A stretch of DNA of 64,000 nt from Planctomycetota bacterium. GTDB lineage: Bacteria; Planctomycetota; B15-G4; JADJEK01. Location: positions 32,001 to 96,000 of the forward strand of contig JBGAIQ010000012.1 in the NCBI GenBank assembly GCA_044225365.1, read 5' to 3'. Shown here piece by piece: positions 1 through 64,000 of this stretch. How positions within the stretch are numbered: position 1 is the first letter of the stretch; each line of letters opens with the position of its first letter. The notes under the pieces were generated by a model. That model worked only from the letters and a program-made list of their open reading frames with translations. It was not told where the DNA came from and did no database searches. The position numbers and the translations under genes are program-made.

Positions 1-723
1 CGTCACCGTGGCCACGATCACGCGCGCTCCACCGAGCTTCTGCAGTTCGGCCGCGGCGTCGCCTTTCTCGCTGTCGATGTAGGCGTGCGCGCCGAGTTCC
101 TTCGCGAGTGGTGCTTTGTCCTGTCCGCGCGCGATGGCGATCGTGCGAAAACCCATCTTCGAAGCGAACTGCACCCCAAGGTGCCCGAGGCCGCCGACGC
201 CGAGGATCGCGACGAGATCGCCGGGCTTCGCACCGCTGTTGCGGAGTGCGTTGTAGGTCGTGAGCCCCGCGCACATCAGAGGGGCTGCATCGATCGATGA
301 GAGATCCGCCGGTACTCGCGCGAGACCGCTCGCGAGCGCGCAGACGTAGTCGGCGTAGCCGCCGTCGCAGTTGATACCCGTGATCCGGCCCGTCGTCGTG
401 CAGCCGAAGAAGAGACCGCGGCGACACGGATCACAAGCGCCGCAGTATCCACCGTTCCAACCGATGCCGACGCGGTCTCCGACTTCGAATCCTGCGACGC
501 CCTTCGCGACGGCGTCGACGACACCCACGATCTCGTGTCCGGGAATGCGCGGGAAGGCGGAGCCGGGAAACAGTCCGTCCTTCGCGAACACGTCGCTGTG
601 ACACACACCACAGGCTTCCACTTTGACGCGCACTTCCCCGTGCGCGGGCTGCGGGATCGGTCGCTCCACGAGTTCGAAGGGGCCGCCGCGTTTGCCGACC
701 TGTACCGCTCGCATGTTCGCCAT
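1..723 (-). CDS. Zinc-dependent alcohol dehydrogenase (MDR family), 3' end truncated by window edge
   Basis: Not in the ORF track (no stop inside the window). Manual translation from ATG 723: MANMRAVQV...ACGVCHSD...PGHEIVG...CGACDPCRRG...C...GVGGLGHLG. These are the catalytic and structural Zn motifs plus the Rossmann GxGxxG. Confidence 0.93.
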   Translation of the reverse strand, partial: MANMRAVQVGKRGGPFELVERPIPQPAHGEVRVKVEACGVCHSDVFAKDGLFPGSAFPRIPGHEIVGVVDAVAKGVAGFEVGDRVGIGWNGGYCGACDPCRRGLFFGCTTTGRITGINCDGGYADYVCALASGLARVPADLSSIDAAPLMCAGLTTYNALRNSGAKPGDLVAILGVGGLGHLGVQFASKMGFRTIAIARGQDKAPLAKELGAHAYIDSEKGDAAAELQKLGGARVIVATVT

Positions 724-766
724 TTCGAGAGCTCTTTCGTCGATGCGCCTCGTTGGATGAGACGAT

Positions 767-800
767 AGCGCGCGATCGCGCAGCCGCACGATCGCGCGCT
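767..800. terminator. GC-rich stem-loop between the secreted protein gene and adh
   Basis: AGCGCGCGATCG...CGATCGCGCGCT 12-bp perfect inverted repeat. There is no U-tract, so terminator function is uncertain. Confidence 0.4.
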
Positions 801-825
801 TCCGCCGCGTCCGAGCCGCAGACGA

Positions 826-2073
826 TCAGGGAACGTTGACGTAGATCAACTGGTCGGTCGGCAGTGCGTTCCCGAGGATCGGGAAGGGGAAGGGTCCGCC
901 GATCGGCGCGGTGTAGTTGTCGGCGAGATCGGTGAATCCAGTGAGCGGGAGCCCGTTCGGCAGGAGCTTCGAGAAGCCGCCCCTCGAAGATCCGCCGTAT
1001 TCGATGGAGACGAACGTTCCGGTGCAGGCATCCGTGCGCAGGAAGAGACCTTCATCGACCCACACCGAAGCGTTGCTGGGATAAACCGTGGGGTTCGACC
1101 AGAAGCCGATGCTCGTGGTCATCATGTGGTACCACGGCAGGTTCGGGAAAGAGAAGTTGAGCGAGGTGAACGAGCCGCCGACGCCCGCCGTGTTCACGCA
1201 GGCGTTCGTTCCGTTGATGACGCGGAACGTGTGCTGCTTCGGGAACGTCGCGAAATTGCAGAGGCACGCGCCGCCGAGTCGCGTGATCGTGCCGCCGAGG
1301 ATGGGATCCTCGACGAAACAGCCGCCCGCCGCGGTCAGACTCACGTTGCGCGTCGCCTCGCCCTGGATCGGTCCCTGCGGCGAGAGTTGAACCGCCGGGA
1401 TGAACGTCTGCGCCGAGTTGTGCGGCGCGACGATGGCGAAACCCTTCGTGGGATGGAATGCGCCCGGCCTGCTCGAGAGCGACGGATTGTGGACGAAGAA
1501 GTCGTTCGCGTGATAGAGCACGAGCGTCGCGCGCGGCGGCACCCCGGTGCAGTTGCTGGCGTAGTCGAGGAAGCCGTAGAAGAACGCGGTGTTGTGCGGT
1601 CCGAAGGGCGCGATGCAGTTCGGGATCGGACAGAGCTGCGGGATACCGAAGGTCGCCACCTTCATGTCGGCCTTCGCCGCGAATCGCCAGACCTGGAACG
1701 GCGTGCCGGTGGAATCGAACTCCGTCCACGTGCGCGTGTAGTCGAGGGTCATCACGCCCGCGAGCAGCATGTTCCCCGATCCGACGTCGCGCACGAAGAT
1801 TTGCGACTGGAACTGGCCGCACACGGTCTGGACCGGCGCCGTCCAGTCGATCGTCTGCGGCGCTTGCTGAGTGGGGACGCAGTTGGTCCAGCAGATGCCG
1901 AGGCCTGGAATCTGAACTGCGGGAAACGTCGGCAGCGTCGCGAACGTCGGCGAGCAGCAGCTACCGATATTGAGATTGTCGGGTCCGCATTGCGCGAGCG
2001 CCTCGCCCGCGTTCGAAAGCCATGCCGCCGCGACGAGCAGGCCGAGACGGCCCGCGAGAGATCGGAACTTCAT
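826..2073 (-). CDS. Secreted cysteine-rich hypothetical protein (415 aa)
   Basis: AGGAG RBS; signal peptide ending ALA-Q; paired Cys motifs (CGPDNLNIGSCC, CWTNC, CPIPNC, CLC); no recognisable domain. Confidence 0.8.
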   Translation of the reverse strand: MKFRSLAGRLGLLVAAAWLSNAGEALAQCGPDNLNIGSCCSPTFATLPTFPAVQIPGLGICWTNCVPTQQAPQTIDWTAPVQTVCGQFQSQIFVRDVGSGNMLLAGVMTLDYTRTWTEFDSTGTPFQVWRFAAKADMKVATFGIPQLCPIPNCIAPFGPHNTAFFYGFLDYASNCTGVPPRATLVLYHANDFFVHNPSLSSRPGAFHPTKGFAIVAPHNSAQTFIPAVQLSPQGPIQGEATRNVSLTAAGGCFVEDPILGGTITRLGGACLCNFATFPKQHTFRVINGTNACVNTAGVGGSFTSLNFSFPNLPWYHMMTTSIGFWSNPTVYPSNASVWVDEGLFLRTDACTGTFVSIEYGGSSRGGFSKLLPNGLPLTGFTDLADNYTAPIGGPFPFPILGNALPTDQLIYVNVP

Positions 2074-2158
2074 GATGCCTCTCCTGGATTATGAGACCGA
2101 ATCATCCGCCGGCGGCATGAACGAGCCGTGGGCCCGGATCCCGAAACGACGCGTTCGA

Positions 2159-3106
2159 TCATAACCGGAGGGAACGCGATAGAGCGGCCGCCACGCTCGC
2201 CGCGACGCGGGCCGCATTGCCCTGGATCGCGCGGTGCGCCTCGAACCAGCCCTTCTCGCACGTTCCGTCGAAGATGCAATTCTTACGAACTTCGAGTACG
2301 AATGCGCGCGGCGCCGCCATTTCGGATCGTCGCGCCGCGTGGTGCAGTCGAACCTCGATGGCGCCGTTCGGCAGCAGATAGGGATCGTTGCGCTTCACCT
2401 CGTGGCCTTCGGCGCGCAGCCCTTTTTCGAGCGTGTTCATGAAGCCAGGTTCACACGTCGATCGCAGATCGTCGCTGCGGAGTTCGGGTTCGCGATAGTT
2501 CGGAAGTGCGATTTCACCGCGCGCGACCGATTCGGGGAGATCGAGGAGCGAGAGAGCGGGGCGCGCCGATCCGTCCGGAGACACGGGGTCGTAGGTGTGC
2601 ACGCCGATCGCGACGCATCCCGGCTGCGCCGCGAGCACCGTGTCGACGATTCCGCGTTCGATGGCGGCGTGCGCCGCATTCAGCCACTCGATCCGTTCGC
2701 GATCGAGTGCGACGGTGACATCGCTCGATACGGCGAGTCGGGACGTGTGCGGCGTCAGTCCGTCGTCGAGGCCGAAGAATCGCCCGGCATCGAGCAAGGC
2801 TCGCGCGAGCCGCACGCGGAGGCGCGATGCGAGACCGAGCTCACGCGCAAGCTCGCAGGCGACGGCATCCGCGCCGAAGTCCCGCTCGCGAGTGAATGCC
2901 GACGCGAACTCGGCCGTGAGCCCGCCGTGATCGCGCGCGAAAGGCGGATCGGCGAACAGGTCGGGGACGATGTCGCCGTCGTGGATCGAGTAGACGACGA
3001 CGCGGCCGTCGAGATTGCCGGTTCTGCCTTCGCTCGCGACGAGTTCCAATACATCGGAGATGTCGAGAGCTCGAATCTGCGGCGCGATCGGATCCGGCTC
3101 GCTCAT
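2159..3106 (-). CDS. N-formylglutamate amidohydrolase-like protein
   Basis: Motifs SIHDG, ERDFGA, GVHTYDP, RNDPY and LEVRK resemble the Zn-hydrolase FGase family; directly downstream of leuS. Confidence 0.6.
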   Translation of the reverse strand: MSEPDPIAPQIRALDISDVLELVASEGRTGNLDGRVVVYSIHDGDIVPDLFADPPFARDHGGLTAEFASAFTRERDFGADAVACELARELGLASRLRVRLARALLDAGRFFGLDDGLTPHTSRLAVSSDVTVALDRERIEWLNAAHAAIERGIVDTVLAAQPGCVAIGVHTYDPVSPDGSARPALSLLDLPESVARGEIALPNYREPELRSDDLRSTCEPGFMNTLEKGLRAEGHEVKRNDPYLLPNGAIEVRLHHAARRSEMAAPRAFVLEVRKNCIFDGTCEKGWFEAHRAIQGNAARVAASVAAALSRSLRL

Positions 3107-3113
3107 CGGCGAG

Positions 3114-5537
3114 TCAGCCCTTCACGGCGATCGTGACGAGACGGCCCTTCACGTAGAGGAACTTCACGATCTCCTTGCCCGCGACCGCGGCGGCGACCTT
3201 CTCGCTCGCGAGCGCGAGCGGGCGAACGGCGGCGTCGTCGGCATCGGCCGGGACCATGATGCGATCCTTGATCTTGCCGTTCACCTGAACCGCGACTTCG
3301 ACCGTGTCGTCGACGAGCCACTTCGGATCCGCGATCGGGAAGCTCGCGTGCGAAACGCCGCCCGTCCCGCCGAGGCGTTCATGGATCTCTTCGGCCATGT
3401 GCGGCGCGTACGGTGCGAGCAAGAGAGCGAAGGTCAGGAGCGCGGACTTCGGCCGCACGGTCTGCTTCGTCATCTCGTTGACGAAGACCATCATCGACGA
3501 GATCGCCGTGTTGAAGCGCAGTGCGTCCGTGTCGGCCCTCACCTTGTCGATCGTGCGGTGGAGCAGCTTGTTCAGCTCGTCGCTGAGCGGGACGTCTTGC
3601 ACGCTTTCGAGCAGTTCGTCCGTGCGGTCGTCGAAGTAGAGGCGCCACACGCGATTCAGGAAGTGGCGCGCGCCTTCGAGGCTCGTGGTGCTCCACGGCT
3701 TCTCGACGTCGATCGGGCCCATGAACATCTCGTACACGCGCAATGCGTCCGCGCCGACGTTGTCGACGACGTCGTTCGGGTTCACGACGTTGCCGTAGCG
3801 CTTCGACATCTTGCGGTTGTCCTCGCCGAGGATCATGCCCTGGTTGACGAGACGCTTGTACGGTTCGTCGACGGGGCAGAGGCCGAGGTCGAAGAGGAAC
3901 TTGGTCCAGAAGCGCGAGTAGATGAGATGGCCGACGGCGTGCTCGGCGCCGCCGATGTAGAGGTCGACGGGCATCCATCGCTTCGCGAGTTCGAGATCGC
4001 AGAAGACCGTGTCGTTCTTCGGATCGATGAAGCGCAGGAAGTACCACGACGAGCCCGCCGAGCCGGGCATGGTGTCCGTCTCGCGGCGCGCGGGCGCGCC
4101 CGTGCCTGGGACCTTCGTCTTCACCCAGTCCGCGGCCCGCGCGAGCGGTGATTCGCCCGTGCCCGTCGGCTGGTAGTTCTCGATGCGCGGCAGCTCGAGC
4201 GGCAGATGCTCGAACGGCAGGGCGTGCACTTTGCCGGCGTCATCGATCACGGTCGGGATCGGCTCGCCCCAGAACCGCTGGCGGGCGAAGATCCAATCGC
4301 GCATGCGATAGCGGATCTGTCGTTTGCCGATGCCCTGGCTCTCGAGCCACGAGTTCATCTTTGCGATCGCGGGCTGGTTCGTGAGACCGTCGAGGATGCC
4401 GGAGTTCACGTGCGGGCCGTCGCCGTCGTAGGCGGCCTTCGTCACGTCGCCGCCCGAAACGACCTCGACGATGGGGAGGCCGAACTTCTTCGCGAAGGCG
4501 TGGTCGCGCTCGTCGTGCCCCGGCACGCACATGATCGCGCCGGTGCCGTAATTCATGAGCACGTAGTCGGCCACCCAGATCGGGATCGGTCGACCCGTTG
4601 CGGGATTCGTCGCATGCGCACCGGTGAAGACGCCGCTCTTGCCCGCCTCGGGGCCCGAGCGCGCGACGTCGGACTTCGCCGCCGCCTCGGCGCGATAGGC
4701 GTCGATGGCCGCGCGCTGCGCGGAACTCGTGATGCGGTCGACGAGCGGATGCTCCGGCGCGACCACGCAGAACGTGGCGCCGAACATGGTGTCGGGTCGC
4801 GTCGTGAAGATCTCGAGCCGAGCATCGTGACCGACGATCGGAAACGCGGCGTCCGCGCCCTCGCTCTTGCCGATGCGATCGCGCTGCATTGCCTTGATCG
4901 ACTCGGGGAAGTCGACCTTGTCGAGACCGTCGAGCAGCCGATCCGCGTACTTCGTGATGCGCAGCATCCACTGCTGCATCGGGCGGCGCACGACGGGATG
5001 CCCGCCGCGCTCGCTCTTGCCGTCGATGATCTCGTCGTTCGCGAGCACGGTGCCGAGCGCCGGGCACCAATTGACGAGCATCTCGGTCTTGTAGGCGAGA
5101 TCGTTCTCGAGCAGCTTCAGGAAGATCCACTGCGTCCACTTGAAGAACGCCGGATCGCAGGTGCCGACCTCGCGCTCCCAATCGTAGGAGAACCCGACGC
5201 GCTGGAGCTGCGTGCGGAAGTTGTCGATGTTCGCCCGCGTCGTGACCTCGGGGTGCATTCCCTTCTCGATCGCGTACTGCTCGGCGGGCAGGCCGAACGC
5301 GTCCCAGCCCATCGGGTGCATCACTTCGAAGCCGCACATCCGCTTGAAGCGCGCGACGATGTCGGAGGCCGTGTATCCCTCGACGTGGCCGACATGAAGT
5401 CCCGCGCCCGACGGATACGGGAACATGTCGAGCACGTAGTACTTGGGCTTGCTCGACCTCGCGTCGGTGCAGAACGTCCGTCGCTCCGCCCACCGCTTCT
5501 GCCACTTGCTCTCGATCTTGCTCGGGTCGTACGCCAT
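3114..5537 (-). CDS. leuS: Leucine--tRNA ligase
   Basis: MFPYPSGAGLHVGH (HIGH), GWDAFGLPAE, FTTRPDT, GTGAIM (editing domain), KMSKR, C-terminal VQVNGK. Confidence 0.99.
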   Translation of the reverse strand: MAYDPSKIESKWQKRWAERRTFCTDARSSKPKYYVLDMFPYPSGAGLHVGHVEGYTASDIVARFKRMCGFEVMHPMGWDAFGLPAEQYAIEKGMHPEVTTRANIDNFRTQLQRVGFSYDWEREVGTCDPAFFKWTQWIFLKLLENDLAYKTEMLVNWCPALGTVLANDEIIDGKSERGGHPVVRRPMQQWMLRITKYADRLLDGLDKVDFPESIKAMQRDRIGKSEGADAAFPIVGHDARLEIFTTRPDTMFGATFCVVAPEHPLVDRITSSAQRAAIDAYRAEAAAKSDVARSGPEAGKSGVFTGAHATNPATGRPIPIWVADYVLMNYGTGAIMCVPGHDERDHAFAKKFGLPIVEVVSGGDVTKAAYDGDGPHVNSGILDGLTNQPAIAKMNSWLESQGIGKRQIRYRMRDWIFARQRFWGEPIPTVIDDAGKVHALPFEHLPLELPRIENYQPTGTGESPLARAADWVKTKVPGTGAPARRETDTMPGSAGSSWYFLRFIDPKNDTVFCDLELAKRWMPVDLYIGGAEHAVGHLIYSRFWTKFLFDLGLCPVDEPYKRLVNQGMILGEDNRKMSKRYGNVVNPNDVVDNVGADALRVYEMFMGPIDVEKPWSTTSLEGARHFLNRVWRLYFDDRTDELLESVQDVPLSDELNKLLHRTIDKVRADTDALRFNTAISSMMVFVNEMTKQTVRPKSALLTFALLLAPYAPHMAEEIHERLGGTGGVSHASFPIADPKWLVDDTVEVAVQVNGKIKDRIMVPADADDAAVRPLALASEKVAAAVAGKEIVKFLYVKGRLVTIAVKG

Positions 5538-6065
5538 GGGATGCCGGCCTTGGGATTCACACGAAACGGGGGATCATAGCAGTCCAAGGCGGCATCGCGA
5601 TGCCGCGATGCCCTGGCGGGGCGAGATGGCCGCGACCATGCGCGATGGGAGGAACGAGTCGCGGAACGTCGCAGATGGAGGCTTCCTCTGCGGCCTCACC
5701 TGGCCGCACGCAGATCGCGGAGGAGACCTCGTTGCGTTCCGCGTACACGATGGAATCGAGAGGGCTCGCGAGCGCGTCGTCATGACCTGTGTTGAATCGC
5801 TTGCCCGCGCGGAGAGGGATTACGCTTCGGAATCCCTCGGTTACGAATCCGTATCGATCGATCCCGCGACCGGGTGGGGAATCACGAGAAGAATATTGAT
5901 AAACTTGCAAGTGGGATCGCCTAACAAAAGGGGCGGGGCGTGGTTGTGCCGGGGCCATTCTCGACTCGAGGACTCGCCGGCGAGTTGGCCCCATCGTTGC
6001 GAGCCGTCGATGACGCGCCCTTCGCGCATCCATCGCGATCCCGGCCACCAACGAGGTACAGTTCG

Positions 6066-6899
6066 ATGACGACTCAGCATCGGTTCATGCCGTTCCTACT
6101 CGCCTTGATCTGCGCGACGACGCTTCCGCTCGCATCGGGATCCACCCAGACCGTCGCGTGCGGTGTCCCGGGTGTCTCGGTCGTATATGATCCCGTCGTG
6201 AGCGCTGGCACTCTGGTCACGATGACGATCAACAATCGAAGCGCCTTCGACCTCTTGTTCACTTCGAATTGTTATCTCGGCGCAATTTACTATGGGTCGT
6301 CTTGCTCCGGGCTCCCGGCGTCGAAGGCTTACTGCGGAGCGGTGGATATTTTGCTGCCGAAGGACACTTCCGTGACCACGAACAGCGTGGCGTCAACTTA
6401 TGTCCTATCACCGGGTCCCTACTTCGTTCCGATCACCTACTCGGCCGGAGGCGTCGTCTTCAAGTGCTGCCTCCCGATCACGATCCAATCCGGGCTTCAG
6501 TTCTACGGTCCGAGCAAGCCCGGCACCGACGGAGTGAGTCCAAACCTCGGCGTGGTCCCGCAAACGGGTCCCAAGATCGGGACGAAGTTCCTGCTCGAAC
6601 TGAGATCACCCGCGAACGACGTTCCCGCGGTGCTCTTGATGGGAGGCGCAGCGGCTTCAGTCCCTCTTCCGTGGGGAACGCTCCTCGTGGCGACGACGCC
6701 TCCTTTCATTGCAGCGCCCCTCTTCATCGATCAACCGTTCCCATTTGGACCCGGGGGATCGGCCACCATCTCCTTCCAGCTTCCGAATGTTCCGGCGCTG
6801 GTCGGATTCACGGGTTTCGTGCAAGCCGTAGTTCAAGATCCCGGGGCGGCCGGAGGAGTCTCGCACACCAACGGCATGAAGATCACCGTCGGCATCTGA
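6066..6899 (+). CDS. Secreted hypothetical protein with conserved C-terminal putative sorting domain
   Basis: ATG 6066 with signal peptide (MTTQHRFMPFLLALICATTLPLASG); Cys-containing beta-rich N-domain; C-terminal YG..KPGTDGVSPNL...PLPWGTLLV...VQAVVQDPGAAGGVSHTNGMKITV. Confidence 0.8.
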   Translation: MTTQHRFMPFLLALICATTLPLASGSTQTVACGVPGVSVVYDPVVSAGTLVTMTINNRSAFDLLFTSNCYLGAIYYGSSCSGLPASKAYCGAVDILLPKDTSVTTNSVASTYVLSPGPYFVPITYSAGGVVFKCCLPITIQSGLQFYGPSKPGTDGVSPNLGVVPQTGPKIGTKFLLELRSPANDVPAVLLMGGAAASVPLPWGTLLVATTPPFIAAPLFIDQPFPFGPGGSATISFQLPNVPALVGFTGFVQAVVQDPGAAGGVSHTNGMKITVGI

Positions 6900-7140
6900 C
6901 CGCGTGCGCGCGGAGTCAGAAGGACCGTTCACGATTCGGACCGGCCTGCGACCGGCGACGAGCCGCGGATGCATCGTCGGACCTGCTCAACGGGTCCTTT
7001 CGCAGGGCGGTTCTGTACAGTGCGCTTCGGGATCGTTCGCCCACCACGCTCGGGCGCATCGCGCATTCGTTGGAATGCTCCAAGGCGGAACGAGCGACGG
7101 AACGGCTGGAGCTCGTGAAATGCATGCCTCTAGGAATCGA

Positions 7141-7929
7141 ATGAACGGTCTCACGTTCTTCTCGCTGCTGCGGACATGCGTGCTCTTGGTCCTGGGTTCC
7201 ATTCCATCTGCGTGCGTTGCGGGATCGAGCGAGACGACGCACCGCGAGATCGAGGTCCTTCTCCACGATGCGTCACGGGACCGCGACGTGCCGATCGTGA
7301 TCTACGAACCCGAATCCTCCCGACCCGCATCGCGCGTGGTCTTCATCAGCGGCGGCTATGGCGGGGAGACGACGGCGTACTCGTTCATTGCGCGCGATTT
7401 CACCGCACGCGGCGACCTCGTCGTGAGCATCCAGCACAACCTGCCTGGCGATGCGCCCATCGCGACGGAGGGCGATCTAAGAACGCTTCGAATGCCCGTC
7501 TGGCGACGAGGCGAAGCGACGATCCATTTCGTGAAGCATGAACTCGCGAGTCGATATCCACAGTTCGATTGGACGCGATTGATCCTGATCGGGCATTCGA
7601 ACGGCGGCGACATCTCGACGATCACGGCGACGGACGATCCCGCGCTCGTTTCGCATCTCATCACACTCGATCATCGTCGCGTGCCGCTGCCTCGATCGAT
7701 GGCGACGCGGGTCTTGTCGATCAGGGCCTCGGAGTACGAAGCTGACCCCGGTGTCTTGCCCGACGCGCGGGAAGCGGAGGAGTTCGGCATGACCATCGTT
7801 CGATTCGAGAACACGTCCCATATCGCGTTGTCGAACGTAGGGGACGAAGCCCTGAGGAAGTGCGTGCTCGACGTGATTCACGAATTCCTCGATCGCGATG
7901 CGCAAGCGACCGTGGCGCTCCCCCGATAG
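7141..7929 (+). CDS. Alpha/beta hydrolase (possibly exported)
   Basis: GHSNGG nucleophile elbow, SGGYGG oxyanion loop, C-terminal His (TSHIAL); start ATG 7141. Confidence 0.85.
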   Translation: MNGLTFFSLLRTCVLLVLGSIPSACVAGSSETTHREIEVLLHDASRDRDVPIVIYEPESSRPASRVVFISGGYGGETTAYSFIARDFTARGDLVVSIQHNLPGDAPIATEGDLRTLRMPVWRRGEATIHFVKHELASRYPQFDWTRLILIGHSNGGDISTITATDDPALVSHLITLDHRRVPLPRSMATRVLSIRASEYEADPGVLPDAREAEEFGMTIVRFENTSHIALSNVGDEALRKCVLDVIHEFLDRDAQATVALPR

Positions 7930-7941
7930 CCGATAGCAAAG

Positions 7942-8469
7942 ATGGCACCGCTTCGACGATCAAAGAAGAGAACCGAATCGAGCGCGGTCCGCGAGGCGCT
8001 TGCTCGGTTCGAATCCGCCAAGACGAAGGATGAGAGCGAGGATCGTCTCGACGACCTCGCCCGGATCGCCGGCCATCATGTTTCGGAGATCCTCGACTTG
8101 TACTCGCGAGGATCGAGGTCGGCGTTCGCGCTCGTCTGGTGCCTCCAAGGTGTACGAGAGCCACGGGTGGTCGAGTTCTTCGAGAGCGCCTTGCGCGATC
8201 GGGACGCGTTCATTCGCTGGGCGGCCGCCGAGGGGCTGAAGCACTGTGAGGACGAGCGGCTGATTCCCGTGTTCTGTCGTGCGCTTCGTGATCGCGCCCA
8301 TCTGGTGAAGGCTGTGGCGATCGAGTGGCTGGGAACACACGGAGACGATCGCGCCATCGCGCCGCTCGAGCGACTCTTCGAGCTAAGAAGTCTCGAGAAG
8401 AGCGCGCCCGGTCTCCTCACGGCGGCGGCCCGATCGATCTCGAGCATTCGCGCGCGCATGAGCGAGTGA
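7942..8469 (+). CDS. HEAT-repeat protein
   Basis: Repeated ALRDRDAFIRWAAAEGL / ALRDRAHLVKAVAIEWLG...RAIAPL (PBS-lyase-type HEAT). Confidence 0.8.
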   Translation: MAPLRRSKKRTESSAVREALARFESAKTKDESEDRLDDLARIAGHHVSEILDLYSRGSRSAFALVWCLQGVREPRVVEFFESALRDRDAFIRWAAAEGLKHCEDERLIPVFCRALRDRAHLVKAVAIEWLGTHGDDRAIAPLERLFELRSLEKSAPGLLTAAARSISSIRARMSE

Positions 8470-8601
8470 CGAAGGCGATCGCGATCTCCTTCGATGCAGA
8501 CGAGGAGCGAAGGCCATGCTATCGGGGTGCCGATCCCGCGATCCTCGATCGCGAAGACCGTGGGATCGAACCGTGAACCCCGAACGAAAAGGTAGAAGTC
8601 C

Positions 8602-9345
8602 ATGGACAAGCGACTCCAGAATCGAACCGCATTCGTCACGGGCGGGAGTCGTGGAATCGGCGCCGCGATCGTGAGAAGACTCGCGAGCGAGGGAGCGAGC
8701 GTGGCATTGACCTACGTCAGCCGTTCGGATCAGGCGGAAGACACTGCTCGTGCCGCGCGCGCCCTTGGCGTGAAGGCGATGGCGATCAAGGCGGACAGCG
8801 CGGAACCGATTGCCGTGGCTGCGGCCGTCGACCAGGCAGCGGAAGAATTCGGAGGGATCGACATCGCCGTCTGCAATGCGGGCATCGCCGTGATGGCGCC
8901 CGTCGAGCGATTCACTCTACAGGAGTTCGATCGTATGATCGCGATCAACATCCGCTCCGCGTTCGCCGTCATCCAAGCCGCGGCCCGACACATGAAGACG
9001 AACGGCCGCGCGATCACGATTGGGAGCTGCAATGCCGAACGCATGCCGTTCGCGGGCGGCGCAGTGTACGCGATGACGAAAGCCGCGCTCGTTGGGCTGG
9101 TGAAGGGCCTGGCGCGCGATCTCGGGCCGCGCGGAATCACGGTGAACAACATCCAACCGGGGCCGGTCGATACGGACATGAATCCCGCGAACTCGGAATT
9201 CGCAGCGACGCTCAAGACGTTGATGGCGCTCCCCCGCTACGGCGCCGCAGACGAGATCGCGGGAATGGTCGCATACCTTGCGAGTCAGGAAGCGGGTTTC
9301 GTCACGGGAGCCAGTCTGACGATCGACGGCGGGTTCACGGCGTAA
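8602..9345 (+). CDS. SDR family oxidoreductase (FabG/BdcA-like)
   Basis: TGGSRGIG, CNAG, YAMTK, VNNIQPGPVDTDMNP, IDGG. Confidence 0.95.
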   Translation: MDKRLQNRTAFVTGGSRGIGAAIVRRLASEGASVALTYVSRSDQAEDTARAARALGVKAMAIKADSAEPIAVAAAVDQAAEEFGGIDIAVCNAGIAVMAPVERFTLQEFDRMIAINIRSAFAVIQAAARHMKTNGRAITIGSCNAERMPFAGGAVYAMTKAALVGLVKGLARDLGPRGITVNNIQPGPVDTDMNPANSEFAATLKTLMALPRYGAADEIAGMVAYLASQEAGFVTGASLTIDGGFTA

Positions 9346-9391
9346 TCGATCACGGCTCTCATCACCGACTGCGGAGAGGTATGCTGATCCG

Positions 9392-9880
9392 ATGCGCTAC
9401 GCGATGCGACAAAAGCTGTTCTGTTTTGGGGACGACTTCACGATCCAGGACGAAGAAGGACGCGATCGCTACTATGTCGATGGGGCAGCGTTTAGCTTCG
9501 GCGATCGACTGTCGTTCGAGGACATGGAGAGACGAGAGCTCGCACACATCAGCGAGCGATTGCTTTCCTGGGGCCCGACGTACGAGATCCATCGTGGGGA
9601 TCGATTGGCTGCGGTCGTCAAGAAGTCGATCTTCACTCTGTTCAACTGCCGGTTCTCGGTGGACGTTCCCGGTCCCGACGATCTCGAAGCCGAGGGCAGC
9701 TTCACCGATCATGAATACACGATCCACCGCGCCGGACGCGTAGTCGCCACGGTCTCGAAGCGCTGGTTCTCGTTCACCGACTCCTATGGTGTCGACATCG
9801 CGAGCGGCGAGGACGATGTTCTCATTCTCGCGTGTACGGTCGTCATCGACATGGCGTGCCACCCGGATGAGAAGCGTTGA
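9392..9880 (+). CDS. LURP-one-related (tubby-like) protein
   Basis: MRQKLFCFGDDFTI...VDG..FSFGD...VSKRWFSFTDSYGVDI...VVIDM pattern typical of the LOR/YxjI family. Confidence 0.85.
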   Translation: MRYAMRQKLFCFGDDFTIQDEEGRDRYYVDGAAFSFGDRLSFEDMERRELAHISERLLSWGPTYEIHRGDRLAAVVKKSIFTLFNCRFSVDVPGPDDLEAEGSFTDHEYTIHRAGRVVATVSKRWFSFTDSYGVDIASGEDDVLILACTVVIDMACHPDEKR

Positions 9881-9902
9881 ACGGCTCGCCGATCGCTCGC
9901 GT

Positions 9903-10274
9903 TCAGCGTAGGCGGTTCGCCGCGACCGCAACGCTCAAGAGTGCGAGGCCAAAGAGTCCGAGGTAGACGCAGAGTCGAATCGACCGAGGGCTGTGTCGAT
10001 TCGCTGTGCCCATCCAGAACGAACCCAGCCAGCGATGGTCGGAGAGTCCGGCCGACACCGAACCGAGGAACATGGCGCCGCCCCAAACCCAATACGCGAA
10101 GAGATCGGGCTCAAGCCAGCTCGAATGGACCGGGAATCGTCGGAAGTGCAGGAGATCGCTCGAATCACGAAGGCCGTAGTAAGCAAGGAACGCACCGAGC
10201 CCGGCGCCGGATACGAAGAAGATCGCCCAAGCCATCCAGTCAGCGCGGGTCTCTCCCCTTGGGCACTTCGTCAT
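9903..10274 (-). CDS. Small hypothetical membrane protein (about 3 TM)
   Basis: Three hydrophobic segments; fills an otherwise empty gap; no recognisable family. Confidence 0.5.
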
Positions 10275-10381
10275 CCGAGTCCTACACCGGAAGTTTCGTT
10301 CGTGGGGGGCCGAAGCCTACTACAGTAGAACGTCGTCGATTCAAATCGACTTCGAGTCCGATGACGGAGAAGTGTTCCTTC

Positions 10382-11107
10382 ATGCCTATCCAGGTCTCCG
10401 AGATCGCTCCGGACGTCTTCCGAATCGCCACGTATCTGCCCGGGCCCGATCTCCAATTCGCTCAGTTCGTCGTCCGCGACGAGGAGCCGTTGCTCTATCA
10501 CACCGGGTCGAAGCGGATGCTCGAAGATGTGCTCGAGGGCGTGCGGAAGGTCGTCGATCCCGCCCGCATCCGATGGATCGGATTCAGTCACTACGAATCG
10601 GACGAGTGCGGCTCGCTGAACGACTGGCTTTCGATCGCCAAAGACGCGACCGCGGTATGCAGCTTCGTCGGCGCGGAAGTGAGCGTGAACGACACGTCGA
10701 TCCGGCCAGCGCGCGGAATGCGGGACGGCGAGGTGTTCTCGACCGGGAAGCGCCGTTTCAGATTCCTCTCCACGCCGCACGTCCCGCATTGTTGGGAGGC
10801 CGGCCTCCTGTTCGAGGAGACCGAAGCCACGCTGTTCTGCTCCGACCTGTTCCATCAGAACGGTGATGTCGAGGCTCTCACGGAGAAGAGCGTGCTCGAT
10901 CGAGTGCGGAATACCCTCGTGATGTATCAAGCCTCGCCGTTTGCGAACTACCTTCCTTACACGGGACACACCGACGGAATCGTTCGGAGTCTTGCCAAAC
11001 TGGGGCCCAAGACGCTCGCCACGATGCACGGATCGATCTTCCATGGCGACGGCGCACGGGAGATCCACGGGCTCGCGGATGTCCTGCGCGAGGTGCTGGC
11101 ACACTGA
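10382..11107 (+). CDS. MBL-fold metallo-hydrolase (flavodiiron/ODP-like di-iron domain)
   Basis: [30 protein letters not shown]; start ATG 10382. Confidence 0.88.
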
Positions 11108-11155
11108 CGATGATTCCGATCCAACAACGAGGGTGCTGGCCAACACGGGCAGCGA

Positions 11156-11659
11156 ATGAAGATCACAGCGAAGATCACGGATATCACGAAGTGCAAGGTC
11201 GAGGCGATCGTGAACGCGGCGAACGAGCAGCTCGCTCCGGGCGGAGGCGTATGCGGCGCGATCCATCGAGGAGCTGGGCCCGGACTCGCGGCAGCCTGTA
11301 AGCGTATCGCGCCGTGCCCGACTGGGGAGGCGCGAATCACTCCGGGCTTCGAACTCGAAGCGCTGTTCGTCATCCACGCTGTGGGTCCCGTCTGGCGCGG
11401 CGGACAGATGGGAGAAGCCGATAAGCTTGCGTCGGCCTATCGCAGCGCTCTCGAACTGGCGGAGAAGAACCGCGTGAAGTCGATCGCGTTCCCCGCGATC
11501 TCGACGGGGATCTACGGGTTTCCGCTCGCCGCGGCAACCTCGATCGCGGTGCGAACCGTGCAGGAGTTCGCGCTCACGGCGCGATGCCTGGAGACGGTCG
11601 TCTTTGCCTGCTTCAACGCCGATTCCCTCGCATCCTACCGCAGCGCCGGCATTTCGTAG
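11156..11659 (+). CDS. Macro domain protein (O-acetyl-ADP-ribose deacetylase, YmdB-like)
   Basis: AIVNAAN, GGGVCGAIH, VIHAVGPVW, AFPAISTGIYGFP. Confidence 0.95.
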   Translation: MKITAKITDITKCKVEAIVNAANEQLAPGGGVCGAIHRGAGPGLAAACKRIAPCPTGEARITPGFELEALFVIHAVGPVWRGGQMGEADKLASAYRSALELAEKNRVKSIAFPAISTGIYGFPLAAATSIAVRTVQEFALTARCLETVVFACFNADSLASYRSAGIS

Positions 11660-11721
11660 GGGCGCACGGCTGTGCGCCCGAATTCGGCAATCAAGCCGGG
11701 CAGACAGCCGTCTGCCCCTAC
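11656..11721. repeat. Inverted pair of GTAG-family REP elements
   Basis: GTAGGGGCGCACGGCTGTGCGCCC (11656-11679) and GGGCAGACAGCCGTCTGCCCCTAC (11698-11721); each is a hairpin with a GTAG foot. Further copies at 47202 and 56958. Confidence 0.85.
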
Positions 11722-13946
11722 GGGAGCTCGCGCGTGGCGACGGCGGATTGCACCGGATTCGGCGACGTTCCGGCCTCCGTTGCCTGGAAATGGAGCGTCA
11801 AACCCGAGAGGCCCGGAGGAACGCCGACGCTCCACGTCACGGTTCCTGCGGCATTCGCGATCCCGGTGAAGATCACGTATGCGAACGGATTGGGAAGGAC
11901 GGCGAGGTCGAGGTCGACCGCCCACGCCGGATCGGTGAGGGCGAAGGTCCCGATCGCCGTCGAGTAGAGAACGGCTTCGAACGCGCTGGCATCGCAACCG
12001 CCCAGGGTGAAATTCGCGGTGCTCCCCGCGGACAGCGAGAGAGGTAGATTGAGCGAGAGCGTCGACGGCTGCCCGATGGCGAACTCCGCGAGCAATCGAA
12101 CGTACGCCGCCTGCATCGGGATGTGACACTCCGTGAGCTCCCATGAGTTCTGCGGCCAATCCGCGTTCCAGTCCTTGAAGCTCTTCAGAACCGGCTGTCC
12201 CATGGGGGGCACGAGTGGCGGGCCCGCGTAGGCAGGATCGGGTGCGAACGATGGATTCACACCGCCGACCAAGTATCCGGGCGGTGGCCCGCTCGGCGAA
12301 GTGAGCGCGTTGTCGTAGATCGTGCCGTCCGCGAACCAGGCGGAGTAGAACTCGGGAAGGCTGTTCTCGGCGCCGAGCGACGCCATGTTCGTCAGATAAC
12401 AATAACCCGTGGGGTTCACTCCGTGGATGTAATGTAGGTAGTCCTCGGCCGCCGTGCGATAGAGGGCGGCATTCGGCGTATCGAGCCCGCGACGGTTCAT
12501 CGCCATGAACATCGAGCCCTCACGGCACTTGGTCCGATTGGAGCCCCAGGTGTGGTCCTGGTCGTAGAGGAATGCGCGATACGCGTCGCTCTGCCCTGTG
12601 AATTGCGCCAGGTGATCCGCACCCTTCATCAAGTTCGCGTACGTGGTGCGAATCGTTTGCGCGAGCGAGAGCGTCGCGCCCGGAGTTTCCGCGTATGTCA
12701 GGAGCGCTTCCTGCCAATCCTGCTCGAAGGGAGATGCCCATCCCCATTGGATCATGTGCGACGCATTCGCATTGCTCTCGACGAAAGTCTTGTACTTGGC
12801 GAGTTTCGTGGCGCGATACAAATGCACCGCGGCACGCATCCGGTTCATCTGTTGTTCGTAGGCCGAGTCCTCCGCGGCGGCGTTCTGGAATCCGGCATTG
12901 TCGTAGGCGGATGGGATCTGTGCGGGATGCGCTTCCAGCCAATTCCACGCACCGATGGCCGCAACGCGTAATTGCGCTCCAAAGGCCTGACTCGAGGCAT
13001 CGGGGCGAGCTTCGAAGTCCAGAGCGGCGCGCGCGAACGCGCCGCAGGCGGAGATCGTCGCCGAGGCCGTCGCCGGCGCGTAGCGTCGAGGAGCGGTGTC
13101 CGTGCTCGGTGGACTACCCGCCGCGAAATTCGTCACCGATACCTTGTGAAGCACCGATCCGTCGGGGTTCTGCATCTTCAGCATCCACGAGAGTTCGTAA
13201 CGGATCTCGTCGAGGATGTCGGGAACGCCGTTGCCGGACTCGGGAATGCCTTCGTCGTCGGGCCAGCCGAGCGGATCGATCTCGTACGCGCCGAGCAGAT
13301 CCTGCAACGCGTCGTCGGCGTAGTTGATGTACTTGTTGTAGTCCCCAGCGTCGTGCCAGCCGCCCGACAAGTCCTTCGATGTTGCGGGAACAGGATTGCT
13401 GACGAGCCGACAATCGAGGTCCTGTTGGCCGTGGAGATGGCACGCGGTGTCGGTCCACTTCGAACCCGTGAACGGAGTCGATTTCGGCGCTCCGCATCGT
13501 TGCTGGTAGTACATCTTCATCGCGGTTCGAAGGACGGAATCGTAGACGTCCTTGTCGATCGGGAAGTCCTCGGAGCGCGCCGCCGTCGCGGGATCGATCA
13601 CGTAGAAGACGCCGGGCGATTGAAAGGAACTGAAGTCGAACCACCAGACCTTGTCACCGGATTGCGAGTGCGTCGCTCCGGCTTTCCAGGGGATCGCTTG
13701 TCCGGAGAATACGACCGCGTCGTCGCTCGATCGCTTCACTTGGATCGTCGACGGCGACGTGTAGTTCGCGGGAGCGTCGTAGCCCGTTACGGGCGCACGG
13801 AAGATCGCCATCTTCGTCGCTCGGGGCCGATAGCCGAACGGATCGACGCGGACGTGAAGGTCGCTGGGGGCACCGGATGCCGTGCTTGCGAAGAATACGA
13901 TTAGGAACGAAGCGGCCAATGCACCACCGCGCGAAGACATGAGCAT
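11718..13946 (-). CDS. Glycoside hydrolase family 9 (N-terminal Ig-like domain + GH9 catalytic domain) with extra C-terminal domain
   Basis: GGAGG RBS before ATG 13946; signal peptide; YYQQRCG, GGWHDAGDYNKY, PDILDEIRYEL, SWELTE catalytic motifs. Confidence 0.9.
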   Translation of the reverse strand: MLMSSRGGALAASFLIVFFASTASGAPSDLHVRVDPFGYRPRATKMAIFRAPVTGYDAPANYTSPSTIQVKRSSDDAVVFSGQAIPWKAGATHSQSGDKVWWFDFSSFQSPGVFYVIDPATAARSEDFPIDKDVYDSVLRTAMKMYYQQRCGAPKSTPFTGSKWTDTACHLHGQQDLDCRLVSNPVPATSKDLSGGWHDAGDYNKYINYADDALQDLLGAYEIDPLGWPDDEGIPESGNGVPDILDEIRYELSWMLKMQNPDGSVLHKVSVTNFAAGSPPSTDTAPRRYAPATASATISACGAFARAALDFEARPDASSQAFGAQLRVAAIGAWNWLEAHPAQIPSAYDNAGFQNAAAEDSAYEQQMNRMRAAVHLYRATKLAKYKTFVESNANASHMIQWGWASPFEQDWQEALLTYAETPGATLSLAQTIRTTYANLMKGADHLAQFTGQSDAYRAFLYDQDHTWGSNRTKCREGSMFMAMNRRGLDTPNAALYRTAAEDYLHYIHGVNPTGYCYLTNMASLGAENSLPEFYSAWFADGTIYDNALTSPSGPPPGYLVGGVNPSFAPDPAYAGPPLVPPMGQPVLKSFKDWNADWPQNSWELTECHIPMQAAYVRLLAEFAIGQPSTLSLNLPLSLSAGSTANFTLGGCDASAFEAVLYSTAIGTFALTDPAWAVDLDLAVLPNPFAYVIFTGIANAAGTVTWSVGVPPGLSGLTLHFQATEAGTSPNPVQSAVATRELP

Positions 13947-14119
13947 GTTGCCTCCCTGGATGGTGCTTCGACGAACCGCAGCGCGAAAGGTTCGCGAAAG
14001 CCGTGAATCGAGTCCTTGTCGGCGTGGTCCGACCTCCGTTGCAGGTAAATGCCCTCTCGACGTCACGACTTGGCGCGTACAGTTGCGGCCGATTCCGATT
14101 TGTCTCCCCGAGCATCGTC

Positions 14120-14605
14120 ATGCGAATCCTCATCTTCGGAAACTCCGGCTCCGGCAAATCGCACCTCGCGAAGCGACTCGCCCGTGAGCACTCCCTTCCC
14201 CATCTCGACCTCGACACGATCGTATGGGAGCCTGGCAAGATCGCGGTGCAGCGAGACATGGAATCCGTACGAGGAGACCTCGCAAGGTTCATCACGGAGC
14301 ACAGCGGATTCGTGATCGAGGGATGCTACGGCGAACTCATCGAATGGGCGCTGCCGCATTGCGACGAGCTGGTGTTCATGAACCCAGGACTGGAGACGTG
14401 CGTCGAGAACAACCGTCGCCGGCCTTGGGAGCAGCACAAATACGCGTCGAACAGCGCGCAACAGCGGATGCTTCCGATGTTGCTCTCGTGGGTCGAAGAT
14501 TATTATCGGCGCGACGACGCTTGGTCGCTTTCATTCCATCGCCGCTTGTTCGACTCGTTCACAGGTCGCAAGCGTGAGGTCACCACGCAGGATTCCACAC
14601 CATGA
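14120..14605 (+). CDS. P-loop kinase (FlaR/shikimate-kinase-like)
   Basis: MRILIFGNSGSGKS Walker A, HLDLD, VIEGCY. Confidence 0.85.
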   Translation: MRILIFGNSGSGKSHLAKRLAREHSLPHLDLDTIVWEPGKIAVQRDMESVRGDLARFITEHSGFVIEGCYGELIEWALPHCDELVFMNPGLETCVENNRRRPWEQHKYASNSAQQRMLPMLLSWVEDYYRRDDAWSLSFHRRLFDSFTGRKREVTTQDSTP

Positions 14606-15036
14606 ATTTCTCGCCCACGTGGGTCCATTGGGCGCTGTTCTCGGCTGGCTTCGCCGCACTGACGGCCATCTTCGCGAAGATAGGACTGAAGGGAATCGAT
14701 TCCGATCTCGCGACGCTCGTTCGCACCTTCGTCATCATCCTCGTCCTCGGCGCATTCGTGTACGCGACGGGCAAGTGGACCAATCCGCTCGCGTTGCCGA
14801 ACAAGACGCTCGGCTTCCTCGTGCTCTCCGGACTCGCCACGGGCGCCTCGTGGGTCTGCTATTTCCGCGCACTGAAAGCGGGCGACGCATCGAAGGTGGC
14901 GCCGATCGACAAGCTCAGCGTCGTGCTCGTCGCGATCTTCGCCGTGATCTTCCTCGGTGAGCGCCCGTCCGGCCGTGAGTGGCTGGGAATCGCAATGGTC
15001 GGCGCCGGAGTTCTCGTCCTCAGTCTCAAGAAGTGA
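14602..15036 (+). CDS. EamA/DMT family small transporter
   Basis: Five TM helices; SWVCYFRAL, VAPIDKLSVV, FLGER; ATGA overlap with the upstream gene. Confidence 0.92.
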   Translation: MNFSPTWVHWALFSAGFAALTAIFAKIGLKGIDSDLATLVRTFVIILVLGAFVYATGKWTNPLALPNKTLGFLVLSGLATGASWVCYFRALKAGDASKVAPIDKLSVVLVAIFAVIFLGERPSGREWLGIAMVGAGVLVLSLKK

Positions 15037-15063
15037 GTGTCCAATTTCGTAGAGGGTTCCTTC

Positions 15064-15549
15064 ATGACGCTTCACATCGAGATCGCGAAGCGCGCGGATT
15101 CACGATCCGTCCTGCGATGTACGCGAGAGGACGGAACGCAGACCTGGCAGAAGAAGCTCGGTGCGCAGTCCGCGTTCTTCCCGTTCCACGATATCGTTCA
15201 CTACAGCGTCGAATCGGTGCTCGGCCTCCGGCAGGGTTTCTATGGGCTCGTCGCGTCGGGGTGGGACATCGAGGACACCGATGGAAAGGGCAAGCGCGGC
15301 GCGATCCCGAAGGCCACGATCCTCGCGGAGCACATCGTCAATCTGTTCGCGAACGAGCTGACGAGTGGGAAGTCGTGGGAGATCACCGAACTCAACGAGC
15401 AGCTCGCGTTCATCGCGTCGAAGGACGATCTTCCGCCACCGCCCCGCTTCACGGACGCCGTCGCCGAGCGCGTGCGTTCGAGGATCGCGGAGCTGCTTGC
15501 GAGGTATTCCTCGTTGGAAGCGGGCGAGAGACTCGAGCTCGAATTCTGA
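15064..15549 (+). CDS. Hypothetical protein
   Basis: Co-oriented in the operon; HDIVHYSVE motif (possible metal site); GC-frame codon use. Confidence 0.7.
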   Translation: MTLHIEIAKRADSRSVLRCTREDGTQTWQKKLGAQSAFFPFHDIVHYSVESVLGLRQGFYGLVASGWDIEDTDGKGKRGAIPKATILAEHIVNLFANELTSGKSWEITELNEQLAFIASKDDLPPPPRFTDAVAERVRSRIAELLARYSSLEAGERLELEF

Positions 15550-15617
15550 GTGCATGGATCGGAGCGCTGAGTCGCTGCGCGATGGCGCAACGCGCCGATC
15601 AGCGTTAGATTCGGGCC

Positions 15618-17975
15618 ATGATCGGAATCTCCTTCTCCACTCTCGTCCTCATCTCCTTCATTTCGCCCGCGCCGGTTCTTCCGGCGGCTTCCGGGACGGC
15701 TCCCTCGGCGCTCGAGCGCGCGGGAGGGAATCGCTCCGAGATCGAGAAGGCTCTGACGACGGCGCCCGACGAACAGAAGTCGGCGATGAAGTGGCTCGTC
15801 GATCACATGCCCGAGGAGGATCTGCGGAAGCTCCCCGCGAGTTTCCTGCTCGGCAATTGTGACGAGGCATATCGAGCGTGGAAGGCCGCGCCGTGGCAGG
15901 AATGCGTCCCCGAGGACGTGTTCCTCGACGCGATCCTGCCCTACGCGAGCATCGACGAACGGCGCGACGATTGGCGCCATGACTTCCACGAGCGATTCAT
16001 GCCGTTCGTGATGGATGCGAAGACCGTCGCGCAAGCGACGACGATCCTCAATCGCGAGGTGTTCAAGACGACGGGCGTTCATTACTCGACGAAGCGACCG
16101 AAGGCCGATCAGAGCCCGTACGAGACGATCGAAGCGAAGCTCGCGTCCTGCACCGGACTCTCCGTCCTGCTGATCGATGCGTGTCGCGCGTGCGGGATTC
16201 CCGCGCGATTCGCGGGCACGCCGCTCTGGTCCGACGACAGCGGCAATCACTCGTGGGTCGAGGTCTGGGACGGCGCCTGGCATTTCACGGGCGCGGCGGA
16301 GCCGCCCGGTGATGGCGCGCTCGACAGCGCGTGGTTCGCGGGGCGTGCGGCGACGGCGACGACCGATGATCCGCGGCACGCGATCTACGCGGTCACCTGG
16401 CGCGAGTCGCCGATCTCGTTCCCCATGGTCTGGAAGCCGTGGGACAAGAGCGTCCGCGCGATCGACGTGACCGACCGCTACACGACCGCGGCGAAGAAGC
16501 CGGAACCCGGAATGGCGCGCGTTCGCTTCCGCGTCGTGGACAAGGCGGGTCGGGTCGCGACGAAGGTCACGGTGCAGGATGCGCAGCAGCTAAGCGGCAA
16601 GCCACTGTTCGAAGGCCTCTCGAAGGACGAGCGGTTCGACGCCAATGACCATCTGACGGCGATCCTGCCGATCGGTACGAAGGTGAGGATCGTCGTCGGC
16701 GGCAAGGAGTCCGACCAAACGATCGAGCGCGACGAGCAGCTCTTCGACTTCTCCCTCGACGATTCCAAGGAAGCGGCGGCCGTCGCTCCACCCTCGCCCG
16801 CGGTGAAGAGCACCGCGATCGCGAGCACCGCCGCGAGCGCGCTCGCCGCGTACCTCGAGAAGAACGGCACGGCGCAGCTCGGCGATCAGGACTTCGCGAA
16901 GGCGCAGATTCGCAAGTCCGAGGTCGACGGCATCCTCGACATCCTGTGGAAGCACCACGTCGCGACGATTCGCAAGGAGCGCGCGAAGGAAGTCGAGTCG
17001 CGCCTCATCGAGATCACCGGGCACAAGATGCCGTTCTGGTATCGCACGTTCGGGGAGAAACCGAAGAACGGACGCAGTCTCTACATCTCGATGCACGGCG
17101 GCGGCGGGGCGCCGAAGGAAGTGAACGATCAGCAGTGGGAGAATCAGAAGAAGTTGTACGCGCCCGACGAAGGGATCTACCTCGCACCGCGCGCGCCGAC
17201 CGATACCTGGAATTTATGGCACGAAGCCCATATCGACGCTTGCTTCGACCGCCTCATCGAGGATCTCATCGTCTTCGAGGACGTCGATCCCGATCGCGTG
17301 TACATCATGGGCTACAGCGCGGGCGGTGACGGCGTCTACCAACTCGCACCGCGAATTGCCGACCGACTCGCCGCCGCGGCGATGATGGCGGGCCACCCGA
17401 ACGAGACGCGGCCCGACGGACTGCGCAACATCGGCTTTGCCCTGCACATGGGCGCGAACGACTCCGCCTACGATCGCAACAAGATCGCCGCGCAGTGGAT
17501 CGAGAAGCTCGATGAACTGAGCAAGAGCGATCCCGGCGGTTACGTTCACGTCGGCGAACTCCATGCCGGCAAGGGCCATTGGATGGATCGCGAGGACAAA
17601 GTCGCCGTGCCGTGGATGGCGAAGTTCACGCGCGATCCTCGGCCGCTGAAAGTGGTGTGGCTGCAAGACGACGTCACGCATCGCCGCTTCTACTGGCTCG
17701 GAATGGATGATCCCAAGGGCGGCGAACGCGTCGTTGCGAAGCGCGGAGGTCAGACCTTCGAGATCCTCGAAGCCACCGGCGTGAGTACGTTGAGGATCTA
17801 TCTCGACGACATCATGGTCGACCTCGACGACGACGTGATCGTGACGTGGGGCGGCAAAGAAGTGTTCCGCGGCAAGGCCACCCGCAACATCGCGGAGATG
17901 TCCCGCACTCTCGACGAGCGAGGCGATCCGCACGGCGTCTACAGCGCCGAGATCACCGTGCACGCGCCCGATTGA
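15618..17975 (+). CDS. Secreted transglutaminase-like + alpha/beta-hydrolase (esterase/PHA-depolymerase-like) fusion
   Basis: Signal peptide; ASCTGLS...NHSWVEVWDGAWHF (transglutaminase-like Cys/His); SMHGGGG, MGYSAGG, GAND, KGHWM (Ser-Asp-His). Confidence 0.85.
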   Translation: MIGISFSTLVLISFISPAPVLPAASGTAPSALERAGGNRSEIEKALTTAPDEQKSAMKWLVDHMPEEDLRKLPASFLLGNCDEAYRAWKAAPWQECVPEDVFLDAILPYASIDERRDDWRHDFHERFMPFVMDAKTVAQATTILNREVFKTTGVHYSTKRPKADQSPYETIEAKLASCTGLSVLLIDACRACGIPARFAGTPLWSDDSGNHSWVEVWDGAWHFTGAAEPPGDGALDSAWFAGRAATATTDDPRHAIYAVTWRESPISFPMVWKPWDKSVRAIDVTDRYTTAAKKPEPGMARVRFRVVDKAGRVATKVTVQDAQQLSGKPLFEGLSKDERFDANDHLTAILPIGTKVRIVVGGKESDQTIERDEQLFDFSLDDSKEAAAVAPPSPAVKSTAIASTAASALAAYLEKNGTAQLGDQDFAKAQIRKSEVDGILDILWKHHVATIRKERAKEVESRLIEITGHKMPFWYRTFGEKPKNGRSLYISMHGGGGAPKEVNDQQWENQKKLYAPDEGIYLAPRAPTDTWNLWHEAHIDACFDRLIEDLIVFEDVDPDRVYIMGYSAGGDGVYQLAPRIADRLAAAAMMAGHPNETRPDGLRNIGFALHMGANDSAYDRNKIAAQWIEKLDELSKSDPGGYVHVGELHAGKGHWMDREDKVAVPWMAKFTRDPRPLKVVWLQDDVTHRRFYWLGMDDPKGGERVVAKRGGQTFEILEATGVSTLRIYLDDIMVDLDDDVIVTWGGKEVFRGKATRNIAEMSRTLDERGDPHGVYSAEITVHAPD

Positions 17976-17984
17976 GAAATCGCT

Positions 17985-18767
17985 CTACTTCCGGAGTCGA
18001 TGGGTATTGACAGCGGAGATCGCCGCCGCGGCGAGCGCGTTGTTCGAATTGCGCTCCGCGACGGCAGCCGCTTGCAGTCCGAGCGCCGCGAGTGCCACCT
18101 CGACCGTGCGACCCATCGCCGCGATCGAGGTGCGACGCAGGCACGCCTTCGCGCGTTCGGGGCCGATCTGCTCGACGATCGCGGTGACGGCGGAACCCGC
18201 AGCGAACGTCACGGCGTCGATCTCTCCCGCGAGGAGCGATTTCTCGAACGCCTCGATCGCGGTGAGCGGTGCGGCGACGTTCGAATAGACGACGACCTCG
18301 TCGACGGTCGCTCCGGCTTCGCGTAGCGCCACGGGGAGCACCGCGTCCGCGCGGTCGCCGCGCGCGACGAGCACTCGCACACCTCGCACTTGCCTCTCGA
18401 GTTCGCTCGCGAGCGTACGGCCATCCGTGGCGACGACCGCGGCGCTGAAGCCTCGTGCTTTCAGAGCTTCCGCCGTCTTCTTCCCGACCGCCGCGAACCG
18501 CACTCGCGAGAGTCCTCCGCGATCGATCGGATCGGCGAGGAGCGTGTCGACGCCGTTGACGCTCGTAACGACGACGTAGTGAAAACTCGCAATGCCACGG
18601 CGCGCGGCGGCGAACGCAGCGAGGTCGGGAGCAGGGCCGATCACCGACGTCGGGTGTAGAACGACACGTGCACCGAGCGCCTCGATCGCGCTCTTCAGCT
18701 CCGCGGCGGAGTGGGCGGGGCGCGTCACGGCGACGATGGGTGCGTTCGAACTCATGGTGGGCGTCAT
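17985..18767 (-). CDS. hemD: Uroporphyrinogen-III synthase
   Basis: VAVTRP, VVTSVNGV, AAVGKKTAEAL, EVVVYSN, VTFAAGSAV, AAMGRTV. The start codon is approximate. Confidence 0.88.
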   Translation of the reverse strand: MTPTMSSNAPIVAVTRPAHSAAELKSAIEALGARVVLHPTSVIGPAPDLAAFAAARRGIASFHYVVVTSVNGVDTLLADPIDRGGLSRVRFAAVGKKTAEALKARGFSAAVVATDGRTLASELERQVRGVRVLVARGDRADAVLPVALREAGATVDEVVVYSNVAAPLTAIEAFEKSLLAGEIDAVTFAAGSAVTAIVEQIGPERAKACLRRTSIAAMGRTVEVALAALGLQAAAVAERNSNNALAAAAISAVNTHRLRK

Positions 18768-18960
18768 TCTCTCTGCTTCGCGGGACGTCTGGAGATTCGC
18801 GGTTCCGCGAATCATGCACGCTGGATGTGATGTTACTCCGGGCTGCTCGAATTCGTGCGAAGGATCACGGAGCCGGCGGAGCCCGTACTGTCCCGTCGCG
18901 TCATTCTGGAGTACGCTGTTCGTGGAAGACCGCCGAGAAGTCAACTCTGGAGATTCATCG

Positions 18961-20760
18961 ATGCAGTTTCTGGTTCTGGCGACGTCGCTCTGCGCCCTGG
19001 GGACGGTGAGTACGGGGACTGCGGGCGGACTCTCGATCGTCGCGCCAGGCGGTCAAGGCGGAGTGGGCGCATATCCCGTAGCGACGCCCACGACGAATTG
19101 TGTGCCGCAGGAACTCGAGGACAAGATCCACGCGGCCCTCGTGCGGTGGCAAGCGGCGCATCCCGGCACGCCGGAGAAGCAGCTCGCGGGATCGCCGCTC
19201 CTCGCCTCGACGTCGCTCGGGGCCGTCGCTTCCGAGGACGGGATCAACGGCAATTTCGTCGACCTCGATCCGACGTTCGGGTTCACGGACTTCTCCTGCC
19301 ACGATTTCACCTACGACGGTCACGCTGGCCACGACATCGGATTGCGCAGCTGGGCCGAGATGCAGATCGGCGTGCCGGTGTTCGCGGTGCGCGACGGCGT
19401 CATCGCGTTCGCGCAGGACGGCTTCCCGGACATGAACAATCAGCCCGGGGCGGACGACGGCAACTACGTGATCGTCGATCACGGTGGCGGCCAATTCGGT
19501 TGGTACTTCCATCTCAAGAAGAACAGCGTCGCGTTCGGCATCGGCCAGAGCGTGAAGCAGGGCGATCAGATCGGTCTCGCCGCATCGTCGGGATACAGCT
19601 ACGGGCCGCACTTGCATTTCCAGATCGAGCAGAACAATGCGGTCGTCGAGCCCATGGCGGGGCCGTGCGGGAACAAGACGAGCCTCTTCGCGCATCAAGA
19701 GCCTCTCGTGCTCGAACCACGTGCGATCGACTTCGGCGCGACGACGACCGATCTCTTCCAGTTCGGCCAACCCCTGCCGCTCGAACAGCCGAAGCAGGGA
19801 CAGATCCCACTGAACGCGGGATTCGTCTACTATTGGATGCAGCTCATGAACGTGCCGGCGAACGCGCAGGTCCACGTGCAGTTCCAGCGGCCGAATGGAA
19901 CGATCGCATTCGATACGACGTTTGGATTCGGTAACCCAACGCTCCTGCGCTACTGGCCGGGCTTCCTTTACTGGTGGGTCGCGGACATGCAGACGACGGT
20001 CGGCACCTGGCACTACCTCGTCGATTTCAACGGCACGAACGTCATCAACGCGCCGATCGACGTGGTCACGACCGTCAATCCCAACGCCAATCACGTCCCC
20101 GAGGCGGTGACGCCGACCTTCGATCCGCCGACGCCCTCGCCGAACATGGCGCTGTTCTGCTCGGTCAACGGCTCGCCGATCGTCGACGACCGCGACTGGG
20201 ACGTCGTTCGTTATCATTACGTTTGGAAGGTGAACGGATCGACCGTGCGCGACGTCGTTACAGCGGGGCGTCGCGATGCGCTCGCTCGGAACAAGTTCAG
20301 CGCGGGCCAGACCGTGTCCTGCACCGTCACGCCGAACGACGGCAAGATCGACGGTCCCGTCGCGACGGCGAGCGCGATCGCGGCCGCGGATCCGTGGACT
20401 TCGATCGGCGGCGGCAAGTACGGCACCAACGGTGTTCCCTATCTTTCGGGCACCGGCTCGCTCGCGCCGCTCTCGTCGGGCACATTGTCGCTCGCGCAGG
20501 CCAAGACCAACTCGCTCGCGCTGCTCTTCCTCGGCGTCGCGGCCGGCAACATCCCGTTCCTCGGCGGAACGCTCGTGCCCTTCCCGATCCTCACCTCGAT
20601 TTCGCTCAACACCGGTCCGACGGGCGGATTCACGCTGCCCTTCACGTGGCCCTCCGGCGTGCCGAGCGGAACGGTCGTCACCCTGCAGATGTGGATCCAG
20701 GATCCGTCGGCATGGCTCGGCGCTGCGTCGAGCAACGGTGTGAAGATCGTCGCGCCATGA
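18961..20760 (+). CDS. Secreted M23 family metallopeptidase with Ig-like domains and conserved C-terminal domain
   Basis: Signal peptide; HAGHDIG (HxxxD), GNYVIVDH, YFHL, GPHLHF (HxH); C-terminal GTNGVPYL...IPFLGGTLV...QMWIQDPSAWLGAASSNGVKIV. Confidence 0.9.
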   Translation: MQFLVLATSLCALGTVSTGTAGGLSIVAPGGQGGVGAYPVATPTTNCVPQELEDKIHAALVRWQAAHPGTPEKQLAGSPLLASTSLGAVASEDGINGNFVDLDPTFGFTDFSCHDFTYDGHAGHDIGLRSWAEMQIGVPVFAVRDGVIAFAQDGFPDMNNQPGADDGNYVIVDHGGGQFGWYFHLKKNSVAFGIGQSVKQGDQIGLAASSGYSYGPHLHFQIEQNNAVVEPMAGPCGNKTSLFAHQEPLVLEPRAIDFGATTTDLFQFGQPLPLEQPKQGQIPLNAGFVYYWMQLMNVPANAQVHVQFQRPNGTIAFDTTFGFGNPTLLRYWPGFLYWWVADMQTTVGTWHYLVDFNGTNVINAPIDVVTTVNPNANHVPEAVTPTFDPPTPSPNMALFCSVNGSPIVDDRDWDVVRYHYVWKVNGSTVRDVVTAGRRDALARNKFSAGQTVSCTVTPNDGKIDGPVATASAIAAADPWTSIGGGKYGTNGVPYLSGTGSLAPLSSGTLSLAQAKTNSLALLFLGVAAGNIPFLGGTLVPFPILTSISLNTGPTGGFTLPFTWPSGVPSGTVVTLQMWIQDPSAWLGAASSNGVKIVAP

Positions 20761-21896
20761 TTGCCTTTTCGCTCGCGCTGCTCGGTCTCGGCATCGTCCT
20801 CGACGAAACGCCTTCCTCCCGCTTCGTCGTCGAGACGATCGCGGCGGATTCGGATTTCGAAGCGAGCGGCGTCGGCGACATCGACAAGGACGGGGATCTC
20901 GACATCGTGTGCGGCGATCGCTGGTACGCGGCGCCCGATTGGAAGCCGCACGGCATCGCCAAGATCGAGAAGCGCGATGGCTATCGCCTCGACTTCTCGA
21001 ACGTGCTGATGGACATCGACGGCGACGGCTACCTCGACATCGTGTCGTGCAATTGGCACGAGGCGTCCGTCCTGTGGCGACAGAACCCGGGAAAGGACGT
21101 GAGCACGAGCGACACGTGGGCGACTCACGTCATCGACAAACCCGGCAACATGGAGACCGCGATCGCGGTGGATGTCGATGGGGATGGCAAGCTCGACTTC
21201 TTGCCCGACGTCGCGCAGAAGACCGTGTGGTACCGCGTCGAGAACGGCACGCTCGTCCCGCACGAGATCTCCGCGACGGTCGGCGGGCACGGCATCGGCT
21301 TCGGCGACGTGAACGGTGATGGTCGGAGCGATGTGCTGAAGCCGACGGGATGGTTCGAAGCGCCCACCGATCGCATTCATGGCGAGTGGAAGCTCCACGC
21401 GGAATGGAGCCTTGGCGCCGTCGGGATCGGCATCCTCGTGAACGACTTCAACGGCGATGGCCTGTCCGACGTGTTCACTGCACTGGGCCACGATTACGGC
21501 ACGTTCTGGCTCGAGCAATCGAAGTCCGAACCGAAGTGGATTCGCCACGACATCGACAAGGACTGGTCGCAGGGCCACGCGCTGCGGCTCGTCGATCTCG
21601 ACGGCGATCGTCAAATGGAAGTTCTCACGGGCAAGCGGAAGTACGCGCACGAAACCGATCCGGGTGCCGAGGACGATCTCGTCGTCTTCTCGTACGCCTT
21701 CGACCGCTCGAAGAGCACGTTTCGACGTGACACGATCGTTCGCGGCAAGTCGGTTGGACTCGGCCTCGAGCCGACGATCGTCGATATCGATCGCGACGGC
21801 GATCTCGACATCGTCGCACCGGGGAAGAGTGGGCTGTACTGTTTGATCGCCAAGTCGCAGGATTCGACGAAACCGGCCAAGGTAGGGGGATCATGA
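20757..21896 (+). CDS. FG-GAP/VCBS repeat beta-propeller protein
   Basis: ATG 20757 overlapping the upstream TGA; about seven DxDxDGxxD repeats (DIDKDGDLD, DIDGDGYLD, DVDGDGKLD and others). Confidence 0.9.
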   Translation: MIAFSLALLGLGIVLDETPSSRFVVETIAADSDFEASGVGDIDKDGDLDIVCGDRWYAAPDWKPHGIAKIEKRDGYRLDFSNVLMDIDGDGYLDIVSCNWHEASVLWRQNPGKDVSTSDTWATHVIDKPGNMETAIAVDVDGDGKLDFLPDVAQKTVWYRVENGTLVPHEISATVGGHGIGFGDVNGDGRSDVLKPTGWFEAPTDRIHGEWKLHAEWSLGAVGIGILVNDFNGDGLSDVFTALGHDYGTFWLEQSKSEPKWIRHDIDKDWSQGHALRLVDLDGDRQMEVLTGKRKYAHETDPGAEDDLVVFSYAFDRSKSTFRRDTIVRGKSVGLGLEPTIVDIDRDGDLDIVAPGKSGLYCLIAKSQDSTKPAKVGGS

Positions 21897-24445
21897 ACTC
21901 GACGACTTCGATTGGAACACGTGTCCGCATTTCGGCGAGCCTTCTCGCGGGCGCATACGCTGTCTGCGCGGATGCGACGAGTGGTGAGTCGATCTATCCG
22001 GTAGACCACTATTCTGGAGCGGGGCTCGCGGTGGGGACCGCGGACTTGGACAACGACGGCGATCCCGATCTCGTCGGAGTCGGTGGTTCGGGGCTGACAT
22101 CGCTCAGGAACGATGGAAACAGCCACTTCACGCCCGTCTTCGCGTTGACCGATCAGTACTACGGCTCGATCGAGATCGCCCGGCTCGACGCCGATCCCTA
22201 TCCCGACGCGTTGATCCACACGTTCAACGAGATCATCGGGATTCGCGGCGACGGCGCGGGTGGCTTCCTTCCCGGAATCGTTCTGCTGGTGGGGACCGAC
22301 ACCGGAAATCCGAAGGCGGGCGACTTCAACGAAGACGGCAAGCAAGATTTCGTCGTGGGAACGATGACGGCGGGTTCAGGCCTTCGCGTCTTCTTCGGCA
22401 CGCCCGTCGGACCGGTCAATCCACCGGTCACCATTGCGGGTGGCGGCGGTGGCGCCGTGCATACCGAAGTCCGCGATTTCAATGGCGATGGCCATCTCGA
22501 TGTCATCGATGTCGGCCATTCGCTGAACCTCTGGCTCGGCGACGGCGCCGGACACTTCACGCTCACCTCGAACGTCCCGCTCGGTCTCGCGTCGCACGTT
22601 GCGGTCGCCGACCTCGATCAGGATGGCAAACTCGACGTGCTCCTCGACGCGCTACTCCTCGGGAACGCGGTGCAGTTCTTCAAGGGCAACGGGCTCGGTG
22701 GGTTCTTTCCGCCTCTCAGCACGTCGTTGCCGAACACGGCGACGTATCGTCCGGCGGACATCGACAATGACGGCAAGATCGACCTGGTAGCGGCCGACTC
22801 CGCATTCGTGAACGGCGTGCGCATTCATCGCTCGACGGGCCCCATGCAGTTCGCGACCGCAGTCGACATCCCGCTCGCGAAGTTCGTCGCCAGCGCATTT
22901 CCCACCGACGTGGATCTCGACGGAAGCGTGGATCTCGTCCTTGGGCTCGGTGTCGGTATCGCGGTTTCCCGCGGACGTGGAAACGGGGATTTCGATCACG
23001 ACGAGATCCTCGCCAAGCCATCGGTACTCCAGCTCGCAACCGGCGACGTGAACGACGACGGATACGACGATCTCGTCGCGACTCGCGTCGGAAGTCTGCT
23101 CGGCGTCAGCCTCGGCCAGGCGAACGGTTCGTTCGCGTCGTTCGTCGATCTCCCCGACGGAATCAACGTCGCCCTTTCGCTCGAACTCGGCGACCTCGAT
23201 CTCGACGGCGATCTCGACGCGGCGACTTCGTCCGGTTTCGGGCTGCATTCATTGCTCGGCGACGGCACCGGATCCTTCTCGCCGGGCGTGAGTCAGCTCG
23301 CCGGTACGATGGGTCTGAACGGATTTGGTCTCGCGGATCTCGATGCGGATGGTCGGCTCGATGTGGGGTTCTCCACGACCGACACCGCGGGTCATGCGAC
23401 GCTGTCTTCGGTCCAATACTCGAAGGGTCAGGCCGGTGCGTCCTTCTCGTTCCCGACGACCTTGTACACGAGCTCGCAACCGGGGACGAGTCTGCTGGTC
23501 GACGATCTGAATGGCGACGGCGCGGCCGATCTCGTATTCGCGCTGTCGACCGGACCCCTTCAATACCTTGCCTCCAATGGTACCGGCGGATTCCAGTCGG
23601 CGCAGTCGCTCGCGTTTCCCGGAGTGACCTTTCGTTCGATCACCGGCGGCGATTTGAATGCAGATGGTGTTCGCGACTTCGCGGGCTTCGACTCCGTGGG
23701 AGATGGCGTCCGAGTGTGTCTCGGCAACGGGACCGGCTTCGTTGCGGGTCCGGTGACGCCGTCGAGCTGGAATCCATCGGAGACGCTGTCGCTGCGCAGC
23801 GGCGATGCGGATGGCGACGGCCGTCTCGACGTCCTGTTGCTCGGTGATTTCGCGGGTTCGACCTCCAATGGCGTCGAGATCCTCCGCGGGAACGGAGCGG
23901 GCGCACTGCAGCCGCTGGATCGGTTCGATGCCGCGCTCAAGACTCACGCTGCGATCCTGCGTCCGTTCGACGCCGATCACGACGGCCGACTCGACGTTGC
24001 CTTCGCATCCTCGGCGTCGAACGGCGTGGAGATCCTGCGCGGCGCGCTTCCGGATTACTTCTCGTACTCCGGCGCCGGCTGCATCGGCAGCGGCGGATTC
24101 ACTCCGCGCTTGCGCCTCGATGGGGTCGCGACGCCCGGCGGCTCCGCGACGCTGTCGCTCGAGAACGCGAAGGGCGGGGCGACCGCGCTCCTCTTCAGCG
24201 GCGTGACGCCGGGCAACGTGCCGCTCCCCGGCGGTTGTCCGTTGCTCGTCTTCCCGCTGCTGCCGATCGTGTTCAACCTGCCGCTGTCGGGAACGCAACC
24301 CGGCGAGGGCAGCTTCCATCTCGGCGGACCGCTTCCTGGTTCCCTCGGTTCCGGATCGGTCTTCTATCTACAGGCGATCGTGATCGATCCGGGCGCGCCG
24401 TTCGGCTTCGCCGCGACGAATCGCGCGCAGATCAGCGTTCATTGA
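21893..24445 (+). CDS. Large FG-GAP repeat protein (double propeller) with conserved C-terminal domain
   Basis: Signal peptide then ESIYPV; about 14 D-x-N/D-x-DG-x-x-D repeats; C-terminal YSGAGCIGSGGFTPRL...QAIVIDPGAPFGFAATNRAQISVH. Confidence 0.9.
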   Translation: MNSTTSIGTRVRISASLLAGAYAVCADATSGESIYPVDHYSGAGLAVGTADLDNDGDPDLVGVGGSGLTSLRNDGNSHFTPVFALTDQYYGSIEIARLDADPYPDALIHTFNEIIGIRGDGAGGFLPGIVLLVGTDTGNPKAGDFNEDGKQDFVVGTMTAGSGLRVFFGTPVGPVNPPVTIAGGGGGAVHTEVRDFNGDGHLDVIDVGHSLNLWLGDGAGHFTLTSNVPLGLASHVAVADLDQDGKLDVLLDALLLGNAVQFFKGNGLGGFFPPLSTSLPNTATYRPADIDNDGKIDLVAADSAFVNGVRIHRSTGPMQFATAVDIPLAKFVASAFPTDVDLDGSVDLVLGLGVGIAVSRGRGNGDFDHDEILAKPSVLQLATGDVNDDGYDDLVATRVGSLLGVSLGQANGSFASFVDLPDGINVALSLELGDLDLDGDLDAATSSGFGLHSLLGDGTGSFSPGVSQLAGTMGLNGFGLADLDADGRLDVGFSTTDTAGHATLSSVQYSKGQAGASFSFPTTLYTSSQPGTSLLVDDLNGDGAADLVFALSTGPLQYLASNGTGGFQSAQSLAFPGVTFRSITGGDLNADGVRDFAGFDSVGDGVRVCLGNGTGFVAGPVTPSSWNPSETLSLRSGDADGDGRLDVLLLGDFAGSTSNGVEILRGNGAGALQPLDRFDAALKTHAAILRPFDADHDGRLDVAFASSASNGVEILRGALPDYFSYSGAGCIGSGGFTPRLRLDGVATPGGSATLSLENAKGGATALLFSGVTPGNVPLPGGCPLLVFPLLPIVFNLPLSGTQPGEGSFHLGGPLPGSLGSGSVFYLQAIVIDPGAPFGFAATNRAQISVH

Positions 24446-24447
24446 GC
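24089..24447 (+). repeat. ~360-bp direct repeat, copy 1 (C-terminal domain coding sequence)
   Basis: Aligns ungapped with 26682-27040; about 23 mismatches by manual count. Confidence 0.9.
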
Positions 24448-24497
24448 GGTTGGAGCGGCGCGCGTCTTGGACTCGCGCCCAAAGATGGTTCTCGCCC

Positions 24498-27038
24498 ATG
24501 AGTCGAATTCGAATCGATTCGGTCATCGTTTCCATCCTCGCCGCGATCCTGGCGCCGGCGACCTTCGCGGAATCGATCTACCCCGTGCCGTTCCATGCGG
24601 GACAAGGCACCGCGATCGCATCCATCGATCTCGACGGCGACGGCGACGTGGATCTCGCGACCGCTGGAGTGAATGGACTCCTGACGTTGACGAATGACGG
24701 CACCGGCAACTTCATTGCCGGGCCGAAGCAGACGAGCAATCTGAATCTCTTCACCGTCACCCTCGCAAAGCTGAACGCCGACAACGCTCCAGATGCACTC
24801 GTCCGGAATTTCACCTCGATCTTGGCCTATCCCGGGAACGGCGCGGGCGGTTTCCTGAATCCTCTCACGCTGCTCGTGGGGACGCAGTACGGGTCACCGC
24901 GGACCGGAGATTTCAACGAGGACGGTCGTACCGACGTCGTCGTCGGTCATTCAGCGGCCGGAGTCGGCCTCACGGTCTTCTTCTCGACCGCTGCGGGCCC
25001 GGTGAATCCACCCGTCGTGTTCCCTGGAGGCGGTGGTGGCGGTGGCCCGATGATCGTCTCCGACATCAACGGCGATGGTCATCTCGACGTGATCGACGTC
25101 GGAAACACCATCAACACCTGGCTCGGAGACGGATTCGGCCACTTCGTGAACACGTTCAACTCGGGCGCTTCCGGGACCGTGATCTACGCACTGCTCGTCG
25201 ATTTCGATCACGACGGGAAGCTCGATCTCCTCTACGAAGCGCTCACCGGCGGCACGAGTGAGCTGTTTCGGCGCGGGGATGGCGCCGGTGGATTCGCGCC
25301 CGCCATCGCGACTTCGATGGTGGCGATGCAGTACGTCGCCATCGATTTCGATCACGACGGCGTCACGGACCTCATCGGGATCGACACGAACAAGCCCGGC
25401 ATCGCGGAGCTGTTTCGCGCCGTAGGACCCGTTCAATTCGCGCCGGCGATCGATCTGCCGGTCGCGCAGAGTATTTCTTCCATCGCACCGATCGACGTCG
25501 ATGCCGACGGCAATCTCGATCTCGTGATCGCGATTCCGAACGGTGTCTGCGTGCTCCGCGCCAAGCCGAGCGGCGGATTCGTTTCGAACGAGTCCTTCGG
25601 TCCCATGAACGGCAAGAGCATTGCGACGGGCGATGTGAACGACGACGGATACGAGGATCTCGTCACCGTACAGGGCACGGTCCAGCTCGGAGTCAGCCTC
25701 GGTTCGAGCGGCGCACCTTTTCCTCCGTTCGTCTTCGGACCGACGGTTTCCATTTGGCCCGCGCTCTTTCTCGATCTCGGCGACCTCGATCTCGATGGCG
25801 ATCTCGACGCCGCCGTGATCGCGACCAACGAGCTCGATGTCCTTCACGGCGATGGCACCGGCGGTTTCTCGCTCGCGCAGGCGCAGACCCAATTCGGCCA
25901 GGTCTACTCGCTCCTCCATGCGCGGTTGATCGATTCCACCTCGGACGGCGTCCCGGACCTGACGTATGCCTATTCGATCAATGGCGGGCATGCGGGCTTC
26001 TTCTCGGGAGTCGTCCTCGCACGCGGAATCGCCGGCGGCACGCTTGGAGTCGCGACCCCGATCCTGACGGGAAGCCAGGAGTTCACGGACCTCCTCGTCT
26101 CCGATCTCAACGGGGACGGCGCGGCCGACTTCGTCGTCGCGCTCCCCAGCGGAACTCCGCTGTACGTCCGGACCGACGGGATCGGCGGATTCCTCGCGCC
26201 TCTGCCGATTCCCGTTTCGGGAGCTGCTGTACGCAAGATCGCGAGCGGCGACGTGAATGGCGATGGGAAGCAGGATCTCGTCTTCGCGAGCTCGAATCTC
26301 CCGCTCGGGCTGCTCACGATGCTCGGCACGGGATCGGGATTCGCGTTCGGTTCGATCACGGGCTTGCTGTCGTCGCCGAGCGGAAATCTGACTCTCGCCT
26401 GTGCCGATGTGAACGGGGACGCGAGGCTGGACGTCCTCGCTCTCGGAGACTACGGAACTCCGATTCTCGAGGTCCTGCGGGGGGATGGCGCTGGCAACTT
26501 CGCGGATTCCGTTCCCTTCGCGGTCGCCTCGAACGTGACCGCCTCGAGACTTCACGTGTTCGACGCGGAGCACGACGGTCGCGTCGACGTCGTGTTCGCG
26601 GCGCCCGCGAGCAGCCGCGTCGAGACCCTGCGCAATGCACTTCCCGACTTCTTCGACTACGCGGGTGCCGGCTGCGCGGGGAGCGGCGGATTCGTTCCGC
26701 GCTTGCGCCTCGATGGCGTCGCAACGCCCGGCGGCTCGGCGACGCTGTCGCTCGAGAACGCGAAGGGCGGGGCGACCGCGCTCCTCTTCACCGGCGTGAC
26801 GCCGGGCAACGTGCCGCTCCCCGGCGGTTGCCCGTTGCTCGTCTTCCCGCTACTGCCGATCGTGTTCAACCTGCCGCTGTCGGGAACGCAACCGGGCGAA
26901 GGCAGCTTCCATCTCGGCGGACCGCTGCCCGGCTCCCTCGGTTCGGGATCGGTTTACTACATGCAGGCGATCGTGATCGATCCGGGCGCGTCGTTCGGCT
27001 TCGCCGCGACGAATCGCGCGCAGATCAGCGTGTACTGA
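24498..27038 (+). CDS. Large FG-GAP repeat protein, tandem paralogue of 21893..24445
   Basis: ATG 24498; same architecture (ESIYPV, collinear repeats) and a near-identical C-terminal domain. Confidence 0.9.
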   Translation: MSRIRIDSVIVSILAAILAPATFAESIYPVPFHAGQGTAIASIDLDGDGDVDLATAGVNGLLTLTNDGTGNFIAGPKQTSNLNLFTVTLAKLNADNAPDALVRNFTSILAYPGNGAGGFLNPLTLLVGTQYGSPRTGDFNEDGRTDVVVGHSAAGVGLTVFFSTAAGPVNPPVVFPGGGGGGGPMIVSDINGDGHLDVIDVGNTINTWLGDGFGHFVNTFNSGASGTVIYALLVDFDHDGKLDLLYEALTGGTSELFRRGDGAGGFAPAIATSMVAMQYVAIDFDHDGVTDLIGIDTNKPGIAELFRAVGPVQFAPAIDLPVAQSISSIAPIDVDADGNLDLVIAIPNGVCVLRAKPSGGFVSNESFGPMNGKSIATGDVNDDGYEDLVTVQGTVQLGVSLGSSGAPFPPFVFGPTVSIWPALFLDLGDLDLDGDLDAAVIATNELDVLHGDGTGGFSLAQAQTQFGQVYSLLHARLIDSTSDGVPDLTYAYSINGGHAGFFSGVVLARGIAGGTLGVATPILTGSQEFTDLLVSDLNGDGAADFVVALPSGTPLYVRTDGIGGFLAPLPIPVSGAAVRKIASGDVNGDGKQDLVFASSNLPLGLLTMLGTGSGFAFGSITGLLSSPSGNLTLACADVNGDARLDVLALGDYGTPILEVLRGDGAGNFADSVPFAVASNVTASRLHVFDAEHDGRVDVVFAAPASSRVETLRNALPDFFDYAGAGCAGSGGFVPRLRLDGVATPGGSATLSLENAKGGATALLFTGVTPGNVPLPGGCPLLVFPLLPIVFNLPLSGTQPGEGSFHLGGPLPGSLGSGSVYYMQAIVIDPGASFGFAATNRAQISVY

Positions 27039-27040
27039 GC
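26682..27040 (+). repeat. ~360-bp direct repeat, copy 2
   Basis: Offset 2593 bp from copy 1. Confidence 0.9.
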
Positions 27041-27053
27041 CACCGGCTCGTAC

Positions 27054-28316
27054 TCAGAGCGGCGATGCGAAGAATCCGAGTCGGGTCTTCACCATGACAG
27101 CGGCGATGACGTTCTGCAGAATCACACCGACCGCCGTCGCGATCGCGGCGCCTTCGATTCCGTAACGCGGGGCGAGCACGACGTTCAGCCCGACATTGCA
27201 CACGAGCGCCCACACCACGCTGTTGCGAAACGCTCGTTCATGGCCGGACATCACGAGCAACAAGCCGACCGAGCCCGTTGCAACGTTGACGAGTTGGCCG
27301 ACGGCGAGGATGCGAAGGCAGTTGCCGCCCGCTTCGAAATCTCCGCCGAACAGATGGAGCACCGGGATCGGGAGGATGACGAAGGCGAGGAAGATCGGCA
27401 ACGCTTCGAGCGTCATCCGCTTCGTCGCACTTCGCGCGAGCGTCTCGATCGCCGCGCGATCGCCGCGCGTGTGGAGCGCGGCGAATTCGGGACCGAGGAT
27501 CGCATTGTGCCCGAGGAGGATGAGCTGCAGGAACATCGCGGCGGCTTGGCAGACGCCGTAGATGCCGACTTCGGAATCCGCGCGGAACTTGAAGAGGACG
27601 AGCGTCGGGATCGAGCTCTGGATGAGGTTCAGGACCGAGAGTTGGTAGAGCGGCGCATACGCCCGCGTGAGTTCACCGAAGTCGAATGGGCTCCTTCGCT
27701 TGTTCGGCATCCCACCGAAGGCTTCTCGCACCGCATAGATTCCGACGGCCGCTGCGAGGGCGTGGGCGAAGATCTGCGTGACGAGCGCGCTCGTGAGAGC
27801 GAATCGATCGAATGCACGTAACGCCAATGCGAGGAGGATCGCCACGAGAGGCACGGCGAGATTGATGAGGAACTGCGAGAGCGCAACTCGGCCGAGCCCG
27901 CGAAGGGTTTCGCCGTGGAGTCGATACAGCACGATCGGAGCGATGCAGAATGCCATGACGAAGATCGGCGTCGCGGCGGGGGGCTTCCTGAACCCGTGCT
28001 CGGCGAGCGGAACGGCGAGCACGGCGCAGATCGCGGTCCCGATGAGCGAGAGCACGATCGCGCGGCGGAACACCCGATCGTAGACGCCTCGCGCGCCTTC
28101 GAAGTCGCCGATCGCGATTCGCGAGGCCGTGAAGCGAACGGCCGCGAGTTCGAGTCCGCCGCGGCAGAGGATCGCCATCACGTTCGCCACCTGGAACGCG
28201 AGGAAGAACGTTCCGGTATCCGCAGCGCCGAGTCGACGTGCGAGGAGGAATTGGAAGACGAGTCCTAGAACTGCGCCGCCGAGGCGTTGAGAAACCGCGA
28301 GCGCGCTTCCCTTCAT
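27054..28316 (-). CDS. Polysaccharide flippase (Wzx/MOP superfamily)
   Basis: About 12 TM helices; LARRLGAADTG, VGIYG, NVATGSVGLLLVMSGHE, PRYGIEGAAIAT. Confidence 0.9.
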   Translation of the reverse strand: MKGSALAVSQRLGGAVLGLVFQFLLARRLGAADTGTFFLAFQVANVMAILCRGGLELAAVRFTASRIAIGDFEGARGVYDRVFRRAIVLSLIGTAICAVLAVPLAEHGFRKPPAATPIFVMAFCIAPIVLYRLHGETLRGLGRVALSQFLINLAVPLVAILLALALRAFDRFALTSALVTQIFAHALAAAVGIYAVREAFGGMPNKRRSPFDFGELTRAYAPLYQLSVLNLIQSSIPTLVLFKFRADSEVGIYGVCQAAAMFLQLILLGHNAILGPEFAALHTRGDRAAIETLARSATKRMTLEALPIFLAFVILPIPVLHLFGGDFEAGGNCLRILAVGQLVNVATGSVGLLLVMSGHERAFRNSVVWALVCNVGLNVVLAPRYGIEGAAIATAVGVILQNVIAAVMVKTRLGFFASPL

Positions 28317-28329
28317 CCGTCGTATCCGT

Positions 28330-28761
28330 TCAGGACGGCTCGATCGCGAGCGTCGCGAAGTAGCGACGGAGGCGATCTCGAATCTGGTCCCGCACTCGTC
28401 GAAACGAAGTGAGCCGTTCGTCGTCCGATCCCGTCTCCGCCGCGGGATCCGAATGCGGCCAATGCAGACGTTCGGCACTGCCGAGGAACACGGGACAGAC
28501 CTCTTCGGCGCAGAGCGTGATGACCGTCCGCACGCGGGCACTTTCGATGCTGTCGACGCTCTTGCTCGAATGACCGGAGATGTCGATGCCAATCTCGCGC
28601 AGAGCTTCGATCGCGAACGGGTTGACGCGACTCGGCATCGATCCCGCGCTCATCACCTCGACGCCGCGAGGAGCAAGGGTCCTTGCGATGCCTTCTGCCA
28701 TCTGACTGCGCGCCGAATTCGCGACGCACAGGAAGAGGATCACGTTGCGCTTCTCGCCCAT
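28330..28761 (-). CDS. arsC: Arsenate reductase, LMW-PTP/thioredoxin type
   Basis: [15 protein letters not shown] (CX5R), [26 protein letters not shown]. Confidence 0.88.
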
Positions 28762-28768
28762 CTCTTCA

Positions 28769-29992
28769 TCAGCTCGCGTAGATCTGCAGATCGGTGCCGA
28801 CCGCGTCGGCCATCTCGCACGTCATCTTCAGGTCGGGGTGGCGCACCACGAGGAAACCATCGGACACGAGCGTCTGCTTCCAGTTTCGACGTTTCGTGCC
28901 GACCGGCTGCAGTTCGACGTGAGCGACGTGCGGGCCGTAACGGCGCATGATCGAGTCGAGCCCATCGATGCGGTGGATCGTTCCTTCGCCATTCGCCCGC
29001 TTGAAGATCATCGCCGCGTTGTAGGCGCGCTCGACGCGACCGCGCATTGCCCCGTAGGCGATGACCTCGGCCCAGCAGTGATAGAGATCGACATCGTGCG
29101 CCCAGTTCATGAGATCGACGGTTCGCGCTCCAGGGGGCCGCGCGCCGATCTCGCCGAACACCGCTTCGCCGTTCTCCTTCAGGAACCACTCCATGTGGGT
29201 GAATCCGTAGTCGAAGCCGAGCGCGTCGATGACCGCTTGGCCGAGCTTCCTCCCTACTTCGAGATGGGGAACATCGGGATCGCGCAGGATCACGGTCTGG
29301 GGGCTGATCCACTCGTTCTGTCGCGCAATGAGTGCGCGTGGGCGGTACCAGCAGATGTTGTGGAACTGGATCTTGCCCTTCGCCGTGATGGTATCGAAGG
29401 TGAACTCCTCACCCGTGATGAACTCCTCGACGCTGACCTCCGGGACATGGCGCGTGAGTTCGATCGCGCGCGCGAGTTCGGAGTCGTTGTCGCAGCGGTA
29501 GGTGTCGGCCGAGCCCGCACCCGCGATCGGTTTGATGATGATCGGGAAACCGATCTTCTTCGCGGCTTCCTCGACCTCGGACTTCGTACTCGCGCGATAG
29601 TGCTTCGGCGTGCGAATGCCCTTCTGGTCGAGCGCAGCCTTCATCGCTTCCTTGTCGCGGAAGAGGATCGTCTGCGCGATGTCCATTCCGGGCACCTTCA
29701 GGGCCTCGCGCAACTTCGCGGCGAGGATCATCGTGGGTTCCCAGAGCGATTCGATGCGGTCGAAGACGATGCCCTTGGTCTTCGCCTCGTTGACGACCTC
29801 GCGGATCACCGCGTCCTCGTCGAAGATCGAGCGGATCTGCAGGTACGCGGTGAGCGAGTGGCGAAGCGTCGGTTTGAACGAAGCGACGGTCTGCTCGCCG
29901 ACGCCGAACACCCGAACGCCGAGGTTGGCCAGCGCGATCGTGAAGCCGCTCATCTCGAGCGGGAAACCAGGCGAGAGCACGAGGACATTCAT
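28769..29992 (-). CDS. ATP-grasp domain protein
   Basis: AAGGA RBS before ATG 29992; [43 protein letters not shown]. Confidence 0.9.
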
Positions 29993-30249
29993 GACCGGTT
30001 CCTTGTGGGCGCGTGACCGCCTCACTTTAGTGAAACCGATTCGATCTTTCTCCGTCGCGAATGCCCTCAATCCCACAGTGGGTTCGCCCGAAATGGAGTC
30101 TGCCAGGAGCTGCCTCGACAGCTCATCGACGAACGAACGGCGCCACGGAGACCGCAAGGCCGGGCAGATCCTCGCACGCTGAGCCTCCCCGATGACGTCC
30201 TGGATCCTCCGCGGTAGGCTGGTTGCGCCTGCCGCGGAGGTTCTTTTTC

Positions 30250-31095
30250 ATGCGCAAGCTGTTCCAGTTCGGGCTCATCGCCATCGCGGTCGCATCGTCG
30301 GCTCTTGCGGAAGGATTCAAGGTTCCGTGGCCGAGCCCTTCGGCGAAACTGACGCAGGCGATCGGGATCACCGAGATCTCGGTCAACTATCATCGTCCGG
30401 CGTTGAAGGGCCGCGACCTGGCGCAGGAACTGAAGAGCGCGGGCAAGATCGTCTGGCGCTTCGGCGCGAACGAAGCGACGCAGATCACATTCAGCGATCC
30501 TGTGACGTTCGGCGGCGAGGAGCTCGCCGCCGGGGAATACGGACTGTTCGCGATCCCGGAAGCCGACGAGTGGACGATCATCGTCAGCAAGCAATCGAAG
30601 ACCTGGGGCGCCTACGCCTACGACCCGAAGCAGGACGTGACCAGGATCTACGTGAAGCCGAAGAAGTGCGAAAGCGTCGAGTACCTGACCTTCGCGATCG
30701 ATCCCACTTCGGATCATTCGGCGCAGTTGAAGTTCGCATGGGGAACGGTCGCACTCGACATCCCGGTCGAGGTCGACGTCGACGGCCTGATGAAGAAGCA
30801 GATCGAGGAGCAGATCGCGACGCTCGCCGCGACCGATTGGGACACGCGACTCCAGATCGTGAAGTACTGGGTGAATCGCAAGGAGAATCTCGAGCGAGCG
30901 CTCACCCTTGCGGACGAAGGCGTGAAGATCGACAAGAACTGGTGGACGCTCGAATGGAAGGCGCGCACGCTCGACCTGCTCGGTCGCAGGAAGGAAGGGC
31001 TGCCGATCCTCGAGGAAGCACTCGTCGCCTCGCGCGGCAAGACGCCGATCGAGTATCAGAAGGGACTCGAGAAGATGATCGCGGAGTGGCGTTAG
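30250..31095 (+). CDS. DUF2911 domain secreted protein with C-terminal TPR-like helices
   Basis: PSPSAKLTQAIG, YHRPALKGR, VWRFGANEAT, AGEYGLFAIP, WGAYAYD. Confidence 0.9.
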   Translation: MRKLFQFGLIAIAVASSALAEGFKVPWPSPSAKLTQAIGITEISVNYHRPALKGRDLAQELKSAGKIVWRFGANEATQITFSDPVTFGGEELAAGEYGLFAIPEADEWTIIVSKQSKTWGAYAYDPKQDVTRIYVKPKKCESVEYLTFAIDPTSDHSAQLKFAWGTVALDIPVEVDVDGLMKKQIEEQIATLAATDWDTRLQIVKYWVNRKENLERALTLADEGVKIDKNWWTLEWKARTLDLLGRRKEGLPILEEALVASRGKTPIEYQKGLEKMIAEWR

Positions 31096-31115
31096 AGAAG
31101 GACGCCGGTGGAGAA

Positions 31116-31253
31116 GGAGCGCCGGGCAGAGCCCGGCTCTTGTCGAACCGATGCCGGGCAGAGCCCGGCGGTCCGTTGAGCGAGGCTTGAACTGGGAGCG
31201 CCGGGCTCCGCCCGGCTCTTGTCGAACCGATGCCGGGCAGAGCCCGGCGGTCC
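31116..31253. repeat. Tandem duplicated REP doublet (BIME-like): two 59-bp units, 79-bp period
   Basis: GGAGCGCCGGGC(AGA/TCC)GCCCGGCTCTTGTCGAACCGATGCCGGGCAGAGCCCGGCGGTCC at 31116-31174 and 31195-31253; four GCCGGGC-nnn-GCCCGGC hairpins between convergent genes. Confidence 0.85.
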
Positions 31254-31262
31254 CGGTGACCT

Positions 31263-32381
31263 CTACTTATAAATGAGCCGCGCGGGTTCGCCCGCGGGCG
31301 GGGCGAGGATCACGGGCGGGTGGTACAGCAGGTCGATGGGGAGGGCGTTCTCGCAAGCGAGCAGCGCGTCGCCGTTGCGGGCGCGCCAGCGAAGTAGCGC
31401 GAGGCGGAGTTGCGACGCGATTTCGGGCCGTTCCTTCGATCGATCGAGATTCGTCGACTCGAAGGAATCGAGATCGAAGAGGGATTCGAGAGCCATCTCG
31501 GAGATCCGGCCCTTGCTCTGCTGGACGAACTGCCAGCGACCGGACGACACGCGGTACACGCCGGCCGCTCGATCGCCGGCGAACGAATAACGCCCGGCTT
31601 CGCGCGACTCGTCGTCGAGCAATCGCTCCAGTTTCGATCGAACCTTTACCGGCGCCATGAAGTCGGAGAGCGCCTCGCCGAGATCGATGGGATCGATGGG
31701 AATCGGCGATCGCCTGCCTCCGGCGACGGCATTCGGGAACTTGACGAGAGTCGGCATCGCGAGACTCGACGGGTCGAGCGGCGAGTTCGACTTCGAGCCG
31801 CCGCGCAGGACCGTGACGGCGACGAACAGCGCTTTCCAATCGTCGATCCGGGAGAGGAAGGAACGAAGCTGCGTGAGCACGATCGCAGGGTCGTATTCGC
31901 GCGCGTCGAATTCGATGTAGAGGATTCCGCCCGACCAGTTCGCCGCGGGATCGAGCCAGTCCGCGATGGGGACGAGGCGCGCGGGCAAGCGGAGAAGGAC
32001 TCTTGGCGCGTCGATGGAGCCATCGATCCGCGTCGACTCACCGTCGCGCCACGCGCGGAATTCGTCGATTCCGGAATGGCGATGCAGCTCACGCCCGGCG
32101 AGAAGCGCCGCGCAATTCGGCGCCGCGCTCGTCGCGATTGCGCCCGCGTTCGAGAACACGACGCTTTCGTCGAGCAGCGCCTCTAGGACGCGAGTCCCGT
32201 CGGGCCCGCGCGCCTCGAATTCGAATCGAGCGGCGGGATCGCGCACCACGACGATCACCGCGCCTCGCGCCCTCGGAGCGATTCGCCGTGGAAGATCGAT
32301 CAGCGAGCAGGTCGCCGCAACGAGCATCGCCGCCCCGATCACAACCCTCAAGAAACTCGCAGCCCTCGATCGCGCAGTCAT
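31263..32381 (-). CDS. Degenerate sulfatase/alkaline-phosphatase-fold protein
   Basis: N-terminal TM; SVVFSNA...TSAAPNCAALLAGR at the position of CxPxR...LLTG; MPTLVKFP, IDPIDL, LFDLDS.E.TNL match the sulfatase C-terminal pattern. Confidence 0.6.
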   Translation of the reverse strand: MTARSRAASFLRVVIGAAMLVAATCSLIDLPRRIAPRARGAVIVVVRDPAARFEFEARGPDGTRVLEALLDESVVFSNAGAIATSAAPNCAALLAGRELHRHSGIDEFRAWRDGESTRIDGSIDAPRVLLRLPARLVPIADWLDPAANWSGGILYIEFDAREYDPAIVLTQLRSFLSRIDDWKALFVAVTVLRGGSKSNSPLDPSSLAMPTLVKFPNAVAGGRRSPIPIDPIDLGEALSDFMAPVKVRSKLERLLDDESREAGRYSFAGDRAAGVYRVSSGRWQFVQQSKGRISEMALESLFDLDSFESTNLDRSKERPEIASQLRLALLRWRARNGDALLACENALPIDLLYHPPVILAPPAGEPARLIYK

Positions 32382-33493
32382 GGAATGGCTTCGCTGTTTC
32401 GTGAGCCCTGAGGCGAAACGATCGCACGGTAGAGATCGATCGCCGCGGCGGGAACGAACGCAAGTCCGAGCAGCACGAGCGGCGCGTCGATCCAACCCCA
32501 GTAGGAATTGAACGGCTGGCCAAGGAACGAGAACGCGACGCCGTATGCGATCGTGACGAGCAGGACGAATCTCGCGAACGCTCCTCTCGCGGCGACGAGT
32601 CCGAGCAGCGCGATCGGAAACGCGATCGCGGTCACGACGGGAGGGAAGCCGAGCAGGACGGGGTGGACCCGAATCGTGTTGAGGACGAACGGGAGGCCGC
32701 CGAATGCGAGCCAGGACGAGGCACTCACGGCGGCGTCGTAGTTGCGCTCGCCCACCGCGAGAGCATGCGCGGCAAGGTAGAACGCGTAAGCGGTGAGCGC
32801 GACCGTCCACACCGTGATCGCCCAGCGATCCTTGTGGAGAACGGCGCGAGCCATGATCATCAACACGTAGACGACGGCGAGTTCCCGCACGAACAGGGCC
32901 GCGATTCCGAATGCAACACCGAGCAGTTTCCCCCCCCGAACTCCTCGAGCTTCATCGACGAAGAAGAGCGCCGAGAGCATGATGAGCAAGGCCGCGACCG
33001 GTTCGGCCGCGAGCCACGCGCGAGCGAAGCAGAGGGGAAGGAACGCGAGACCGAGGAGCACGAACGCGATCGCACCGGCGACGGGGCCACTCTCTCTCGA
33101 CACCACGCGGAAACCGAGCAGGCTCGCGAGAAGGGCAAGCAATCCGAGAACGAGGGCGATTCGCGTATCGGAGCCGATCTTGGCGAGAACGGTGAAATGC
33201 GCCGGCGTCCGCCAATTGAAGACGGAGGCCATGGGGTAATTGCGGTCGCGCAGCTCGGAGGCGAGGACTTCGTAATAGGGTTCGCCGTTCCGTACTCGAT
33301 CGAACTCGGCGGAATAGAGATCGAAGTCCGAGCCGCTCTTCTCCGGTCTCGTCTCGATCGGTCGCAACGCGCTCGGGATCGCGCCCATGCAGACGGCGAT
33401 GGCCGCGAGGAGCCCGATCAAGACGCCCAGCGCAGGGGCGCGCGAGAGCGATGCCAGTCGGGTTCGTTCGGAGCGGATCACCAGGATGGGCAT
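32378..33493 (-). CDS. Polytopic membrane protein, possibly a GT-C fold glycosyltransferase
   Basis: About 9-10 TM helices; first loop SDFDLY...FNWRTP; ALFVRELA; ATGA overlap with the downstream gene. Confidence 0.6.
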   Translation of the reverse strand: MPILVIRSERTRLASLSRAPALGVLIGLLAAIAVCMGAIPSALRPIETRPEKSGSDFDLYSAEFDRVRNGEPYYEVLASELRDRNYPMASVFNWRTPAHFTVLAKIGSDTRIALVLGLLALLASLLGFRVVSRESGPVAGAIAFVLLGLAFLPLCFARAWLAAEPVAALLIMLSALFFVDEARGVRGGKLLGVAFGIAALFVRELAVVYVLMIMARAVLHKDRWAITVWTVALTAYAFYLAAHALAVGERNYDAAVSASSWLAFGGLPFVLNTIRVHPVLLGFPPVVTAIAFPIALLGLVAARGAFARFVLLVTIAYGVAFSFLGQPFNSYWGWIDAPLVLLGLAFVPAAAIDLYRAIVSPQGSRNSEAIP

Positions 33494-33565
33494 TCCGAAA
33501 ATGGGCTACTCTCGAACGAATTCGAATGGACCTCTTCGCGAGGCATGCGGAGGTCGACCGACGCC

Positions 33566-34498
33566 ATGCGCGCATACTACTCCGATACGTTTCGATTGCC
33601 GCTTCCGCCCACGCACACCTTTCCGATGGAGAAGTACACGCTTCTTCGCGAGCGTGTCGCGGCAGAAGGAGTCCTTGCACTGGACGATCTGCGAATCCCG
33701 GATCCTGCGACGAACGACGAGCTCGCCCTCGCGCACGACGTCGAATACATCCGTCGCGTCTTTGAGGGCTCTCTCACGAGCGACGAAATCCGCCGCATCG
33801 GTTTCCCGTGGTCGCCCGCGATGGTCGAACGGTCGCGTCGCTCGGCCGGTGCGACGATCGCGGCGTGCCGGGCGGCGCTGGACGACGGCATCGCCGCGAA
33901 TCTCGCCGGTGGGACGCACCACGCGCATCGTGCACGGGGCGAAGGGTACTGCGTGTTCAACGACTCCGCGGTCGCGGCGCGCGTATTGCAGCGCGATCAC
34001 GGGATCTCGCGCGTCGTCGTCATCGACCTCGATGTGCATCAGGGAAACGGAACGGCCACGATCACCGCGGACGATCCGACGATCTTCACGTTCTCGATGC
34101 ACGGTGCGCGCAACTTTCCGCGCGTGAAGGAGCGAAGCGACCTCGATGTCGAGCTCCCGGATGGAACGACGGACGAGGCCTACCTCGAAGCGCTCGCGGA
34201 GCACCTTCCGCGAATCCTGAAGGCCCATCGCCCGGATCTCGCGATCTACCTCGCGGGCGCCGATCCGCTCGTTGGCGATCGGTTCGGGCGCCTTTCGCTG
34301 ACGAAGGCGGGCCTCGCGCGACGCGACGAATTCGTGCTCGCACAGTGTCGCTCCGCGAATCTTCCGGTCGCGATCACGATGGCCGGAGGTTACGGCCGCG
34401 TGGTTGCCGATACCGTGGACGTGCACTTCAACACGATCCAGATCGCGGCATCATGGAGCCTTCGAAAGCCGCCCCCATTGGGATCGAGTTGTGCGTAG
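33566..34498 (+). CDS. Histone deacetylase family (Zn-dependent) protein
   Basis: GGAGG RBS; HTFPMEKY, AGGTHHA, GYCVFND, IDLDVHQGNGT, AGAD, AGGY. Confidence 0.95.
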   Translation: MRAYYSDTFRLPLPPTHTFPMEKYTLLRERVAAEGVLALDDLRIPDPATNDELALAHDVEYIRRVFEGSLTSDEIRRIGFPWSPAMVERSRRSAGATIAACRAALDDGIAANLAGGTHHAHRARGEGYCVFNDSAVAARVLQRDHGISRVVVIDLDVHQGNGTATITADDPTIFTFSMHGARNFPRVKERSDLDVELPDGTTDEAYLEALAEHLPRILKAHRPDLAIYLAGADPLVGDRFGRLSLTKAGLARRDEFVLAQCRSANLPVAITMAGGYGRVVADTVDVHFNTIQIAASWSLRKPPPLGSSCA

Positions 34499-34521
34499 AC
34501 TGTCGGGCTTGGAGGCATGAA

Positions 34522-36489
34522 ATGCACTACCTGCGCGTCGGCGCGGCCGTCCTGAACCAGACGCCCCTGGACTGGGACAGCAATCGCCGCAACATCGAGG
34601 CCGCTCTCGATGAAGCTCGGGCCCAGAATCTCGCGCTGATCTGTCTGCCCGAGATGTGCATCCCCGGTTACGGCTGCGAAGACACGTTCCACGCGCCGTT
34701 CGTGTCCGAGACCGCGTGGAAGATCCTCGAAGAACTGTTGCCCGAGACGCGGGGAATGATCGTCTCGTTCGGTCTGCCGGTCCTCCATCACAACACGTAC
34801 TACAACTGCGCGTGCATCGTCGCCGACGGCGAGATCCTCGGTCTCGTCGCGAAGCAGAATCTCGCGAACGACGGCATCTACTACGAAGGGCGCTGGTTCA
34901 AGCCGTGGCCGCACGGCGTGCGCGCGGTGCATCGCCGCGGGGATCGCGAGATCCCGATCGGCGATCTCGTGTTCGACATCGGCGGGCTGCGAATCGGTTT
35001 CGAGATCTGCGAAGACGCGTGGGTCGCGGGGCGACCCGGCTCCGATCTCGCGCGCTGCGGCGTCGACGTCATCCTGAACCCGAGCGCGAGTCACTTCGCA
35101 TTCGGCAAGCTCGAGGTCCGTCAGCGCTTCGTGCTCGAAGGATCGCGAGCGTTCTCCGTTACGTACGTGTACTCGAATCTCCTCGGCAACGAGTCGGGTC
35201 GCGCGATCTTCGACGGCGGTGCACTCATCGCGAGCGGCGGGAAGATGCTCGCCGTCGGGCCTCGATTCTCGTATCGCGACGTGATCGTGACGACGGCGGT
35301 CGCCGATATCGAAGCCACGCGCACCGCGCAGGGCAGGACGGGTAGCTTCCGGACCGACGTCGAAGAATCACCGCGACTCGTGCGATCGGGATTCGAGGCA
35401 AAGCCTTCCGAGCCCCAGGTGCAGCCGCCGCCCGTGATCGCGCCTTGGGAAACGGCGGGGCACTTGAAGGACGAGGAGTTCGCCCGCGCCACCTCGCTCG
35501 CGCTCTTCGATTACCTGCGCAAGAGCAAGAGTCACGGCTTCGTCGTTTCGCTCTCAGGAGGCGCCGACTCGACCGCGATCGCCTGCCTCGTTCGCCTCAT
35601 GGTCGATTTCGCGCTCGCCGAGATCGGCGCCGACGGCGTGCAGCGCAAGCTCGACTTCGCGCTGAACGACCCGATCGCAGACTCCTCAGCCTTGACGCGA
35701 CGGCTCCTCACGACGGCGTATCAGTCGACACGCAATTCCGGAGACGTGACCCGGAACGCAGCGAAGGCGATCGCGACGGCCGTGGGCGCCGAGCACCATG
35801 AGCTCGACGTCGATTCGATCGTGGCGCAGTACGAGACGGTGATCGAGAAGGCGATCGGTCGCAAGCTGACATGGGAAGCCGACGACATCGCGAAGCAGAA
35901 CATTCAGGCGCGAGTGCGTGCGCCAGCGATCTGGATGCTCGCGAACCTGAAGCGCGCTCTGCTGCTCGCGACCAGCAATCGCTCGGAGGTCGCCGTCGGC
36001 TACACGACGATGGATGGCGATACCGCCGGCGGACTCTCGCCGATCGCGGGTATCGACAAGGCGTTCCTCCGCAACTGGCTGAAGTGGTTGGAGACTCACG
36101 GCCCGCTTGGGTTGGGGCCGATCTCAGCGCTTCACGTCGTGAACGCGCAGGCGCCCACGGCGGAACTGCGGCCGCCCGCCGCGGCGCAAACGGACGAAGG
36201 CGATCTGATGCCGTACCCGATCCTCGAGGCAATCGAGGACGCGGCGATCCGCGACAAGCTCTCGCCCGCGGACGTGCTCGGCCGCCTCTCGATCGAGTAT
36301 CCGGCATTGCCGCACCACGACGCGGTGCGCTTCGTCGCGCGCTTCTTCCGACTCTGGTCGCGCAATCAATGGAAGCGCGAGCGCTACGCGCCATCGTTCC
36401 ACCTCGACGATCGCAACCTCGATCCCAAGACGTGGTGCCGCTTCCCGATCCTTTCCGGCGGCTTCGAACGCGAACTCCGGGATCTGTAA
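34522..36489 (+). CDS. nadE: Glutamine-dependent NAD+ synthetase
   Basis: Nitrilase-type domain (LPEMCIPGY, AKQNL, FEICEDAW) + SLSGGADS, QNIQARVR, TSNRSE, PTAELRP, QWKRER. Confidence 0.97.
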   Translation: MHYLRVGAAVLNQTPLDWDSNRRNIEAALDEARAQNLALICLPEMCIPGYGCEDTFHAPFVSETAWKILEELLPETRGMIVSFGLPVLHHNTYYNCACIVADGEILGLVAKQNLANDGIYYEGRWFKPWPHGVRAVHRRGDREIPIGDLVFDIGGLRIGFEICEDAWVAGRPGSDLARCGVDVILNPSASHFAFGKLEVRQRFVLEGSRAFSVTYVYSNLLGNESGRAIFDGGALIASGGKMLAVGPRFSYRDVIVTTAVADIEATRTAQGRTGSFRTDVEESPRLVRSGFEAKPSEPQVQPPPVIAPWETAGHLKDEEFARATSLALFDYLRKSKSHGFVVSLSGGADSTAIACLVRLMVDFALAEIGADGVQRKLDFALNDPIADSSALTRRLLTTAYQSTRNSGDVTRNAAKAIATAVGAEHHELDVDSIVAQYETVIEKAIGRKLTWEADDIAKQNIQARVRAPAIWMLANLKRALLLATSNRSEVAVGYTTMDGDTAGGLSPIAGIDKAFLRNWLKWLETHGPLGLGPISALHVVNAQAPTAELRPPAAAQTDEGDLMPYPILEAIEDAAIRDKLSPADVLGRLSIEYPALPHHDAVRFVARFFRLWSRNQWKRERYAPSFHLDDRNLDPKTWCRFPILSGGFERELRDL

Positions 36490-36566
36490 GATCGGACCGC
36501 CGCGCTCCAGCGCGGCAGCGTTGAATTCAACGCCGCGAAATCGGGGTCAGCCCCGCGCAATCGACC

Positions 36567-37670
36567 TCACGGCTTTTCGAGCAGCTTCTTCAAGCTCGCG
36601 GCGGCGCGGTCGTCCGGCTTCTTCGCGAGAGCGATGTTGGTGTTCGCCAACGCCCCTTGAATATCGCCCGCGCGGCGCTGCACGAGCGCTGCGGCGATGT
36701 AGCCTTCGGGGCGGTTCGGGGCGAGTGCGATGAGGCGGGCGGACGCGTAACGCAGCACGCTCTCATCCTCCAGCATTGCGCCGACGTCGACGAGCTTCAG
36801 CAACGCCTCGACATCTTCGGCCTGCGTGGAGTCCTTCGTGAGCGCGAGCAGAAGTGCCCGGGCCTCGACGGGCCGCCGCAGTTCGATGAGGCAGCTCGCG
36901 CGCAAGAGCTGCAGATCGCGACGCTGATCGTTCGGCGGCGTCGTGAGCACCTTTGCGAGCGCCGACTCGGCTTGCGAGTAGTGACCGAGTTGCGCGTGGA
37001 TTCGAGCGAGGTCCTCGAGCAGCGATGCGTCATCGGGATCGAGCGCGACGGCCTGCTCGAAGTGCTTCAGCGCTTCCTCGGGTTTCTTCTCCATCAGGTC
37101 GATGTGGCCGAGCGCCTGTTTGTAGCCGGCTTGCGATCCAGCATCGCCATGAGCCGTTTCGAGGAGATCTCGCGCTTCCGCGAACCGATGCAGTCCGATC
37201 AGGATCTCGGCCGTGACGAGACCGTACTTCGGGTTCGATGTGTCCTTGCCGAGAGCCGTTTGATAGTGCGACAGCGCCGAGTCGAGCTCGTTGATCCGCT
37301 CGTACACGACGCCTTTGTAGTATTCGATCTCCGCGTCGGCAGGATCGATCCGCGATGCCTTGTCGAGGCTGTCGAGAGCCGCGACCGAGATGCCCTTCTC
37401 GAGGAGGACGCGGGCCCGCAGGATGTGAGCGTTTGGAACGCGGTCGTAGTTCGCGAGCGAGCGATCGACGCTCGCCAGCGCGAGATCGAGATTGCCCGAG
37501 GTGAACTGCTGGAAGGCGAGATCGTAGTCCGCTGCGGCCTTCAGTTTCTTGTGCCGTAGGTCGGCCTGATCGAGCCCTTCCTGCGTGTACTTGCCGTGCC
37601 CACCGGTGCACCCGGTCAGCGTGAGAGCTGCGACGACGAAGATGCCTGCGAATTGGGGTCCGCGAAGCAT
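36567..37670 (-). CDS. TPR-repeat lipoprotein (TadD/pilotin-like)
   Basis: Lipobox LTGC; multiple TPRs; immediately downstream of the secretin gene. Confidence 0.85.
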   Translation of the reverse strand: MLRGPQFAGIFVVAALTLTGCTGGHGKYTQEGLDQADLRHKKLKAAADYDLAFQQFTSGNLDLALASVDRSLANYDRVPNAHILRARVLLEKGISVAALDSLDKASRIDPADAEIEYYKGVVYERINELDSALSHYQTALGKDTSNPKYGLVTAEILIGLHRFAEARDLLETAHGDAGSQAGYKQALGHIDLMEKKPEEALKHFEQAVALDPDDASLLEDLARIHAQLGHYSQAESALAKVLTTPPNDQRRDLQLLRASCLIELRRPVEARALLLALTKDSTQAEDVEALLKLVDVGAMLEDESVLRYASARLIALAPNRPEGYIAAALVQRRAGDIQGALANTNIALAKKPDDRAAASLKKLLEKP

Positions 37671-37741
37671 GGGAACTCCTGGCCCAGGATCGGGTCGCGA
37701 CGAAGAAGACGATGCGCGCGCGCTGCGCGAGAGGCCTCGAA

Positions 37742-39790
37742 TCAGTTGCCGCCGGTGCCGGCACCGCCGCCCGTGCCCCCGCCGTTGCCTGCTCCATTGC
37801 TGGGCGGCGTCGTCGGAGGTGCGTCGGCCGGGTTCTCGGCGGGCGGCTCGCTAGCGGGTTCGTCGGCGGCGGGTTCTTCGGGCGTCTCGACGCCCATCTC
37901 TTCCTCCGCCGGTACTTCCGCACCGCGCGCTTCGGGGAAGTCCTTGTCGAGCTCACCGGTGACGATGCGCTCCAGCATGCTGCGGGTCGGCCAATAGCGC
38001 TCGTCCGTGAGCTGCTCCTGGAGGCGAATCATCTCGGGCTGTTGCGGATGGAGCTGCAGCGAGCAGCGCAATTGGAAGCGTGCCCAGTCGTACTCGCCCT
38101 CGGAGGCGTTCTTCTGCGCGCGAAGATTGAACATCGCGCTCATCTTCTCGCGGCTCCACGGCAGGAGGCCGAGACGCGAACCGACGCGCACGCGCTCGTA
38201 GTAGGCGAGGCCTTCCTGGCCTTGCTGCGCGAGCACGTTCTCCGACATCACCGTCGGCTTGATCATGAAGATGATCTCGTCGCGCTTCAGGTGGTCGTCC
38301 TGACCTTCGAACGCGTGCCCGACGAGCGGGAGGTCGCCGGCCCAGGGGACCTGCGAACGGCTGCGTGAGACGTCTTCGCGGAACAGACCACCGAGGATCG
38401 CGGTGTGACCCTCCGGAACGAGCACGTCGGTGAGCACCGTCTGGATGTTCTCGTCCGGGATCTGCTGATTCACGCCGTTCTGCGATTCGACGTCGCGGAA
38501 CACGACCTGCGAGACCTTCGGTGCGAGCTCCATGCGCACCCGCCCGTCCTTCAGGACGAACGGCCGAATGTCGAGCTGAACACCCGTGTCGATGAACTTG
38601 ATCGTCTGCAGCACCTGGTTCTCGACGACCGTCGTCTCGAGGTAGCCGACGCGCGTACCCACGAGGACCTTCGCGCGTTGACGATTGAGCGCAAGGACCT
38701 TCGGATTCGAGAGGAGCGTCACGTCGGTGATCTGATCGAGCGCGCGGATGAAGACGCCGACGTCATCGCCCGCGGTGATCCCGAGCTTCAGCGTTCCCGC
38801 GCCCGCCGCGACGTTGCCGGGATTGCTGAGAACGAAGTTGCGGTTCAGGTTCGTGACCGGCGGTGCCTTCACCGTCGTGCCATCGGCACCGAGGCCGTTG
38901 ATCGTGTCGGGGAAACCGAAGAAGCTCGAGAACTGGACGCCGTCGAGCAGTGCGAAGTCCACGCCGAACGCGTTCTGTTCATCGAGCGTGACTTGGAGCA
39001 CCGTGGCTTCGATCAGCACCTGCTCGGGCTGCGTGTCGAGCGATCGCAGGAAAGACTCGACGCGTTCGACGTTCTCTTCGACGTCATGAATGACGATCGC
39101 GCTCTCCAGCGCGTATTCGTCCTTCTCGGGCGTGTAGATCCCGGAGTCGCTCGACTGACTGCTGCCGGAGTTCGACGAGCCGCCGGCCGCACCACCCGCG
39201 GCACTGCTTCCGCCGCCGCCGCTATCCCCGCCGAGATCCTTCGTCGGAGTGATCTTGCCCTTGGGGGAGAGCAGGGGCTGCGCATACTCCATCGCGTCCG
39301 CGGGGCGCAGATAGTCGAGATGGATGCGCCGGCTCGACAGATTGTTCGGCGAGGAGCGGCGCGCCGCGAGCTCGTCCTTCGTGAAGACGTAGATGACGTC
39401 CCCGTTCTGCTCCCAACCGAGACCATTCGGAGTGAGCAAGCCGTCGAGCGCCGCTTCGACCGTGACGCCGTAGAGCGTCGCGTTGACCGTCTTCTGCACT
39501 CCGTCGCTCGGGACGATGTTGCGTCGCGCGGCCACGGCAAGTTTCGAGAGGACGTTCGTGACGTCATCGTTCTGGACGACGATGTCGCACGTCCCGAACT
39601 CCGTGACGCGCACTTCGGACGAACGGATCACGAGTTTGTCGGCGGGATTCGCCTTGTTCTCCTGGGGGACGTTGACACCGGGAGTCGGTGTCTTCGCGTC
39701 CTGCGCCAGTGCGGCCGAGTGGGCAGCTCCGACGCAGAAGACCGACCAGAAGAGGAAAGCGTGCTTGTCGGATCGAGGGCGAAGAGTCAT
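37742..39790 (-). CDS. Secretin (GspD/PilQ-type architecture)
   Basis: Signal peptide ALA-Q; N0/N3-like domains; QVLIEATVLQV, LLSNPKVLALNRQRAKVLVG, FIDTGVQLDIRP, AILGGLF, VPWAGDLPLVGHAF, IIFMIKPTV. An alternative start lies at 39808. Confidence 0.93.
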   Translation of the reverse strand: MTLRPRSDKHAFLFWSVFCVGAAHSAALAQDAKTPTPGVNVPQENKANPADKLVIRSSEVRVTEFGTCDIVVQNDDVTNVLSKLAVAARRNIVPSDGVQKTVNATLYGVTVEAALDGLLTPNGLGWEQNGDVIYVFTKDELAARRSSPNNLSSRRIHLDYLRPADAMEYAQPLLSPKGKITPTKDLGGDSGGGGSSAAGGAAGGSSNSGSSQSSDSGIYTPEKDEYALESAIVIHDVEENVERVESFLRSLDTQPEQVLIEATVLQVTLDEQNAFGVDFALLDGVQFSSFFGFPDTINGLGADGTTVKAPPVTNLNRNFVLSNPGNVAAGAGTLKLGITAGDDVGVFIRALDQITDVTLLSNPKVLALNRQRAKVLVGTRVGYLETTVVENQVLQTIKFIDTGVQLDIRPFVLKDGRVRMELAPKVSQVVFRDVESQNGVNQQIPDENIQTVLTDVLVPEGHTAILGGLFREDVSRSRSQVPWAGDLPLVGHAFEGQDDHLKRDEIIFMIKPTVMSENVLAQQGQEGLAYYERVRVGSRLGLLPWSREKMSAMFNLRAQKNASEGEYDWARFQLRCSLQLHPQQPEMIRLQEQLTDERYWPTRSMLERIVTGELDKDFPEARGAEVPAEEEMGVETPEEPAADEPASEPPAENPADAPPTTPPSNGAGNGGGTGGGAGTGGN

Positions 39791-40151
39791 CGTTCGTTCA
39801 ACTCTCATTCGACGCGACCAATGGAACGGGTGCCTGCGCACCGCGACTGCGGCGACCCGTCGACGAGGTTCGTCCGCACTTTCCAACGCTGTCTTGCTCT
39901 TGCGGGAGATAGAGTCCTGAAAGGTATTGGCCCCGAGGCTTCGGATCTCGCGAGAATCGCAAGGATCCATCCTCCTGTTCAGCCAGTCCCGCACCGCAAG
40001 GGCGAACTTTACGGGTTTCATCCGGAAGGCGTGACGAAGGACTCTAGAAAAAACGTGCAGTTCACGCTTTGCTGCGGATTCAGCGCGTGGCGGCGACTCC
40101 GCCGAATCGGACTTTTGGACGGGTGTCCTTGAATCGAGATCGGAGTGAACC

Positions 40152-41300
40152 ATGACCGAGGCCGGCAATAGTGAAGCGACCACCCTGACCGAGCCCGCAC
40201 CGGTAATCGAGTCACCGGAGTCGAAAGCCTATCGCGCGGGCGTCGAGTTCTTCCTCGCGCCGCTCGTCCCGCTCCTCGCCGACGAGTCGATCTCCGAGAT
40301 CATGGTCAACGGTCCGAGCGACATCTACATCGAGCGTGGCGGCAAGATCGAGGTGAGCGGCGTCCATTTCCGGGACGAAGACGAACTGCTCGCCGCTGCG
40401 AACAACATCGCTCAATACGTCGGCAAGAGCATCAGCCCCGCGGATCCAATTCTCGACGGTCGTCTGCCCGATGGCTCCCGCGTGTGTATCGTCCTGGCGC
40501 CGATCGCGGCCGGCGGAACCTCGATCAATATTCGCCGCTTCCTGCGCCGCGCCGTCACTCCGCAGTTCCTCCTCGATCGCAAGGCGATCACGCCGGAGGC
40601 GCTCGAGTTCATCCTTCTTGCCGTCGAAGCGGAGCTCAACGTCGTCGTCAGCGGTGGTACGGGCTCTGGTAAGACAACCCTTCTCAACATCCTCTCGACC
40701 GCCTTCTCCGACAGTCAGCGAATCGTGGTCATCGAGGACACCCGCGAACTGCAGATCCAAAAGCGGCACGTCGTCCAGATGGAAGCGCGGCCGGCCGACG
40801 TGTACGGCAAGGGGCAGATCACGGTCCGCGACCTGTTCGTAACCTCCCTTCGTATGCGTCCCGACCGCATCGTGGTCGGCGAAGTCCGTCGCGGCGAAGC
40901 CCTCGACATGGTGCAGGCGATGACCTCCGGCCACCGCGGCTCGCTCGCCACCCTTCACGCCGACACGCCTTCACAGGCCTGCGGGCGTCTCGAGACGATG
41001 TGTCTCCTCGCGGACGTCGGACTACCCCTCCAGGCGCTGCGACGACAGATCGCGCTCGCGCTCGACATCGTCATCCAGGTCGCGCGTCTCCATGATGGAC
41101 GCCGTCTCGTCACGCACATCTCGGAGATCGAACTCGACGAAGCCACGCTCACGTATCAGATCCACGACATCTTCCATCTCGACACCAGCGACGGCACACC
41201 GCGACTCGTCTACACGGGACGCAAGCCGAAGCTCGCGGCCGAGATCGGCTGGCGCGGACTCAGTTCAAAAGTTCGCGAGACGAAGGCAATCTTCACCTGA
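40152..41300 (+). CDS. cpaF: CpaF/TadA family pilus ATPase, short form
   Basis: [58 protein letters not shown]. Confidence 0.95.
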   Translation: MTEAGNSEATTLTEPAPVIESPESKAYRAGVEFFLAPLVPLLADESISEIMVNGPSDIYIERGGKIEVSGVHFRDEDELLAAANNIAQYVGKSISPADPILDGRLPDGSRVCIVLAPIAAGGTSINIRRFLRRAVTPQFLLDRKAITPEALEFILLAVEAELNVVVSGGTGSGKTTLLNILSTAFSDSQRIVVIEDTRELQIQKRHVVQMEARPADVYGKGQITVRDLFVTSLRMRPDRIVVGEVRRGEALDMVQAMTSGHRGSLATLHADTPSQACGRLETMCLLADVGLPLQALRRQIALALDIVIQVARLHDGRRLVTHISEIELDEATLTYQIHDIFHLDTSDGTPRLVYTGRKPKLAAEIGWRGLSSKVRETKAIFT

Positions 41301-41444
41301 TATCGGTTATCGTGACCTCGCACCCCCGGTCGACATCGCGTCGATCGCGGAGAGCTTGGGTTCACGAATTCGGGCGATTTCGCCCGCCGTGGATCGAGTG
41401 GGTCCGGTGTTCCACCCATGGCTTCGGGTGGATCGAGAGATCGA

Positions 41445-41654
41445 GTGAATACGGAAACCGAGAATCAGTTCCTCGCGACGACGCGCCAACTGCCGGAGCT
41501 CGCCTCCGACGAGAGCGGCCAGGTCGTCATCGAGTGGACGTTGATCACTGCTACCGTGGTGATCCCGATGGGACTCATGGGTCCCGGGCTCGTCAACATG
41601 ATGTTCTACTACTTCTATCGCATCGCCGGGACCATCGCGCTGCCCTTCCCGTGA
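41445..41654 (+). CDS. Flp-type pilin / minor pilin
   Basis: GTG start; DESG|QVVIEW cleavage motif with +5 Glu followed by a hydrophobic helix. Confidence 0.75.
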   Translation: MNTETENQFLATTRQLPELASDESGQVVIEWTLITATVVIPMGLMGPGLVNMMFYYFYRIAGTIALPFP

Positions 41655-41740
41655 CCACCCGTGAGTTCGAGTTCGCGAGCTGCGTCGTCGATGCAGCGAC
41701 AAGACAAGACGTGAATCGCCCGCAAAAGGAGAATCCTGCC

Positions 41741-41968
41741 GTGTCCAACGAAACCACGACCCGTCCGGTGTCTTCCCTCAACCGCTTCAAGAACGCGATG
41801 CGCGAGCTGCATGCGGACGAATCGGGACCGAACACGGTCGAGTGGATCCTCCTGATCATCATCGCGCTCGTTCTCGTCGTCGCGATCTTCGTGTTCGCGA
41901 ACTTCGTGATCGACAAGTTCAAGCAGAAGGAAAACCAGGTCACTTCGGACGCCTTCTTGACCAAGTGA
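41741..41968 (+). CDS. flp: Flp family type IV pilin (probable major pilin)
   Basis: AAGGAG RBS, GTG start; DESG|PNTVEWILLIIIALVLVVAIF; followed by a stem-loop. Confidence 0.88.
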   Translation: MSNETTTRPVSSLNRFKNAMRELHADESGPNTVEWILLIIIALVLVVAIFVFANFVIDKFKQKENQVTSDAFLTK

Positions 41969-41986
41969 CGTGAACGCCAGCGAGAT

Positions 41987-42019
41987 CTCCGCGTGGACGG
42001 GAGCCATCCCGCCGCGGAG
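41987..42019 (+). terminator. Stem-loop directly after the flp pilin gene
   Basis: CTCCGCG..CGGGA-GCCA-TCCCG..CGCGGAG; no U-tract. Confidence 0.5.
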
Positions 42020-42036
42020 GCTCGTGGAGTCTCGCG

Positions 42037-42828
42037 ATGGATTCCGACACGCTTCCTCCAGCCACGACGGTCGCTACGCCCTCGGGCGAGGCGGACGCCG
42101 TGGTGAATCCGCCGAGTTCGACGGCGGAATCTCCGACGGGGAGTCCGGCGGTTGCGATCGACGCACGCGTCGCCTGGATCGCGGGACTCTGCCTCACGGC
42201 GGTGGTCGCATCGTCGCGTCAGATCCTCGCGAAGACGCCGGATCATGGGTACTTCGCAGACTCCATCGCGTGGGTCGTCCTCGGCACGGCGGCCGCGCTC
42301 GACATCGCGTTCCGCCGCATTCCGAACGTTCTCACCTATCCCGCGATCTTGCTGGGACTGCTCATCAACGTCGTGATGCCGGCCATCACCGCGGTGATCG
42401 GACCGAACGTCGTCCAATCGTGGCTCGGCGGCAGCGATACGCCGCGCGACGGACTTCTCGGCTTCGGCTCGTGCGCGATCTTCGGGCTCGTGAGCTTCAT
42501 GTTGCGCGGGGTCGGAGGCGGCGACGCCAAGACGCTCGGCGCGTTCGGCGCATTGCTTGGTTTCTCGCGAGCTTGGCCCGCCCTCTTCAACTGCCTGCTC
42601 GTCGGCGCCGTGATCAGCATCGTCAATCTCGCGGTGCGCGGCGAGTTCATCCGCAAGCTGCAAGCGCTGTTCTGTTCCATGTTCACCGCCGTGATCCTGT
42701 CGCGGCGTCCCGATCACGTTCAGGTGTTCGCGAATCGCGAAGCGCCGTTCGTGCTCTCGCTGTTCCTGGGTTTCGCGCTATCGCGATGGGTGGAACTCCA
42801 CCGCTTCGTGTTCGGATTCATCGGGTGA
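42037..42828 (+). CDS. Prepilin peptidase (A24, TadV/CpaA-like)
   Basis: LDIAFRRIPNVL and GGGDAK (the two catalytic Asp); multi-TM; adjacent to the pilins. Confidence 0.93.
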   Translation: MDSDTLPPATTVATPSGEADAVVNPPSSTAESPTGSPAVAIDARVAWIAGLCLTAVVASSRQILAKTPDHGYFADSIAWVVLGTAAALDIAFRRIPNVLTYPAILLGLLINVVMPAITAVIGPNVVQSWLGGSDTPRDGLLGFGSCAIFGLVSFMLRGVGGGDAKTLGAFGALLGFSRAWPALFNCLLVGAVISIVNLAVRGEFIRKLQALFCSMFTAVILSRRPDHVQVFANREAPFVLSLFLGFALSRWVELHRFVFGFIG

Positions 42829-42831
42829 CGC

Positions 42832-43752
42832 ATGCGCTCTCGTTTTGACCGCCTGCTGCGCGTGGCTCCTGCGACCGTCGCTCTCTTGACGGTCGGAGTC
42901 GTCGCCACGATGCTCGCCTCGCGACCCGATCGACTCGCGCAGTCGTTCGGTCTCGACTTCGCCGAAGAAAGCGCGCGACTCGTCATCGGTTGCATGGTCG
43001 TCGCCTCCGTGGCGTTCCTCGCGGCGGCGTACAAGCTGCTGCGAACCCTTCTCGCGTCGGGGAAGAGCTTCGTCGAATGGCGCAAGCGCAACGAACCGCA
43101 GAAGGGTTTTGCCGAGGCCGGCGTGGTGATGATCGAGTTCACGCTCCTGGCGCCCACGGTCTGGCTCATCATGGCGATCGTGGTGCAGCTCGCGCTCATC
43201 GCCGAAGCCACGCTCGTCGTCCGCTATGCCGCTTACACCGCAGTGCGCGCGGCGATCGTCCGCACCGAGCGGAACGCGATCGGGCAGGAGGATCTCGGAG
43301 TGAGTCCCGGCAAGGTAGAGGAGTCCGCAAAGCTCGTGCTCTGCTCCCTCTCACCCAAGATCCCCAACACCGACAACGACTCCGCGCACGCGATGCTCAA
43401 CATCTTCGCCGCGCAGAACGGCGTGTGGGGCGACAAGAATTTCCATCGGCGATATCAGTACGCGGATGACTCGACGACCGTGAAGACCACGCTCGACGAT
43501 CCGCCGATCGAGATGCCTTTCGTCGGGGACACGGGCCTTCCGAACCTGTTCGCGCCGAAGCTCGTCGAATGCGAGGTCACGTACCTGTACGCGACGCAGA
43601 TCCCCGGCGTCACGCTCCTCCCTGGCATCCTTCAGGTTTCGGACGGCTACAAGGCATTCAAGATCATCCAGCGCGTGCGAATGCAGAGCACGGGTGCGCG
43701 TCAATCCAATCCCATCGGCGTCGCCGGCACGATGAATACGATCTTCCCATGA
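42832..43752 (+). CDS. TadE-like pseudopilin with long membrane-spanning N-terminal extension
   Basis: AG|VVMIEFTLLAP...VVRYAAYTAVRAA TadE motif at about residue 97. Confidence 0.85.
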   Translation: MRSRFDRLLRVAPATVALLTVGVVATMLASRPDRLAQSFGLDFAEESARLVIGCMVVASVAFLAAAYKLLRTLLASGKSFVEWRKRNEPQKGFAEAGVVMIEFTLLAPTVWLIMAIVVQLALIAEATLVVRYAAYTAVRAAIVRTERNAIGQEDLGVSPGKVEESAKLVLCSLSPKIPNTDNDSAHAMLNIFAAQNGVWGDKNFHRRYQYADDSTTVKTTLDDPPIEMPFVGDTGLPNLFAPKLVECEVTYLYATQIPGVTLLPGILQVSDGYKAFKIIQRVRMQSTGARQSNPIGVAGTMNTIFP

Positions 43753-45101
43753 AGCTACTCACGAATCGCGAACGCAATCTCGTGACCGATCTGAAGCCGC
43801 ATGCGCCGAGCGCGGTGGATGTCTTCGCGCGACTTCACAGCGAGGAGAACTCGGGGTCGGATGTGCCCGCGCGAGTCACGGGCTTCGCAGCACGCTTGCA
43901 CGGCGATCGCCGCGGCGCGATCACGGTGCTCTTCATCTTGCTCGCATTCGTCTTCTTCATGGGTCTCGCCGGCGTTTGGAACATCGGGCAGGCGACGAAG
44001 TCGCGCATGCGCACGCAGGTCGCGGCGGACACCTCCGCCTATGGTGCCGCGACCTGGATGAGCCGCGGCATGAATCAGATCACCGCCGCGAACATCCTGA
44101 TCCAGCGCAACGCGAGCGCGTTCGCGATCGCGTTCGACTGCATTCCGATGGGCATCGTCTGGCTCATCTTGGTGATCAAGAATTGGGCCGAGGCCGTCGA
44201 GGACGCGTGCGGTGCGTGTCTCATCGCATGCGCCGCCTGCGGCGCTGCCGTCGCCGCCTATATTGCAGCGGTCGAAGTCCCGGTTGTCGCGAACTACATC
44301 GCCCAAGCTTGGCCGGTCGCGGCTTCGAACCTGACGACATTCTGGAGTCGCGTCGAGACACTGAAGGAATTCCAGGACAAGTGGGTCCAGGAGATACCGA
44401 ACGTCATCGAAGCGCAGCGCGGCAAATTCGCGGATCATTACGGCGTCACGCTCCGCTACACGCAACCGGGCGCGAGCGATGGCAAGGTCCGTCTTCCGGT
44501 CGAAGAGGGCAATTTCCTGACGGCGCTTCCGACGTTCACCTACCGGTTCTTCTCCGACGACGACAACATCCCCGATCACTACGATTTCGATATCGTTCAG
44601 CTCGGCAAGGCGGAGGACGAGTGGAAGAAGCTCGAAGTGGTGGGGTACGTCTTGGGACTCATGTTGAACGGCATGAATCACTACACATTGTCCACCCAGA
44701 CGGGGCCGTTCGAGCAGGCGCCCTCGTCGCTCGAGGACTGGGAGAAGTTCTCGCTCGTCGCGACCGCTCTGTCCGAGAACATCAGCGACAAGACGCGCAT
44801 CGCGCCCGGCATCTTCACCCACGCGTTCGCACCGGACGACGTCAACATCGCCTACGCCCAGGCGGAGACCTACAACGGTCCTTCCGAAGCGCTTGCCAAG
44901 ATTCCCGGGCTCGGCGCCATCACGAATCTGATGCCGTTCCGGGTCTGGACGTTCTTCGGCTTCGAATGGCAGCCGCGTCTCACGGTCGGCGACCAGGTGA
45001 AGTCGGCGCTCGAGAACGACAGCAACATGGCGAACATCTGGGGAAGGATCCACTTCGACAACGGACAGTTCGACGACGCTCCCAAGATGGCGAACCACTG
45101 A
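43749..45101 (+). CDS. TadG-like pseudopilin (Tad N-terminal domain)
   Basis: RRG|AITVLFILL...NIG...TQVAADTSAYGAA; ATGA overlap with the upstream gene. Confidence 0.85.
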   Translation: MKLLTNRERNLVTDLKPHAPSAVDVFARLHSEENSGSDVPARVTGFAARLHGDRRGAITVLFILLAFVFFMGLAGVWNIGQATKSRMRTQVAADTSAYGAATWMSRGMNQITAANILIQRNASAFAIAFDCIPMGIVWLILVIKNWAEAVEDACGACLIACAACGAAVAAYIAAVEVPVVANYIAQAWPVAASNLTTFWSRVETLKEFQDKWVQEIPNVIEAQRGKFADHYGVTLRYTQPGASDGKVRLPVEEGNFLTALPTFTYRFFSDDDNIPDHYDFDIVQLGKAEDEWKKLEVVGYVLGLMLNGMNHYTLSTQTGPFEQAPSSLEDWEKFSLVATALSENISDKTRIAPGIFTHAFAPDDVNIAYAQAETYNGPSEALAKIPGLGAITNLMPFRVWTFFGFEWQPRLTVGDQVKSALENDSNMANIWGRIHFDNGQFDDAPKMANH

Positions 45102-45102
45102 T

Positions 45103-45711
45103 ATGAGCAATCATCGTTCAGCGCGGCGTCGCAGCGCACGGTCCGAACGCGGCACCGTCGCGGCCGAGTCGAGCCTGGTCCTGATCGTCCTCCTCTTCTT
45201 CCTCCTGATGTCTCCTGCGATCTGGAAGATGTGGTGGAACGAGCACATCGCGCGCGCCGAGGCGGAACGCGACACGTTCCGGCTGACCTCGACTCCCGCC
45301 GACATCAGCTCCGCGACGAATTTCCAGCCCGAACTCGATTTCGCGACGCAGGGCGACTTGATCGGCCTTGGCTTGTGGGAATTGCACAAGCCGGAAACCG
45401 CCGATATCCCGAACATCTCCGACATCAGCTCCGGCAACGAGCTCAAGGACTTCCCGAACAAGGTCGTGATTGGGCGAGCGACGCGACACGTCCAGTACAG
45501 CTCTGGCTGGAGTCAGTATCGCGGCGAGTTCGACATCTTCCGCTACTCGTACACCCTGCGCCCGAGCTGGAATTGGCAGGGGTACCCGCTCTTCCACACG
45601 CAGGACATGTCGGAGCGCGGCAAGATCAAGGACTGGATGGAAACGGCGTATCGCGACACGCTCACCAGCACGGTGACCGACAAGCTCGCGCTCAAGACCG
45701 ATCCGTTCTGA
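45103..45711 (+). CDS. TadE/TadF-like pseudopilin
   Basis: Basic leader, ERG|TVAAESSLVLIVLLFFLL. Confidence 0.75.
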   Translation: MSNHRSARRRSARSERGTVAAESSLVLIVLLFFLLMSPAIWKMWWNEHIARAEAERDTFRLTSTPADISSATNFQPELDFATQGDLIGLGLWELHKPETADIPNISDISSGNELKDFPNKVVIGRATRHVQYSSGWSQYRGEFDIFRYSYTLRPSWNWQGYPLFHTQDMSERGKIKDWMETAYRDTLTSTVTDKLALKTDPF

Positions 45712-45720
45712 TCGAACGAG

Positions 45721-47190
45721 TCACTTCGTTTCCGCTTTCGCGAGGCGCTTGCGCAAATCCGCGAGGTCCGCGTCCACCGCGAGATAGCGCGTGAGCTTCT
45801 TATGCGCGTCCGCATCCGCAAGCACTTGCTTCGAACGAGCCCATTCCGTGTCGCCGTCGGCGGCGTCACCGAGCATGCTGTGCCACGGTTGGAATCGTCC
45901 GTGGTAGTACGCCATGAGGCACATCTCCGCGGCGACGAAGAGCGCGAGCACCTTGGCGAAGTTCTCGCGCGACGAGCGAACCGCGTGGATGGCGACGGCG
46001 AGGAGCAGCAATGCCCCGGGAACGAGCAGAACGGCCGCATCGATCGCGTTGTCGTAGTCGAACACGTACGCGAACCCGGCCATGACGGCGACGCCGACGC
46101 AACCCGCGATTCCGAGGACGCTCGTTCCGATGTTCACGATCTTCATGAAGCGCGGCTCGAGCGTGAGTTCGCGTAGGGCGTGCGCCGCGGCGATCGCGAA
46201 GAGGGGCACGAGCGGGAGCAGGTAGTGCTTCTGCTTCTGCGGCAGGATGGAGAAGACGACGAACTCGGCGATGAGACCGAGGGCGACGAACTGCATCGAG
46301 CGATCCGTCTTCTCCAGCGCGCTCTTCTTCCAGCGAACGATCATGAGCGGTAGGACGAGCGCGACCGGGAAGATGACGGAGAAGATCTTGCTGATGTAGT
46401 ACCAGGGTGGGCCACGATGCGTCGCGTCACCCTTCAGGGCCTCGACCTTGACGCCGAACGGCATGAGGAGCTGGCCGAAGAGTTGGCCCGGTGCTCCGTC
46501 GACCTTGGCGAGGATCACGCCGTACCAGGCAAATCCGGCAACGAGTGCGGCGAGCAGAACGATCACGAATTCGCGCGAGGCGAGTTTCTTGCCCTGCTTG
46601 TTGCGCAGAAGGAGGACCGCAATCGGGAGGATGACGGTGACGAATGCAACCGTCGCTTTCGACAACAGCGCGAGTGCGAATGCGCCGCCGAAGGCGTAGA
46701 GCCAGGAGCGCTTTCCCGTACTGTCGAACCGCTCGAAGCAGGCGAGCGCGGCCGTGCTCGTCATCGTGAGCCACATCTCGGCGTCACCGCGCCGGCCTGA
46801 GATCCCGAACTGGAAGGAGAGCACGAGCAGCGCGGAAGCGAGCAATGCGAACCGCGGCCCCTTCATCGCCTGCGTCCAGGAGAAGACGATCGCGAGCAGG
46901 AGGAGAGCCGCGACGAACGACGGGATGCGCGTGGAGAAGAGCGTGGTTTCGCCGAGAACGTTCGCCGTGGCGGATGCGAGCCAGTAGTACAGCGGCGGTT
47001 TCTGCAGCCGCGGCGAACCTTCGAACATCGGCACGAGATAGTCGTGCGACGCGACCATCGTCTTGGCGACTTCGTGGCAACGCCGTTCGCTCGTCCGGTC
47101 GACGGGCTCGACTCCGAGTCGATATCCGAGCATCAGCACGGCGAACAGGAAGAGCAGCACGACGGGCCGCGTGGAAGCCGTTGCATTCAT
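45721..47190 (-). CDS. ArnT/PMT-family (GT-C) glycosyltransferase
   Basis: SERRCHEVAKTM, PRLQKPPLYYWL, TRIPS, LSKA, HRGPPWYY, KQKHYLLP. Confidence 0.9.
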   Translation of the reverse strand: MNATASTRPVVLLFLFAVLMLGYRLGVEPVDRTSERRCHEVAKTMVASHDYLVPMFEGSPRLQKPPLYYWLASATANVLGETTLFSTRIPSFVAALLLLAIVFSWTQAMKGPRFALLASALLVLSFQFGISGRRGDAEMWLTMTSTAALACFERFDSTGKRSWLYAFGGAFALALLSKATVAFVTVILPIAVLLLRNKQGKKLASREFVIVLLAALVAGFAWYGVILAKVDGAPGQLFGQLLMPFGVKVEALKGDATHRGPPWYYISKIFSVIFPVALVLPLMIVRWKKSALEKTDRSMQFVALGLIAEFVVFSILPQKQKHYLLPLVPLFAIAAAHALRELTLEPRFMKIVNIGTSVLGIAGCVGVAVMAGFAYVFDYDNAIDAAVLLVPGALLLLAVAIHAVRSSRENFAKVLALFVAAEMCLMAYYHGRFQPWHSMLGDAADGDTEWARSKQVLADADAHKKLTRYLAVDADLADLRKRLAKAETK

Positions 47191-47201
47191 GGGCGAACAT
47201 C

Positions 47202-47225
47202 GTAGGGGCGCACGGCAGTGCGCCC
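47202..47225 (+). repeat. GTAG-family REP element
   Basis: GTAGGGGCGCACGGCAGTGCGCCC, one mismatch to the copy at 11656. Confidence 0.85.
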
Positions 47226-47296
47226 GATATGGGATCACACAAAACGTCGTGCGTCCGCAGAACGGCCATCGAACGGCAACGCCGGACATGCAACGG

Positions 47297-47332
47297 AAAA
47301 CGGCGGGCCCGCGCCGCCGCGTGAGCCCGCCG
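47297..47332 (-). terminator. Rho-independent terminator of the cpaB-to-kinase operon
   Basis: Minus strand CGGCGGGC...GCCCGCCG followed by TTTT, about 55 bp after the kinase stop. Confidence 0.65.
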
Positions 47333-47385
47333 ATTCGCGATGGGGTGCCGTCCAGTCGATGCCGGCGACTGGGAGCGCCCGATCT

Positions 47386-50355
47386 CTAGAGTGATTGTAG
47401 GTGAATCATGTCACGGTCAAGGACGAAGGGACGCGACAGGACGAACACCTGGTCCTTCGTGAACTTGTCCGACTTCTTGAACTGAACGTACATCGACGTG
47501 TCGCCATAGGTCAGGTGCGCATGGACGCGAACGTCCTCGGCGCCCTGCTTCTGCAGCAGTTCCTCGAGGCGATGGCAGACGGCCCAGGCGTCGACACGGA
47601 CTTCCATCTGGAGGCGCGGCTTCGCCGGTTCGAGTCGCGCGAGGAGTCGGTTGTACTCCTCTTCGCTGAACACGGGACCCGTGAGCCGGATCTTCGTGAG
47701 GTGTGGGACGAGCTCGACCTTCAAGCATCCGTTCGGAACGTTGATCTCGAGGAACGCCTTGAACTGCTCCGCCGTGAGGCCGAGCAGCGTTCCACGGTCG
47801 ATCAGGTCGAGGCCGGGATCACCCGTCATCATTCGCGCTGCGGCCATCGCGAGCTTGCCGGAGTCGCCGCCCGCGCTCTCGATCGCCGACAGCGTCGCGA
47901 GTTCGCGATGGATGTCGGGCAGTCGCAGCTTGGCGTCGGCGTTGCCGATCGCGGCGAGCTCGATCGTCTGCTGCAGCTCGGCGAGCAGCTCCTTGCGACG
48001 CTTCGGGATCGCGCCGGAGGATTGGTCGGCCTTCTCCAGTGCGTTGAGATCGACCGAGATCGCGCGCATTCGCGTGTACGCGGTGTTGTCGCCGCCCATC
48101 GCGCGTTGGATGACCTCACCCAGTTCGCGGATCAGGTCCTCGCGTTTCTGGAACATCGAAACGAGCGGCTTGCCCGTGCGCTTCGCGTCCTCCGCTTCGG
48201 CGATCTGGTTCATCTCGGCGCGAATCTCGCGCAGGCGTTGGATCGCCGCGGGATCTCCCGCAGCCGCACGATCGGCGAGCGCGGCCATCTCGCGGACGAG
48301 AGCCGAGCGCCGGTCGTTGCCGCCGCCCGCCTTCATGTCCTCGGCCTCGAGCGAGGCGAGCTCGGTCTGAACTTCCTTCAACCGCTTGATCGCGTCGGGA
48401 TCGCCCTTCGCGGCCTTGTCGAGGAGGTCGTTCATCTCGTTGAGGAGCGCCGCACGCTTCGCTTCGCGGGCTGCGATCGCGTTCGGATCGCCCTGCCCCG
48501 AACCGCCGCCCTTCTCGACGCTCTTGTTGGCGAGCTTGCGCAGCTCCTCGTTGATCTCCTTCACGCGCTTCGCGGCGTTCTTGTCGCCCTGCGCCGCGAG
48601 CTTCATCTGCTCGTCGAGCTCCTGCTGGAGAGCGACGCGCTTCGCCGCGTCGGCGTCGCCCGTCATCGGCTCGAGCTGAGCGAGCTCTTTTCGGATCTGC
48701 TCGAGGCGCTTGATCGCGGCCTGGTCGCCGTTCGCCGCCTTCTCGACGAGCGCGTCCATCTCGGAGAGCAGCTTCTCGCGCTTGTCGGCGATGCGCTGCT
48801 CGGAGAGGGCCGCGACGACGATCGTCACCGCGCGTTCGGGATCGTCACCCGTTTGCTCGGTGTAGTCGACCGTCTTGTAGCGCGGGTGCTCCATCTGGAT
48901 GCGGAACTGGCCGTGAGCGATCTGCACCTGGCCGTTGCCGTTCTGATCGAGCGGCACCGGGATGGCGTCGTTCGGTTTGCCGTTCTCACGGATCGTCACG
49001 TCCCACGCCGGCACGGGCGGCACGGTCGAGAACTTGACGAGCACCGTCTTCGGCGCCGCGCGCGAGATGTTGAACAGCTTGTCGGCGAGCACCGTCGTGC
49101 CCTCGACGACGACGACCTTCGCGGGGGCATCGCCCACCGCGCCCACCGGGATCGTGCCGGTGAACTGCCCGGAGTCGTCGACCTGCAGCGGATCGCCGTT
49201 CTCGGAGTTGCCTTTGTGCTTCACCTTCAGAACGGCGTGTTCCGGTTTGTCCTTCACGGTGCCGCGGATCACCACCTCGGGGCGATCCGTCGTGAAGGTT
49301 TCCTTCTCGACCGTGACCACGGGTTTTACCGAGACCGACCGCCACCAGATGAAACCGAGCGTTCCGACCGCGGCGATCACCCACAGCAGGATCGAGAGGA
49401 GGACGAGCACGTTCGCCTTCGCGGGCGGCGCATCCATCTCCTCGAGTTCGCCGGGCGTGCGCCCGCTTCCGCGCATCACGAACCCGCCGATCGCGCCGAG
49501 TCCTTCCTCGGCCGAAGCGAGGCGTTCGCGCAGCGGCTTCGCGAGCATCTTCGCAATGAGGTTCGAGAGGTCCTCGGGGAAGTCCGCGATGACGTCCTTG
49601 ATCTTCGGCAGCGTCATCTGCGCCGAGGCATGCCAGTACATCCACTTCGGCTTCTCGTCCATCGACGTCGTTTCCGCGGCCGCCTTGGTCGCGTACGGGT
49701 CGTAGATCGACGGGAACTGCTTGCGGTAGAGGGTGCGCCCGAGCGCGTACTCGTAGGCCGCCATGCCCAGCGAGTAGAGGTCCATCTTCGGCGACTCTTG
49801 GCCGAGCGACGAATCGAGCAGCTCGGGGGCCGCGTACTGGACCGTCGAGAAATTCATCGTGTCTTCGACGCCCTGGCGCTTCGCGAGACCGAAGTCCGTG
49901 ATCTGCCAGTGACCGTGACGCGACCGCACGATGTTGTTCGGCTTGATGTCGCGATGCAGGATCTGCGGATCGGCGTGATGCACCACGGACAACGCTTTCA
50001 GCGTGTCGTGCAGCATCTCGCGCACGTCCTCGGGGCTCGCCGGCTGATCGGAGATCCAGTGCTTCAGGTTCTTGCCCGAGAGCTCCATCCCGATCCACGG
50101 ACCGACTTCGTCGTCGATGCCGAAGCCGAAGACCTCGACGATGTACGGGCTCGACCCGACGGCGAGCAGGAGTTCGACCTCCTTGCGCAGGACGTCGAGC
50201 TGCTCTTCGGAATCGGCCTTCCAGTTCTGCAGGATCTTCACGGCGGCGGGACGCGTGATCCCGTGGCCCATGTGCTGGATGGCCTTCCAGACGACGGTGT
50301 ATCCGCCCGGATCGATCTGTTCGGTCAGTTCGAAGTCACCGAGTCGTGTCTTCAT
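47386..50355 (-). CDS. Membrane-anchored Hanks-type Ser/Thr protein kinase with large ectodomain
   Basis: AAVKIL, HRDIKPNN, DFGLAK, YAAPE, DLYSLG; one TM helix; beta-rich domains, six helical repeats and C-terminal alpha/beta domains. Confidence 0.95.
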   Translation of the reverse strand: MKTRLGDFELTEQIDPGGYTVVWKAIQHMGHGITRPAAVKILQNWKADSEEQLDVLRKEVELLLAVGSSPYIVEVFGFGIDDEVGPWIGMELSGKNLKHWISDQPASPEDVREMLHDTLKALSVVHHADPQILHRDIKPNNIVRSRHGHWQITDFGLAKRQGVEDTMNFSTVQYAAPELLDSSLGQESPKMDLYSLGMAAYEYALGRTLYRKQFPSIYDPYATKAAAETTSMDEKPKWMYWHASAQMTLPKIKDVIADFPEDLSNLIAKMLAKPLRERLASAEEGLGAIGGFVMRGSGRTPGELEEMDAPPAKANVLVLLSILLWVIAAVGTLGFIWWRSVSVKPVVTVEKETFTTDRPEVVIRGTVKDKPEHAVLKVKHKGNSENGDPLQVDDSGQFTGTIPVGAVGDAPAKVVVVEGTTVLADKLFNISRAAPKTVLVKFSTVPPVPAWDVTIRENGKPNDAIPVPLDQNGNGQVQIAHGQFRIQMEHPRYKTVDYTEQTGDDPERAVTIVVAALSEQRIADKREKLLSEMDALVEKAANGDQAAIKRLEQIRKELAQLEPMTGDADAAKRVALQQELDEQMKLAAQGDKNAAKRVKEINEELRKLANKSVEKGGGSGQGDPNAIAAREAKRAALLNEMNDLLDKAAKGDPDAIKRLKEVQTELASLEAEDMKAGGGNDRRSALVREMAALADRAAAGDPAAIQRLREIRAEMNQIAEAEDAKRTGKPLVSMFQKREDLIRELGEVIQRAMGGDNTAYTRMRAISVDLNALEKADQSSGAIPKRRKELLAELQQTIELAAIGNADAKLRLPDIHRELATLSAIESAGGDSGKLAMAAARMMTGDPGLDLIDRGTLLGLTAEQFKAFLEINVPNGCLKVELVPHLTKIRLTGPVFSEEEYNRLLARLEPAKPRLQMEVRVDAWAVCHRLEELLQKQGAEDVRVHAHLTYGDTSMYVQFKKSDKFTKDQVFVLSRPFVLDRDMIHLQSL

Positions 50356-50358
50356 CGC

Positions 50359-51174
50359 CTATTCCTTCACCTGTTTCGAAGTCTCTGCCAATCGCTTCCG
50401 AACGAACCAGACGAGCGCGTCCGCGATGGTCTCGTCGGCGTTCGCGTCGACTTGCGCCGACGCTGCGGACTGATCCCAGCCCATCACCACGCCGAGAGTT
50501 CGTCGCGGGTCGCTTCCCGTTGCTTCGGGGAATCGATCCGTACTGAGGCCGCGTCCCGTGGGCGCACGCAGTCCGCAAAGTGCGGCCTGCAGTTGCGACC
50601 AACGGGTCGTCGCCATCTTGTAGTTGCCGGCCTGCTCGAAGCGCCACGCATCGTTGTAGAGCGTGACCGCTTCTGGGGGCAGGCGATTCTCGTTGACCCA
50701 CTTCTCCATGCGATCCCCGATCCGCATGTAGGCCTGACGCCAGTGGACCGCGGTCATCGGCACCGGCTGAGCCTGCTTGTCGCCGGAGAGGAGCATCGCT
50801 CCGCCGATCCCGAGGATCAGCAAGATGACGATGAGCAGGAGGAGGAGTGAGGTGCGCGACAGTCCGCCCGGCCCGGCCGCGGCGTGGCTCTCGACGACGA
50901 GCTTCATCTTCGGCGAGATCTGGATCTCTTCGCCGCTCGCGACGCGAGTCTCTTCCGTGATGCGCTTGCCGCGGACCTTGGTTCCCGCTGCCGCGAGGTT
51001 GACGACGACGAGCCGCGTGCCGGTATCGCGCACGACGAGGTGTTCCCACGCGATCGATTCGTCGCGCAGTTGCACGCGCGCCGTGGGCGCTCGGCCGATC
51101 ACCACATCGCCGTTCTCGACGCGATGGCTGGTTCCGTCATCCGCTCCGCCAATGACTTTGAGGTAGAAGACCAT
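50359..51174 (-). CDS. FHA-domain single-pass membrane protein
   Basis: ATG 51174; VIGRAPTARVQLRDESIAWEH FHA pattern; TM LLLLLIVILLILGIGG; helical extracytoplasmic domain. Confidence 0.88.
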   Translation of the reverse strand: MVFYLKVIGGADDGTSHRVENGDVVIGRAPTARVQLRDESIAWEHLVVRDTGTRLVVVNLAAAGTKVRGKRITEETRVASGEEIQISPKMKLVVESHAAAGPGGLSRTSLLLLLIVILLILGIGGAMLLSGDKQAQPVPMTAVHWRQAYMRIGDRMEKWVNENRLPPEAVTLYNDAWRFEQAGNYKMATTRWSQLQAALCGLRAPTGRGLSTDRFPEATGSDPRRTLGVVMGWDQSAASAQVDANADETIADALVWFVRKRLAETSKQVKE

Positions 51175-51191
51175 GTCTCTTTCCGTCGGCC

Positions 51192-52130
51192 TCAGCCGAT
51201 GTTCAGACCTTCGTACCAGTACCGAACGATGAACGGCGCGAACAGGAGTTCGAGCGTCGCCGCGAAGACGAGCATGCCCGGCACGAGCACCATGACCTTT
51301 GCCTTGCCCGCGGTCTCCGTCGCTTCCTGGACTCGACGGACCCGCACCGCATCGGACAGTCGCTCGAGCGTCTCCGCGATCGGCCGTCCGAGTTCCTCGG
51401 ACTGGATCACGTCGTCGGTGAACTGCCGCACGACCGGCAACGGCGCGCGCTTCGCGAGATTCTCGTAGGCCTGCCGCAATGTCACGCCCATCTCGAGATC
51501 CGTGAGGATCGCCCGGAACTCGGTGCCCACCGCTTGGCCCTGGAAGTCGCTGCCGACCCGATCGATCGCGATCGGCATCGAGGCACCCGCGCGCATCGTG
51601 AGGGTCAAGAGGTCGAGAACGTAGGGCATCGTTCGGGATATCGACTTCGCGCGCTCGACGCCCGCAGTCGAAAGTTGCGCCGAAACGAGGCTCGGACCCG
51701 CGAGCAGGAAGACGAGGGCGAACGGCGCCGCGAGCGGCTTCAGCATCAAGAGGATCAGCAGGAACGGAACGGTCAGCACGAGGCCGACGAGGAACGAGAG
51801 CGCGAGCACCTCTTCGTCGTCGAGGCCACCCGGCCATCCCGCCTCGGCATAACGAGAACGCAGCGACTCGCGGAACGAGTCGACGGGGAGCCTTCGCGTA
51901 ATGACGGTGAAGGCCGGCAGGATCGCGAGGACCGACTTCGAAAGGCTCGACTGCGCCGTGAGGCTCTCGCGGCGCAGTCGGCGCTGCGCGTCGCCGATGA
52001 CGGCGGCGACCGGAACGGACGACAGCTTGAGGCGTCGGACGAGCAGATAGACGACGATCGCGACGGAGATCCCGAGGAGGATGGCGCAGAGGAACGGTAG
52101 CAGTGCGAACAGGCGGTCAGACGTCGGCAT
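51192..52130 (-). CDS. tadC: TadC (T2SSF domain) platform protein
   Basis: MPYVLDLLTLTMRAG, QSEELGRPIAETL, KAKVMVLVP. Confidence 0.92.
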   Translation of the reverse strand: MPTSDRLFALLPFLCAILLGISVAIVVYLLVRRLKLSSVPVAAVIGDAQRRLRRESLTAQSSLSKSVLAILPAFTVITRRLPVDSFRESLRSRYAEAGWPGGLDDEEVLALSFLVGLVLTVPFLLILLMLKPLAAPFALVFLLAGPSLVSAQLSTAGVERAKSISRTMPYVLDLLTLTMRAGASMPIAIDRVGSDFQGQAVGTEFRAILTDLEMGVTLRQAYENLAKRAPLPVVRQFTDDVIQSEELGRPIAETLERLSDAVRVRRVQEATETAGKAKVMVLVPGMLVFAATLELLFAPFIVRYWYEGLNIG

Positions 52131-52959
52131 TGACGATCCTCCAGGCCCAGAACGTACCGGCGGCGGTGAGCAGCACCGCGATGAGGAGCAGCGCCTGCCC
52201 GAAGGGCCGCGTGAACAGCCAGCCGACGGCCTGCATGTCGATCACCGTCGTGAAACCGAGCATGATGAACGGAGCGAACGCGAGCACCTTGATGTTCATG
52301 CGACCTTCCGAGGTCGCGACGAACACTTCCTTGCGCATGCGATCGACCGATTCGAGAGAGTGCGCGAGACGCTCGAGCGTCTTCACGACGTTGCCGCCCA
52401 TGCGCTGGTTGATGACGAGCGCGGACGCGAAGAGCGTGAAGTCCTGCAGCGCGAGCCGGCGCTTCGCTTCCTCGATCGTCGAGGCGAAGTCGGCGCCCAT
52501 GTTCCAGTAGTTCGCGATGATGCGAAACTCGGTGCGCAGCGGTTCTTCACCGCGCTCGGCGACGCGTTCGATCGCCTGCACCAGCGACATGCCGGACGCG
52601 ACGCCCGAGCTGAGCTGGAGCACGGCCTTCGGCAACTGATCGTTCAGGAGCTTGCGCCGCTTCTGCCACGCGCGGTCGAGCAGGATCTTCGGCATGATCA
52701 CGCCGACGAACCAGAACGCGAGCAGGATCATCGGCACGGGCAGGAACAGGACGATCACGATCGGTGTGACGAGGGTGAAGATCCAGAAGATCGTCACGCT
52801 CCTGCGACCGTCGTAGGGCTCAGGCGACAAGCGCCAGTGCATGTGCTCGAGATGGGCGACGTCGCGCCGGAACTTCGCGAGGATCTGCCAACGCATCGAG
52901 ATGATCAGCAGCGTGATCGACAGACCGATCATCGCCGCGATCGCGAGACTCATCATCAT
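52117..52959 (-). CDS. tadB: TadB (T2SSF domain) platform protein
   Basis: QLPKAVLQLSSGVASGMSLVQA, EPLRTEF, INQRMGGN, TSEGRM. Confidence 0.92.
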   Translation of the reverse strand: MMMSLAIAAMIGLSITLLIISMRWQILAKFRRDVAHLEHMHWRLSPEPYDGRRSVTIFWIFTLVTPIVIVLFLPVPMILLAFWFVGVIMPKILLDRAWQKRRKLLNDQLPKAVLQLSSGVASGMSLVQAIERVAERGEEPLRTEFRIIANYWNMGADFASTIEEAKRRLALQDFTLFASALVINQRMGGNVVKTLERLAHSLESVDRMRKEVFVATSEGRMNIKVLAFAPFIMLGFTTVIDMQAVGWLFTRPFGQALLLIAVLLTAAGTFWAWRIVNADV

Positions 52960-54845
52960 GCGCTCGCCCTCCCGAACCAACGATCGAGATCGATGAGCCG
53001 CCGCTCGACGAGGTCGGCCATGAACGACGGCATGTAACCCGTGAGTTCGAGTCGCGGATTCTTGTTGCCGCCGGTCTGGCGCATGATGTCGCGCACCTCG
53101 ACCTCGCCGGTGTGCGGATGGATCCCGATCACTTCGGTGATCTGCGTGATGAGGCGCTTGCCGCTCTTCAGGCGGCGGATGAACACGATCATCTCGACGG
53201 CTTGCGAAACCTGACGGCGGATCGCGGCGATCGGCATCTCGACGGCCATGAGGCACATCGTTTCGATACGGGCGATCGCGTCGTTCGCGGAGTTCGAGTG
53301 GATCGTGGTCATCGACCCGTCGTGGCCCGTGTTCATCGCCTGCAGCATGTCGAACGCTTCTTCACCACGACACTCACCGACGATCACGCGATCGGGGCGC
53401 ATGCGCAGGGCGTTCTTCACGAGGTCGCGGATCGTGTACGAGCCGGTGCCTTCGACGTTCGACGGCCGCGTCTCGAGCGACACGACGTGTTCCTGCTGCA
53501 GCTGGAGCTCGGCGGCGTCCTCGATCGTCACGATGCGCTCGTCCGACGGGATGAACGCGGAGAGCACGTTGAGGAGCGTCGTCTTGCCGGAGCCGGTGCC
53601 GCCCGCGACCACGATGTTCTTGCGCGAGACCACGGCCGCTTCGAGCAGCGCATAGGCCGAATCCGTCATCGTGCCCCATTCGACGAGATTGCGAGCGTTG
53701 GGCCGCCGCGTGGGGAAACGCCGGATCGTGAGGCAAGGCCCCTTGAGCGCGAGGGGCGGGATGACGGCGTTGACGCGCGAGCCGTCCTTGAGGCGGGCGT
53801 CGACGAGCGGCGTCGAACGATCGATGCGACGGCCGAGCGGCGCGACGATGCGTTCGATGACGGCGACCAGTGCTTCGTCGCCGAGGAAAGTGCGGTTCGA
53901 GCGCAGCACCTTGCCGGCGCGCTCGACGTACACCTGCGTCGGGCTCACGATCATGATTTCCGTGATCGACGGCGTATCGAGCAGGTCCTGCAGCGGACCG
54001 AGCCCGAACACCATGTCGCAGATGACCTTCTTCAGGAACCGCGCGACGAGATAGAACTGGACGTTCTCGGGCGTTTCGTCGATCACGCCCGTCACGTTCT
54101 CGCGCAGACCGGTGTTGATCTTCTCGAAGTCCTCGCCGAACGAGTCCTTCGTGCCGAGCAGCTTCATGCGCTTCATGAGGCGACGCGTGAACTCGTCCGC
54201 GGCTTCCTCGAGCGCGATGTTGACTCCGGGGACGTTGATGCGACCGACGTCGAGCGTCGACGCCGCAGCCTGCTTCGAGAGCGCCGTGAGCAGGCGGTTC
54301 TCGTACACCATCGTGAGCATGCGCTTGCGCGTGAGCGGCGAGCCGAACAGCCGCTGCTGATACTCGCCGTGCATCAACTCATCGATGAAGTTGTTGATCT
54401 GCTGGAGCGACTCCTCGCTCGCTTCGAGATTCTCCTTACCCGCCCGCCGCAGGTCGAGCTTGCGGAGGACTTCGGTGTGGAGTTCGCGCTGCAGCGCGTT
54501 CAGGTCCTCGATCGCCGCGTCCGCTTCGGACGTGTCGGGTTTGTCGTCCTCCTGGAGGAGGTTGATCACGAACTCGGCGAGACGAACCTGGCTGATCGGC
54601 TTCAGCAGCGCCGACTTGCCGGGCGCGAGCTTCACGCCGTCGACGACGGCGGTCGTCGCCGCCGGATGCACGAGCAGTTCCCAGCCCTGCTCGGTGCGAT
54701 CGACCTGGATGTGGACCCGCGAGACGAAGCGCGAGGTCGTGAGCGGGATCGCGCACTCCTCGCTGCGTCCGATCGTGAATCCGGCCACGCCTTCGTAGCC
54801 GACCCACTGCTTGTTCTTGAGCGTGTCCTGGATGACGACGCGCAT
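52956..54845 (-). CDS. tadA: FHA-domain-fused CpaF/TadA ATPase
   Basis: N-terminal FHA (TIGRSEEC...VSRVH); [57 protein letters not shown]. Confidence 0.95.
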
Positions 54846-54851
54846 CTTGGC

Positions 54852-55694
54852 TCAGCCCCCCTGCGTGCCGCTCGCCGCGGGCGCGGGGGAGTTCGGCGCC
54901 GGAACGCGAGAGTTGGGCCGCAGGAGCAGGGTGATGTTGTTGGCGCTCGCCGACATCGCCTGGATCATCTCGACGGCCTGTTCGGGCGTGAGTTCGAGCG
55001 TGATCACGGAGCCATTCGATCCGCCGCCTTCACCGCCGGTGAACAGGAACTGCTGACGGCTGCCGCCGAGGCTCGAACCGATGCCGACGATGCGGATGTT
55101 CGAGAGGATCTCGGTCGACTTGAACTCGTCGGGGTAGGCCGTCTTGTCGGCGAGCTTCGAGAAGATCGCGCCGATCGCGGCCGAGGGGTTGTTCGGATCG
55201 ATCGTCGGATTGGCGCCGACGGCCTTGTTCTCGCGCGGCAGGTGATAGGTGGCGATCACGTCGACGCGATCGCCCGGCAACAGCAATCCACCCATGAGGT
55301 TCTCGTTGCTGACGCGCACGCCGAGAGCGCGCGTACCGGGCGCGAGGTTCGTGTCCTGGATCGGCTTCAGGTGGGCGTACTGGAGCGGCGTGCCCGCCGG
55401 GATCGGCATTCCGATCCGCTGGCCGCGCAGCGACTCCTTCTCGTCGGCCTTGTACAGCGTCTTCACGAACGGAGCGAGCGTGGAGCCCGCGGGGACCTGC
55501 ATCGCCTGGAGGTCGCGATCGGGATCGATCGTGTGGTTCGCCTCGAGGTCGTTCACGACGCGGAGGACGTTCTCCTTCGGTTCGGGAGGCAGGCCGGTGT
55601 TCGATGTCGCTCCCTGGATGTAGGTGAACGCGAGTCCGGTGGCGAAGACGCCGGCGACGACTGCGATCAGCAGGAGCAACTTGTTGTTTTCCAT
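54852..55694 (-). CDS. cpaB: Flp pilus assembly protein CpaB/RcpC
   Basis: N-terminal TM, SAF-like region, PGTRALGV, LLPGDRVDVI, ITLELTPEQA, ITLLLR. Confidence 0.93.
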   Translation of the reverse strand: MENNKLLLLIAVVAGVFATGLAFTYIQGATSNTGLPPEPKENVLRVVNDLEANHTIDPDRDLQAMQVPAGSTLAPFVKTLYKADEKESLRGQRIGMPIPAGTPLQYAHLKPIQDTNLAPGTRALGVRVSNENLMGGLLLPGDRVDVIATYHLPRENKAVGANPTIDPNNPSAAIGAIFSKLADKTAYPDEFKSTEILSNIRIVGIGSSLGGSRQQFLFTGGEGGGSNGSVITLELTPEQAVEMIQAMSASANNITLLLRPNSRVPAPNSPAPAASGTQGG

Positions 55695-55943
55695 TTCGAC
55701 CCGATCTCCGTCTTGCGAACACTCTCTTGGGGCGGATGCGATTCCAAACGGATTCTGACGCGCGGCTCGACCATGCCGTCGTGTCGGCCGTGGACCCAGC
55801 GGTTCACGGACCGCCGAAGGCCCGCGCTCGAAACGAGAATCCGATGGGCCGCCCGCCGCGCCGAGTCATGCAGTGGGAGCGCGCGGGGGAACCCGCAACC
55901 GTTGAATCCGAAGTCGCGGCTCATTCTCTCGGGGGAAAGTCAT

Positions 55944-56759
55944 TTATTGCAGCGACTTCCCGAGAACTTCGCGCTTCATTTCGACCCCGACCGGGCAGTG
56001 GTCTGATCCTTGGATGTGGGGGTCGATCCAAGCGCGCTGGAGAAAGGGCGCGGCGCCGGGCGATGCGAGGACGTAGTCGATCCGCCATCCGATGTTCTTC
56101 TCGCGGACGCCGAAGCGTTGGCTCCACCAGGTGTAGTGCCCCGGTCCCGTCTCGTAGTGGCGAAAGGTGTCGATCCAACCGGCGTCGAGCCAGCGATCCA
56201 ATTCCTGGCACTCCTCGGGGCAGAAGCCGCTCGTCTTGCGATTCTCCTTCGGTCTTGCGAGGTCGATCTCGCGGTGCGCGGTGTTGAAGTCTCCCATGAC
56301 GATGAGCGGACGGCCGCGCCGGAAATCGGTCTCCAGGCGCTCGAAGACCCGGCGGTAGAAGGCGAGCTTGTACGGGATGCGGCTGTTGTCGCGATCCTTC
56401 CCCGAACCGTTCGGGAAGTAGGCGTTCACCACGCCAAAGTCTCCGAATTGGACGAGCTGGTAGCGGCCCTCGACATCGAAGTCGGGGTGGTCGAGCGAGG
56501 TCTCGATGGCGTCGGGCTTCAGTTTCGAGAAGAGCGCGACCCCGCTGTACCCCTTCCGCTGCGCACTCACGAAGTGGGAGTGGTATCCGGGCGGCTTCTT
56601 GTGGCGGTCGGGGAGGTCGTCCTCGGTCGTCCTCGACTCCTGGATCCCGAGGACGTGCGCGCGGGAGTCCCGCAGGTAGTCGAAGAAGCCCTTGCCGGCG
56701 CAGGAGCGCAGTCCGTTGACGTTCCAACTCACGATCTTGATGTGCTTCGACGGCGCCAT
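55944..56759 (-). CDS. xth: Exodeoxyribonuclease III
   Basis: SWNVNGLR, IQE, GYSGVA, AYFPNG, GDFNTAH, YTWWS, GWRIDY, GSDHCP. Confidence 0.97.
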   Translation of the reverse strand: MAPSKHIKIVSWNVNGLRSCAGKGFFDYLRDSRAHVLGIQESRTTEDDLPDRHKKPPGYHSHFVSAQRKGYSGVALFSKLKPDAIETSLDHPDFDVEGRYQLVQFGDFGVVNAYFPNGSGKDRDNSRIPYKLAFYRRVFERLETDFRRGRPLIVMGDFNTAHREIDLARPKENRKTSGFCPEECQELDRWLDAGWIDTFRHYETGPGHYTWWSQRFGVREKNIGWRIDYVLASPGAAPFLQRAWIDPHIQGSDHCPVGVEMKREVLGKSLQ

Positions 56760-56957
56760 AAGGGAATCATAGGGTTGTCGCGGCGGACGGCGGCTTGCCC
56801 TTCTTCGGGTTTTCCTGAATGCACGCTGGTACGACCTGGGTTCGAATTGCTGCGCCGGCGGGGATGACGTCGACACCGCCGGGTACCCCAACCCGTGCGA
56901 ACTCGGCGGGCGACGCGTTTATCCAATTTCAATCGACTTGGTTCTGGCCGGGATTGC

Positions 56958-56981
56958 GGGCGCACAGCCGTGCGCCCCTAC
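56958..56981 (-). repeat. GTAG-family REP element
   Basis: Exact reverse complement of 11656-11679; its TAG is the stop codon of 56978..58660. Confidence 0.88.
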
Positions 56982-58660
56982 AGTTCGATCACAATATTGG
57001 AGCGGCCGGCCTCGACGCCCTTCACGACTTGGATATCGAACTTCCGGCCCGCGCGTTTGTCGTCTTCACTAGGATATGGATAAACGGTCAGCGTATAAGG
57101 TCCTGGTAATAAGGCCGACGCGACGAAGCGGCCCATGCCATCGCACTCGGCGTCGCCACTCGCGGATTGCCCACTCTCCGGGTCGACGCTCACGAAACAC
57201 TTGGGCGGCGTTCCGCCGTCCTTCGCCTTCACGACGCCGGAGATCGAGAGGCCTACGGGTACGACGAGTCTTGCTTCTTCTGTCCGCGATCCTTCGGAAA
57301 CGACCGCCTTCGACGCCGCGGTCTCGTGGGTTCCGGGGATCATCGCGTGGATGCCGTATTCCCCCGGCGCGATGTCATCGTACGTCGCGACACCGAGTGG
57401 ATCCGAGAACGCGCTCTCTTCCGCGACATACAAGTCGAGATAGGGATCCGTGACTTCCCGAGGAAGGAAACGGCTTCGATCGCGATTCGAGCCGGTCACG
57501 AAGACTTTGAGGTCGGGGCGAGGCGCGCCGTGCTCGTCGACCACGGCGACGCGAAGCGTCGATCCCGCACGCAGCGACAGGATCCCGAAGTCGACGGCCT
57601 GTTGCTGCGACGCATCGGCGGGGAAGTCGAAGCGCAGGGTCGCGAAACCCTTCGAGCGAAGGATCAGCACGTGCCGCGTGTCGGGACGAAGACCGGTCAA
57701 CTCGAAAGCGCCGTTCTCGTCGGTACGACTCTCCTTCGCATCGATCACGACCGTGGCGTTCGATTGCGCCGAGATGCCGATCGCCCGCACGCGGACATCC
57801 TTCGCGCCCCTTCCCAGGGCGTCGACCACGACGCCGCGAGCGATCTGTTCAGCGGGCAGTTCGAAGACGACGTCCGTTCTGAGGTCATGGGACGGGAACT
57901 CACGAATTGCCTGTTCGATCGTGGCATGACCCTTCGCGCTGGCCCGGAGCGAGTACGCATGGCGCAAGAAGGCGTCGACGACGAAGTGGCCGGCCGCATC
58001 GGTGCGTACGGTCGTCCTCCCCGGGATCCCAACCTCGGCATCGGGCAGCGGTGATTTCGAAACGGCGTCGATCACGAAGCCCGATACCGAATCCGCGGGC
58101 GTCGCCGCGATGGCCTCGACGACATGGCTTCCGTCCTGCAGATCGATCTCGATCGGCCTCTCGATGCTGTAGCGATCGTGTCGCAGCTCGAGTTCGACGT
58201 GGCCCGCGACGAGCGAGTCGAAGCGGAAGGAACCCGTCGAATCGGTCGTCGTGCGGGCCGGGCTTCCTTTCCATCGTGTCGATCGCGGGAGCTCATCGTC
58301 TCCTCTCGACACGATCAACGTCGCACCCTCGATCGGGAGGTCGGTCGCGGCATCGCGGACGCGACCTTCGATCGTCGCGGAGCCGGCGAGGCTCGAGGAC
58401 CCGGGGAATTCAGGAACGCTACTCGATGACGCCCTCGATGCTCCCGCATCCGACAGCGGCGAAGAGGACGCAGGATCGCGTTGCGGCGAAGTCTCGATCC
58501 TCGGAGCGAGCGGCCGATCGGGCACCGGCGAGTTCGGCGTGTTCGCACCTGAAATCGAAGTGACCGCGCGGGATGTCCACAGCGCGCGCCCAACGACGGC
58601 CGCGACGGCGGAGAGTCCAAGGAAGGCGAGCGTGAGAACGAGGCGGCGAGTCGAATTCAT
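56978..58660 (-). CDS. Carboxypeptidase-regulatory-like (Cna-B-type) repeat protein, membrane anchored
   Basis: N-terminal TM and P/S-rich linker; repeated G.V.D..T..P..GA.V...TD..G.F modules. Confidence 0.85.
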   Translation of the reverse strand: MNSTRRLVLTLAFLGLSAVAAVVGRALWTSRAVTSISGANTPNSPVPDRPLAPRIETSPQRDPASSSPLSDAGASRASSSSVPEFPGSSSLAGSATIEGRVRDAATDLPIEGATLIVSRGDDELPRSTRWKGSPARTTTDSTGSFRFDSLVAGHVELELRHDRYSIERPIEIDLQDGSHVVEAIAATPADSVSGFVIDAVSKSPLPDAEVGIPGRTTVRTDAAGHFVVDAFLRHAYSLRASAKGHATIEQAIREFPSHDLRTDVVFELPAEQIARGVVVDALGRGAKDVRVRAIGISAQSNATVVIDAKESRTDENGAFELTGLRPDTRHVLILRSKGFATLRFDFPADASQQQAVDFGILSLRAGSTLRVAVVDEHGAPRPDLKVFVTGSNRDRSRFLPREVTDPYLDLYVAEESAFSDPLGVATYDDIAPGEYGIHAMIPGTHETAASKAVVSEGSRTEEARLVVPVGLSISGVVKAKDGGTPPKCFVSVDPESGQSASGDAECDGMGRFVASALLPGPYTLTVYPYPSEDDKRAGRKFDIQVVKGVEAGRSNIVIEL

Positions 58661-58758
58661 GGTCGAGACGGCCGATCGGGGCAACCGGTGCAATCGGGAG
58701 TTCCGCACTCACGAAGAGACTTCACGCGTCGCCGTTGTTAGCAGCTCGACCCCTTTTC

Positions 58759-61167
58759 TCAGTGAGTCGTGAACCGAAGGATGGAGAGCGAGCGAGCGGG
58801 GAACTCGTGCGAGAAGCGCGGCGATTCGACGGCGATCGACGTCGTTCGCGGCACGATCCTCGTCGGGTGAGAGAGCGAGTTCTCGTCGAGGAGATTGTCG
58901 GAGGTCAGCACCGTCAGCGAGGCGGACTTGCCGATCATCGCCCATCCGTCGAGTGCGAGCATCGCGCTGACGGGCGCCTCGCCGCCATTCACGACCTTCA
59001 CGATCACGTCGCCCGAGCCCGTTACGATGCCGGCAACCGCGGCAAAGGTTGCGAGCGCCTCTTCCTCGGCTTCCTGAACCAACTTCCCGTCGAGATAACA
59101 GCGGATCCTCCTGCCCGAGAGCTCGATCTTCACGTCGTACCAGCGCCCTGTCTCCACGCTCCCCCCGACGCCGTGGCCGACGCCCGATTTCATGCCGGAG
59201 ACCGATTTCTCGATCGCATGGGTGTGATTACCCCAGCCGCCGACGTTCCACCAACACCAGTTCGCGTCGTCCTTCGCGCGAAACAGGATCAGGAATCCCT
59301 CGGCACCGTCGAGTTTCCGAGCCTTCATCGTGAGGGTGTAATCGCTCGCGTCGCGAAGAGCGGGGAGATCGAGGATCGAGTAGATGTCGTCGCCGGTTTG
59401 GCTCTGCCGCAGTGCGCCGTCGGCCACCTTCCACTCGCCCCCGTGGGGCTTCCAGTCCGCGAACCCGTTCTCGGATCCCGAGCGGTAGATCGTGGAGCCA
59501 TCGACCTCGACGGCGATGTCCTTGAATTCCGCTTTCGTCAGCCAGGTTCCCACACCGATGCTTCCCTTGGAGATCGACGTGTTCTCGATCACGGGGACAT
59601 CGCACGGGAGCAGGGTGTCGGGACGGTTCTTCGCGAAGAGAGCCTGGACGTGATACGACGGCGTCCCGTAGGAATGCACACCGTCGAAGACCATCATGTC
59701 CGGGTTCCACTTGCGATCTTCGGCGCGGACGAACATGGGCGCATACGACGCCATCGTGACGACGTCGCTATTTCGCTCGAGACCGGTCATGAACGCGGCC
59801 TCGGCGAGTGCGGCCGCGAGATTGCCGTTCCCGCAGCCTTGCGTGACCGCATATTCTCCGACGTAGATCTTCGGACCCTTCCGGTCCGCGCGATCGTACA
59901 GGCCGACATTCGCCCAGAACCACGCGGGTGAATTGTAATAATGATCGTCGACCATCTCCATCGGTGCGTCGACTCGCGTGTCGGCGATGGTGACGATGTC
60001 GGGGAACTTCCCCTTGATCGCGTCGAAGAACCTTTTGTAGCGAGGAGTGTAGACGTCCCGCGTACCTCCGAATCCCGACCACAGTCCGTTCTCGTTGCCG
60101 ATCTCGATGTATTTCAAGCGAAACGGCTCAGGATGACCATTGCGTACGCGCACGGCTCCCCACTTCGTGTCGGAACCGCCGTTCGCGTACTCGATGGCCG
60201 CCAGGCAATCATCGATCCAGGGCTGGAGCTCGTCGAGGGGAGTGATGTCCTTGTGGGAGAGTCCGCAATTGACGACGAAGAGGGGTTCGGCGTTCAGATC
60301 TTCGCAGGCCTGCAGATACTCGTGGTATCCAAGGCCGTCGCTCGACCAGTAATTCCACGTCGCGTTCGCGTGTCCGGGCCGCGTCGCGATGTCGCCGATC
60401 GACTTCTCCCAACGAAAAGCGTCCTTCAAAAAGTCTCCGCCTTCGACGTAGCAGCCACCAGGAAAGCGGACGAATGCCGGTGCGAGGTCCGCGAACAACT
60501 CGCCGAGGTCGCGCCGGAATCCGTTCCTCCTGCCCTTCCACGTCGTCTCGGGCGAAAGGGAGACGAGATCCAGCTGCACTTTCCCTTTGCCCGTGAATCG
60601 AAGCTCGAGCTGGGCATTCGCATCGTCGACGTTCGCCGTGATCCGACCCTCGAACGTCTTCCACTCGCGCGTCAGTCCGTCGAATCGGAGAGCGCCGTGC
60701 TTCCCTCCGTTACGATCGGCGAGCACGACGGAGAATTCGGGATCGGCACCTTCGACGAGTTTCGCGTCGACGCGAACGAGATAGACGTCGTCCTCGATCA
60801 GCGGAACGCCCCAAAATCCGCGGTTGAAGATGCGAGCTTCGCCGTCGATCGCGACGACGAGCGAGTGCGGCGCGGATCCGTACGCGGGATTCCGATCATC
60901 GAGTGCGAGGACCGTTCCGGCCGTCGACGCACCCCATCCGGGGGCCATCCCGTCGACCGCCGGCTCTTCGAACGATCGATTGCGAACCAGTTCGGCGAGC
61001 AGACCGCCGTCGCCCGCGTGGTTGATCTCCTCGAAGAAGGCTCCATACAGCCGCGGGCTGATGGAATGCGAGGGCTCGCCACCGTGCACTCGGAGTATCG
61101 GCGGCTCGCCGACAGCGATCGACGACAGTGCGACGGGGAGGGCCAAGAGGGCGGGCATACGGACCAT
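58759..61167 (-). CDS. Alpha-L-arabinofuranosidase (GH51) with inserted lectin-like domain
   Basis: GGAGG RBS before ATG 61167; LYGAFFEEINHAGDGG, RFPGGC, IEIGNEN, IYVGEYA, ERNSDVV, ASYAP, C-terminal FPARSLSIL. Confidence 0.93.
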   Translation of the reverse strand: MVRMPALLALPVALSSIAVGEPPILRVHGGEPSHSISPRLYGAFFEEINHAGDGGLLAELVRNRSFEEPAVDGMAPGWGASTAGTVLALDDRNPAYGSAPHSLVVAIDGEARIFNRGFWGVPLIEDDVYLVRVDAKLVEGADPEFSVVLADRNGGKHGALRFDGLTREWKTFEGRITANVDDANAQLELRFTGKGKVQLDLVSLSPETTWKGRRNGFRRDLGELFADLAPAFVRFPGGCYVEGGDFLKDAFRWEKSIGDIATRPGHANATWNYWSSDGLGYHEYLQACEDLNAEPLFVVNCGLSHKDITPLDELQPWIDDCLAAIEYANGGSDTKWGAVRVRNGHPEPFRLKYIEIGNENGLWSGFGGTRDVYTPRYKRFFDAIKGKFPDIVTIADTRVDAPMEMVDDHYYNSPAWFWANVGLYDRADRKGPKIYVGEYAVTQGCGNGNLAAALAEAAFMTGLERNSDVVTMASYAPMFVRAEDRKWNPDMMVFDGVHSYGTPSYHVQALFAKNRPDTLLPCDVPVIENTSISKGSIGVGTWLTKAEFKDIAVEVDGSTIYRSGSENGFADWKPHGGEWKVADGALRQSQTGDDIYSILDLPALRDASDYTLTMKARKLDGAEGFLILFRAKDDANWCWWNVGGWGNHTHAIEKSVSGMKSGVGHGVGGSVETGRWYDVKIELSGRRIRCYLDGKLVQEAEEEALATFAAVAGIVTGSGDVIVKVVNGGEAPVSAMLALDGWAMIGKSASLTVLTSDNLLDENSLSHPTRIVPRTTSIAVESPRFSHEFPARSLSILRFTTH

Positions 61168-61283
61168 CGAGTCCTCCATTCGGTCGCGACGCGGAGCCGT
61201 GAGAGCGCGACGAGGATACGCTTCCTCTCGCGAACCCGCCGCCATCCTTCGTCGTGGATCGCGACGCGACCGATCGGTTGGGA

Positions 61284-64000
61284 TCAGAACCCGATGTTCA
61301 TCGTTTCGTCGTGGCCCGCCGCGATCGTCACGTTCTTCACGATCTCCGGATCGTCGCCGAGTTTCACGCGAACGCGATAGTCGCCCGCCGGCAGGTCGAA
61401 CCACTCCTGCGTCGGCGCCGTGAGACTCTCGTTGACGGCGAAAGGGACACCCTTCGTGTCCTCGACGACGAGACGGCATCGTGAAGCGAAAGCGATCTGA
61501 TCCGGAGTGGCGGGCTTCTTCATCCACGACACGGGAGGAAGCCGCGGATCGGTCAGTTCGAAGATCAGGCTACCGCCGAGGATCGCTTCGATATCGAAGA
61601 TCGCGTCCTTCTGTCCGGACCCGATCACGAGGATTCGGTCGGCGGCGACGGTATAGGATTTCATTCCCTGGTAGCGAATGGAGAACCGGATGAAGGGACG
61701 CCAGCGACCCGGTGCGAGGCCTGCAACCTCGTAACGTCCGTCGACGACTTTCGTCATCTCCGTCGATTCTCCCTTCTCCGAGCGGAATTGGATCATTGCG
61801 CCCGTGAAGTTCGCTCCCTGCGGTGCGACGACGCGGCCGCGCGCGACGACGCCCACCTCGAACGCGAGCACGATGGGTGGCGCATTGTGATCCTTGGGGA
61901 TCTCGACGTGCTCGAGGTCGATGCCGCGATGACCCGGGGCGCGAGCGCGAACGCGGTAGACTCCCGGCTCGAGCCCTACGATGCGAAAGCGTCCGGGTGC
62001 ATAGCGTTCGACCGGCCGCCACAAACCGTTTTGTATGAAGTCGACGTTGAATTCGAAGAGCGGCGCGCCGGTACTTGCGTCGCTCGCGGTCCCCTCGATA
62101 ACGCGATCCTTGCTGCGAGGGCCGGGAAGCGGAAGCACGAGTTCGATCGCGACGCTCGATGGAACGATCGAGGTCGCGGCCACGGTGACGAACTCGTTCG
62201 CACCCGAGCGCTCGTCGAATCCCTCGCCGCCGGCGACGATGCTCGATCCCGACGCGGGAAGCGCGCGCAACGTGAATCTTCCGAGACTGTCTGCGCGAGT
62301 CGAATCGAACTCGTACAGTGCGGGGAACTGCGACGCTCTGCGAAGCTCCATCAATGCGTCGAGGTCGACGAACGCCGCGCCGATCGGAGTCTCCGGGGCG
62401 AGGGCGCGCACCTTCGCATACGCTGCGGGCGACCCATCGATGAATCGAACGACGCCGTGCAGCACTTCCGCACGCTCGAGGACGACTGTCCGTTCGGACT
62501 CTGCGGGTGCGTCGGGCGCCACGTCGAACGGGCCGATGTCTTGCGTCACGAATCCTTCGGCGAGGACGCGAATCGCGTCGACGTGAACGGGCTTGGCGTC
62601 GTCTTGTTCGACGCGCATCGCGAGAACGATCCTTCCATCGCGGTCGGCGGCTCTCGCATAGGCCTTCTCCGCCACTGACGCAGCCCGGGCGTGCTCGATG
62701 GGTTTGCCCTCTCGATCGACGACTCGCAGTAGGATCGCGGAATCCGCGTCGAGCACCAGATCGGGGGCCGTCACGGACTTTCCCGGGACGACGACGACAT
62801 CGACCGTGGCTTCACGATAGGAATAAGGCCGCTGCGTGAACAACTTGATCGCGGGACTCTCCTTGTCGCCGTCCGCTCGTTTTGCGGGGACCGAATGGAG
62901 TCGATAGGAACCGTCTTCGCCGGTGTGCGCGACTTCGACATACCCGGGCGGCGATTCCGCCCAGTGCCAATCATAGGGAGCTGCGAAATTATAATTGGCC
63001 GCGACGAGAGCCCCGACGACCGGCTTGCCCATCGAATCGACGACCCGACCCTCGACCGATGCGACGCCCGATAGTTCGAGCTTCACCTTCTTCGTCTCAC
63101 CTCGCGCCGGCAGGACGATCATGGAGGCGTCACGCCCGTAGTTCGGACCGAGCGTCGCGATCACGTACCCGGAGATCGCGCCCGCCGTGGTGAACGTGTT
63201 CGCCGGGACTTCGTGGAATCCGAGTGAGGGGATTCCGGTGATCGTGAACTCGCCCTTCTCGTCGCTCTTCGTCGCTCCGAAGCGCTCGCCGCGCCATGGC
63301 GCGACTCGGGGCCGTTCGAAGGGTCTCTCCACGAGATCGGCTCCGAGCGACGATTCGAACCAGACGTCCGCGCCGGCGATCGGCTTGCCCGTTCCGGCGT
63401 CGACGACGACGCCGATCACCGAAGCGCCGTGATGGACCACGAGCGTGAGGTCGACGTTCGCGCCGCTGTCGTCCTGCTTCATTTCGTAGAGCAGCGGTGC
63501 GTATCCAGTCGCCTCGACCTGGAGCATGCCGAGTTCGCCGCGACGATTCTCGCCGGCCTCGAGTTGCGCGGGGAAACCGAGGAGAGCGAACCTACCGGCT
63601 GCGTCGCTGGTCGCTTCGAGATCGATCGTCGACCGGCCGAGGACGCCGAACCAATGGATCGACGCGCTCGCGACCGGCTTGCCGAGTTCGTCGACGACGA
63701 GGCCCTCCACCTGTCGCGGACGATCGAGGCGAAGCGTGAGGACGTCGCCCGGCTTTACCGGACTCTCGTCGAGCAACGCGTAGCCGGTCTTCTTGGCGAG
63801 GATCGCGTAGTCGCTCGCTTCGAGGCTGCCCGTGAACGCGAACGAGCCGTCCGTTCCCGATCGCGCGATACCGGCCTCGCGCGCATGCGCGAGCCCGCCC
63901 CGCGAGCCGAACGAGTCGTCGTCGCTCACGAGTTTCAGCTCTACGTCGGCGACGGGGTTGTCGCGCGGATCGACGACTCGCCCCCGGATCGTTCGGGAGG
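61284..64000 (-). CDS. Large carboxypeptidase-regulatory-like repeat protein, 5' end truncated by window edge
   Basis: Frame open to the window end (SRTIRGRVVDPRDNPVADV); repeated GRVVD..GKP..GA.V modules. Confidence 0.85.
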   Translation of the reverse strand, partial: SRTIRGRVVDPRDNPVADVELKLVSDDDSFGSRGGLAHAREAGIARSGTDGSFAFTGSLEASDYAILAKKTGYALLDESPVKPGDVLTLRLDRPRQVEGLVVDELGKPVASASIHWFGVLGRSTIDLEATSDAAGRFALLGFPAQLEAGENRRGELGMLQVEATGYAPLLYEMKQDDSGANVDLTLVVHHGASVIGVVVDAGTGKPIAGADVWFESSLGADLVERPFERPRVAPWRGERFGATKSDEKGEFTITGIPSLGFHEVPANTFTTAGAISGYVIATLGPNYGRDASMIVLPARGETKKVKLELSGVASVEGRVVDSMGKPVVGALVAANYNFAAPYDWHWAESPPGYVEVAHTGEDGSYRLHSVPAKRADGDKESPAIKLFTQRPYSYREATVDVVVVPGKSVTAPDLVLDADSAILLRVVDREGKPIEHARAASVAEKAYARAADRDGRIVLAMRVEQDDAKPVHVDAIRVLAEGFVTQDIGPFDVAPDAPAESERTVVLERAEVLHGVVRFIDGSPAAYAKVRALAPETPIGAAFVDLDALMELRRASQFPALYEFDSTRADSLGRFTLRALPASGSSIVAGGEGFDERSGANEFVTVAATSIVPSSVAIELVLPLPGPRSKDRVIEGTASDASTGAPLFEFNVDFIQNGLWRPVERYAPGRFRIVGLEPGVYRVRARAPGHRGIDLEHVEIPKDHNAPPIVLAFEVGVVARGRVVAPQGANFTGAMIQFRSEKGESTEMTKVVDGRYEVAGLAPGRWRPFIRFSIRYQGMKSYTVAADRILVIGSGQKDAIFDIEAILGGSLIFELTDPRLPPVSWMKKPATPDQIAFASRCRLVVEDTKGVPFAVNESLTAPTQEWFDLPAGDYRVRVKLGDDPEIVKNVTIAAGHDETMNIGF

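Follow-up and report, generated by a model that had tools for sequence, protein, structure and literature searches.

T9SS CTDs of Bacteroidota (type A, Por_Secre_tail, PF18962/TIGR04183; type B, TIGR04131) are Ig-like β-sandwiches that form the extreme C-terminal part of Sec-exported proteins, with one copy per protein. They are confined to one lineage, in which a genome has tens to hundreds of them on highly diverse cargo such as proteases, glycosidases, and adhesin-like propellers; no T9SS CTD is known at an N-terminus. The PEP-CTERM, MYXO-CTERM, and GlyGly-CTERM tags of the exosortase and rhombosortase type of system, which also mark many unrelated exported proteins and form large paralogous families within one lineage, are short tripartite signals consisting of a motif, a transmembrane helix, and a basic tail. 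SLH domains and the dockerin–cohesin pair are non-covalent surface-docking modules that can occupy either terminus of diverse exported enzymes and tether them to a single common partner in the envelope. The Ig-like and CBM accessory domains of secreted enzymes are mostly specific to a family, and many of them lie inside the protein or in tandem.

The planctomycete tail domain described here, found in a window of 64,000 nucleotides (the whole stretch of DNA that was analyzed), resembles T9SS CTDs in fold, position, copy number, single occurrence per protein, diversity of cargo, and restriction to a lineage, but it has no detectable sequence similarity to them, is approximately 125 residues long compared with 75 positions in the T9SS Pfam model, has up to two cysteine pairs, and is N-terminal in 7 of 186 open reading frames (ORFs). 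It shares with the PEP-CTERM, MYXO-CTERM, and GlyGly-CTERM tags a C-terminal location on many unrelated exported proteins, whereas it is a folded 125-residue domain without a C-terminal helix, and Exosortase_EpsH is missing from most of the tail-rich genomes searched. The mode of action that we favor would be like that of SLH domains and dockerins, although the tail differs from both in fold and size. Its β-sandwich is as generic as that of the accessory domains, for example, the N-terminal domain of a GH66 dextranase (8iu8_A, Z 7.5), but it is single, terminal, and attached to 76 unrelated passenger clusters.

A sequence-only reading of the window had proposed that four proteins end in the same C-terminal domain, at 6501-6899, 20395-20760, ~24059-24445, and ~26652-27038, and that this domain belongs to a large genome-wide family, and both proposals were borne out. 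The four tails are homologous, align mutually, and sit at the extreme 3′ ends of ORFs 5940-6899, 18592-20760, 21893-24445, and 24450-27038. A starting profile built from these tails alone matched 137 of the 42,117 stop-to-stop ORFs (≥80 amino acids) of the 6.5 Mb, 94%-complete genome at E ≤ 1e-3, and after four rebuilds the profile was stable at 186 ORFs and 186 domains, one per ORF. The same profiles gave no match at E ≤ 1e-3 in the reversed ORF set, and the window tails matched the final profile with E values of 2.2e-19 to 2.1e-33. Tail genes constitute about 4% of the genes of the genome (186 of roughly 4,400 crudely called genes). In public data, 17,980 clusters at 50% identity matched at E ≤ 1e-3 and 8,017 at E ≤ 1e-10, and the domain ended within 6 residues of the protein end in all of the best 150 clusters.

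The first of the four, a small Cys-containing exported protein (277 amino acids from the ATG at 6066; 6066..6899, plus strand), has a signal-peptide-like N-terminus and a tail at ~6483-6896 (residues 194-318 of the 324-residue ORF in the final profile, E 2.2e-19), and no Pfam or NCBIfam family matched anywhere on it. The M23 peptidase (599 amino acids from the ATG at 18961; 18961..20760, plus strand; Peptidase_M23, E 1.2e-19) carries a tail of the cysteine-free subtype at ~20386-20757 (ORF residues 609-720 of 725, E 1.3e-30). Over the region scored, namely, the tail (residues 595-722), the recorded 599-amino acid form is identical to the window protein, and five M23 relatives show 60-70% identity. 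FG-GAP propeller protein 1 (850 amino acids; 21893..24445, plus strand; FG-GAP_3, E 2.2e-56) has a tail of the two-cysteine subtype at ~24050-24442 (E 2.7e-33), and FG-GAP propeller protein 2 (846 amino acids from the ATG at 24498; 24498..27038, plus strand; FG-GAP_3, E 3.3e-53; tail at ~26643-27035, E 2.1e-33) is its tandem paralogue. The passenger parts of these two proteins are 32-65% identical per 60-residue block, compared with 87-97% over the last ~135 residues; judged from these identities, the tail is a part that moves as a module.

The GH9 glycoside hydrolase of the window (740-amino acid form on record; 11718..13940, minus strand; Glyco_hydro_9, E 2.8e-52, with CelD_N) had been thought to carry a divergent version of the domain, and here the match was marginal. 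Its C-terminal ~130 residues (11721-12110, minus strand), which are present in only two homologues, were missed at default settings and reached E 5.4e-4 only with the HMMER filters off, and hhalign gave a probability of 7.7% when the region was entered as a single sequence and of 25.7%, over 82 columns, when it was entered as a three-sequence profile. This region is possibly a distant relative of the tail domain but not an established member.

Among the 186 ORFs, 178 have the domain at the C-terminus and 7 at the mature N-terminus, immediately after the signal peptide, and the remaining copy is a broken remnant; no copy was found in tandem or between other domains. The C-terminal copies end within 10 amino acids of the stop codon in 156 cases and 11-30 amino acids from it in 22, and in 117 of the 164 full-length ones, 5-6 residues separate the profile end from the stop codon. 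The expectation that the domain is always last holds in the window but not genome-wide. The seven N-terminal copies fall in at least three sequence subtypes, and one arrangement, in which a signal peptide, the tail domain, and a metallo-β-lactamase fold share one stop-free frame, is kept in three other genomes, with identities of 57% (G001), 54% (G009), and 48% (G013, from a different family). A strictly C-terminal signal accounts for the N-terminal placements less well than a folded docking module does. Since the domain can also follow the signal peptide immediately, recognition would depend on the fold rather than on a linear peptide at the C-terminus. As anticipated, the tail contains no transmembrane segment: a sortase-type hydrophobic C-terminal end is absent from every tail, and the folded β domain ends at its last strand.

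A strict signal-peptide rule was satisfied by 118 of the 186 tail ORFs compared with 543 of 3,210 control ORFs, and a looser rule, applied without a control set, by 159 of 186; by these counts, the tail proteins appear to be exported. The passengers form 76 clusters, in agreement with the earlier description of the cargo as diverse and secreted, and FG-GAP propellers are the largest group (70/186). Forty representatives included peptidases (S8, M10, and M23), other enzymes (PETase-like esterase, metallo-β-lactamase, and GSDH), redox proteins (MtrC-like multihaem cytochrome and CCP_MauG), CHRD, LTD, and β-helix proteins, and Kelch, PQQ, FG-GAP, and SBBP propellers. So diverse a cargo does not fit a substrate-binding module.

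An AlphaFold2 model of the tail of FG-GAP propeller protein 1 (window 24053-24442) is a confidently predicted all-β sandwich with a mean pLDDT of 96.3. The fold is silent on function because its structural matches are only generic Ig-like folds, the best of which has a Z score of 8.3, a level typical of unmatched models. The best-conserved profile columns (G2, G7, G10, P13, L15, L42, G45, P52, G56, Q98, D103, G109, S/T113, and N114) match the shared motif that had been read from the window tails. The near-invariant polar residues among them (Q98, 181/185; D103, 149/178; N114, 125/163), together with the homogenization of the tail between diverged paralogues, indicate a constraint beyond a hydrophobic core. 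At columns 5 and 56/57, 76 domains have both cysteines, 104 neither, and 6 one; for the pair at upstream −6/−7 and column 18/20, the numbers are 42, 78, and 26, respectively. This covariation is confounded by a split into two subfamilies, and 48 of the 186 domains have no cysteine. The co-varying pairs, up to two per domain, fit putative disulfides that would be made outside the cytoplasm.

In 45 whole proteins, no family was found on the tail, and 40 isolated tails matched no relevant model of Pfam (E ≤ 10) or NCBIfam (E ≤ 1), with CBM, Big, PKD, FN3, and T9SS CTD models included. SLH, dockerin, and cohesin families had no match on the tail proteins. A profile search against PDB gave no family match, only an antibody light chain (E 0.0064), and the 30 nearest ESM Atlas clusters are all annotated as "hypothetical protein" without a Pfam 38.1 family. 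A known CBM or Ig family, which had been considered in advance as another identity for the tail, was matched neither among Pfam/TIGRFAM-type models nor among PDB sequences. All of the tails represent a single unnamed Ig-like β-sandwich domain of ~125 residues that folds independently.

The range of the domain is restricted, in line with the suggested lineage-specific family: it turned up in all 35 genomes of the class and in 65 of the 301 genomes of a phylum sample (Planctomycetota). All 21 relatives carry it, with up to 150 matches listed per genome, and copy numbers run from tens to more than 100. From family to family, the distribution is nearly all-or-none (f9, 8/8 and f15, 6/6, compared with f8, 0/16; f16, 0/16; f25, 0/11; and f28, 0/11), and the domain is retained across several classes of the phylum.

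The PEP-CTERM system is presented in PMC1569441 as described by phylogenetic profiling. The same approach had been proposed here for finding co-occurring machinery. Across 301 genomes, none of the four candidate partners tested followed the distribution of the tail domain. The window secretin, secretins in general, exosortase, the neighboring transglutaminase-like gene, and recurrent neighbors all failed to track the domain, and no gene family was enriched beside the 186 tail genes (best uncorrected p, 0.03). The window secretin (Secretin and STN domains; 37745..40228, minus strand), which serves as context only, belongs to a Tad/type-IV-pilus-like cluster with T2SSE (40149-41297), TadE/G-like (43470-45098), and T2SSF (51195-52241), all assigned by Pfam; the genome has 13 secretin genes, this one included. 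It had been named as a possible conduit, with the caveat that nothing links it to the tail. The caveat stands, since the secretin does not follow the domain across genomes: outside the family of the secretin itself, the closest orthologues come from families that lack the tail domain, and the tail-positive families f4, f9, f15, and f22 gave no match at E ≤ 1e-30. Exosortase_EpsH occurs in 130 of 301 genomes but in only 2/5 and 1/9 genomes of the tail-rich families f1 and f3, respectively. PEP-CTERM (PF07589) has one match in the genome and a crude motif-helix-basic scan found one ORF, neither of which is a tail protein.

On balance, we favor a reading in which the tail, as a folded module for docking or targeting, gives Sec-exported proteins a common envelope destination through one shared, putative partner. 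The domain, attached once and at one end to many otherwise unrelated Sec-exported planctomycete proteins, would fold outside the cytoplasm and bind this partner, an envelope protein or a surface polymer; binding would bring the cargo to a common cell-envelope destination, and the partner would read the fold at either end of the cargo. The original proposal of an export or surface-anchoring tag is upheld as far as it concerns a large, lineage-restricted family on diverse exported cargo, and the export or anchoring role itself is presumptive, as is localization at the surface. Di-haem peroxidases, GSDH, and M23 peptidases are usually periplasmic; because such cargo types are among the passengers, the proteins could share the periplasm as their destination instead of the cell surface.

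The main rival, to which we give a modest minority of our confidence, is a secretion signal like the T9SS CTD, in which a dedicated outer-membrane translocon would read the folded tail and move the cargo through the membrane, perhaps also removing the tail and linking the cargo to a surface polymer. An Ig-like β-sandwich at the extreme C-terminus of 178 of 186 ORFs, with the stop codon 5-6 residues after the profile end, is what such a signal would look like, as are its occurrence once per protein on Sec-dependent hydrolases, adhesins, and propellers and its tens to more than 100 copies per genome in a restricted lineage. The CTD region of PorU (6za2_B, residues 1054-1156) is also among the structural matches (Z 6.4, rmsd 3.4 over 95 residues), but it is tied with dozens of unrelated Ig-like domains. 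None of the 40 tails matched T9SS CTD models, and Por_Secre_tail (PF18962) had no match in the whole genome. SprA_N, PorP_SprF, and GldM_1st were also not found in the 94%-complete genome, but 14 control genomes fell below the cut-off as well, so that absence is not proven. The seven N-terminal ORFs, with one arrangement kept in three genomes, argue against a translocon of this type, and no candidate translocon among those tested co-occurs with the tail.

We consider it improbable that the tail is a CBM-like or lectin-like adhesive module holding secreted proteins on an external polysaccharide, particle, or prey surface and not on their own envelope. β-Sandwich domains ending secreted enzymes are often CBMs, hydrolases are common among the passengers, and a binding module may sit at either end as the tail does. 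The N-terminal Ig-like domains of GH66 dextranases are among the structural matches, as are a glycogen-binding CBM and a chitin-binding domain. However, no known CBM or Ig family matches, and the FG-GAP proteins, cytochromes, peroxidases, M23 peptidases, and CHRD proteins are poorly explained by a substrate-specific CBM. Most CBM and Ig accessory domains do occur in tandem or between domains, whereas the tail never does. Least probable of all is a passive end-cap or a folding or stability module with no shared partner, spread by domain shuffling and gene duplication, which would agree with the generic fold, the negative outcome of the partner and neighbor searches, and an expansion that comes partly from one paralogous group (FG-GAP), but not with a placement that is strictly terminal and single-copy on 76 unrelated passenger clusters or with the retention of the domain in several classes, both unexpected of a neutral spacer, nor with the near-invariant Q98, D103, and N114 and the homogenized paralogous tails.

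We tentatively raise the possibility, which we consider less likely than not, that the tail marks a novel Planctomycetota sorting pathway, in which an Ig-like fold without sequence relation to any known sorting domain, read at either cargo end, would direct at least 100 Sec-exported proteins per genome to the surface by machinery with no detectable kinship to T9SS, exosortase, or classical T2SS components. The tail domain is absent from Pfam, NCBIfam, and PDB, and it stands on thousands of environmental protein clusters. Should it prove to be an address or anchor tag, it would define the proteome that is secreted or placed at the surface in a branch of Planctomycetota that is widespread and mostly uncultured, and it would point to a sorting mechanism new to the phylum. 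A curated model would be of use whatever the mechanism: it would give a name to the end of about 18,000 "hypothetical" protein clusters and would be a simple predictor of exported proteins in tail-bearing genomes.

Translation of the window recovered all four ORFs that the sequence-only reading had named as carriers of the shared end-domain of ~125 residues (hereafter the tail): a small Cys-containing protein (ORF 5940–6899, probably starting from the ATG at 6066), an M23 peptidase (ORF 18592–20760, with a likely ATG at 18961 that gives the 599-residue form on record), and a tandem pair of FG-GAP propeller proteins (ORFs 21893–24445 and 24450–27038, the second gene spanning 24498–27038). Pfam named Peptidase_M23 and FG-GAP_3 among these passengers; neither Pfam nor NCBIfam contained a family matching the four tails, which could be aligned with 32–33% identity between passenger types. 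The source genome (6.53 Mb, 103 contigs, ~64% G+C) was then represented by all its stop-to-stop ORFs of at least 80 residues (42,117). An HMM built from the four tails alone matched 137 ORFs at E ≤ 1e-3, and after four rebuilds the profile matched 186, each with exactly one domain, whereas the same profiles gave no match at this threshold in the reversed ORF set. The family is therefore real, and it is as large across the genome as had been predicted. No description of the domain was found in the part of the literature covered, and a published account could have been missed if it uses a different name or stands in a subscription journal.

The last ~130 residues of the window's GH9 glycoside hydrolase (11721–12110, minus strand) had been proposed as a divergent copy, but sequence comparison points to a possible distant relative rather than a member. 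This segment was missed by the profile at default settings and reached an E-value of 5.4e-4 only with the HMMER filters off. Its hhalign probability was 7.7% as a single sequence and 25.7%, over 82 colinear columns, as a profile with its only two homologues. It has neither the N-terminal Gly-rich segment nor the D-P...S/T-N motif.

The tail had also been described as always the last domain, which held for most copies: the domain ends no more than 10 residues from the stop codon in 156 of the 186 ORFs and 11–30 residues from it in 22, but in seven it lies directly behind the signal peptide. Among 164 full-length C-terminal copies, 117 have a profile match that stops 5–6 residues short of the stop codon; in the structural model these residues are the last β-strand, so that fold and protein end together. 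The seven N-terminal copies have the order signal peptide, domain, and passenger, the passengers being a metallo-β-lactamase fold, a lamin-tail domain, two FG-GAP propellers, a pair of near-identical PETase-like proteins at contig ends, and an unassigned seventh. The remaining copy (G000:C82:19433-20149, plus strand, in the window's genome) is incomplete and lies in a degenerate frame: the domain's second half alone is present, after which come 116 residues of Arg-rich read-through, and the ORF is probably a decayed tail gene.

Signal peptide, domain, and metallo-β-lactamase also occur in a stop-free single frame in three other genomes, G001 (57% identity), G009 (54%), and G013 (48%), the last of which belongs to a different family. 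The N-terminal arrangement is therefore no assembly artefact, and because the N-terminal copies fall into at least three sequence subtypes, this placement arose more than once. A paralogue on another contig (G000:C78:121176-122006, minus strand) is 67% identical to the metallo-β-lactamase part of the N-terminally tagged protein at C24:31191-32465, with the match running from residue 148 on. The set of 186 tail ORFs does not include it, so this passenger occurs both with the domain and in a form that lacks it. Short "tail-only" proteins in the databases were mostly gene fragments. The sole exception among eight inspected was P0014 (173 residues), which consists of a signal peptide, a short linker, and the domain and looks like a complete passenger-free protein; a free domain copy of this kind could serve binding studies.

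The passengers of the 186 ORFs formed 76 BLAST clusters, the largest being FG-GAP propellers (70). A Pfam run on 40 representatives of these clusters identified hydrolases (S8 and M10 peptidases, PETase-like esterase, and metallo-β-lactamase), redox proteins (GSDH, an MtrC-like multihaem cytochrome with Big_9, and CCP_MauG), propeller or repeat proteins (Kelch, PQQ, SBBP/DUF7948, and PD40), and CHRD, lamin-tail, and β-helix proteins; 15 of the representatives had no Pfam family at all, and none had one over the tail. Acid phosphatase, β-lactamase, BNR, and laminin-G were further passengers among database relatives, which, where named, were called "hypothetical protein" or carried a passenger-derived name. 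The tandem FG-GAP paralogues share 32–65% identity per 60-residue block of passenger versus 87–97% over their last ~135 residues. This pattern points to gene conversion or to the recent exchange of a modular tail.

Co-occurrence with signal peptides, a check proposed with the original observation, was assessed with two rules. A strict home-made rule (start within the first 130 codons, charged n-region, 10-residue hydrophobic core, and AxA-like site) accepted 118 of the 186 tail ORFs versus 543 of 3,210 other ORFs of at least 250 residues. This rule is too strict for some genuine cases (in the window's M23 protein no charge precedes the hydrophobic core), and contig ends truncate 8 of the tail ORFs; a looser rule, applied with no control set, accepted 159 of 186. 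Cysteines at profile columns 5 and 56/57 were both present in 76 domains, both absent in 104, and single in 6; for the cysteine 6–7 residues before the profile start and that at column 18/20, the corresponding numbers were 42, 78, and 26. This covariation is compatible with as many as two disulfides made outside the cytoplasm, although the division of the family into one subtype with and one without cysteines is a partial confounder. The best-conserved positions were G2, G77 (174/183), and Q98 (181/185), followed by P64, P86, D103, P13, and L15. Q98, the top non-glycine position, corresponds to Q107 of the tail encoded at 24053–24442 and, by strand phase, falls among the positions that would face outward. 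It could be a clamp on the Gly-rich N-terminal segment or a functional site.

An AlphaFold2 model of the tail at 24053–24442, computed from an alignment of 40 paralogous tails, had a mean pLDDT of 96.3 and ten β-strands. Foldseek against the PDB gave no specific match (best E 3.6e-4, TM ≤ 0.5), and a profile search of PDB sequences gave nothing meaningful. VIA-align ranked the LILRB4 Ig domain first (Z 8.3) and dextranase N-domains and macroglobulin domains next, and it placed the C-terminal domain of PorU (Z 6.4) level with dozens of unrelated chains. According to VIA-align's own remark, Z-scores of 7–8 are typical for models without a real match. For the predicted fold, the structure searches thus returned generic Ig-like sandwiches only. 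A two-copy prediction scored 0.01 against a mark of 0.42, and self-association was neither favoured nor disfavoured.

When 1.84 billion cluster representatives were searched with the profile, 17,980 proteins passed E ≤ 1e-3 and 8,017 passed E ≤ 1e-10, and the domain stood at the very end of the protein in all of the 150 best cluster matches. The nearest 30 ESM Atlas clusters were all unnamed, without a Pfam 38.1 family, and commonest in Planctomycetota; from a single tail, two related loci were found, in a Phycisphaeraceae MAG and a Planctomycetota MAG. All 21 genomes of the nearest relatives had a match, among the matches listed (at most 150 per genome), as did 35 of 35 genomes from four families of the class at a completeness of at least 80%. 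In the phylum sample, 65 of 301 genomes had a match, 60 of them with at least 7 of at most 14 scored candidates; the other five, with one or two matches each, may be noise or contamination. The distribution was nearly all-or-none by taxonomic family (f9 8/8 and f15 6/6 versus f8 0/16, f16 0/16, f25 0/11, and f28 0/11).

All the partner tests that were run were negative. No family was enriched among the 756 genes within three genes of a tail gene, as grouped by BLAST; the best enrichment had an uncorrected p of 0.03 and came from pairs of 2/2. Tail genes themselves cluster, with 40 successive pairs no more than two genes apart versus ~16 expected at random by our own rough estimate. The window's secretin (37745–40228, minus strand), which lies in a Tad-like cluster, had been mentioned as a possible conduit. 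Counting it, the genome carries 13 secretin genes, and secretins are present in 299 of 301 phylum genomes. Beyond its own family, its closest orthologues belong to the tail-negative families f70, f44, f42, and f6, and no match at E ≤ 1e-30 was found in the tail-positive families f4 (0/2), f9 (0/8), f15 (0/6), and f22 (0/2). The conduit proposal was rejected on these grounds. The closest orthologues (38–53% identity) are patchy in distant families of the phylum, whereas most genomes of the window's own family have weaker matches only (~E 1e-53 to 1e-60), a pattern consistent with horizontal transfer of a pilus or secretion cluster.

Exosortase was ruled out on distribution: it was found in 130 of 301 phylum genomes, yet in the tail-rich families f1 and f3 just 2 of 5 and 1 of 9 genomes, respectively, had it. 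The window's genome has a short exosortase-family gene (G000:C45:3095-3556, plus strand; Exosortase_EpsH, E 1.3e-19), one PEP-CTERM match, and one ORF obeying a crude motif-helix-basic rule. The transglutaminase-like gene beside the M23 gene (15609–17972) was considered because of the invariant Gln; it has full-length orthologues in the tail-negative families f52, f81, f50, f75, and f87 and no orthologue at E ≤ 1e-15 in 7 of 9 tail-rich f3 genomes, and it was discarded as a partner. Models of the classical T2SS (T2SSL and T2SSK), which matched in control genomes, found nothing in this genome; Por_Secre_tail, SprA_N, PorP_SprF, GldM_1st, and Slam/SlipAM also gave no match here, and for these the control genomes were silent as well. 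Two envelope glycan genes lie near tail genes, one for a Wzx-like polysaccharide flippase immediately downstream of the two FG-GAP genes (27057–28649, minus strand) and one for a PMT_2-type glycosyltransferase inside the Tad-like region (45724–47385, minus strand).

As to the role of the tail, a T9SS-like signal for translocation appears rather unlikely, since the conserved N-terminal placements speak for recognition of a folded domain rather than of a free C-terminus; the recognised feature would be the fold itself. A substrate-specific CBM and a passive spacer are both argued against by the single, terminal copy on 76 unrelated passenger clusters, the near-invariant polar residues, the retention across classes, and the homogenised tails of otherwise diverged tandem paralogues. 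On account of the N-terminal placements, we lean, by a modest degree, toward a docking or targeting module. Some tail cargo types are usually periplasmic, so retention in the periplasm is a further possibility. Overall, these results fit a modular end-domain that would confer something common on diverse exported proteins.

Follow-up and report, generated by a model that had tools for sequence, protein, structure and literature searches.

A split Tad/Flp pilus locus of a planctomycete that encodes a motor with a fused FHA domain, a second FHA protein in the membrane, and a membrane Ser/Thr kinase

Introduction

The T6SS pathway of threonine phosphorylation involves a membrane Hanks kinase with a periplasmic domain and an FHA protein that binds the phosphorylated component and triggers assembly. 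A dedicated PP2C phosphatase accompanies this pathway. The proteins reported for it in the accessible parts of two papers are PpkA, Fha1 or Fha, PppA, and TssL (PMC8460266, PMC11217815).

FHA domains have also been reported on the motors of Tad-like machines. The FHA-CpaF architecture has already been published as "class III" in a CpaF cryo-EM study, where the accessible text defines it as an FHA domain, a disordered linker, and a CpaF core that consists of a three-helix bundle, an NTD, and the ATPase domain (PMC12019362). The same text places class III CpaF mostly in betaproteobacteria and names no kinase partner (PMC12019362). No paper on an operon-encoded kinase for FHA-CpaF was found in the literature.

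The Kil system of Myxococcus xanthus is encoded in two separate clusters and serves prey killing. Its hallmarks, as listed in the accessible part of the Kil paper, are a single ATPase, a short secretin that lacks N0, and the absence of TadG; an upstream phospho-signalling cascade is proposed there, and Kil-like systems are reported only in delta-proteobacterial predators (PMC8460266). The words TadZ and "kinase" are absent from the main text of that paper (PMC8460266). In the TadZA fusion ATPase of Bdellovibrio, the fused module is described in the available portion of the preprint as a ParA/MinD-like TadZ that binds RomR (bioRxiv 10.64898/2026.07.08.737194).

In this work, we have analysed a stretch of 64,000 nucleotides (the window) from a Phycisphaerae-type planctomycete, for which an original prediction from the sequence had proposed an atypical Tad/Flp system that is linked to a Ser/Thr kinase and FHA proteins.

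Results

Gene content of the locus

The ORFs and Pfam matches between positions 36567 and 55694 show a complete Tad/Flp (type IVc) pilus gene set that is split over three blocks. Every block was found where the original prediction had placed it. Block 1 lies on the minus strand and consists of the genes of a TPR protein and a secretin. Block 2 lies on the plus strand and consists of the genes of ATPase 1, two Flp-like prepilins, an A24 peptidase, a TadE-like protein, a TadG-like protein, and a third pseudopilin-like ORF. Block 3 lies on the minus strand in the order cpaB, FHA-CpaF, tadB, tadC, FHA-TM protein, and Ser/Thr kinase, where neighbouring genes overlap or are only 3-17 nt apart, as the predicted tight packing implied. 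For the secretin, tadB, and the FHA-TM protein, the long ORFs reach beyond the true genes, whose starts are internal. The tadB, tadC, cpaB, flp, and peptidase genes are present as a single set in the genome. ATPases of type II/IV secretion are abundant in the genome, which has 16 T2SSE matches.

The predicted gene list covered all three blocks but omitted a gene between blocks 2 and 3 that encodes a GT-C (PMT_2/ArnT-like) glycosyltransferase (45721-47289, minus strand; Pfam PMT_2 60.5 bits). This gene has no counterpart at the same place in the related loci L011 and L014, where the kinase and pseudopilin genes are direct neighbours. Judging by this gene order, the glycosyltransferase is a neighbour outside the conserved part of the pilus system. 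The terminator that had been predicted at the end of block 3 corresponds to the top-scoring terminator-like hairpin of the region (47320-47300, minus strand), which has a stem of seven pairs (six G-C) and then a T-rich tail, and lies 66 nt past the kinase stop; the total number of terminator-like sites in the region is not above that of shuffled sequences (14 vs 11.3).

The secretin is of the RcpA/CpaC type with an N0/STN-like domain (37742-39790, minus strand; Pfam Secretin 125 bits). Its matches to STN (28.1 bits, cut-off 28.4) and to Secretin_N (21.1 bits, cut-off 28.2) both miss the cut-off. The secretin ORF extends to 40183 and the likely start is at 39790, at the Met before the signal peptide. 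In the translation, the signal peptide follows Met132 and the orthologue matches begin at residue 189. The TPR protein (36567-37670, minus strand; Pfam TPR_2 and TPR_19 among others) is a TadD-like lipoprotein and a candidate secretin pilotin whose N-terminus exhibits a signal peptide and the lipobox LTGC. Its gene adjoins the secretin gene here and in L014/L095, L015, L098, and L106.

The processing site of Flp pilins is a G/XXXXEY-type motif. The translations of both prepilins exhibit ESG, four residues, and EW, followed by a hydrophobic helix. Prepilin 1 (41418-41654, plus strand, start codon uncertain) reads ESG and then QVVIEW, is without a Pfam match, and has an orthologue in L011. Prepilin 2 (about 41801-41968, plus strand) reads ESG and then PNTVEW, matches Pfam Flp1_like with 22 bits (cut-off 33.5), and has an orthologue in L098. 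That both Flp genes fall under the Pfam cut-offs counts against the best explanation given below. The prepilin peptidase is of the TadV/CpaA type (42037-42828, plus strand), passes the cut-off of Pfam Peptidase_A24 with 44.9 bits, and is without a methylase domain. The TadE-like pseudopilin (42832-43752, plus strand; Pfam TadE 24.9 bits), whose real start is probably internal, and the TadG-like protein (43749-45101, plus strand; Pfam Tad, PF13400, 27 bits) are both over the cut-off. The third pseudopilin-like protein (45103-45711, plus strand) is TadF-like by position. It is without a Pfam match and qualifies only by its N-terminal motif, which is G, then TVAAE and a hydrophobic helix; orthologues were found in L011 and L014.

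CpaB/RcpC (54852-55694, minus strand) matches Pfam RcpC with 52.8 bits and also SAF. The platform proteins TadB (52117-52959, minus strand) and TadC (51192-52130, minus strand) match Pfam T2SSF with 67.4 and 50.5 bits, respectively. The real start of tadB is at MMMSL, which gives a 4-nt overlap with the ATPase stop.

Two CpaF-type motors

Two ATPases, one of them fused to an FHA domain, had been claimed, and both are supported as CpaF-type motors by Pfam and by their matches to solved CpaF structures (E 1e-96 and 1.5e-83). ATPase 1 (40152-41300, plus strand, 382 aa; T2SSE 173 bits) is a minimal motor without an N-terminal extension. Its closest solved structures are those of CpaF, where the match covers chain residues 149-458 of 501. 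In the tree, it stands apart as a deep clade (support 100), and orthologues were found in 6 of the 12 related loci. On this sequence evidence, ATPase 1 is an old, stripped-down CpaF paralogue.

ATPase 2 (52956-54845, minus strand, 629 aa; T2SSE 197 bits, FHA 27 bits) consists of an FHA domain at residues 24-89 and a CpaF core from residue 271, whose closest solved structures are also those of CpaF. In the tree, ATPase 2 and 29 other FHA-fused CpaFs, which are all 30 of this kind, form one clade (support 96), and the kinase-operon type forms a subclade within it (support 98). The Arg, Ser, and His of the phosphothreonine pocket are all present in the FHA domain of ATPase 2. Its "NG" motif is non-canonical, which counts against phospho-control.

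Kinase and FHA membrane protein

The membrane Ser/Thr kinase and the FHA membrane protein that had been claimed were both recovered in Pfam. The kinase is of the Hanks type (47386-50355, minus strand, 989 aa; Pkinase 116.8 bits), with its kinase domain at residues 9-280 and a TM helix at about 313-337. Beyond the helix, two Ig-like domains are followed by six helical-hairpin repeats and, at the C-terminus, by a conserved alpha/beta domain. The kinase of this genome has an intact catalytic Lys, HRD, Asn, and DFG, and its activation loop exhibits two conserved Thr. The AlphaFold2 model of residues 338-989 has a mean pLDDT of 82.7, and its fold matches are only of the generic Ig type.

The FHA-TM protein (50359-51174, minus strand, 271 aa; FHA 38.8 bits, Yop-YscD_cpl 33.2 bits) has one TM helix, which joins an FHA domain in the cytoplasm to a helical domain in the periplasm. 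Its model has a mean pLDDT of 89.7, where the FHA part matches solved FHA domains and the fold matches include solved cytoplasmic domains of YscD/PscD. The structure models support the FHA-TM-periplasmic and kinase-stalk architectures.

No PP2C phosphatase is encoded in the locus, and the single PP2C_2 match of the genome is on another contig (C64). The missing PP2C in the locus also counts against phospho-control.

Absence of TadZ

No TadZ/CpaE was found in the genome, and the contig of the window has no AAA_31 or CbiA match. Since the genome is 94% complete, a TadZ may lie in the missing part, which counts against the best explanation given below. The three best ParA-like matches of the genome are of the ParA/Soj type, the Mrp/ApbC type, and a polysaccharide tyrosine autokinase; this identification covers those three, beside three CbiA matches below the family cut-off (contigs C95, C61, and C100). 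A ParA/MinD-type (TadZ-like) gene lies directly upstream of CpaF in all five relatives that have plain CpaF. Three of these TadZ-like proteins were compared by tblastn with the window and with the 21 FHA-type loci, and none has a match at E up to 0.01. In the loci compared, TadZ and the FHA/kinase module are mutually exclusive. The absence of TadZ/CpaE in the original prediction extends from the window to the assembled genome, where no tadZ was seen elsewhere.

Conservation in related loci

The order cpaB, FHA-CpaF, tadB, tadC, FHA-TM, and kinase is kept in 12/12 related loci with enough flank (L011, L012, L013, L014/L095, L015, L091, L092, L096, L097, L098, L099, and L106), which represent about ten genus-level lineages. 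L093 is cut inside tadC and is outside this count. The FHA-TM gene is present in all 12 loci. The synteny of the kinase and FHA genes with the tad genes, on which the original prediction depended, is seen in every assessable relative. Because FHA matches number 13 and kinase tblastn matches (HSPs) about 50 in the genome of 6.5 Mb, and because the same order recurs in 12/12 assessable loci, the arrangement is beyond chance.

Eight loci, including that of this genome, keep the Lys, HRD Asp, and DFG Asp of the kinase. The Arg and Ser of the motor FHA are kept in all eight, and the Arg of the FHA-TM protein is kept in seven of them. In the four loci L015/L098 and L096/L097, which all belong to one family, the HRD and DFG Asp are gone. 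The same four have lost the Arg and Ser of the FHA-TM protein, and their motor FHA has lost either Arg or His. Thr167 and Thr172 of the activation loop are split between the eight and the four loci as the catalytic residues are. This joint decay of the kinase and both FHA domains fits a functional link. Because the co-degeneration is limited to one family, it amounts to about one evolutionary event.

Discussion

We consider it reasonably probable (about 0.65) that the locus encodes a Tad/Flp (type IVc) machine in which a phosphothreonine module, with phospho-control, occupies the place of the ParA-like organiser TadZ/CpaE. Pilus assembly is probably controlled by phosphorylation, since TadZ is missing and the locus has instead its own membrane kinase, two FHA domains, and a second motor. 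The membrane Hanks kinase would autophosphorylate or phosphorylate a component of the machine. The FHA domains of the CpaF motor and of the FHA-TM protein would dock on the phosphothreonine, and this docking may recruit or license the motor at the platform. The periplasmic part of the kinase, with its two Ig-like domains, helical-repeat stalk of variable length, and conserved distal domain, would be the input side. The minimal CpaF, ATPase 1, probably serves as a second motor, either for retraction or for constitutive activity. The output is most likely regulated adhesion or surface attachment, rather than a proven killing device.

Whole lineages have retained the module although its kinase is dead and its FHA pockets are degenerate, so it must in part have a role that does not depend on phosphothreonine. 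The intact gene order in those four loci is what a mainly structural role would give, in which the kinase and FHA-TM protein would stand in for TadZ as a scaffold that anchors the motor or sets its position independently of phosphorylation, comparable to the FHA of YscD in T3SS. The Yop-YscD_cpl match, the YscD/PscD fold matches, and the lack of a phosphatase in the locus point the same way. However, all catalytic kinase residues and the FHA Arg and Ser are conserved here and in seven other loci, which is unexpected for a pure scaffold, and we regard a mainly structural role as unlikely.

A killing apparatus of the Kil type in a predatory planctomycete, triggered by prey contact, is a good deal more doubtful. 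The FHA-fused ATPase and the further FHA protein are common to Myxococcus Kil, for which an upstream phospho-signalling cascade has been suggested in the part of the paper available (PMC8460266). However, the two ATPases, the STN/N0-matching secretin, and the TadG-like protein argue against it. The flanking genes scanned include no toxin, lysin, or T3SS-like gene, nothing in the neighbourhood points to predation, and the restriction of reported Kil-like systems to delta-proteobacterial predators also speaks against this reading. A pseudopilus-driven, T2SS-like secretion system that makes no surface pilus is very improbable, since the three minor-pilin-like genes, the two motors, and the T2SSE richness of the genome that might suggest it are set against a core that is all of the Tad type (CpaF, TadB/C, CpaB/RcpC, Flp-like pilins, and an A24 peptidase without the methylase domain) and against the lack of an obvious conserved cargo gene in the locus.

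Comparison with known systems

The locus and the canonical Tad/Flp systems (Caulobacter cpa and Aggregatibacter tad) have in common the CpaF/TadA ATPase, TadB/TadC, CpaB/RcpC, the secretin with its TPR lipoprotein, Flp-like pilins, the A24 peptidase, and TadE/TadG-like minor pilins. In contrast to the canonical systems, the locus is without TadZ/CpaE, has two CpaF paralogues where they have one bifunctional motor, and carries an FHA domain on the motor; its platform operon also encodes the FHA-TM protein and a Ser/Thr kinase of the receptor type. ATPase 2 has the N-terminal FHA, linker, and CpaF core of class III CpaF, whereas it belongs to Planctomycetota and its gene is in an operon with a presumed kinase partner and a second FHA protein. 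Like TadZA of Bdellovibrio, the Tad motor has an organiser module fused to its N-terminus that connects it with a partner for positioning or signalling, but the module here is an FHA domain that presumably reads a kinase.

The label "Kil-like" in the original prediction stands only in part. Judged by the feature list of the Kil paper, the locus shares with Kil the Tad-like machine, the FHA-fused ATPase (KilF in Kil), and further FHA protein. It departs from Kil in having two CpaF-type ATPases instead of one, a secretin with an STN (N0) match, below the cut-off, instead of a short one without N0, and a TadG-like protein that Kil lacks.

The locus and T6SS threonine phosphorylation have in common a membrane Hanks kinase with a periplasmic domain and FHA proteins. 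The machines are different and have no homologous core, and PP2C accompanies T6SS whereas none is in this locus. By analogy of mechanism only, the T6SS threonine-phosphorylation pathway is probably the closest counterpart for how the locus may work.

Organisation of the Tad/Flp locus

The three-block Tad/Flp locus with kinase and FHA genes that had been predicted from the sequence was recovered by the ORF listing and the Pfam scans. Block 1 consists of a TPR protein (36567-37670, -) that has an N-terminal signal peptide with the lipobox LTGC, and a secretin (Secretin, 125 bits) on the same strand. The secretin ORF extends up to 40183 (-) and most likely starts at 39790, the Met ahead of the signal peptide. 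The scores of the STN and Secretin_N domains (28.1 and 21.1 bits) are below their cut-offs (28.4 and 28.2 bits). Block 2 begins with ATPase 1, a CpaF-type protein of 382 aa without N-terminal extension (40152-41300, +). It is followed on the same strand by two Flp-like prepilins (41418-41654 and approximately 41801-41968), an A24 peptidase (42037-42828), a TadE-like protein (42832-43752), a TadG-like protein (43749-45101), and a third pseudopilin-like ORF (45103-45711). In both prepilins, ESG is followed after four residues by EW and then by a hydrophobic helix.

Block 3 is encoded on the reverse strand. It consists of cpaB (54852-55694), the FHA-fused CpaF of 629 aa (52956-54845), tadB (real start at 52959), tadC (51192-52130), an FHA-TM protein of 271 aa that has one TM helix (50359-51174), and a membrane Hanks kinase of 989 aa (47386-50355). 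Adjacent genes overlap or are separated by 3-17 nt, and the kinase, both putative FHA readers, and the motor share a single, translationally coupled operon. Of the terminator-like hairpins in the region, the best is located 66 nt past the kinase stop; as a class, such hairpins are not enriched compared to shuffles.

The three blocks are as listed originally, but the list lacked a glycosyltransferase gene of GT-C/PMT_2 (ArnT-like) type, which separates the kinase gene from block 2 (45721-47289, -). The glycosyltransferase might glycosylate the pilins, or its gene may be an unrelated insertion; it is not found at the corresponding position in two related loci (L011 and L014). Immediately upstream of cpaB, and in the same orientation, is an endonuclease/exonuclease/phosphatase-family gene (55944-56891, -). 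Upstream of the locus are two FG-GAP repeat proteins of 904 and 884 aa, encoded side by side (21731-27038, +), and a further FG-GAP protein is encoded on contig C28 of the same genome. A glutamine-dependent NAD synthetase ORF (33808-36489, +) carries CN_hydrolase and NAD_synthase domains; approximately 240 residues ahead of the first domain have no assignment, and an internal start may be used.

Distribution and synteny of the kinase/FHA module

Full-length FHA-CpaF was found in five of 41 genomes of the same order, including that of the window, and in five named records among the best 80 of 597 CpaF relatives. Its N-terminal 270 residues have matches in 15 of 401 sampled Planctomycetota genomes, which correspond to 12 of 288 genera. 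Of ten more distant FHA-CpaF representatives whose clusters were looked up, one carried an organism name, Vicinamibacterales. The window proteins were placed on the flanks of related loci by tblastn. Loci with at least 47% identity to the motor along its entire length were assigned to the kinase-operon type.

The order cpaB, FHA-CpaF, tadB, tadC, FHA-TM, and kinase is present in all 12 kinase-operon-type loci with enough flank (L011, L012, L013, L014/L095, L015, L091, L092, L096, L097, L098, L099, and L106), which derive from approximately ten lineages at the genus level and cannot be treated as independent samples. In L106, the FHA-TM gene was under the tblastn score filter, and its presence was confirmed by inspection of the frame. 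L093 was left out of the count since it ends within tadC. Conserved synteny of the kinase and FHA genes with tad genes in relatives had been set as a check on the original prediction, and it was thus found in every assessable locus. An ATPase 1 orthologue is located within six of the 12 loci, and the secretin and TPR genes are directly upstream of cpaB in four loci of this type.

A second, more distant FHA-CpaF type was identified in seven loci (L094 and L100-L105; 39-46% identity). An FHA protein is encoded after tadC in three of the four loci of this type that had the downstream gene scanned (L101 9624-10568, L103 9545-10501, and L104 9396-10334). The kinase of this type in L100, L103, and L094 has a different sensor that consists of Ig repeats and an FGE-sulfatase domain. 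Two genomes (G171 and G377) each hold both locus types.

Two CpaF motors

The best solved matches of ATPase 1 and FHA-CpaF are CpaF structures. The CpaF tree was constructed from 57 rows and 439 columns under LG+G4 with SH-aLRT support, and it was rooted on two PilT-like genes via a very long branch. All 30 FHA-fused CpaFs group together (96), with 19 plain CpaFs of 14 phyla as their sister group (80), and the kinase-operon type is a subclade (98) within the FHA-fused CpaFs. ATPase 1 groups with its four orthologues in a deep clade of its own (100), which falls outside the FHA-fused as well as the plain CpaFs. ATPase 1 is therefore an ancient paralogue rather than the product of a recent duplication.

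The assembly of the window's own genome is 6.5 Mb and 94% complete, with the window on contig C76. By its closest homologues and related loci, the window belongs to Planctomycetota of the Phycisphaerae type. The sequencing runs listed as containing the sequence are DNA runs, with no RNA run among them. Sixteen T2SSE-family matches were identified in it, nine of which are full-length GspE/PilB-like, so the genome houses many type IV filament systems. For tadB, tadC, cpaB, flp, and the peptidase, the window locus has the only set in the genome. The third CpaF-like gene of the genome is an orphan that encodes 358 aa on contig C71 (L107 6375-7451, -) and is the deepest branch in the tree. This gene was rejected as part of a Tad locus since its surroundings are unrelated, with a GSDH/PKD protein and a di-haem oxidoreductase-like gene as neighbours and no tad genes close by.

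Apparent absence of TadZ

No TadZ/CpaE had been noticed in the locus originally, and none was found in the rest of the 94%-complete genome either. The three strongest AAA_31/CbiA matches in the Pfam search are located on contigs C21, C28, and C17, and three additional weak CbiA matches below the cut-off are on C95, C61, and C100. None of these matches is close to a CpaF gene in this assembly. Of the three strong matches, one is a ParA/Soj-type ATPase, one an Mrp/ApbC-type protein, and one a polysaccharide tyrosine autokinase. The last of these, the C17 protein of 443 aa, is the only candidate of TadZ-like length and was rejected as TadZ by its match to TIGR01007 (164.7 bits). The Pfam TadZ_N search was uninformative since it gave no match in any of the 14 control genomes.

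The same AAA_31 search identified a ParA/MinD-type gene immediately upstream of plain CpaF in five of five relatives. Two of these five proteins have their best or near-best score with the CpaE-homologue model TIGR03815, below its cut-off. With three of these TadZ-like proteins as tblastn queries, neither the window nor any of the 21 FHA-type loci was hit (E up to 0.01), so TadZ and the FHA/kinase module are mutually exclusive within the order. TadZ appears to be absent from the window's own genome, allowing for one on the approximately 6% of the genome that is missing.

Possible link between the kinase and the FHA domains

The window kinase retains the catalytic Lys, the alpha-C Glu, HRD-x-K-xx-N, and DFG. 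In the phosphothreonine pocket, the motor FHA domain retains Arg, Ser, and His; the FHA-TM protein carries Arg, Ser, His, and Asn in its FHA domain. Eight of the 12 loci have kept Lys, HRD Asp, and DFG Asp in the kinase. Among these eight active-kinase loci, the motor FHA Arg and Ser are present in all eight and the FHA-TM Arg in seven. The other four loci (L015/L098 and L096/L097) belong to one family and have lost both catalytic Asp residues (HRD and DFG). All four have also lost the FHA-TM Arg and Ser, and their motor FHA domain has lost either Arg or His.

This split of kinase and FHA residues between active and dead loci is the pattern that a kinase-to-FHA link would predict, but it amounts to about one evolutionary event. 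Several Thr residues are conserved solely where the kinase is active, namely Thr167/Thr172 of the activation loop, Thr10/Thr293 of the motor, and Thr259 of TadC. This search for phospho-acceptors is confounded since all dead-kinase loci are from one family, and only Thr167/Thr172 are used, as a hint. The pseudokinase family retains the whole operon despite the degenerate FHA pockets. Since the module is retained where signalling is apparently dead, a structural role must be part of its function as well.

Structure models of the FHA-TM protein and the kinase

The model of the FHA-TM protein (25-row alignment, mean pLDDT 89.7) exhibits an FHA domain (residues 1-97) that is followed by a TM helix (107-129) and a periplasmic domain, which is helical and includes a small hairpin. 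The fold search identified solved relatives for the FHA part only, among them FHA domains that bind phosphothreonine and the cytoplasmic domains of T3SS YscD/PscD. The helical periplasmic domain has no solved relative in that search, and its ESM Atlas look-up gave scores of at most 0.83 and no informative cluster.

The periplasmic model of the kinase (residues 338-989, 18 rows, mean pLDDT 82.7) exhibits two Ig-like sandwiches, approximately 13 helices, and a C-terminal alpha/beta domain that carries the invariant Arg570. The fold search gave only generic Ig-type matches with low TM-scores, and no specific match for the alpha/beta domain. The helices make up six helical-hairpin repeats of approximately 42 residues (approximately residues 520-850) with the consensus L..E...L...AA.GDP.A..RL..I..EL. 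The kinase orthologues vary in length between 766 and at least 1102 residues, in addition to a 1658-residue open frame that is cut by a contig end. As the orthologues differ in the repeat region and the repeat number, the periplasmic stalk is variable in length with both ends retained.

Proposed function and significance

Tad pili contribute to adhesion and biofilm formation and, in Myxococcus, to prey killing. The window locus encodes a two-motor Tad pilus system that is probably wired to phospho-signalling, lacks TadZ, and is kept in a sparse set of Planctomycetota. Our boldest reading, to which we give a probability of roughly one in three, is that the kinase is a periplasm-spanning receptor that monitors the state of the machine at its outer-membrane end, or senses contact with a surface or another cell. 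It would replace TadZ via phosphothreonine-FHA docking, and it would license and position the pilus, where FHA-CpaF drives extension and the minimal CpaF drives retraction. Both the input that is sensed by the kinase and the reading of the kinase by the FHA domains are what we infer here.

If this reading is true, the class III (FHA-fused) CpaF motors would have their first genetically defined kinase partner, and the locus would serve as a model for the unexplained FHA proteins in the Kil system. An operon with kinase, readers, and motor but without TadZ across approximately ten genus-level lineages offers a concrete phosphorylation circuit to test for a type IV filament machine. The natural pseudokinase variants could reveal what persists once the signal is lost. 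This value is limited as the carriers identified here are uncultured metagenome-assembled genomes and the evidence is from sequence and models.

Comparison with known systems

The full-text search of a limited literature collection identified neither a report of a Tad operon that encodes its own Ser/Thr kinase nor any work on Phycisphaerae pili and FHA. In the accessible part of PMC11217815, kinase/FHA control is a described feature of T6SS and a proposal for variants of T7SS. The FHA-fused CpaF corresponds to the published class III architecture, which is mostly betaproteobacterial; the available portion of that CpaF cryo-EM study names no kinase (PMC12019362). A TadZ-TadA fusion is reported for Bdellovibrio, and the preprint, as far as its text was accessible, names no kinase (bioRxiv 10.64898/2026.07.08.737194).

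In the Kil system, the main text of PMC8460266 reports that KilF is FHA-fused and that the kil clusters hold many FHA proteins, and an upstream signalling cascade is proposed there. The terms kinase, TadZ, and CpaE are absent from that main text; its supplementary tables might list a kinase. FHA and kinase do not occur in the 2025 Kil pilus paper (PMC12075869). The FHA proteins of kil are still "promising candidates" in a 2025 review, and the part of it that was accessible never uses the term kinase (PMC12428579).

The original prediction had described the locus as Kil-like. According to the main text of PMC8460266, Kil has only one ATPase and a short secretin that lacks N0, has no TadG, and is restricted to delta-proteobacterial predators. 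Compared by the feature list of that paper, the window locus fails three of the distinguishing features of Kil, but the FHA-fused motor is common to both. The resemblance to Kil is therefore only partial, and the original interpretation is supported in part, as a probably phospho-wired, TadZ-less Tad system with two motors.

Follow-up and report, generated by a model that had tools for sequence, protein, structure and literature searches.

Receptor kinases of the PASTA type (PknB, StkP, PrkC) combine a Hanks kinase domain, a juxtamembrane segment, one transmembrane helix and tandem extracytoplasmic repeats, an architecture that is shared by the protein described here. The two differ in the repeats themselves, which in our model are all-helical hairpins instead of the alpha/beta fold of PASTA and give no PASTA match, in an extra C-terminal domain found only in the present protein, and in the genomic setting, which here is a pilus operon instead of a cell-wall operon. 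A second point of comparison is the PpkA/Fha/PppA system of type VI secretion where, in the part of the source available, a membrane-bound Hanks kinase that extends into the periplasm is encoded together with FHA proteins in the operon of an envelope machine (PMC3953482). The common logic would be the post-translational switching of a machine, but here the machine is a Tad pilus, the motor ATPase carries an FHA domain of its own by fusion, the ectodomain is unrelated and the cluster contains no PP2C phosphatase.

FHA-fused CpaF proteins are a recognised class of Tad motors, 'class III' CpaF, in the accessible portion of PMC12019362, and KilF of the Tad-like Kil system of Myxococcus is one of them according to the main text of PMC8460266. 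Our cluster is similar in that its CpaF has an FHA domain at the N-terminus and a second FHA protein is encoded nearby. However, the word 'kinase' occurs 0 times in the main text of PMC8460266 and the FHA/forkhead passages of PMC12019362 name no kinase, whereas here a dedicated Hanks kinase shares the operon in all relatives examined.

A receptor kinase in a Tad pilus cluster

We analyzed a stretch of 64,000 nucleotides from a Planctomycetota bacterium (the window), which contains the kinase gene and, by Pfam, a complete set of Tad/Flp (type IVc) components, except that Flp falls below its cut-off (Table 1).

Table 1. Features of the kinase gene and the surrounding Tad cluster, in window coordinates; residues refer to the kinase protein.
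Feature	Coordinates	Strand	Basis
Whole gene (P0001), 989-aa receptor-type Hanks Ser/Thr kinase	47386..50355	minus	ORF list and translation
Kinase domain, residues 9-280	49516..50331	minus	Pfam and motifs read in the sequence
Single transmembrane helix, residues 314-338	49342..49416	minus	Kyte-Doolittle
Membrane-proximal beta-rich region, residues 339-515	48811..49341	minus	Weak CarboxypepD_reg matches in orthologues
Repeat unit 1, residues 525-564	48664..48783	minus	Dot-plot, alignment, AlphaFold2
Repeat unit 2, residues 572-611 (modelled as partner of unit 1)	48523..48642	minus	
Repeat unit 3, residues 633-672	48340..48459	minus	Dot-plot, alignment, AlphaFold2
Repeat unit 4, residues 682-721 (modelled as partner of unit 3)	48193..48312	minus	
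Repeat unit 5, residues 737-776	48028..48147	minus	Dot-plot, alignment, AlphaFold2
Repeat unit 6, residues 786-825 (modelled as partner of unit 5)	47881..48000	minus	
Conserved connecting segment, residues 826-853	47797..47880	minus	Orthologue alignment
C-terminal alpha/beta domain, residues 854-989	47389..47796	minus	Model, Foldseek, VIA-align
Protein of FHA domain, TM helix and periplasmic tail (271 aa); upstream neighbour, 4 bases off	50359..51174	minus	
TadC (51192-52130) and TadB (52117-53256) platform proteins	51192..53256	minus	T2SSF PF00482 and synteny
CpaF-type pilus ATPase with N-terminal FHA domain	52956..54845	minus	Pfam
CpaB/RcpC	54852..55694	minus	PF16976, E 4.4e-14
Rest of Tad cluster	37742..45711	both	Pfam; secretin matched in own genome
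Secretin	37742-40183	minus	Pfam
Second CpaF	40152-41300	plus	Pfam
Flp-like	41312-41968	plus	Pfam, 20 vs cut-off 33.5 bits (below cut-off)
Prepilin peptidase	41970-42848	plus	Pfam
TadE	42832-43752	plus	Pfam
TadG-like	43569-45101	plus	Pfam

The protein scores 116.8 bits against Pkinase PF00069 (cut-off 31.7) over residues 9-280, and the catalytic motifs are present: K40 (the VAIK Lys), E59 (the alpha-C Glu), HRD at 134-136, N141, DFG at 154-156 and P177-E178 of APE, all nearly invariant across an alignment of 12 family members. By this score and these residues it is a Hanks-type Ser/Thr kinase with predicted activity. NCBIfam matches are confined to the kinase part, where PknB_PASTA_kin scores 109.5 bits (cut-off 450).

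The kinase domain is followed by one transmembrane helix, the beta-rich region, the array of six repeat units, the connecting segment and the C-terminal alpha/beta domain. The helix, for which 19-residue Kyte-Doolittle windows reach 2.58, is the sole membrane-grade hydrophobic stretch of the protein, and because it is placed after the kinase domain the repeats should lie outside the cytoplasm. The beta-rich region probably consists of two Ig/CarboxypepD_reg-like sandwiches: orthologues give weak CarboxypepD_reg matches at approximately residues 440-500, one of them (P0020) just above cut-off (32.7 vs 32.3 bits), and the window protein itself gives no such match in Pfam. Residues 824-853, which include the connecting segment, are 80-97% identical in three close orthologues and have low pLDDT in the model.

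The C-terminal domain has no Pfam match, and a word-index search with this domain alone returned three close orthologues only. It is modelled as two alpha-beta-beta-alpha-beta modules (pLDDT 88.1, pTM 0.78), for which Foldseek lists the periplasmic domain of YscD (E 9.2e-4), then EscJ, CdsD, PrgK D2 and FliF RBM2, with probabilities of 0.98-1.00 for the last two. VIA-align gives Z 8.8 for PrgK D2 and Z 8.0 for EscJ (rmsd 2.3 over 64 residues), and the ESM Atlas gives weak leads to PrgH and BON (scores <=0.81). As modelled, then, the domain looks like the ring-building-motif (RBM) or BON-type modules, with a match of middling quality.

The gene directly upstream of the kinase encodes a protein with FHA PF00498 (E 4.2e-9) and Yop-YscD_cpl (E 1.7e-7) matches in Pfam, and adjoins the kinase gene in 6/6 relatives that have this flank. 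The motor ATPase further upstream combines T2SSE (E 3.6e-58) with an FHA domain at residues 24-89 (E 5.6e-6). The gene order CpaB, FHA-CpaF, TadB, TadC, FHA-TM, kinase is found in each of the five relatives whose upstream flank is complete; the contig of a sixth relative stops after FHA-TM. No PP2C phosphatase was detected by Pfam among the window genes scanned, and the genome's one PP2C_2 match sits on another contig. Two candidates at the locus were set aside. An open reading frame on the plus strand at 38405-40132 turned out to shadow the secretin gene, encoded on the opposite strand, and was rejected, and the PMT_2 glycosyltransferase downstream of the kinase is probably not a conserved partner, no PMT_2 following the kinase in the two relatives whose downstream flank was examined (L015, L022).

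The repeat and its place among known families

The original prediction placed the repeats at 47887-48783 on the minus strand, which corresponds to residues 525-823 of the reading frame; in full, the array runs from residue 525 to 825. The six units of approximately 38 residues that had been proposed are borne out by three analyses. In a BLOSUM62 self-dot-plot all strong self-diagonals of the protein fall in the repeat region, with units starting at 525, 572, 633, 682, 737 and 786, i.e., with periods of 47, 61, 49, 55 and 49 residues. The best 28-residue self-match scores 81, compared with a mean of 32.5 (sd 4.1, maximum 44) for 200 shuffles of the same region, and 12 self-diagonals score >=45 compared with 0 in every shuffle. 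Finally, each unit is detected by a profile built from the other five with E-values of 1.9e-14 to 5.1e-6, calculated for Z = 56,090, the number of six-frame ORFs in the genome.

The six units align without internal gaps over a conserved core of approximately 38 residues with the pattern [KR]R..L..E[ML]..L..[RL]AA.GD..A..R[LM]..[IL]..EL..L, in which R2, L5, E8, A16, G19, A23 and R26 are invariant; the consensus given earlier agrees with these seven positions. When 114 units are compared, the charged residues R2, E8, D20, R26 and E33 are nearly invariant, and a wide face of helix 1 is hydrophobic (positions 5, 9, 12 and 16, plus 6, 13 and 17). The linkers are variable and in part Gly-rich, as had been claimed, and contain decayed half-units with the G-D-x-x-A motif at 564-574 and 621-627. 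Because no tandem repeat is detected at the DNA level within the window kinase gene, the copies in this gene must be old.

The repeat had been described as unrecognised, and so it is in Pfam, in NCBIfam and in sequence searches of the PDB. Pfam reports no family at its cut-off for the repeat region, and even in a listing to E<=10 PASTA (PF03793), TPR (PF00515, PF07719 and related models) and Sel1 (PF08238) are all unlisted. Sel1 PF08238 is likewise unlisted for the whole kinase protein at E<=1, and the Sel1, TPR and HEAT models for six orthologues at E<=0.1. As a positive control, the same library gives 19 TPR-type families in the neighbouring gene at 36570-37850. The best PDB sequence match to the repeat region has a meaningless E of 0.21, the ESM Atlas gave no usable match, and no further copies were found at E<0.1 among the 56,090 six-frame ORFs of the genome.

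In a search of 1.84 billion representative proteins the unit profile finds no more than 27, of which 16 are members of this kinase family. The profile hits one protein of 3,386 aa that carries 24 Sel1 repeats (E 1.2e-13), which raises the possibility that the repeat is a highly diverged solenoid of the Sel1, TPR or HEAT-like type, serving as a scaffold for protein-protein interactions. Unit by unit the repeat resembles these families, with approximately 35-40 residues, two antiparallel helices and small residues followed by G-D-x-x-A at the junction. The match to the 3,386-aa protein amounts to approximately 5 bits per repeat and comes from the common 'A.kGD..A...L' helix junction. Against a solenoid, the families concerned are absent from the Pfam scans described above, periods of 41-69 residues with variable linkers contrast with a fixed 34-36, and the model predicts separate, discrete bundles instead of a continuous superhelix. 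In hhalign the 114-unit profile aligns to tandem Sel1 units with a probability of 0.33% over 20 columns, a weak test since the template comes from one protein (P0019). (An earlier comparison of single units with single Sel1 units, with a probability of 0.04%, was discarded as unfair because the unit frames were permuted, and was redone with the tandem units.) We therefore consider a diverged solenoid very improbable. The repeat is an uncatalogued, planctomycete-restricted helix-turn-helix family. The kinase family was found in 5/400 other genomes sampled from the phylum, and a search of the genome contigs with the low-information motif 'AAGDP.A' returned 1 locus only.

Copy number and conservation among orthologues

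The comparison of repeat number among orthologues that had been suggested gives a range from 0 to at least 23 units. In 12 proteins we count 4, 6, 8, 10 or more, and 13 units; one relative has at least 23, plus 12 more at another contig end, and others have at least 10, 3 and 2. Across orthologues the periods range from 41 to 69 residues, while the beta-sandwich and C-terminal domains are kept despite the change in unit number. The extreme case is orthologue G377, which has zero units and carries a further beta region and a Pro-rich linker in place of the array, and which retains the kinase, the beta region and the C-terminal domain. In the long arrays, internal units are 63-79% identical to their neighbours and the DNA is still detectable as a 144- or 156-base tandem repeat, which indicates lineage-specific amplification.

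Between close orthologues the units are 78-79% identical, comparable to the kinase (73-84%) and the C-terminal domain (76-83%) and far higher than the linkers (59-61%) and the beta region (33-53%). The best-conserved unit is the sixth, 95-97% identical to the unit at the same position in P0002 and P0004. These data bear on the original prediction of an extensible spacer in two ways: a copy number of 0 to at least 23 with the flanking domains kept supports it indirectly, whereas units as conserved as the kinase speak against a mere spacer. Specifically, the conservation and the invariant charges exceed what a passive spacer needs, and the units may thus bind something or each other.

Predicted structure and proposed role of the array

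The helical hairpin that had been proposed is what AlphaFold2 returns: each unit is modelled as a helix, a three-residue turn and a second helix (5-27 and 31-46 for unit 1), with pLDDT mostly 73-91. This is a single model of the array, built from 12 sequences without a PAE map, and its pTM is 0.33. Adjacent units pair to give three four-helix bundles joined by Gly-rich linkers, such as the 21-residue linker 612-632 ahead of unit 3 (pLDDT about 40), so that the model ranges 1-105, 104-216 and 217-316 correspond to the unit pairs 1+2, 3+4 and 5+6. From this model we infer that the hairpins pack pairwise into four-helix bundles. Pairing of adjacent units predicts that short and long periods alternate, and the observed series is 47, 61, 49, 55, 49. 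Orthologues whose arrays have 13 units, or whose periods are uniformly 41 residues, run counter to simple pairing.

Such odd counts and uniform periods would fit pairing between chains better than pairing within one. Hanks receptor kinases are commonly activated by dimerisation, and the hairpins of two kinase molecules could pair into a dimeric rod in which the kinase domains come close enough for trans-autophosphorylation, an arrangement with which the wide hydrophobic face of helix 1 is also consistent. The monomer model, however, already satisfies the hairpins within one chain, and we regard the dimeric rod as unlikely.

Each of the unit-pair ranges superposes on four-helix bundles with Z 10-12 (rmsd 2.3-3.3 over approximately 100 residues), values that do not exceed the Z of about 13 up to which the tool regards matches of helical models as uninformative. 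The structural neighbours include the ligand-binding domain (LBD) of McpS (Z 12.1), the sensor domains of HK9 and QseE, the TorS sensor and the McpN LBD, together with alpha-catenin (Z 10.6) and talin fragments (Z 9.4-9.6), again in the range uninformative for helical models. Foldseek with the 475-residue model found nothing at E<=0.001. The first group of neighbours would suggest that the hairpin pairs are ligand-sensing four-helix bundles of the chemoreceptor/histidine-kinase type, and the array a multi-site sensor and not a stalk, to which the high conservation of the units and their invariant charged residues would lend some weight. But the Z values are those of any helical bundle, unrelated designed bundles scoring the same, and no sensor family is matched at the sequence level. 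A specific ligand site also fits poorly with a copy number of 0 to at least 23 and with an orthologue that lacks the units and keeps the rest of the system. A multi-site sensor thus seems quite unlikely to us.

The best reading, to which we give slightly better than an even chance, is that the array is the modular periplasmic stalk of a kinase that controls the Tad pilus through FHA domains. The stalk role, the docking of the C-terminal domain and the signalling from kinase to FHA are what we infer from the locus as a whole. The array, set between the membrane-proximal beta-sandwiches and the C-terminal domain, would form a modular stalk whose length determines the reach of the C-terminal domain from the inner membrane in the direction of the secretin, the peptidoglycan or the outer membrane. 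The condition of the envelope or the pilus machine would then be relayed to the cytoplasmic kinase. The FHA domains of the CpaF motor ATPase and the FHA membrane protein would in turn recognise the phospho-threonine marks placed by the kinase. A related principle is found in the dependence of RcsF reach on Lpp length, where, in the available part of the source, a sensor spans a set distance between membranes and the length of a helical element matters (PMC5736177). The proteins and the pathway are different, the variable-length element here lies inside the kinase itself, and the link to the width of the periplasm is one that we would draw by analogy.

A more specific possibility, and in our estimate a rather improbable one, is that the array acts as a load- or distance-sensing tether that stretches or unfolds when the pilus pulls or the envelope is deformed. 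The RBM-like domain would attach to the Tad machine on its secretin or outer-membrane side, and stretching of the bundles would switch the kinase at the inner membrane and hence the FHA-fused motor. The talin rod, the M region of alpha-catenin and vinculin resemble the modelled array in having four-helix bundles in series on flexible linkers, but they are eukaryotic and cytoplasmic, have no sequence relation to it, and the likeness at the level of the fold is within helical noise. The argument for mechanosensing is the pilus context together with a generic talin-/catenin-type fold likeness in an uninformative Z range. If true, the tether would give bacteria an equivalent of talin-type mechanosensors, coupled to a Ser/Thr kinase and with a sensitivity tuned in evolution through the number of repeats.

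As a small and well-defined family missing from Pfam, the repeat could become an entry in domain databases. Because the kinase family is rare in the phylum, the immediate scope of the finding is narrow. The locus bears on how the Tad pilus is switched on and how its pulling is sensed. Full-text searches found no description of a Hanks kinase in a Tad cluster in the portions of the literature accessible to them. A receptor kinase that belongs to the operon in each relative examined is therefore a concrete candidate for the missing input to FHA-bearing Tad motors. Its ectodomain is unusual, a putative stalk of 0 to at least 23 repeat copies capped by a domain of ring-building type, and this construction makes a model of reach across the periplasm directly testable through repeat number.

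The repeat array of the kinase P0001

The repeats of P0001, the Hanks-type kinase encoded in the window, follow a beta-rich region and are themselves followed by a conserved connecting segment and a C-terminal alpha/beta domain. Since the kinase, on the other side of the single hydrophobic helix, needs ATP, residues 339-989 are expected to be extracytoplasmic. In a self-dot-plot all strong self-matches are confined to the array, whose six units start at residues 525, 572, 633, 682, 737 and 786 (periods of 47, 61, 49, 55 and 49 residues). The top 28-residue self-match scores 81, against a mean of 32.5 (sd 4.1) and a maximum of 44 in 200 shuffles, and in leave-one-out comparisons a profile of five units recognises the sixth with E-values from 1.9e-14 to 5.1e-6. 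The six units of the original prediction are thus real, and the linkers between them are, as it described, variable and partly Gly-rich. Seven columns are invariant among the units. The copies are old, since no DNA-level tandem repeat was found in the gene. Two linkers hold G-D-x-x-A-x-x-R remnants that match the middle part of the repeat profile, which suggests decayed half-units.

Features of P0001 and of its surroundings in the window
Feature	Residues of P0001	Window coordinates (strand)	Remark
Kinase P0001, ORF		47386-50355 (-)	989 aa
Hanks-type kinase domain	9-280		116.8 bits; catalytic residues present, conserved in family
Single hydrophobic helix	314-338		from sequence
Beta-rich region	339-515		weak CarboxypepD_reg-like matches in orthologues, one barely above cut-off
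Repeat array	525-823	47887-48783 (-)	by translation
Remnant in linker	564-574	~48634-48666 (-)	
Remnant in linker	621-627	~48475-48495 (-)	
C-terminal alpha/beta domain	854-989	47389-47796 (-)	
FHA-domain membrane protein (FHA-TM)		50359-51174 (-)	
CpaF-type ATPase		52956-54845 (-)	N-terminal FHA
CpaF-type ATPase		40152-41300 (+)	without FHA
PMT_2/ArnT-like glycosyltransferase		45721-47289 (-)	directly downstream of kinase
Secretin		37742-40183 (-)	
Rejected frame		38405-40132 (+)	575 aa
Flanking FG-GAP repeat and CarboxypepD_reg-repeat proteins		21731-27035 (+); 56978-58708 (-); 61287-63998 (-)	two large FG-GAP, two CarboxypepD_reg

Family searches and predicted fold

At E ≤ 10 Pfam gives no family above cut-off for the repeat region, and Sel1, TPR and PASTA are all unlisted, as originally predicted; as a positive control, the same library detects the TPRs of a neighbouring gene. 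NCBIfam matches to P0001 are limited to the kinase part and a PDB sequence search with the repeat region found nothing, so none of these searches yielded a confident match to a known repeat family. A six-unit profile run against 1.84 billion representative proteins gave 27 matches at E ≤ 0.001, of which 16 belong to the P0001 kinase family (six homologues already found, seven more with Pkinase, and three fragments sharing P0001-type repeats or the C-terminal domain) and ten are short, weak and assorted. The last is a giant Sel1 protein, matched at ~5 bits per repeat through the common A.kGD..A...L helix junction. An hhalign comparison of a 114-unit profile with tandem Sel1 units gave a probability of 0.33%, a weak test with a template from one protein only. 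We consider it highly improbable that the array is a diverged Sel1/TPR scaffold; the G-D-x-x-A junction probably reflects a widespread way of capping helices rather than kinship. Two unrelated Q/Y/P-rich metagenome proteins, P0022 and P0026, have the same junction in a different family, as paired KAAQGD..A...LQ.IQ hairpins with a weak DUF5681 match. Within the genome of P0001, despite some 90 Pkinase matches, no other ORF carries the repeat. With no Pfam, NCBIfam or PDB match and few from the profile, the repeat counts as an uncatalogued family of narrow distribution.

An AlphaFold2 model of residues 515-989 (12 input sequences, mean pLDDT 77.8, pTM 0.33) predicts each unit as two helices joined by a three-residue turn at the G-D-P position, in line with the helical hairpin first proposed. 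The repeat is of a known general kind, a helical hairpin repeat or tandem bundle, whose family is uncatalogued. In an all-against-all structural search the model ranges 1-105, 104-216 and 217-316, exactly unit pairs 1+2, 3+4 and 5+6, superpose on four-helix bundles (Z 10-12, rmsd 2.3-3.3, ~100 residues), and the long low-confidence linkers of the model lie between these pairs, in agreement with the alternating periods. Such pairs could be ligand-sensing four-helix bundles or, in the boldest reading, parts of a talin-like force sensor. By the search tool's own warning, helical models routinely give such Z values, and the matches therefore describe the geometry of the model and not kinship with sensor or cytoskeletal families. 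Within-chain hairpin pairing is itself not secure, because it accounts neither for the orthologues with 13 units nor for those whose periods are uniformly 41 residues. We regard the ligand-sensing bundles as unlikely and the force sensor as improbable.

The C-terminal domain alone is confidently folded (pLDDT 88.1, pTM 0.78) as two alpha-beta-beta-alpha-beta modules. Its best Foldseek match is the YscD periplasmic domain (E 9.2e-4), with EscJ, CdsD, PrgK domain 2 and FliF RBM2 also found and BON proteins lower in the list; VIA-align gives Z 8.8 for PrgK domain 2 and 8.0 for EscJ. This resemblance to ring-building-motif or BON modules is moderate and lies at the level of the fold. The FHA-TM protein matches the cytoplasmic domain of the type III secretion ring protein YscD (Yop-YscD_cpl, E 1.7e-7), and jointly the FHA-TM and kinase products resemble a YscD-like protein split over two chains.

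Copy number and conservation in relatives

Every full-length homologue found is a planctomycete kinase built like P0001. The gene occurs only rarely: searches detected it in 4 of 40 close relatives, in one case as a weak C-terminal match only (E 2.5e-4), and in 5 of a sample of 400 other genomes of the phylum. The comparison of repeat number among orthologues that had been proposed as a check gave, in a set of 12 proteins, 4 units in one, 6 in six (P0001 included), 8 in two, 13 in two and at least 10 in one partial protein. With whole genomes the range is 0 to at least 23: in one relative 23 or more units precede a contig end and 12 further ones lie on another contig end, two have at least 10 each, one has 3, and a distant relative yields 2 to 4 weak ones. 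The orthologue in genome G377 has zero; its conserved C-terminal domain is preceded directly by an additional region of beta-strands and a linker rich in Pro. The assemblies of three related genomes break within the orthologous array (loci L014 and L015 on G001 contigs C65 and C128, L016 on G009 contig C46, L017 on G004 contig C610), where copy numbers may exceed 30.

In close orthologues the six units are matched one-to-one by position. Neighbouring internal units of long arrays are 63-79% identical and their DNA is still detectable as a 144- or 156-base tandem repeat, which indicates that the array was amplified separately in different lineages.

That copy number varies, and that in G377 another linker takes the place of the array, speaks for the array as a length element. 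Of the original interpretation, an extensible periplasm-spanning spacer or mechanosensing module, it is the extensible element that gains indirect support. Unit identity between close orthologues is 78-79%. The kinase and C-terminal domains reach similar values, whereas the linkers (59-61%) and the beta region (33-53%) diverge much more; R2, E8, A16, G19, D20, A23, R26 and E33 are nearly invariant over 114 units. This strong conservation argues that, besides any role in length, the units engage in specific contacts, be it inside the chain, between two chains or with a partner. Contacts between chains would suit a dimerisation rod, which we think rather unlikely.

The Tad pilus cluster and a proposed role

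The kinase gene sits in a complete Tad pilus cluster, in the same-strand order (-) CpaB, CpaF with N-terminal FHA, TadB, TadC, FHA-TM, kinase and PMT_2 glycosyltransferase, with 4 bases from the end of FHA-TM to the kinase start. Close by lie genes for a secretin, a second CpaF (lacking FHA), an Flp-like protein and a prepilin peptidase, together with TadE and TadG-like genes. The order from CpaB to the kinase recurs in all five relatives with a complete upstream flank, in one of which kinase identity is only 26%; in a sixth the contig stops after FHA-TM. In L015 and L022, the two relatives examined downstream, the kinase gene is not followed by a PMT_2 match. Both CpaF-type ATPases are kept in relatives, and could represent one motor under regulation and one without it, or one for extension and one for retraction. 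The frame opposite the secretin, with apparent conservation in a relative, was rejected as a gene, being the secretin's shadow. FG-GAP and CarboxypepD_reg-repeat proteins flank the cluster. Genome-wide, the ~90 Pkinase matches are accompanied by 13 for secretin and only one for PP2C_2 phosphatase.

We propose, with a little more belief than doubt, that the array is a modular stalk. It would set the distance of the ring-motif-like C-terminal domain from the inner membrane and connect the kinase with the state of the envelope or the pilus machine. The FHA domains of the motor ATPase and the neighbouring membrane protein would read the phospho-threonine marks left by the kinase. Such a readout would parallel PpkA-Fha switching in type VI secretion (PMC3953482). 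FHA-fused CpaF is a recognised class (PMC12019362) and occurs in the Myxococcus Kil system (PMC8460266). A Hanks kinase in a Tad cluster is not named in the portions covered of these two papers, a Bdellovibrio Tad preprint and the planctomycete kinase survey PMC11032199, and full-text literature searches turned up none. A setting of this kind, with a receptor kinase as part of a Tad pilus operon and FHA readers beside it, did not emerge from the literature searched.
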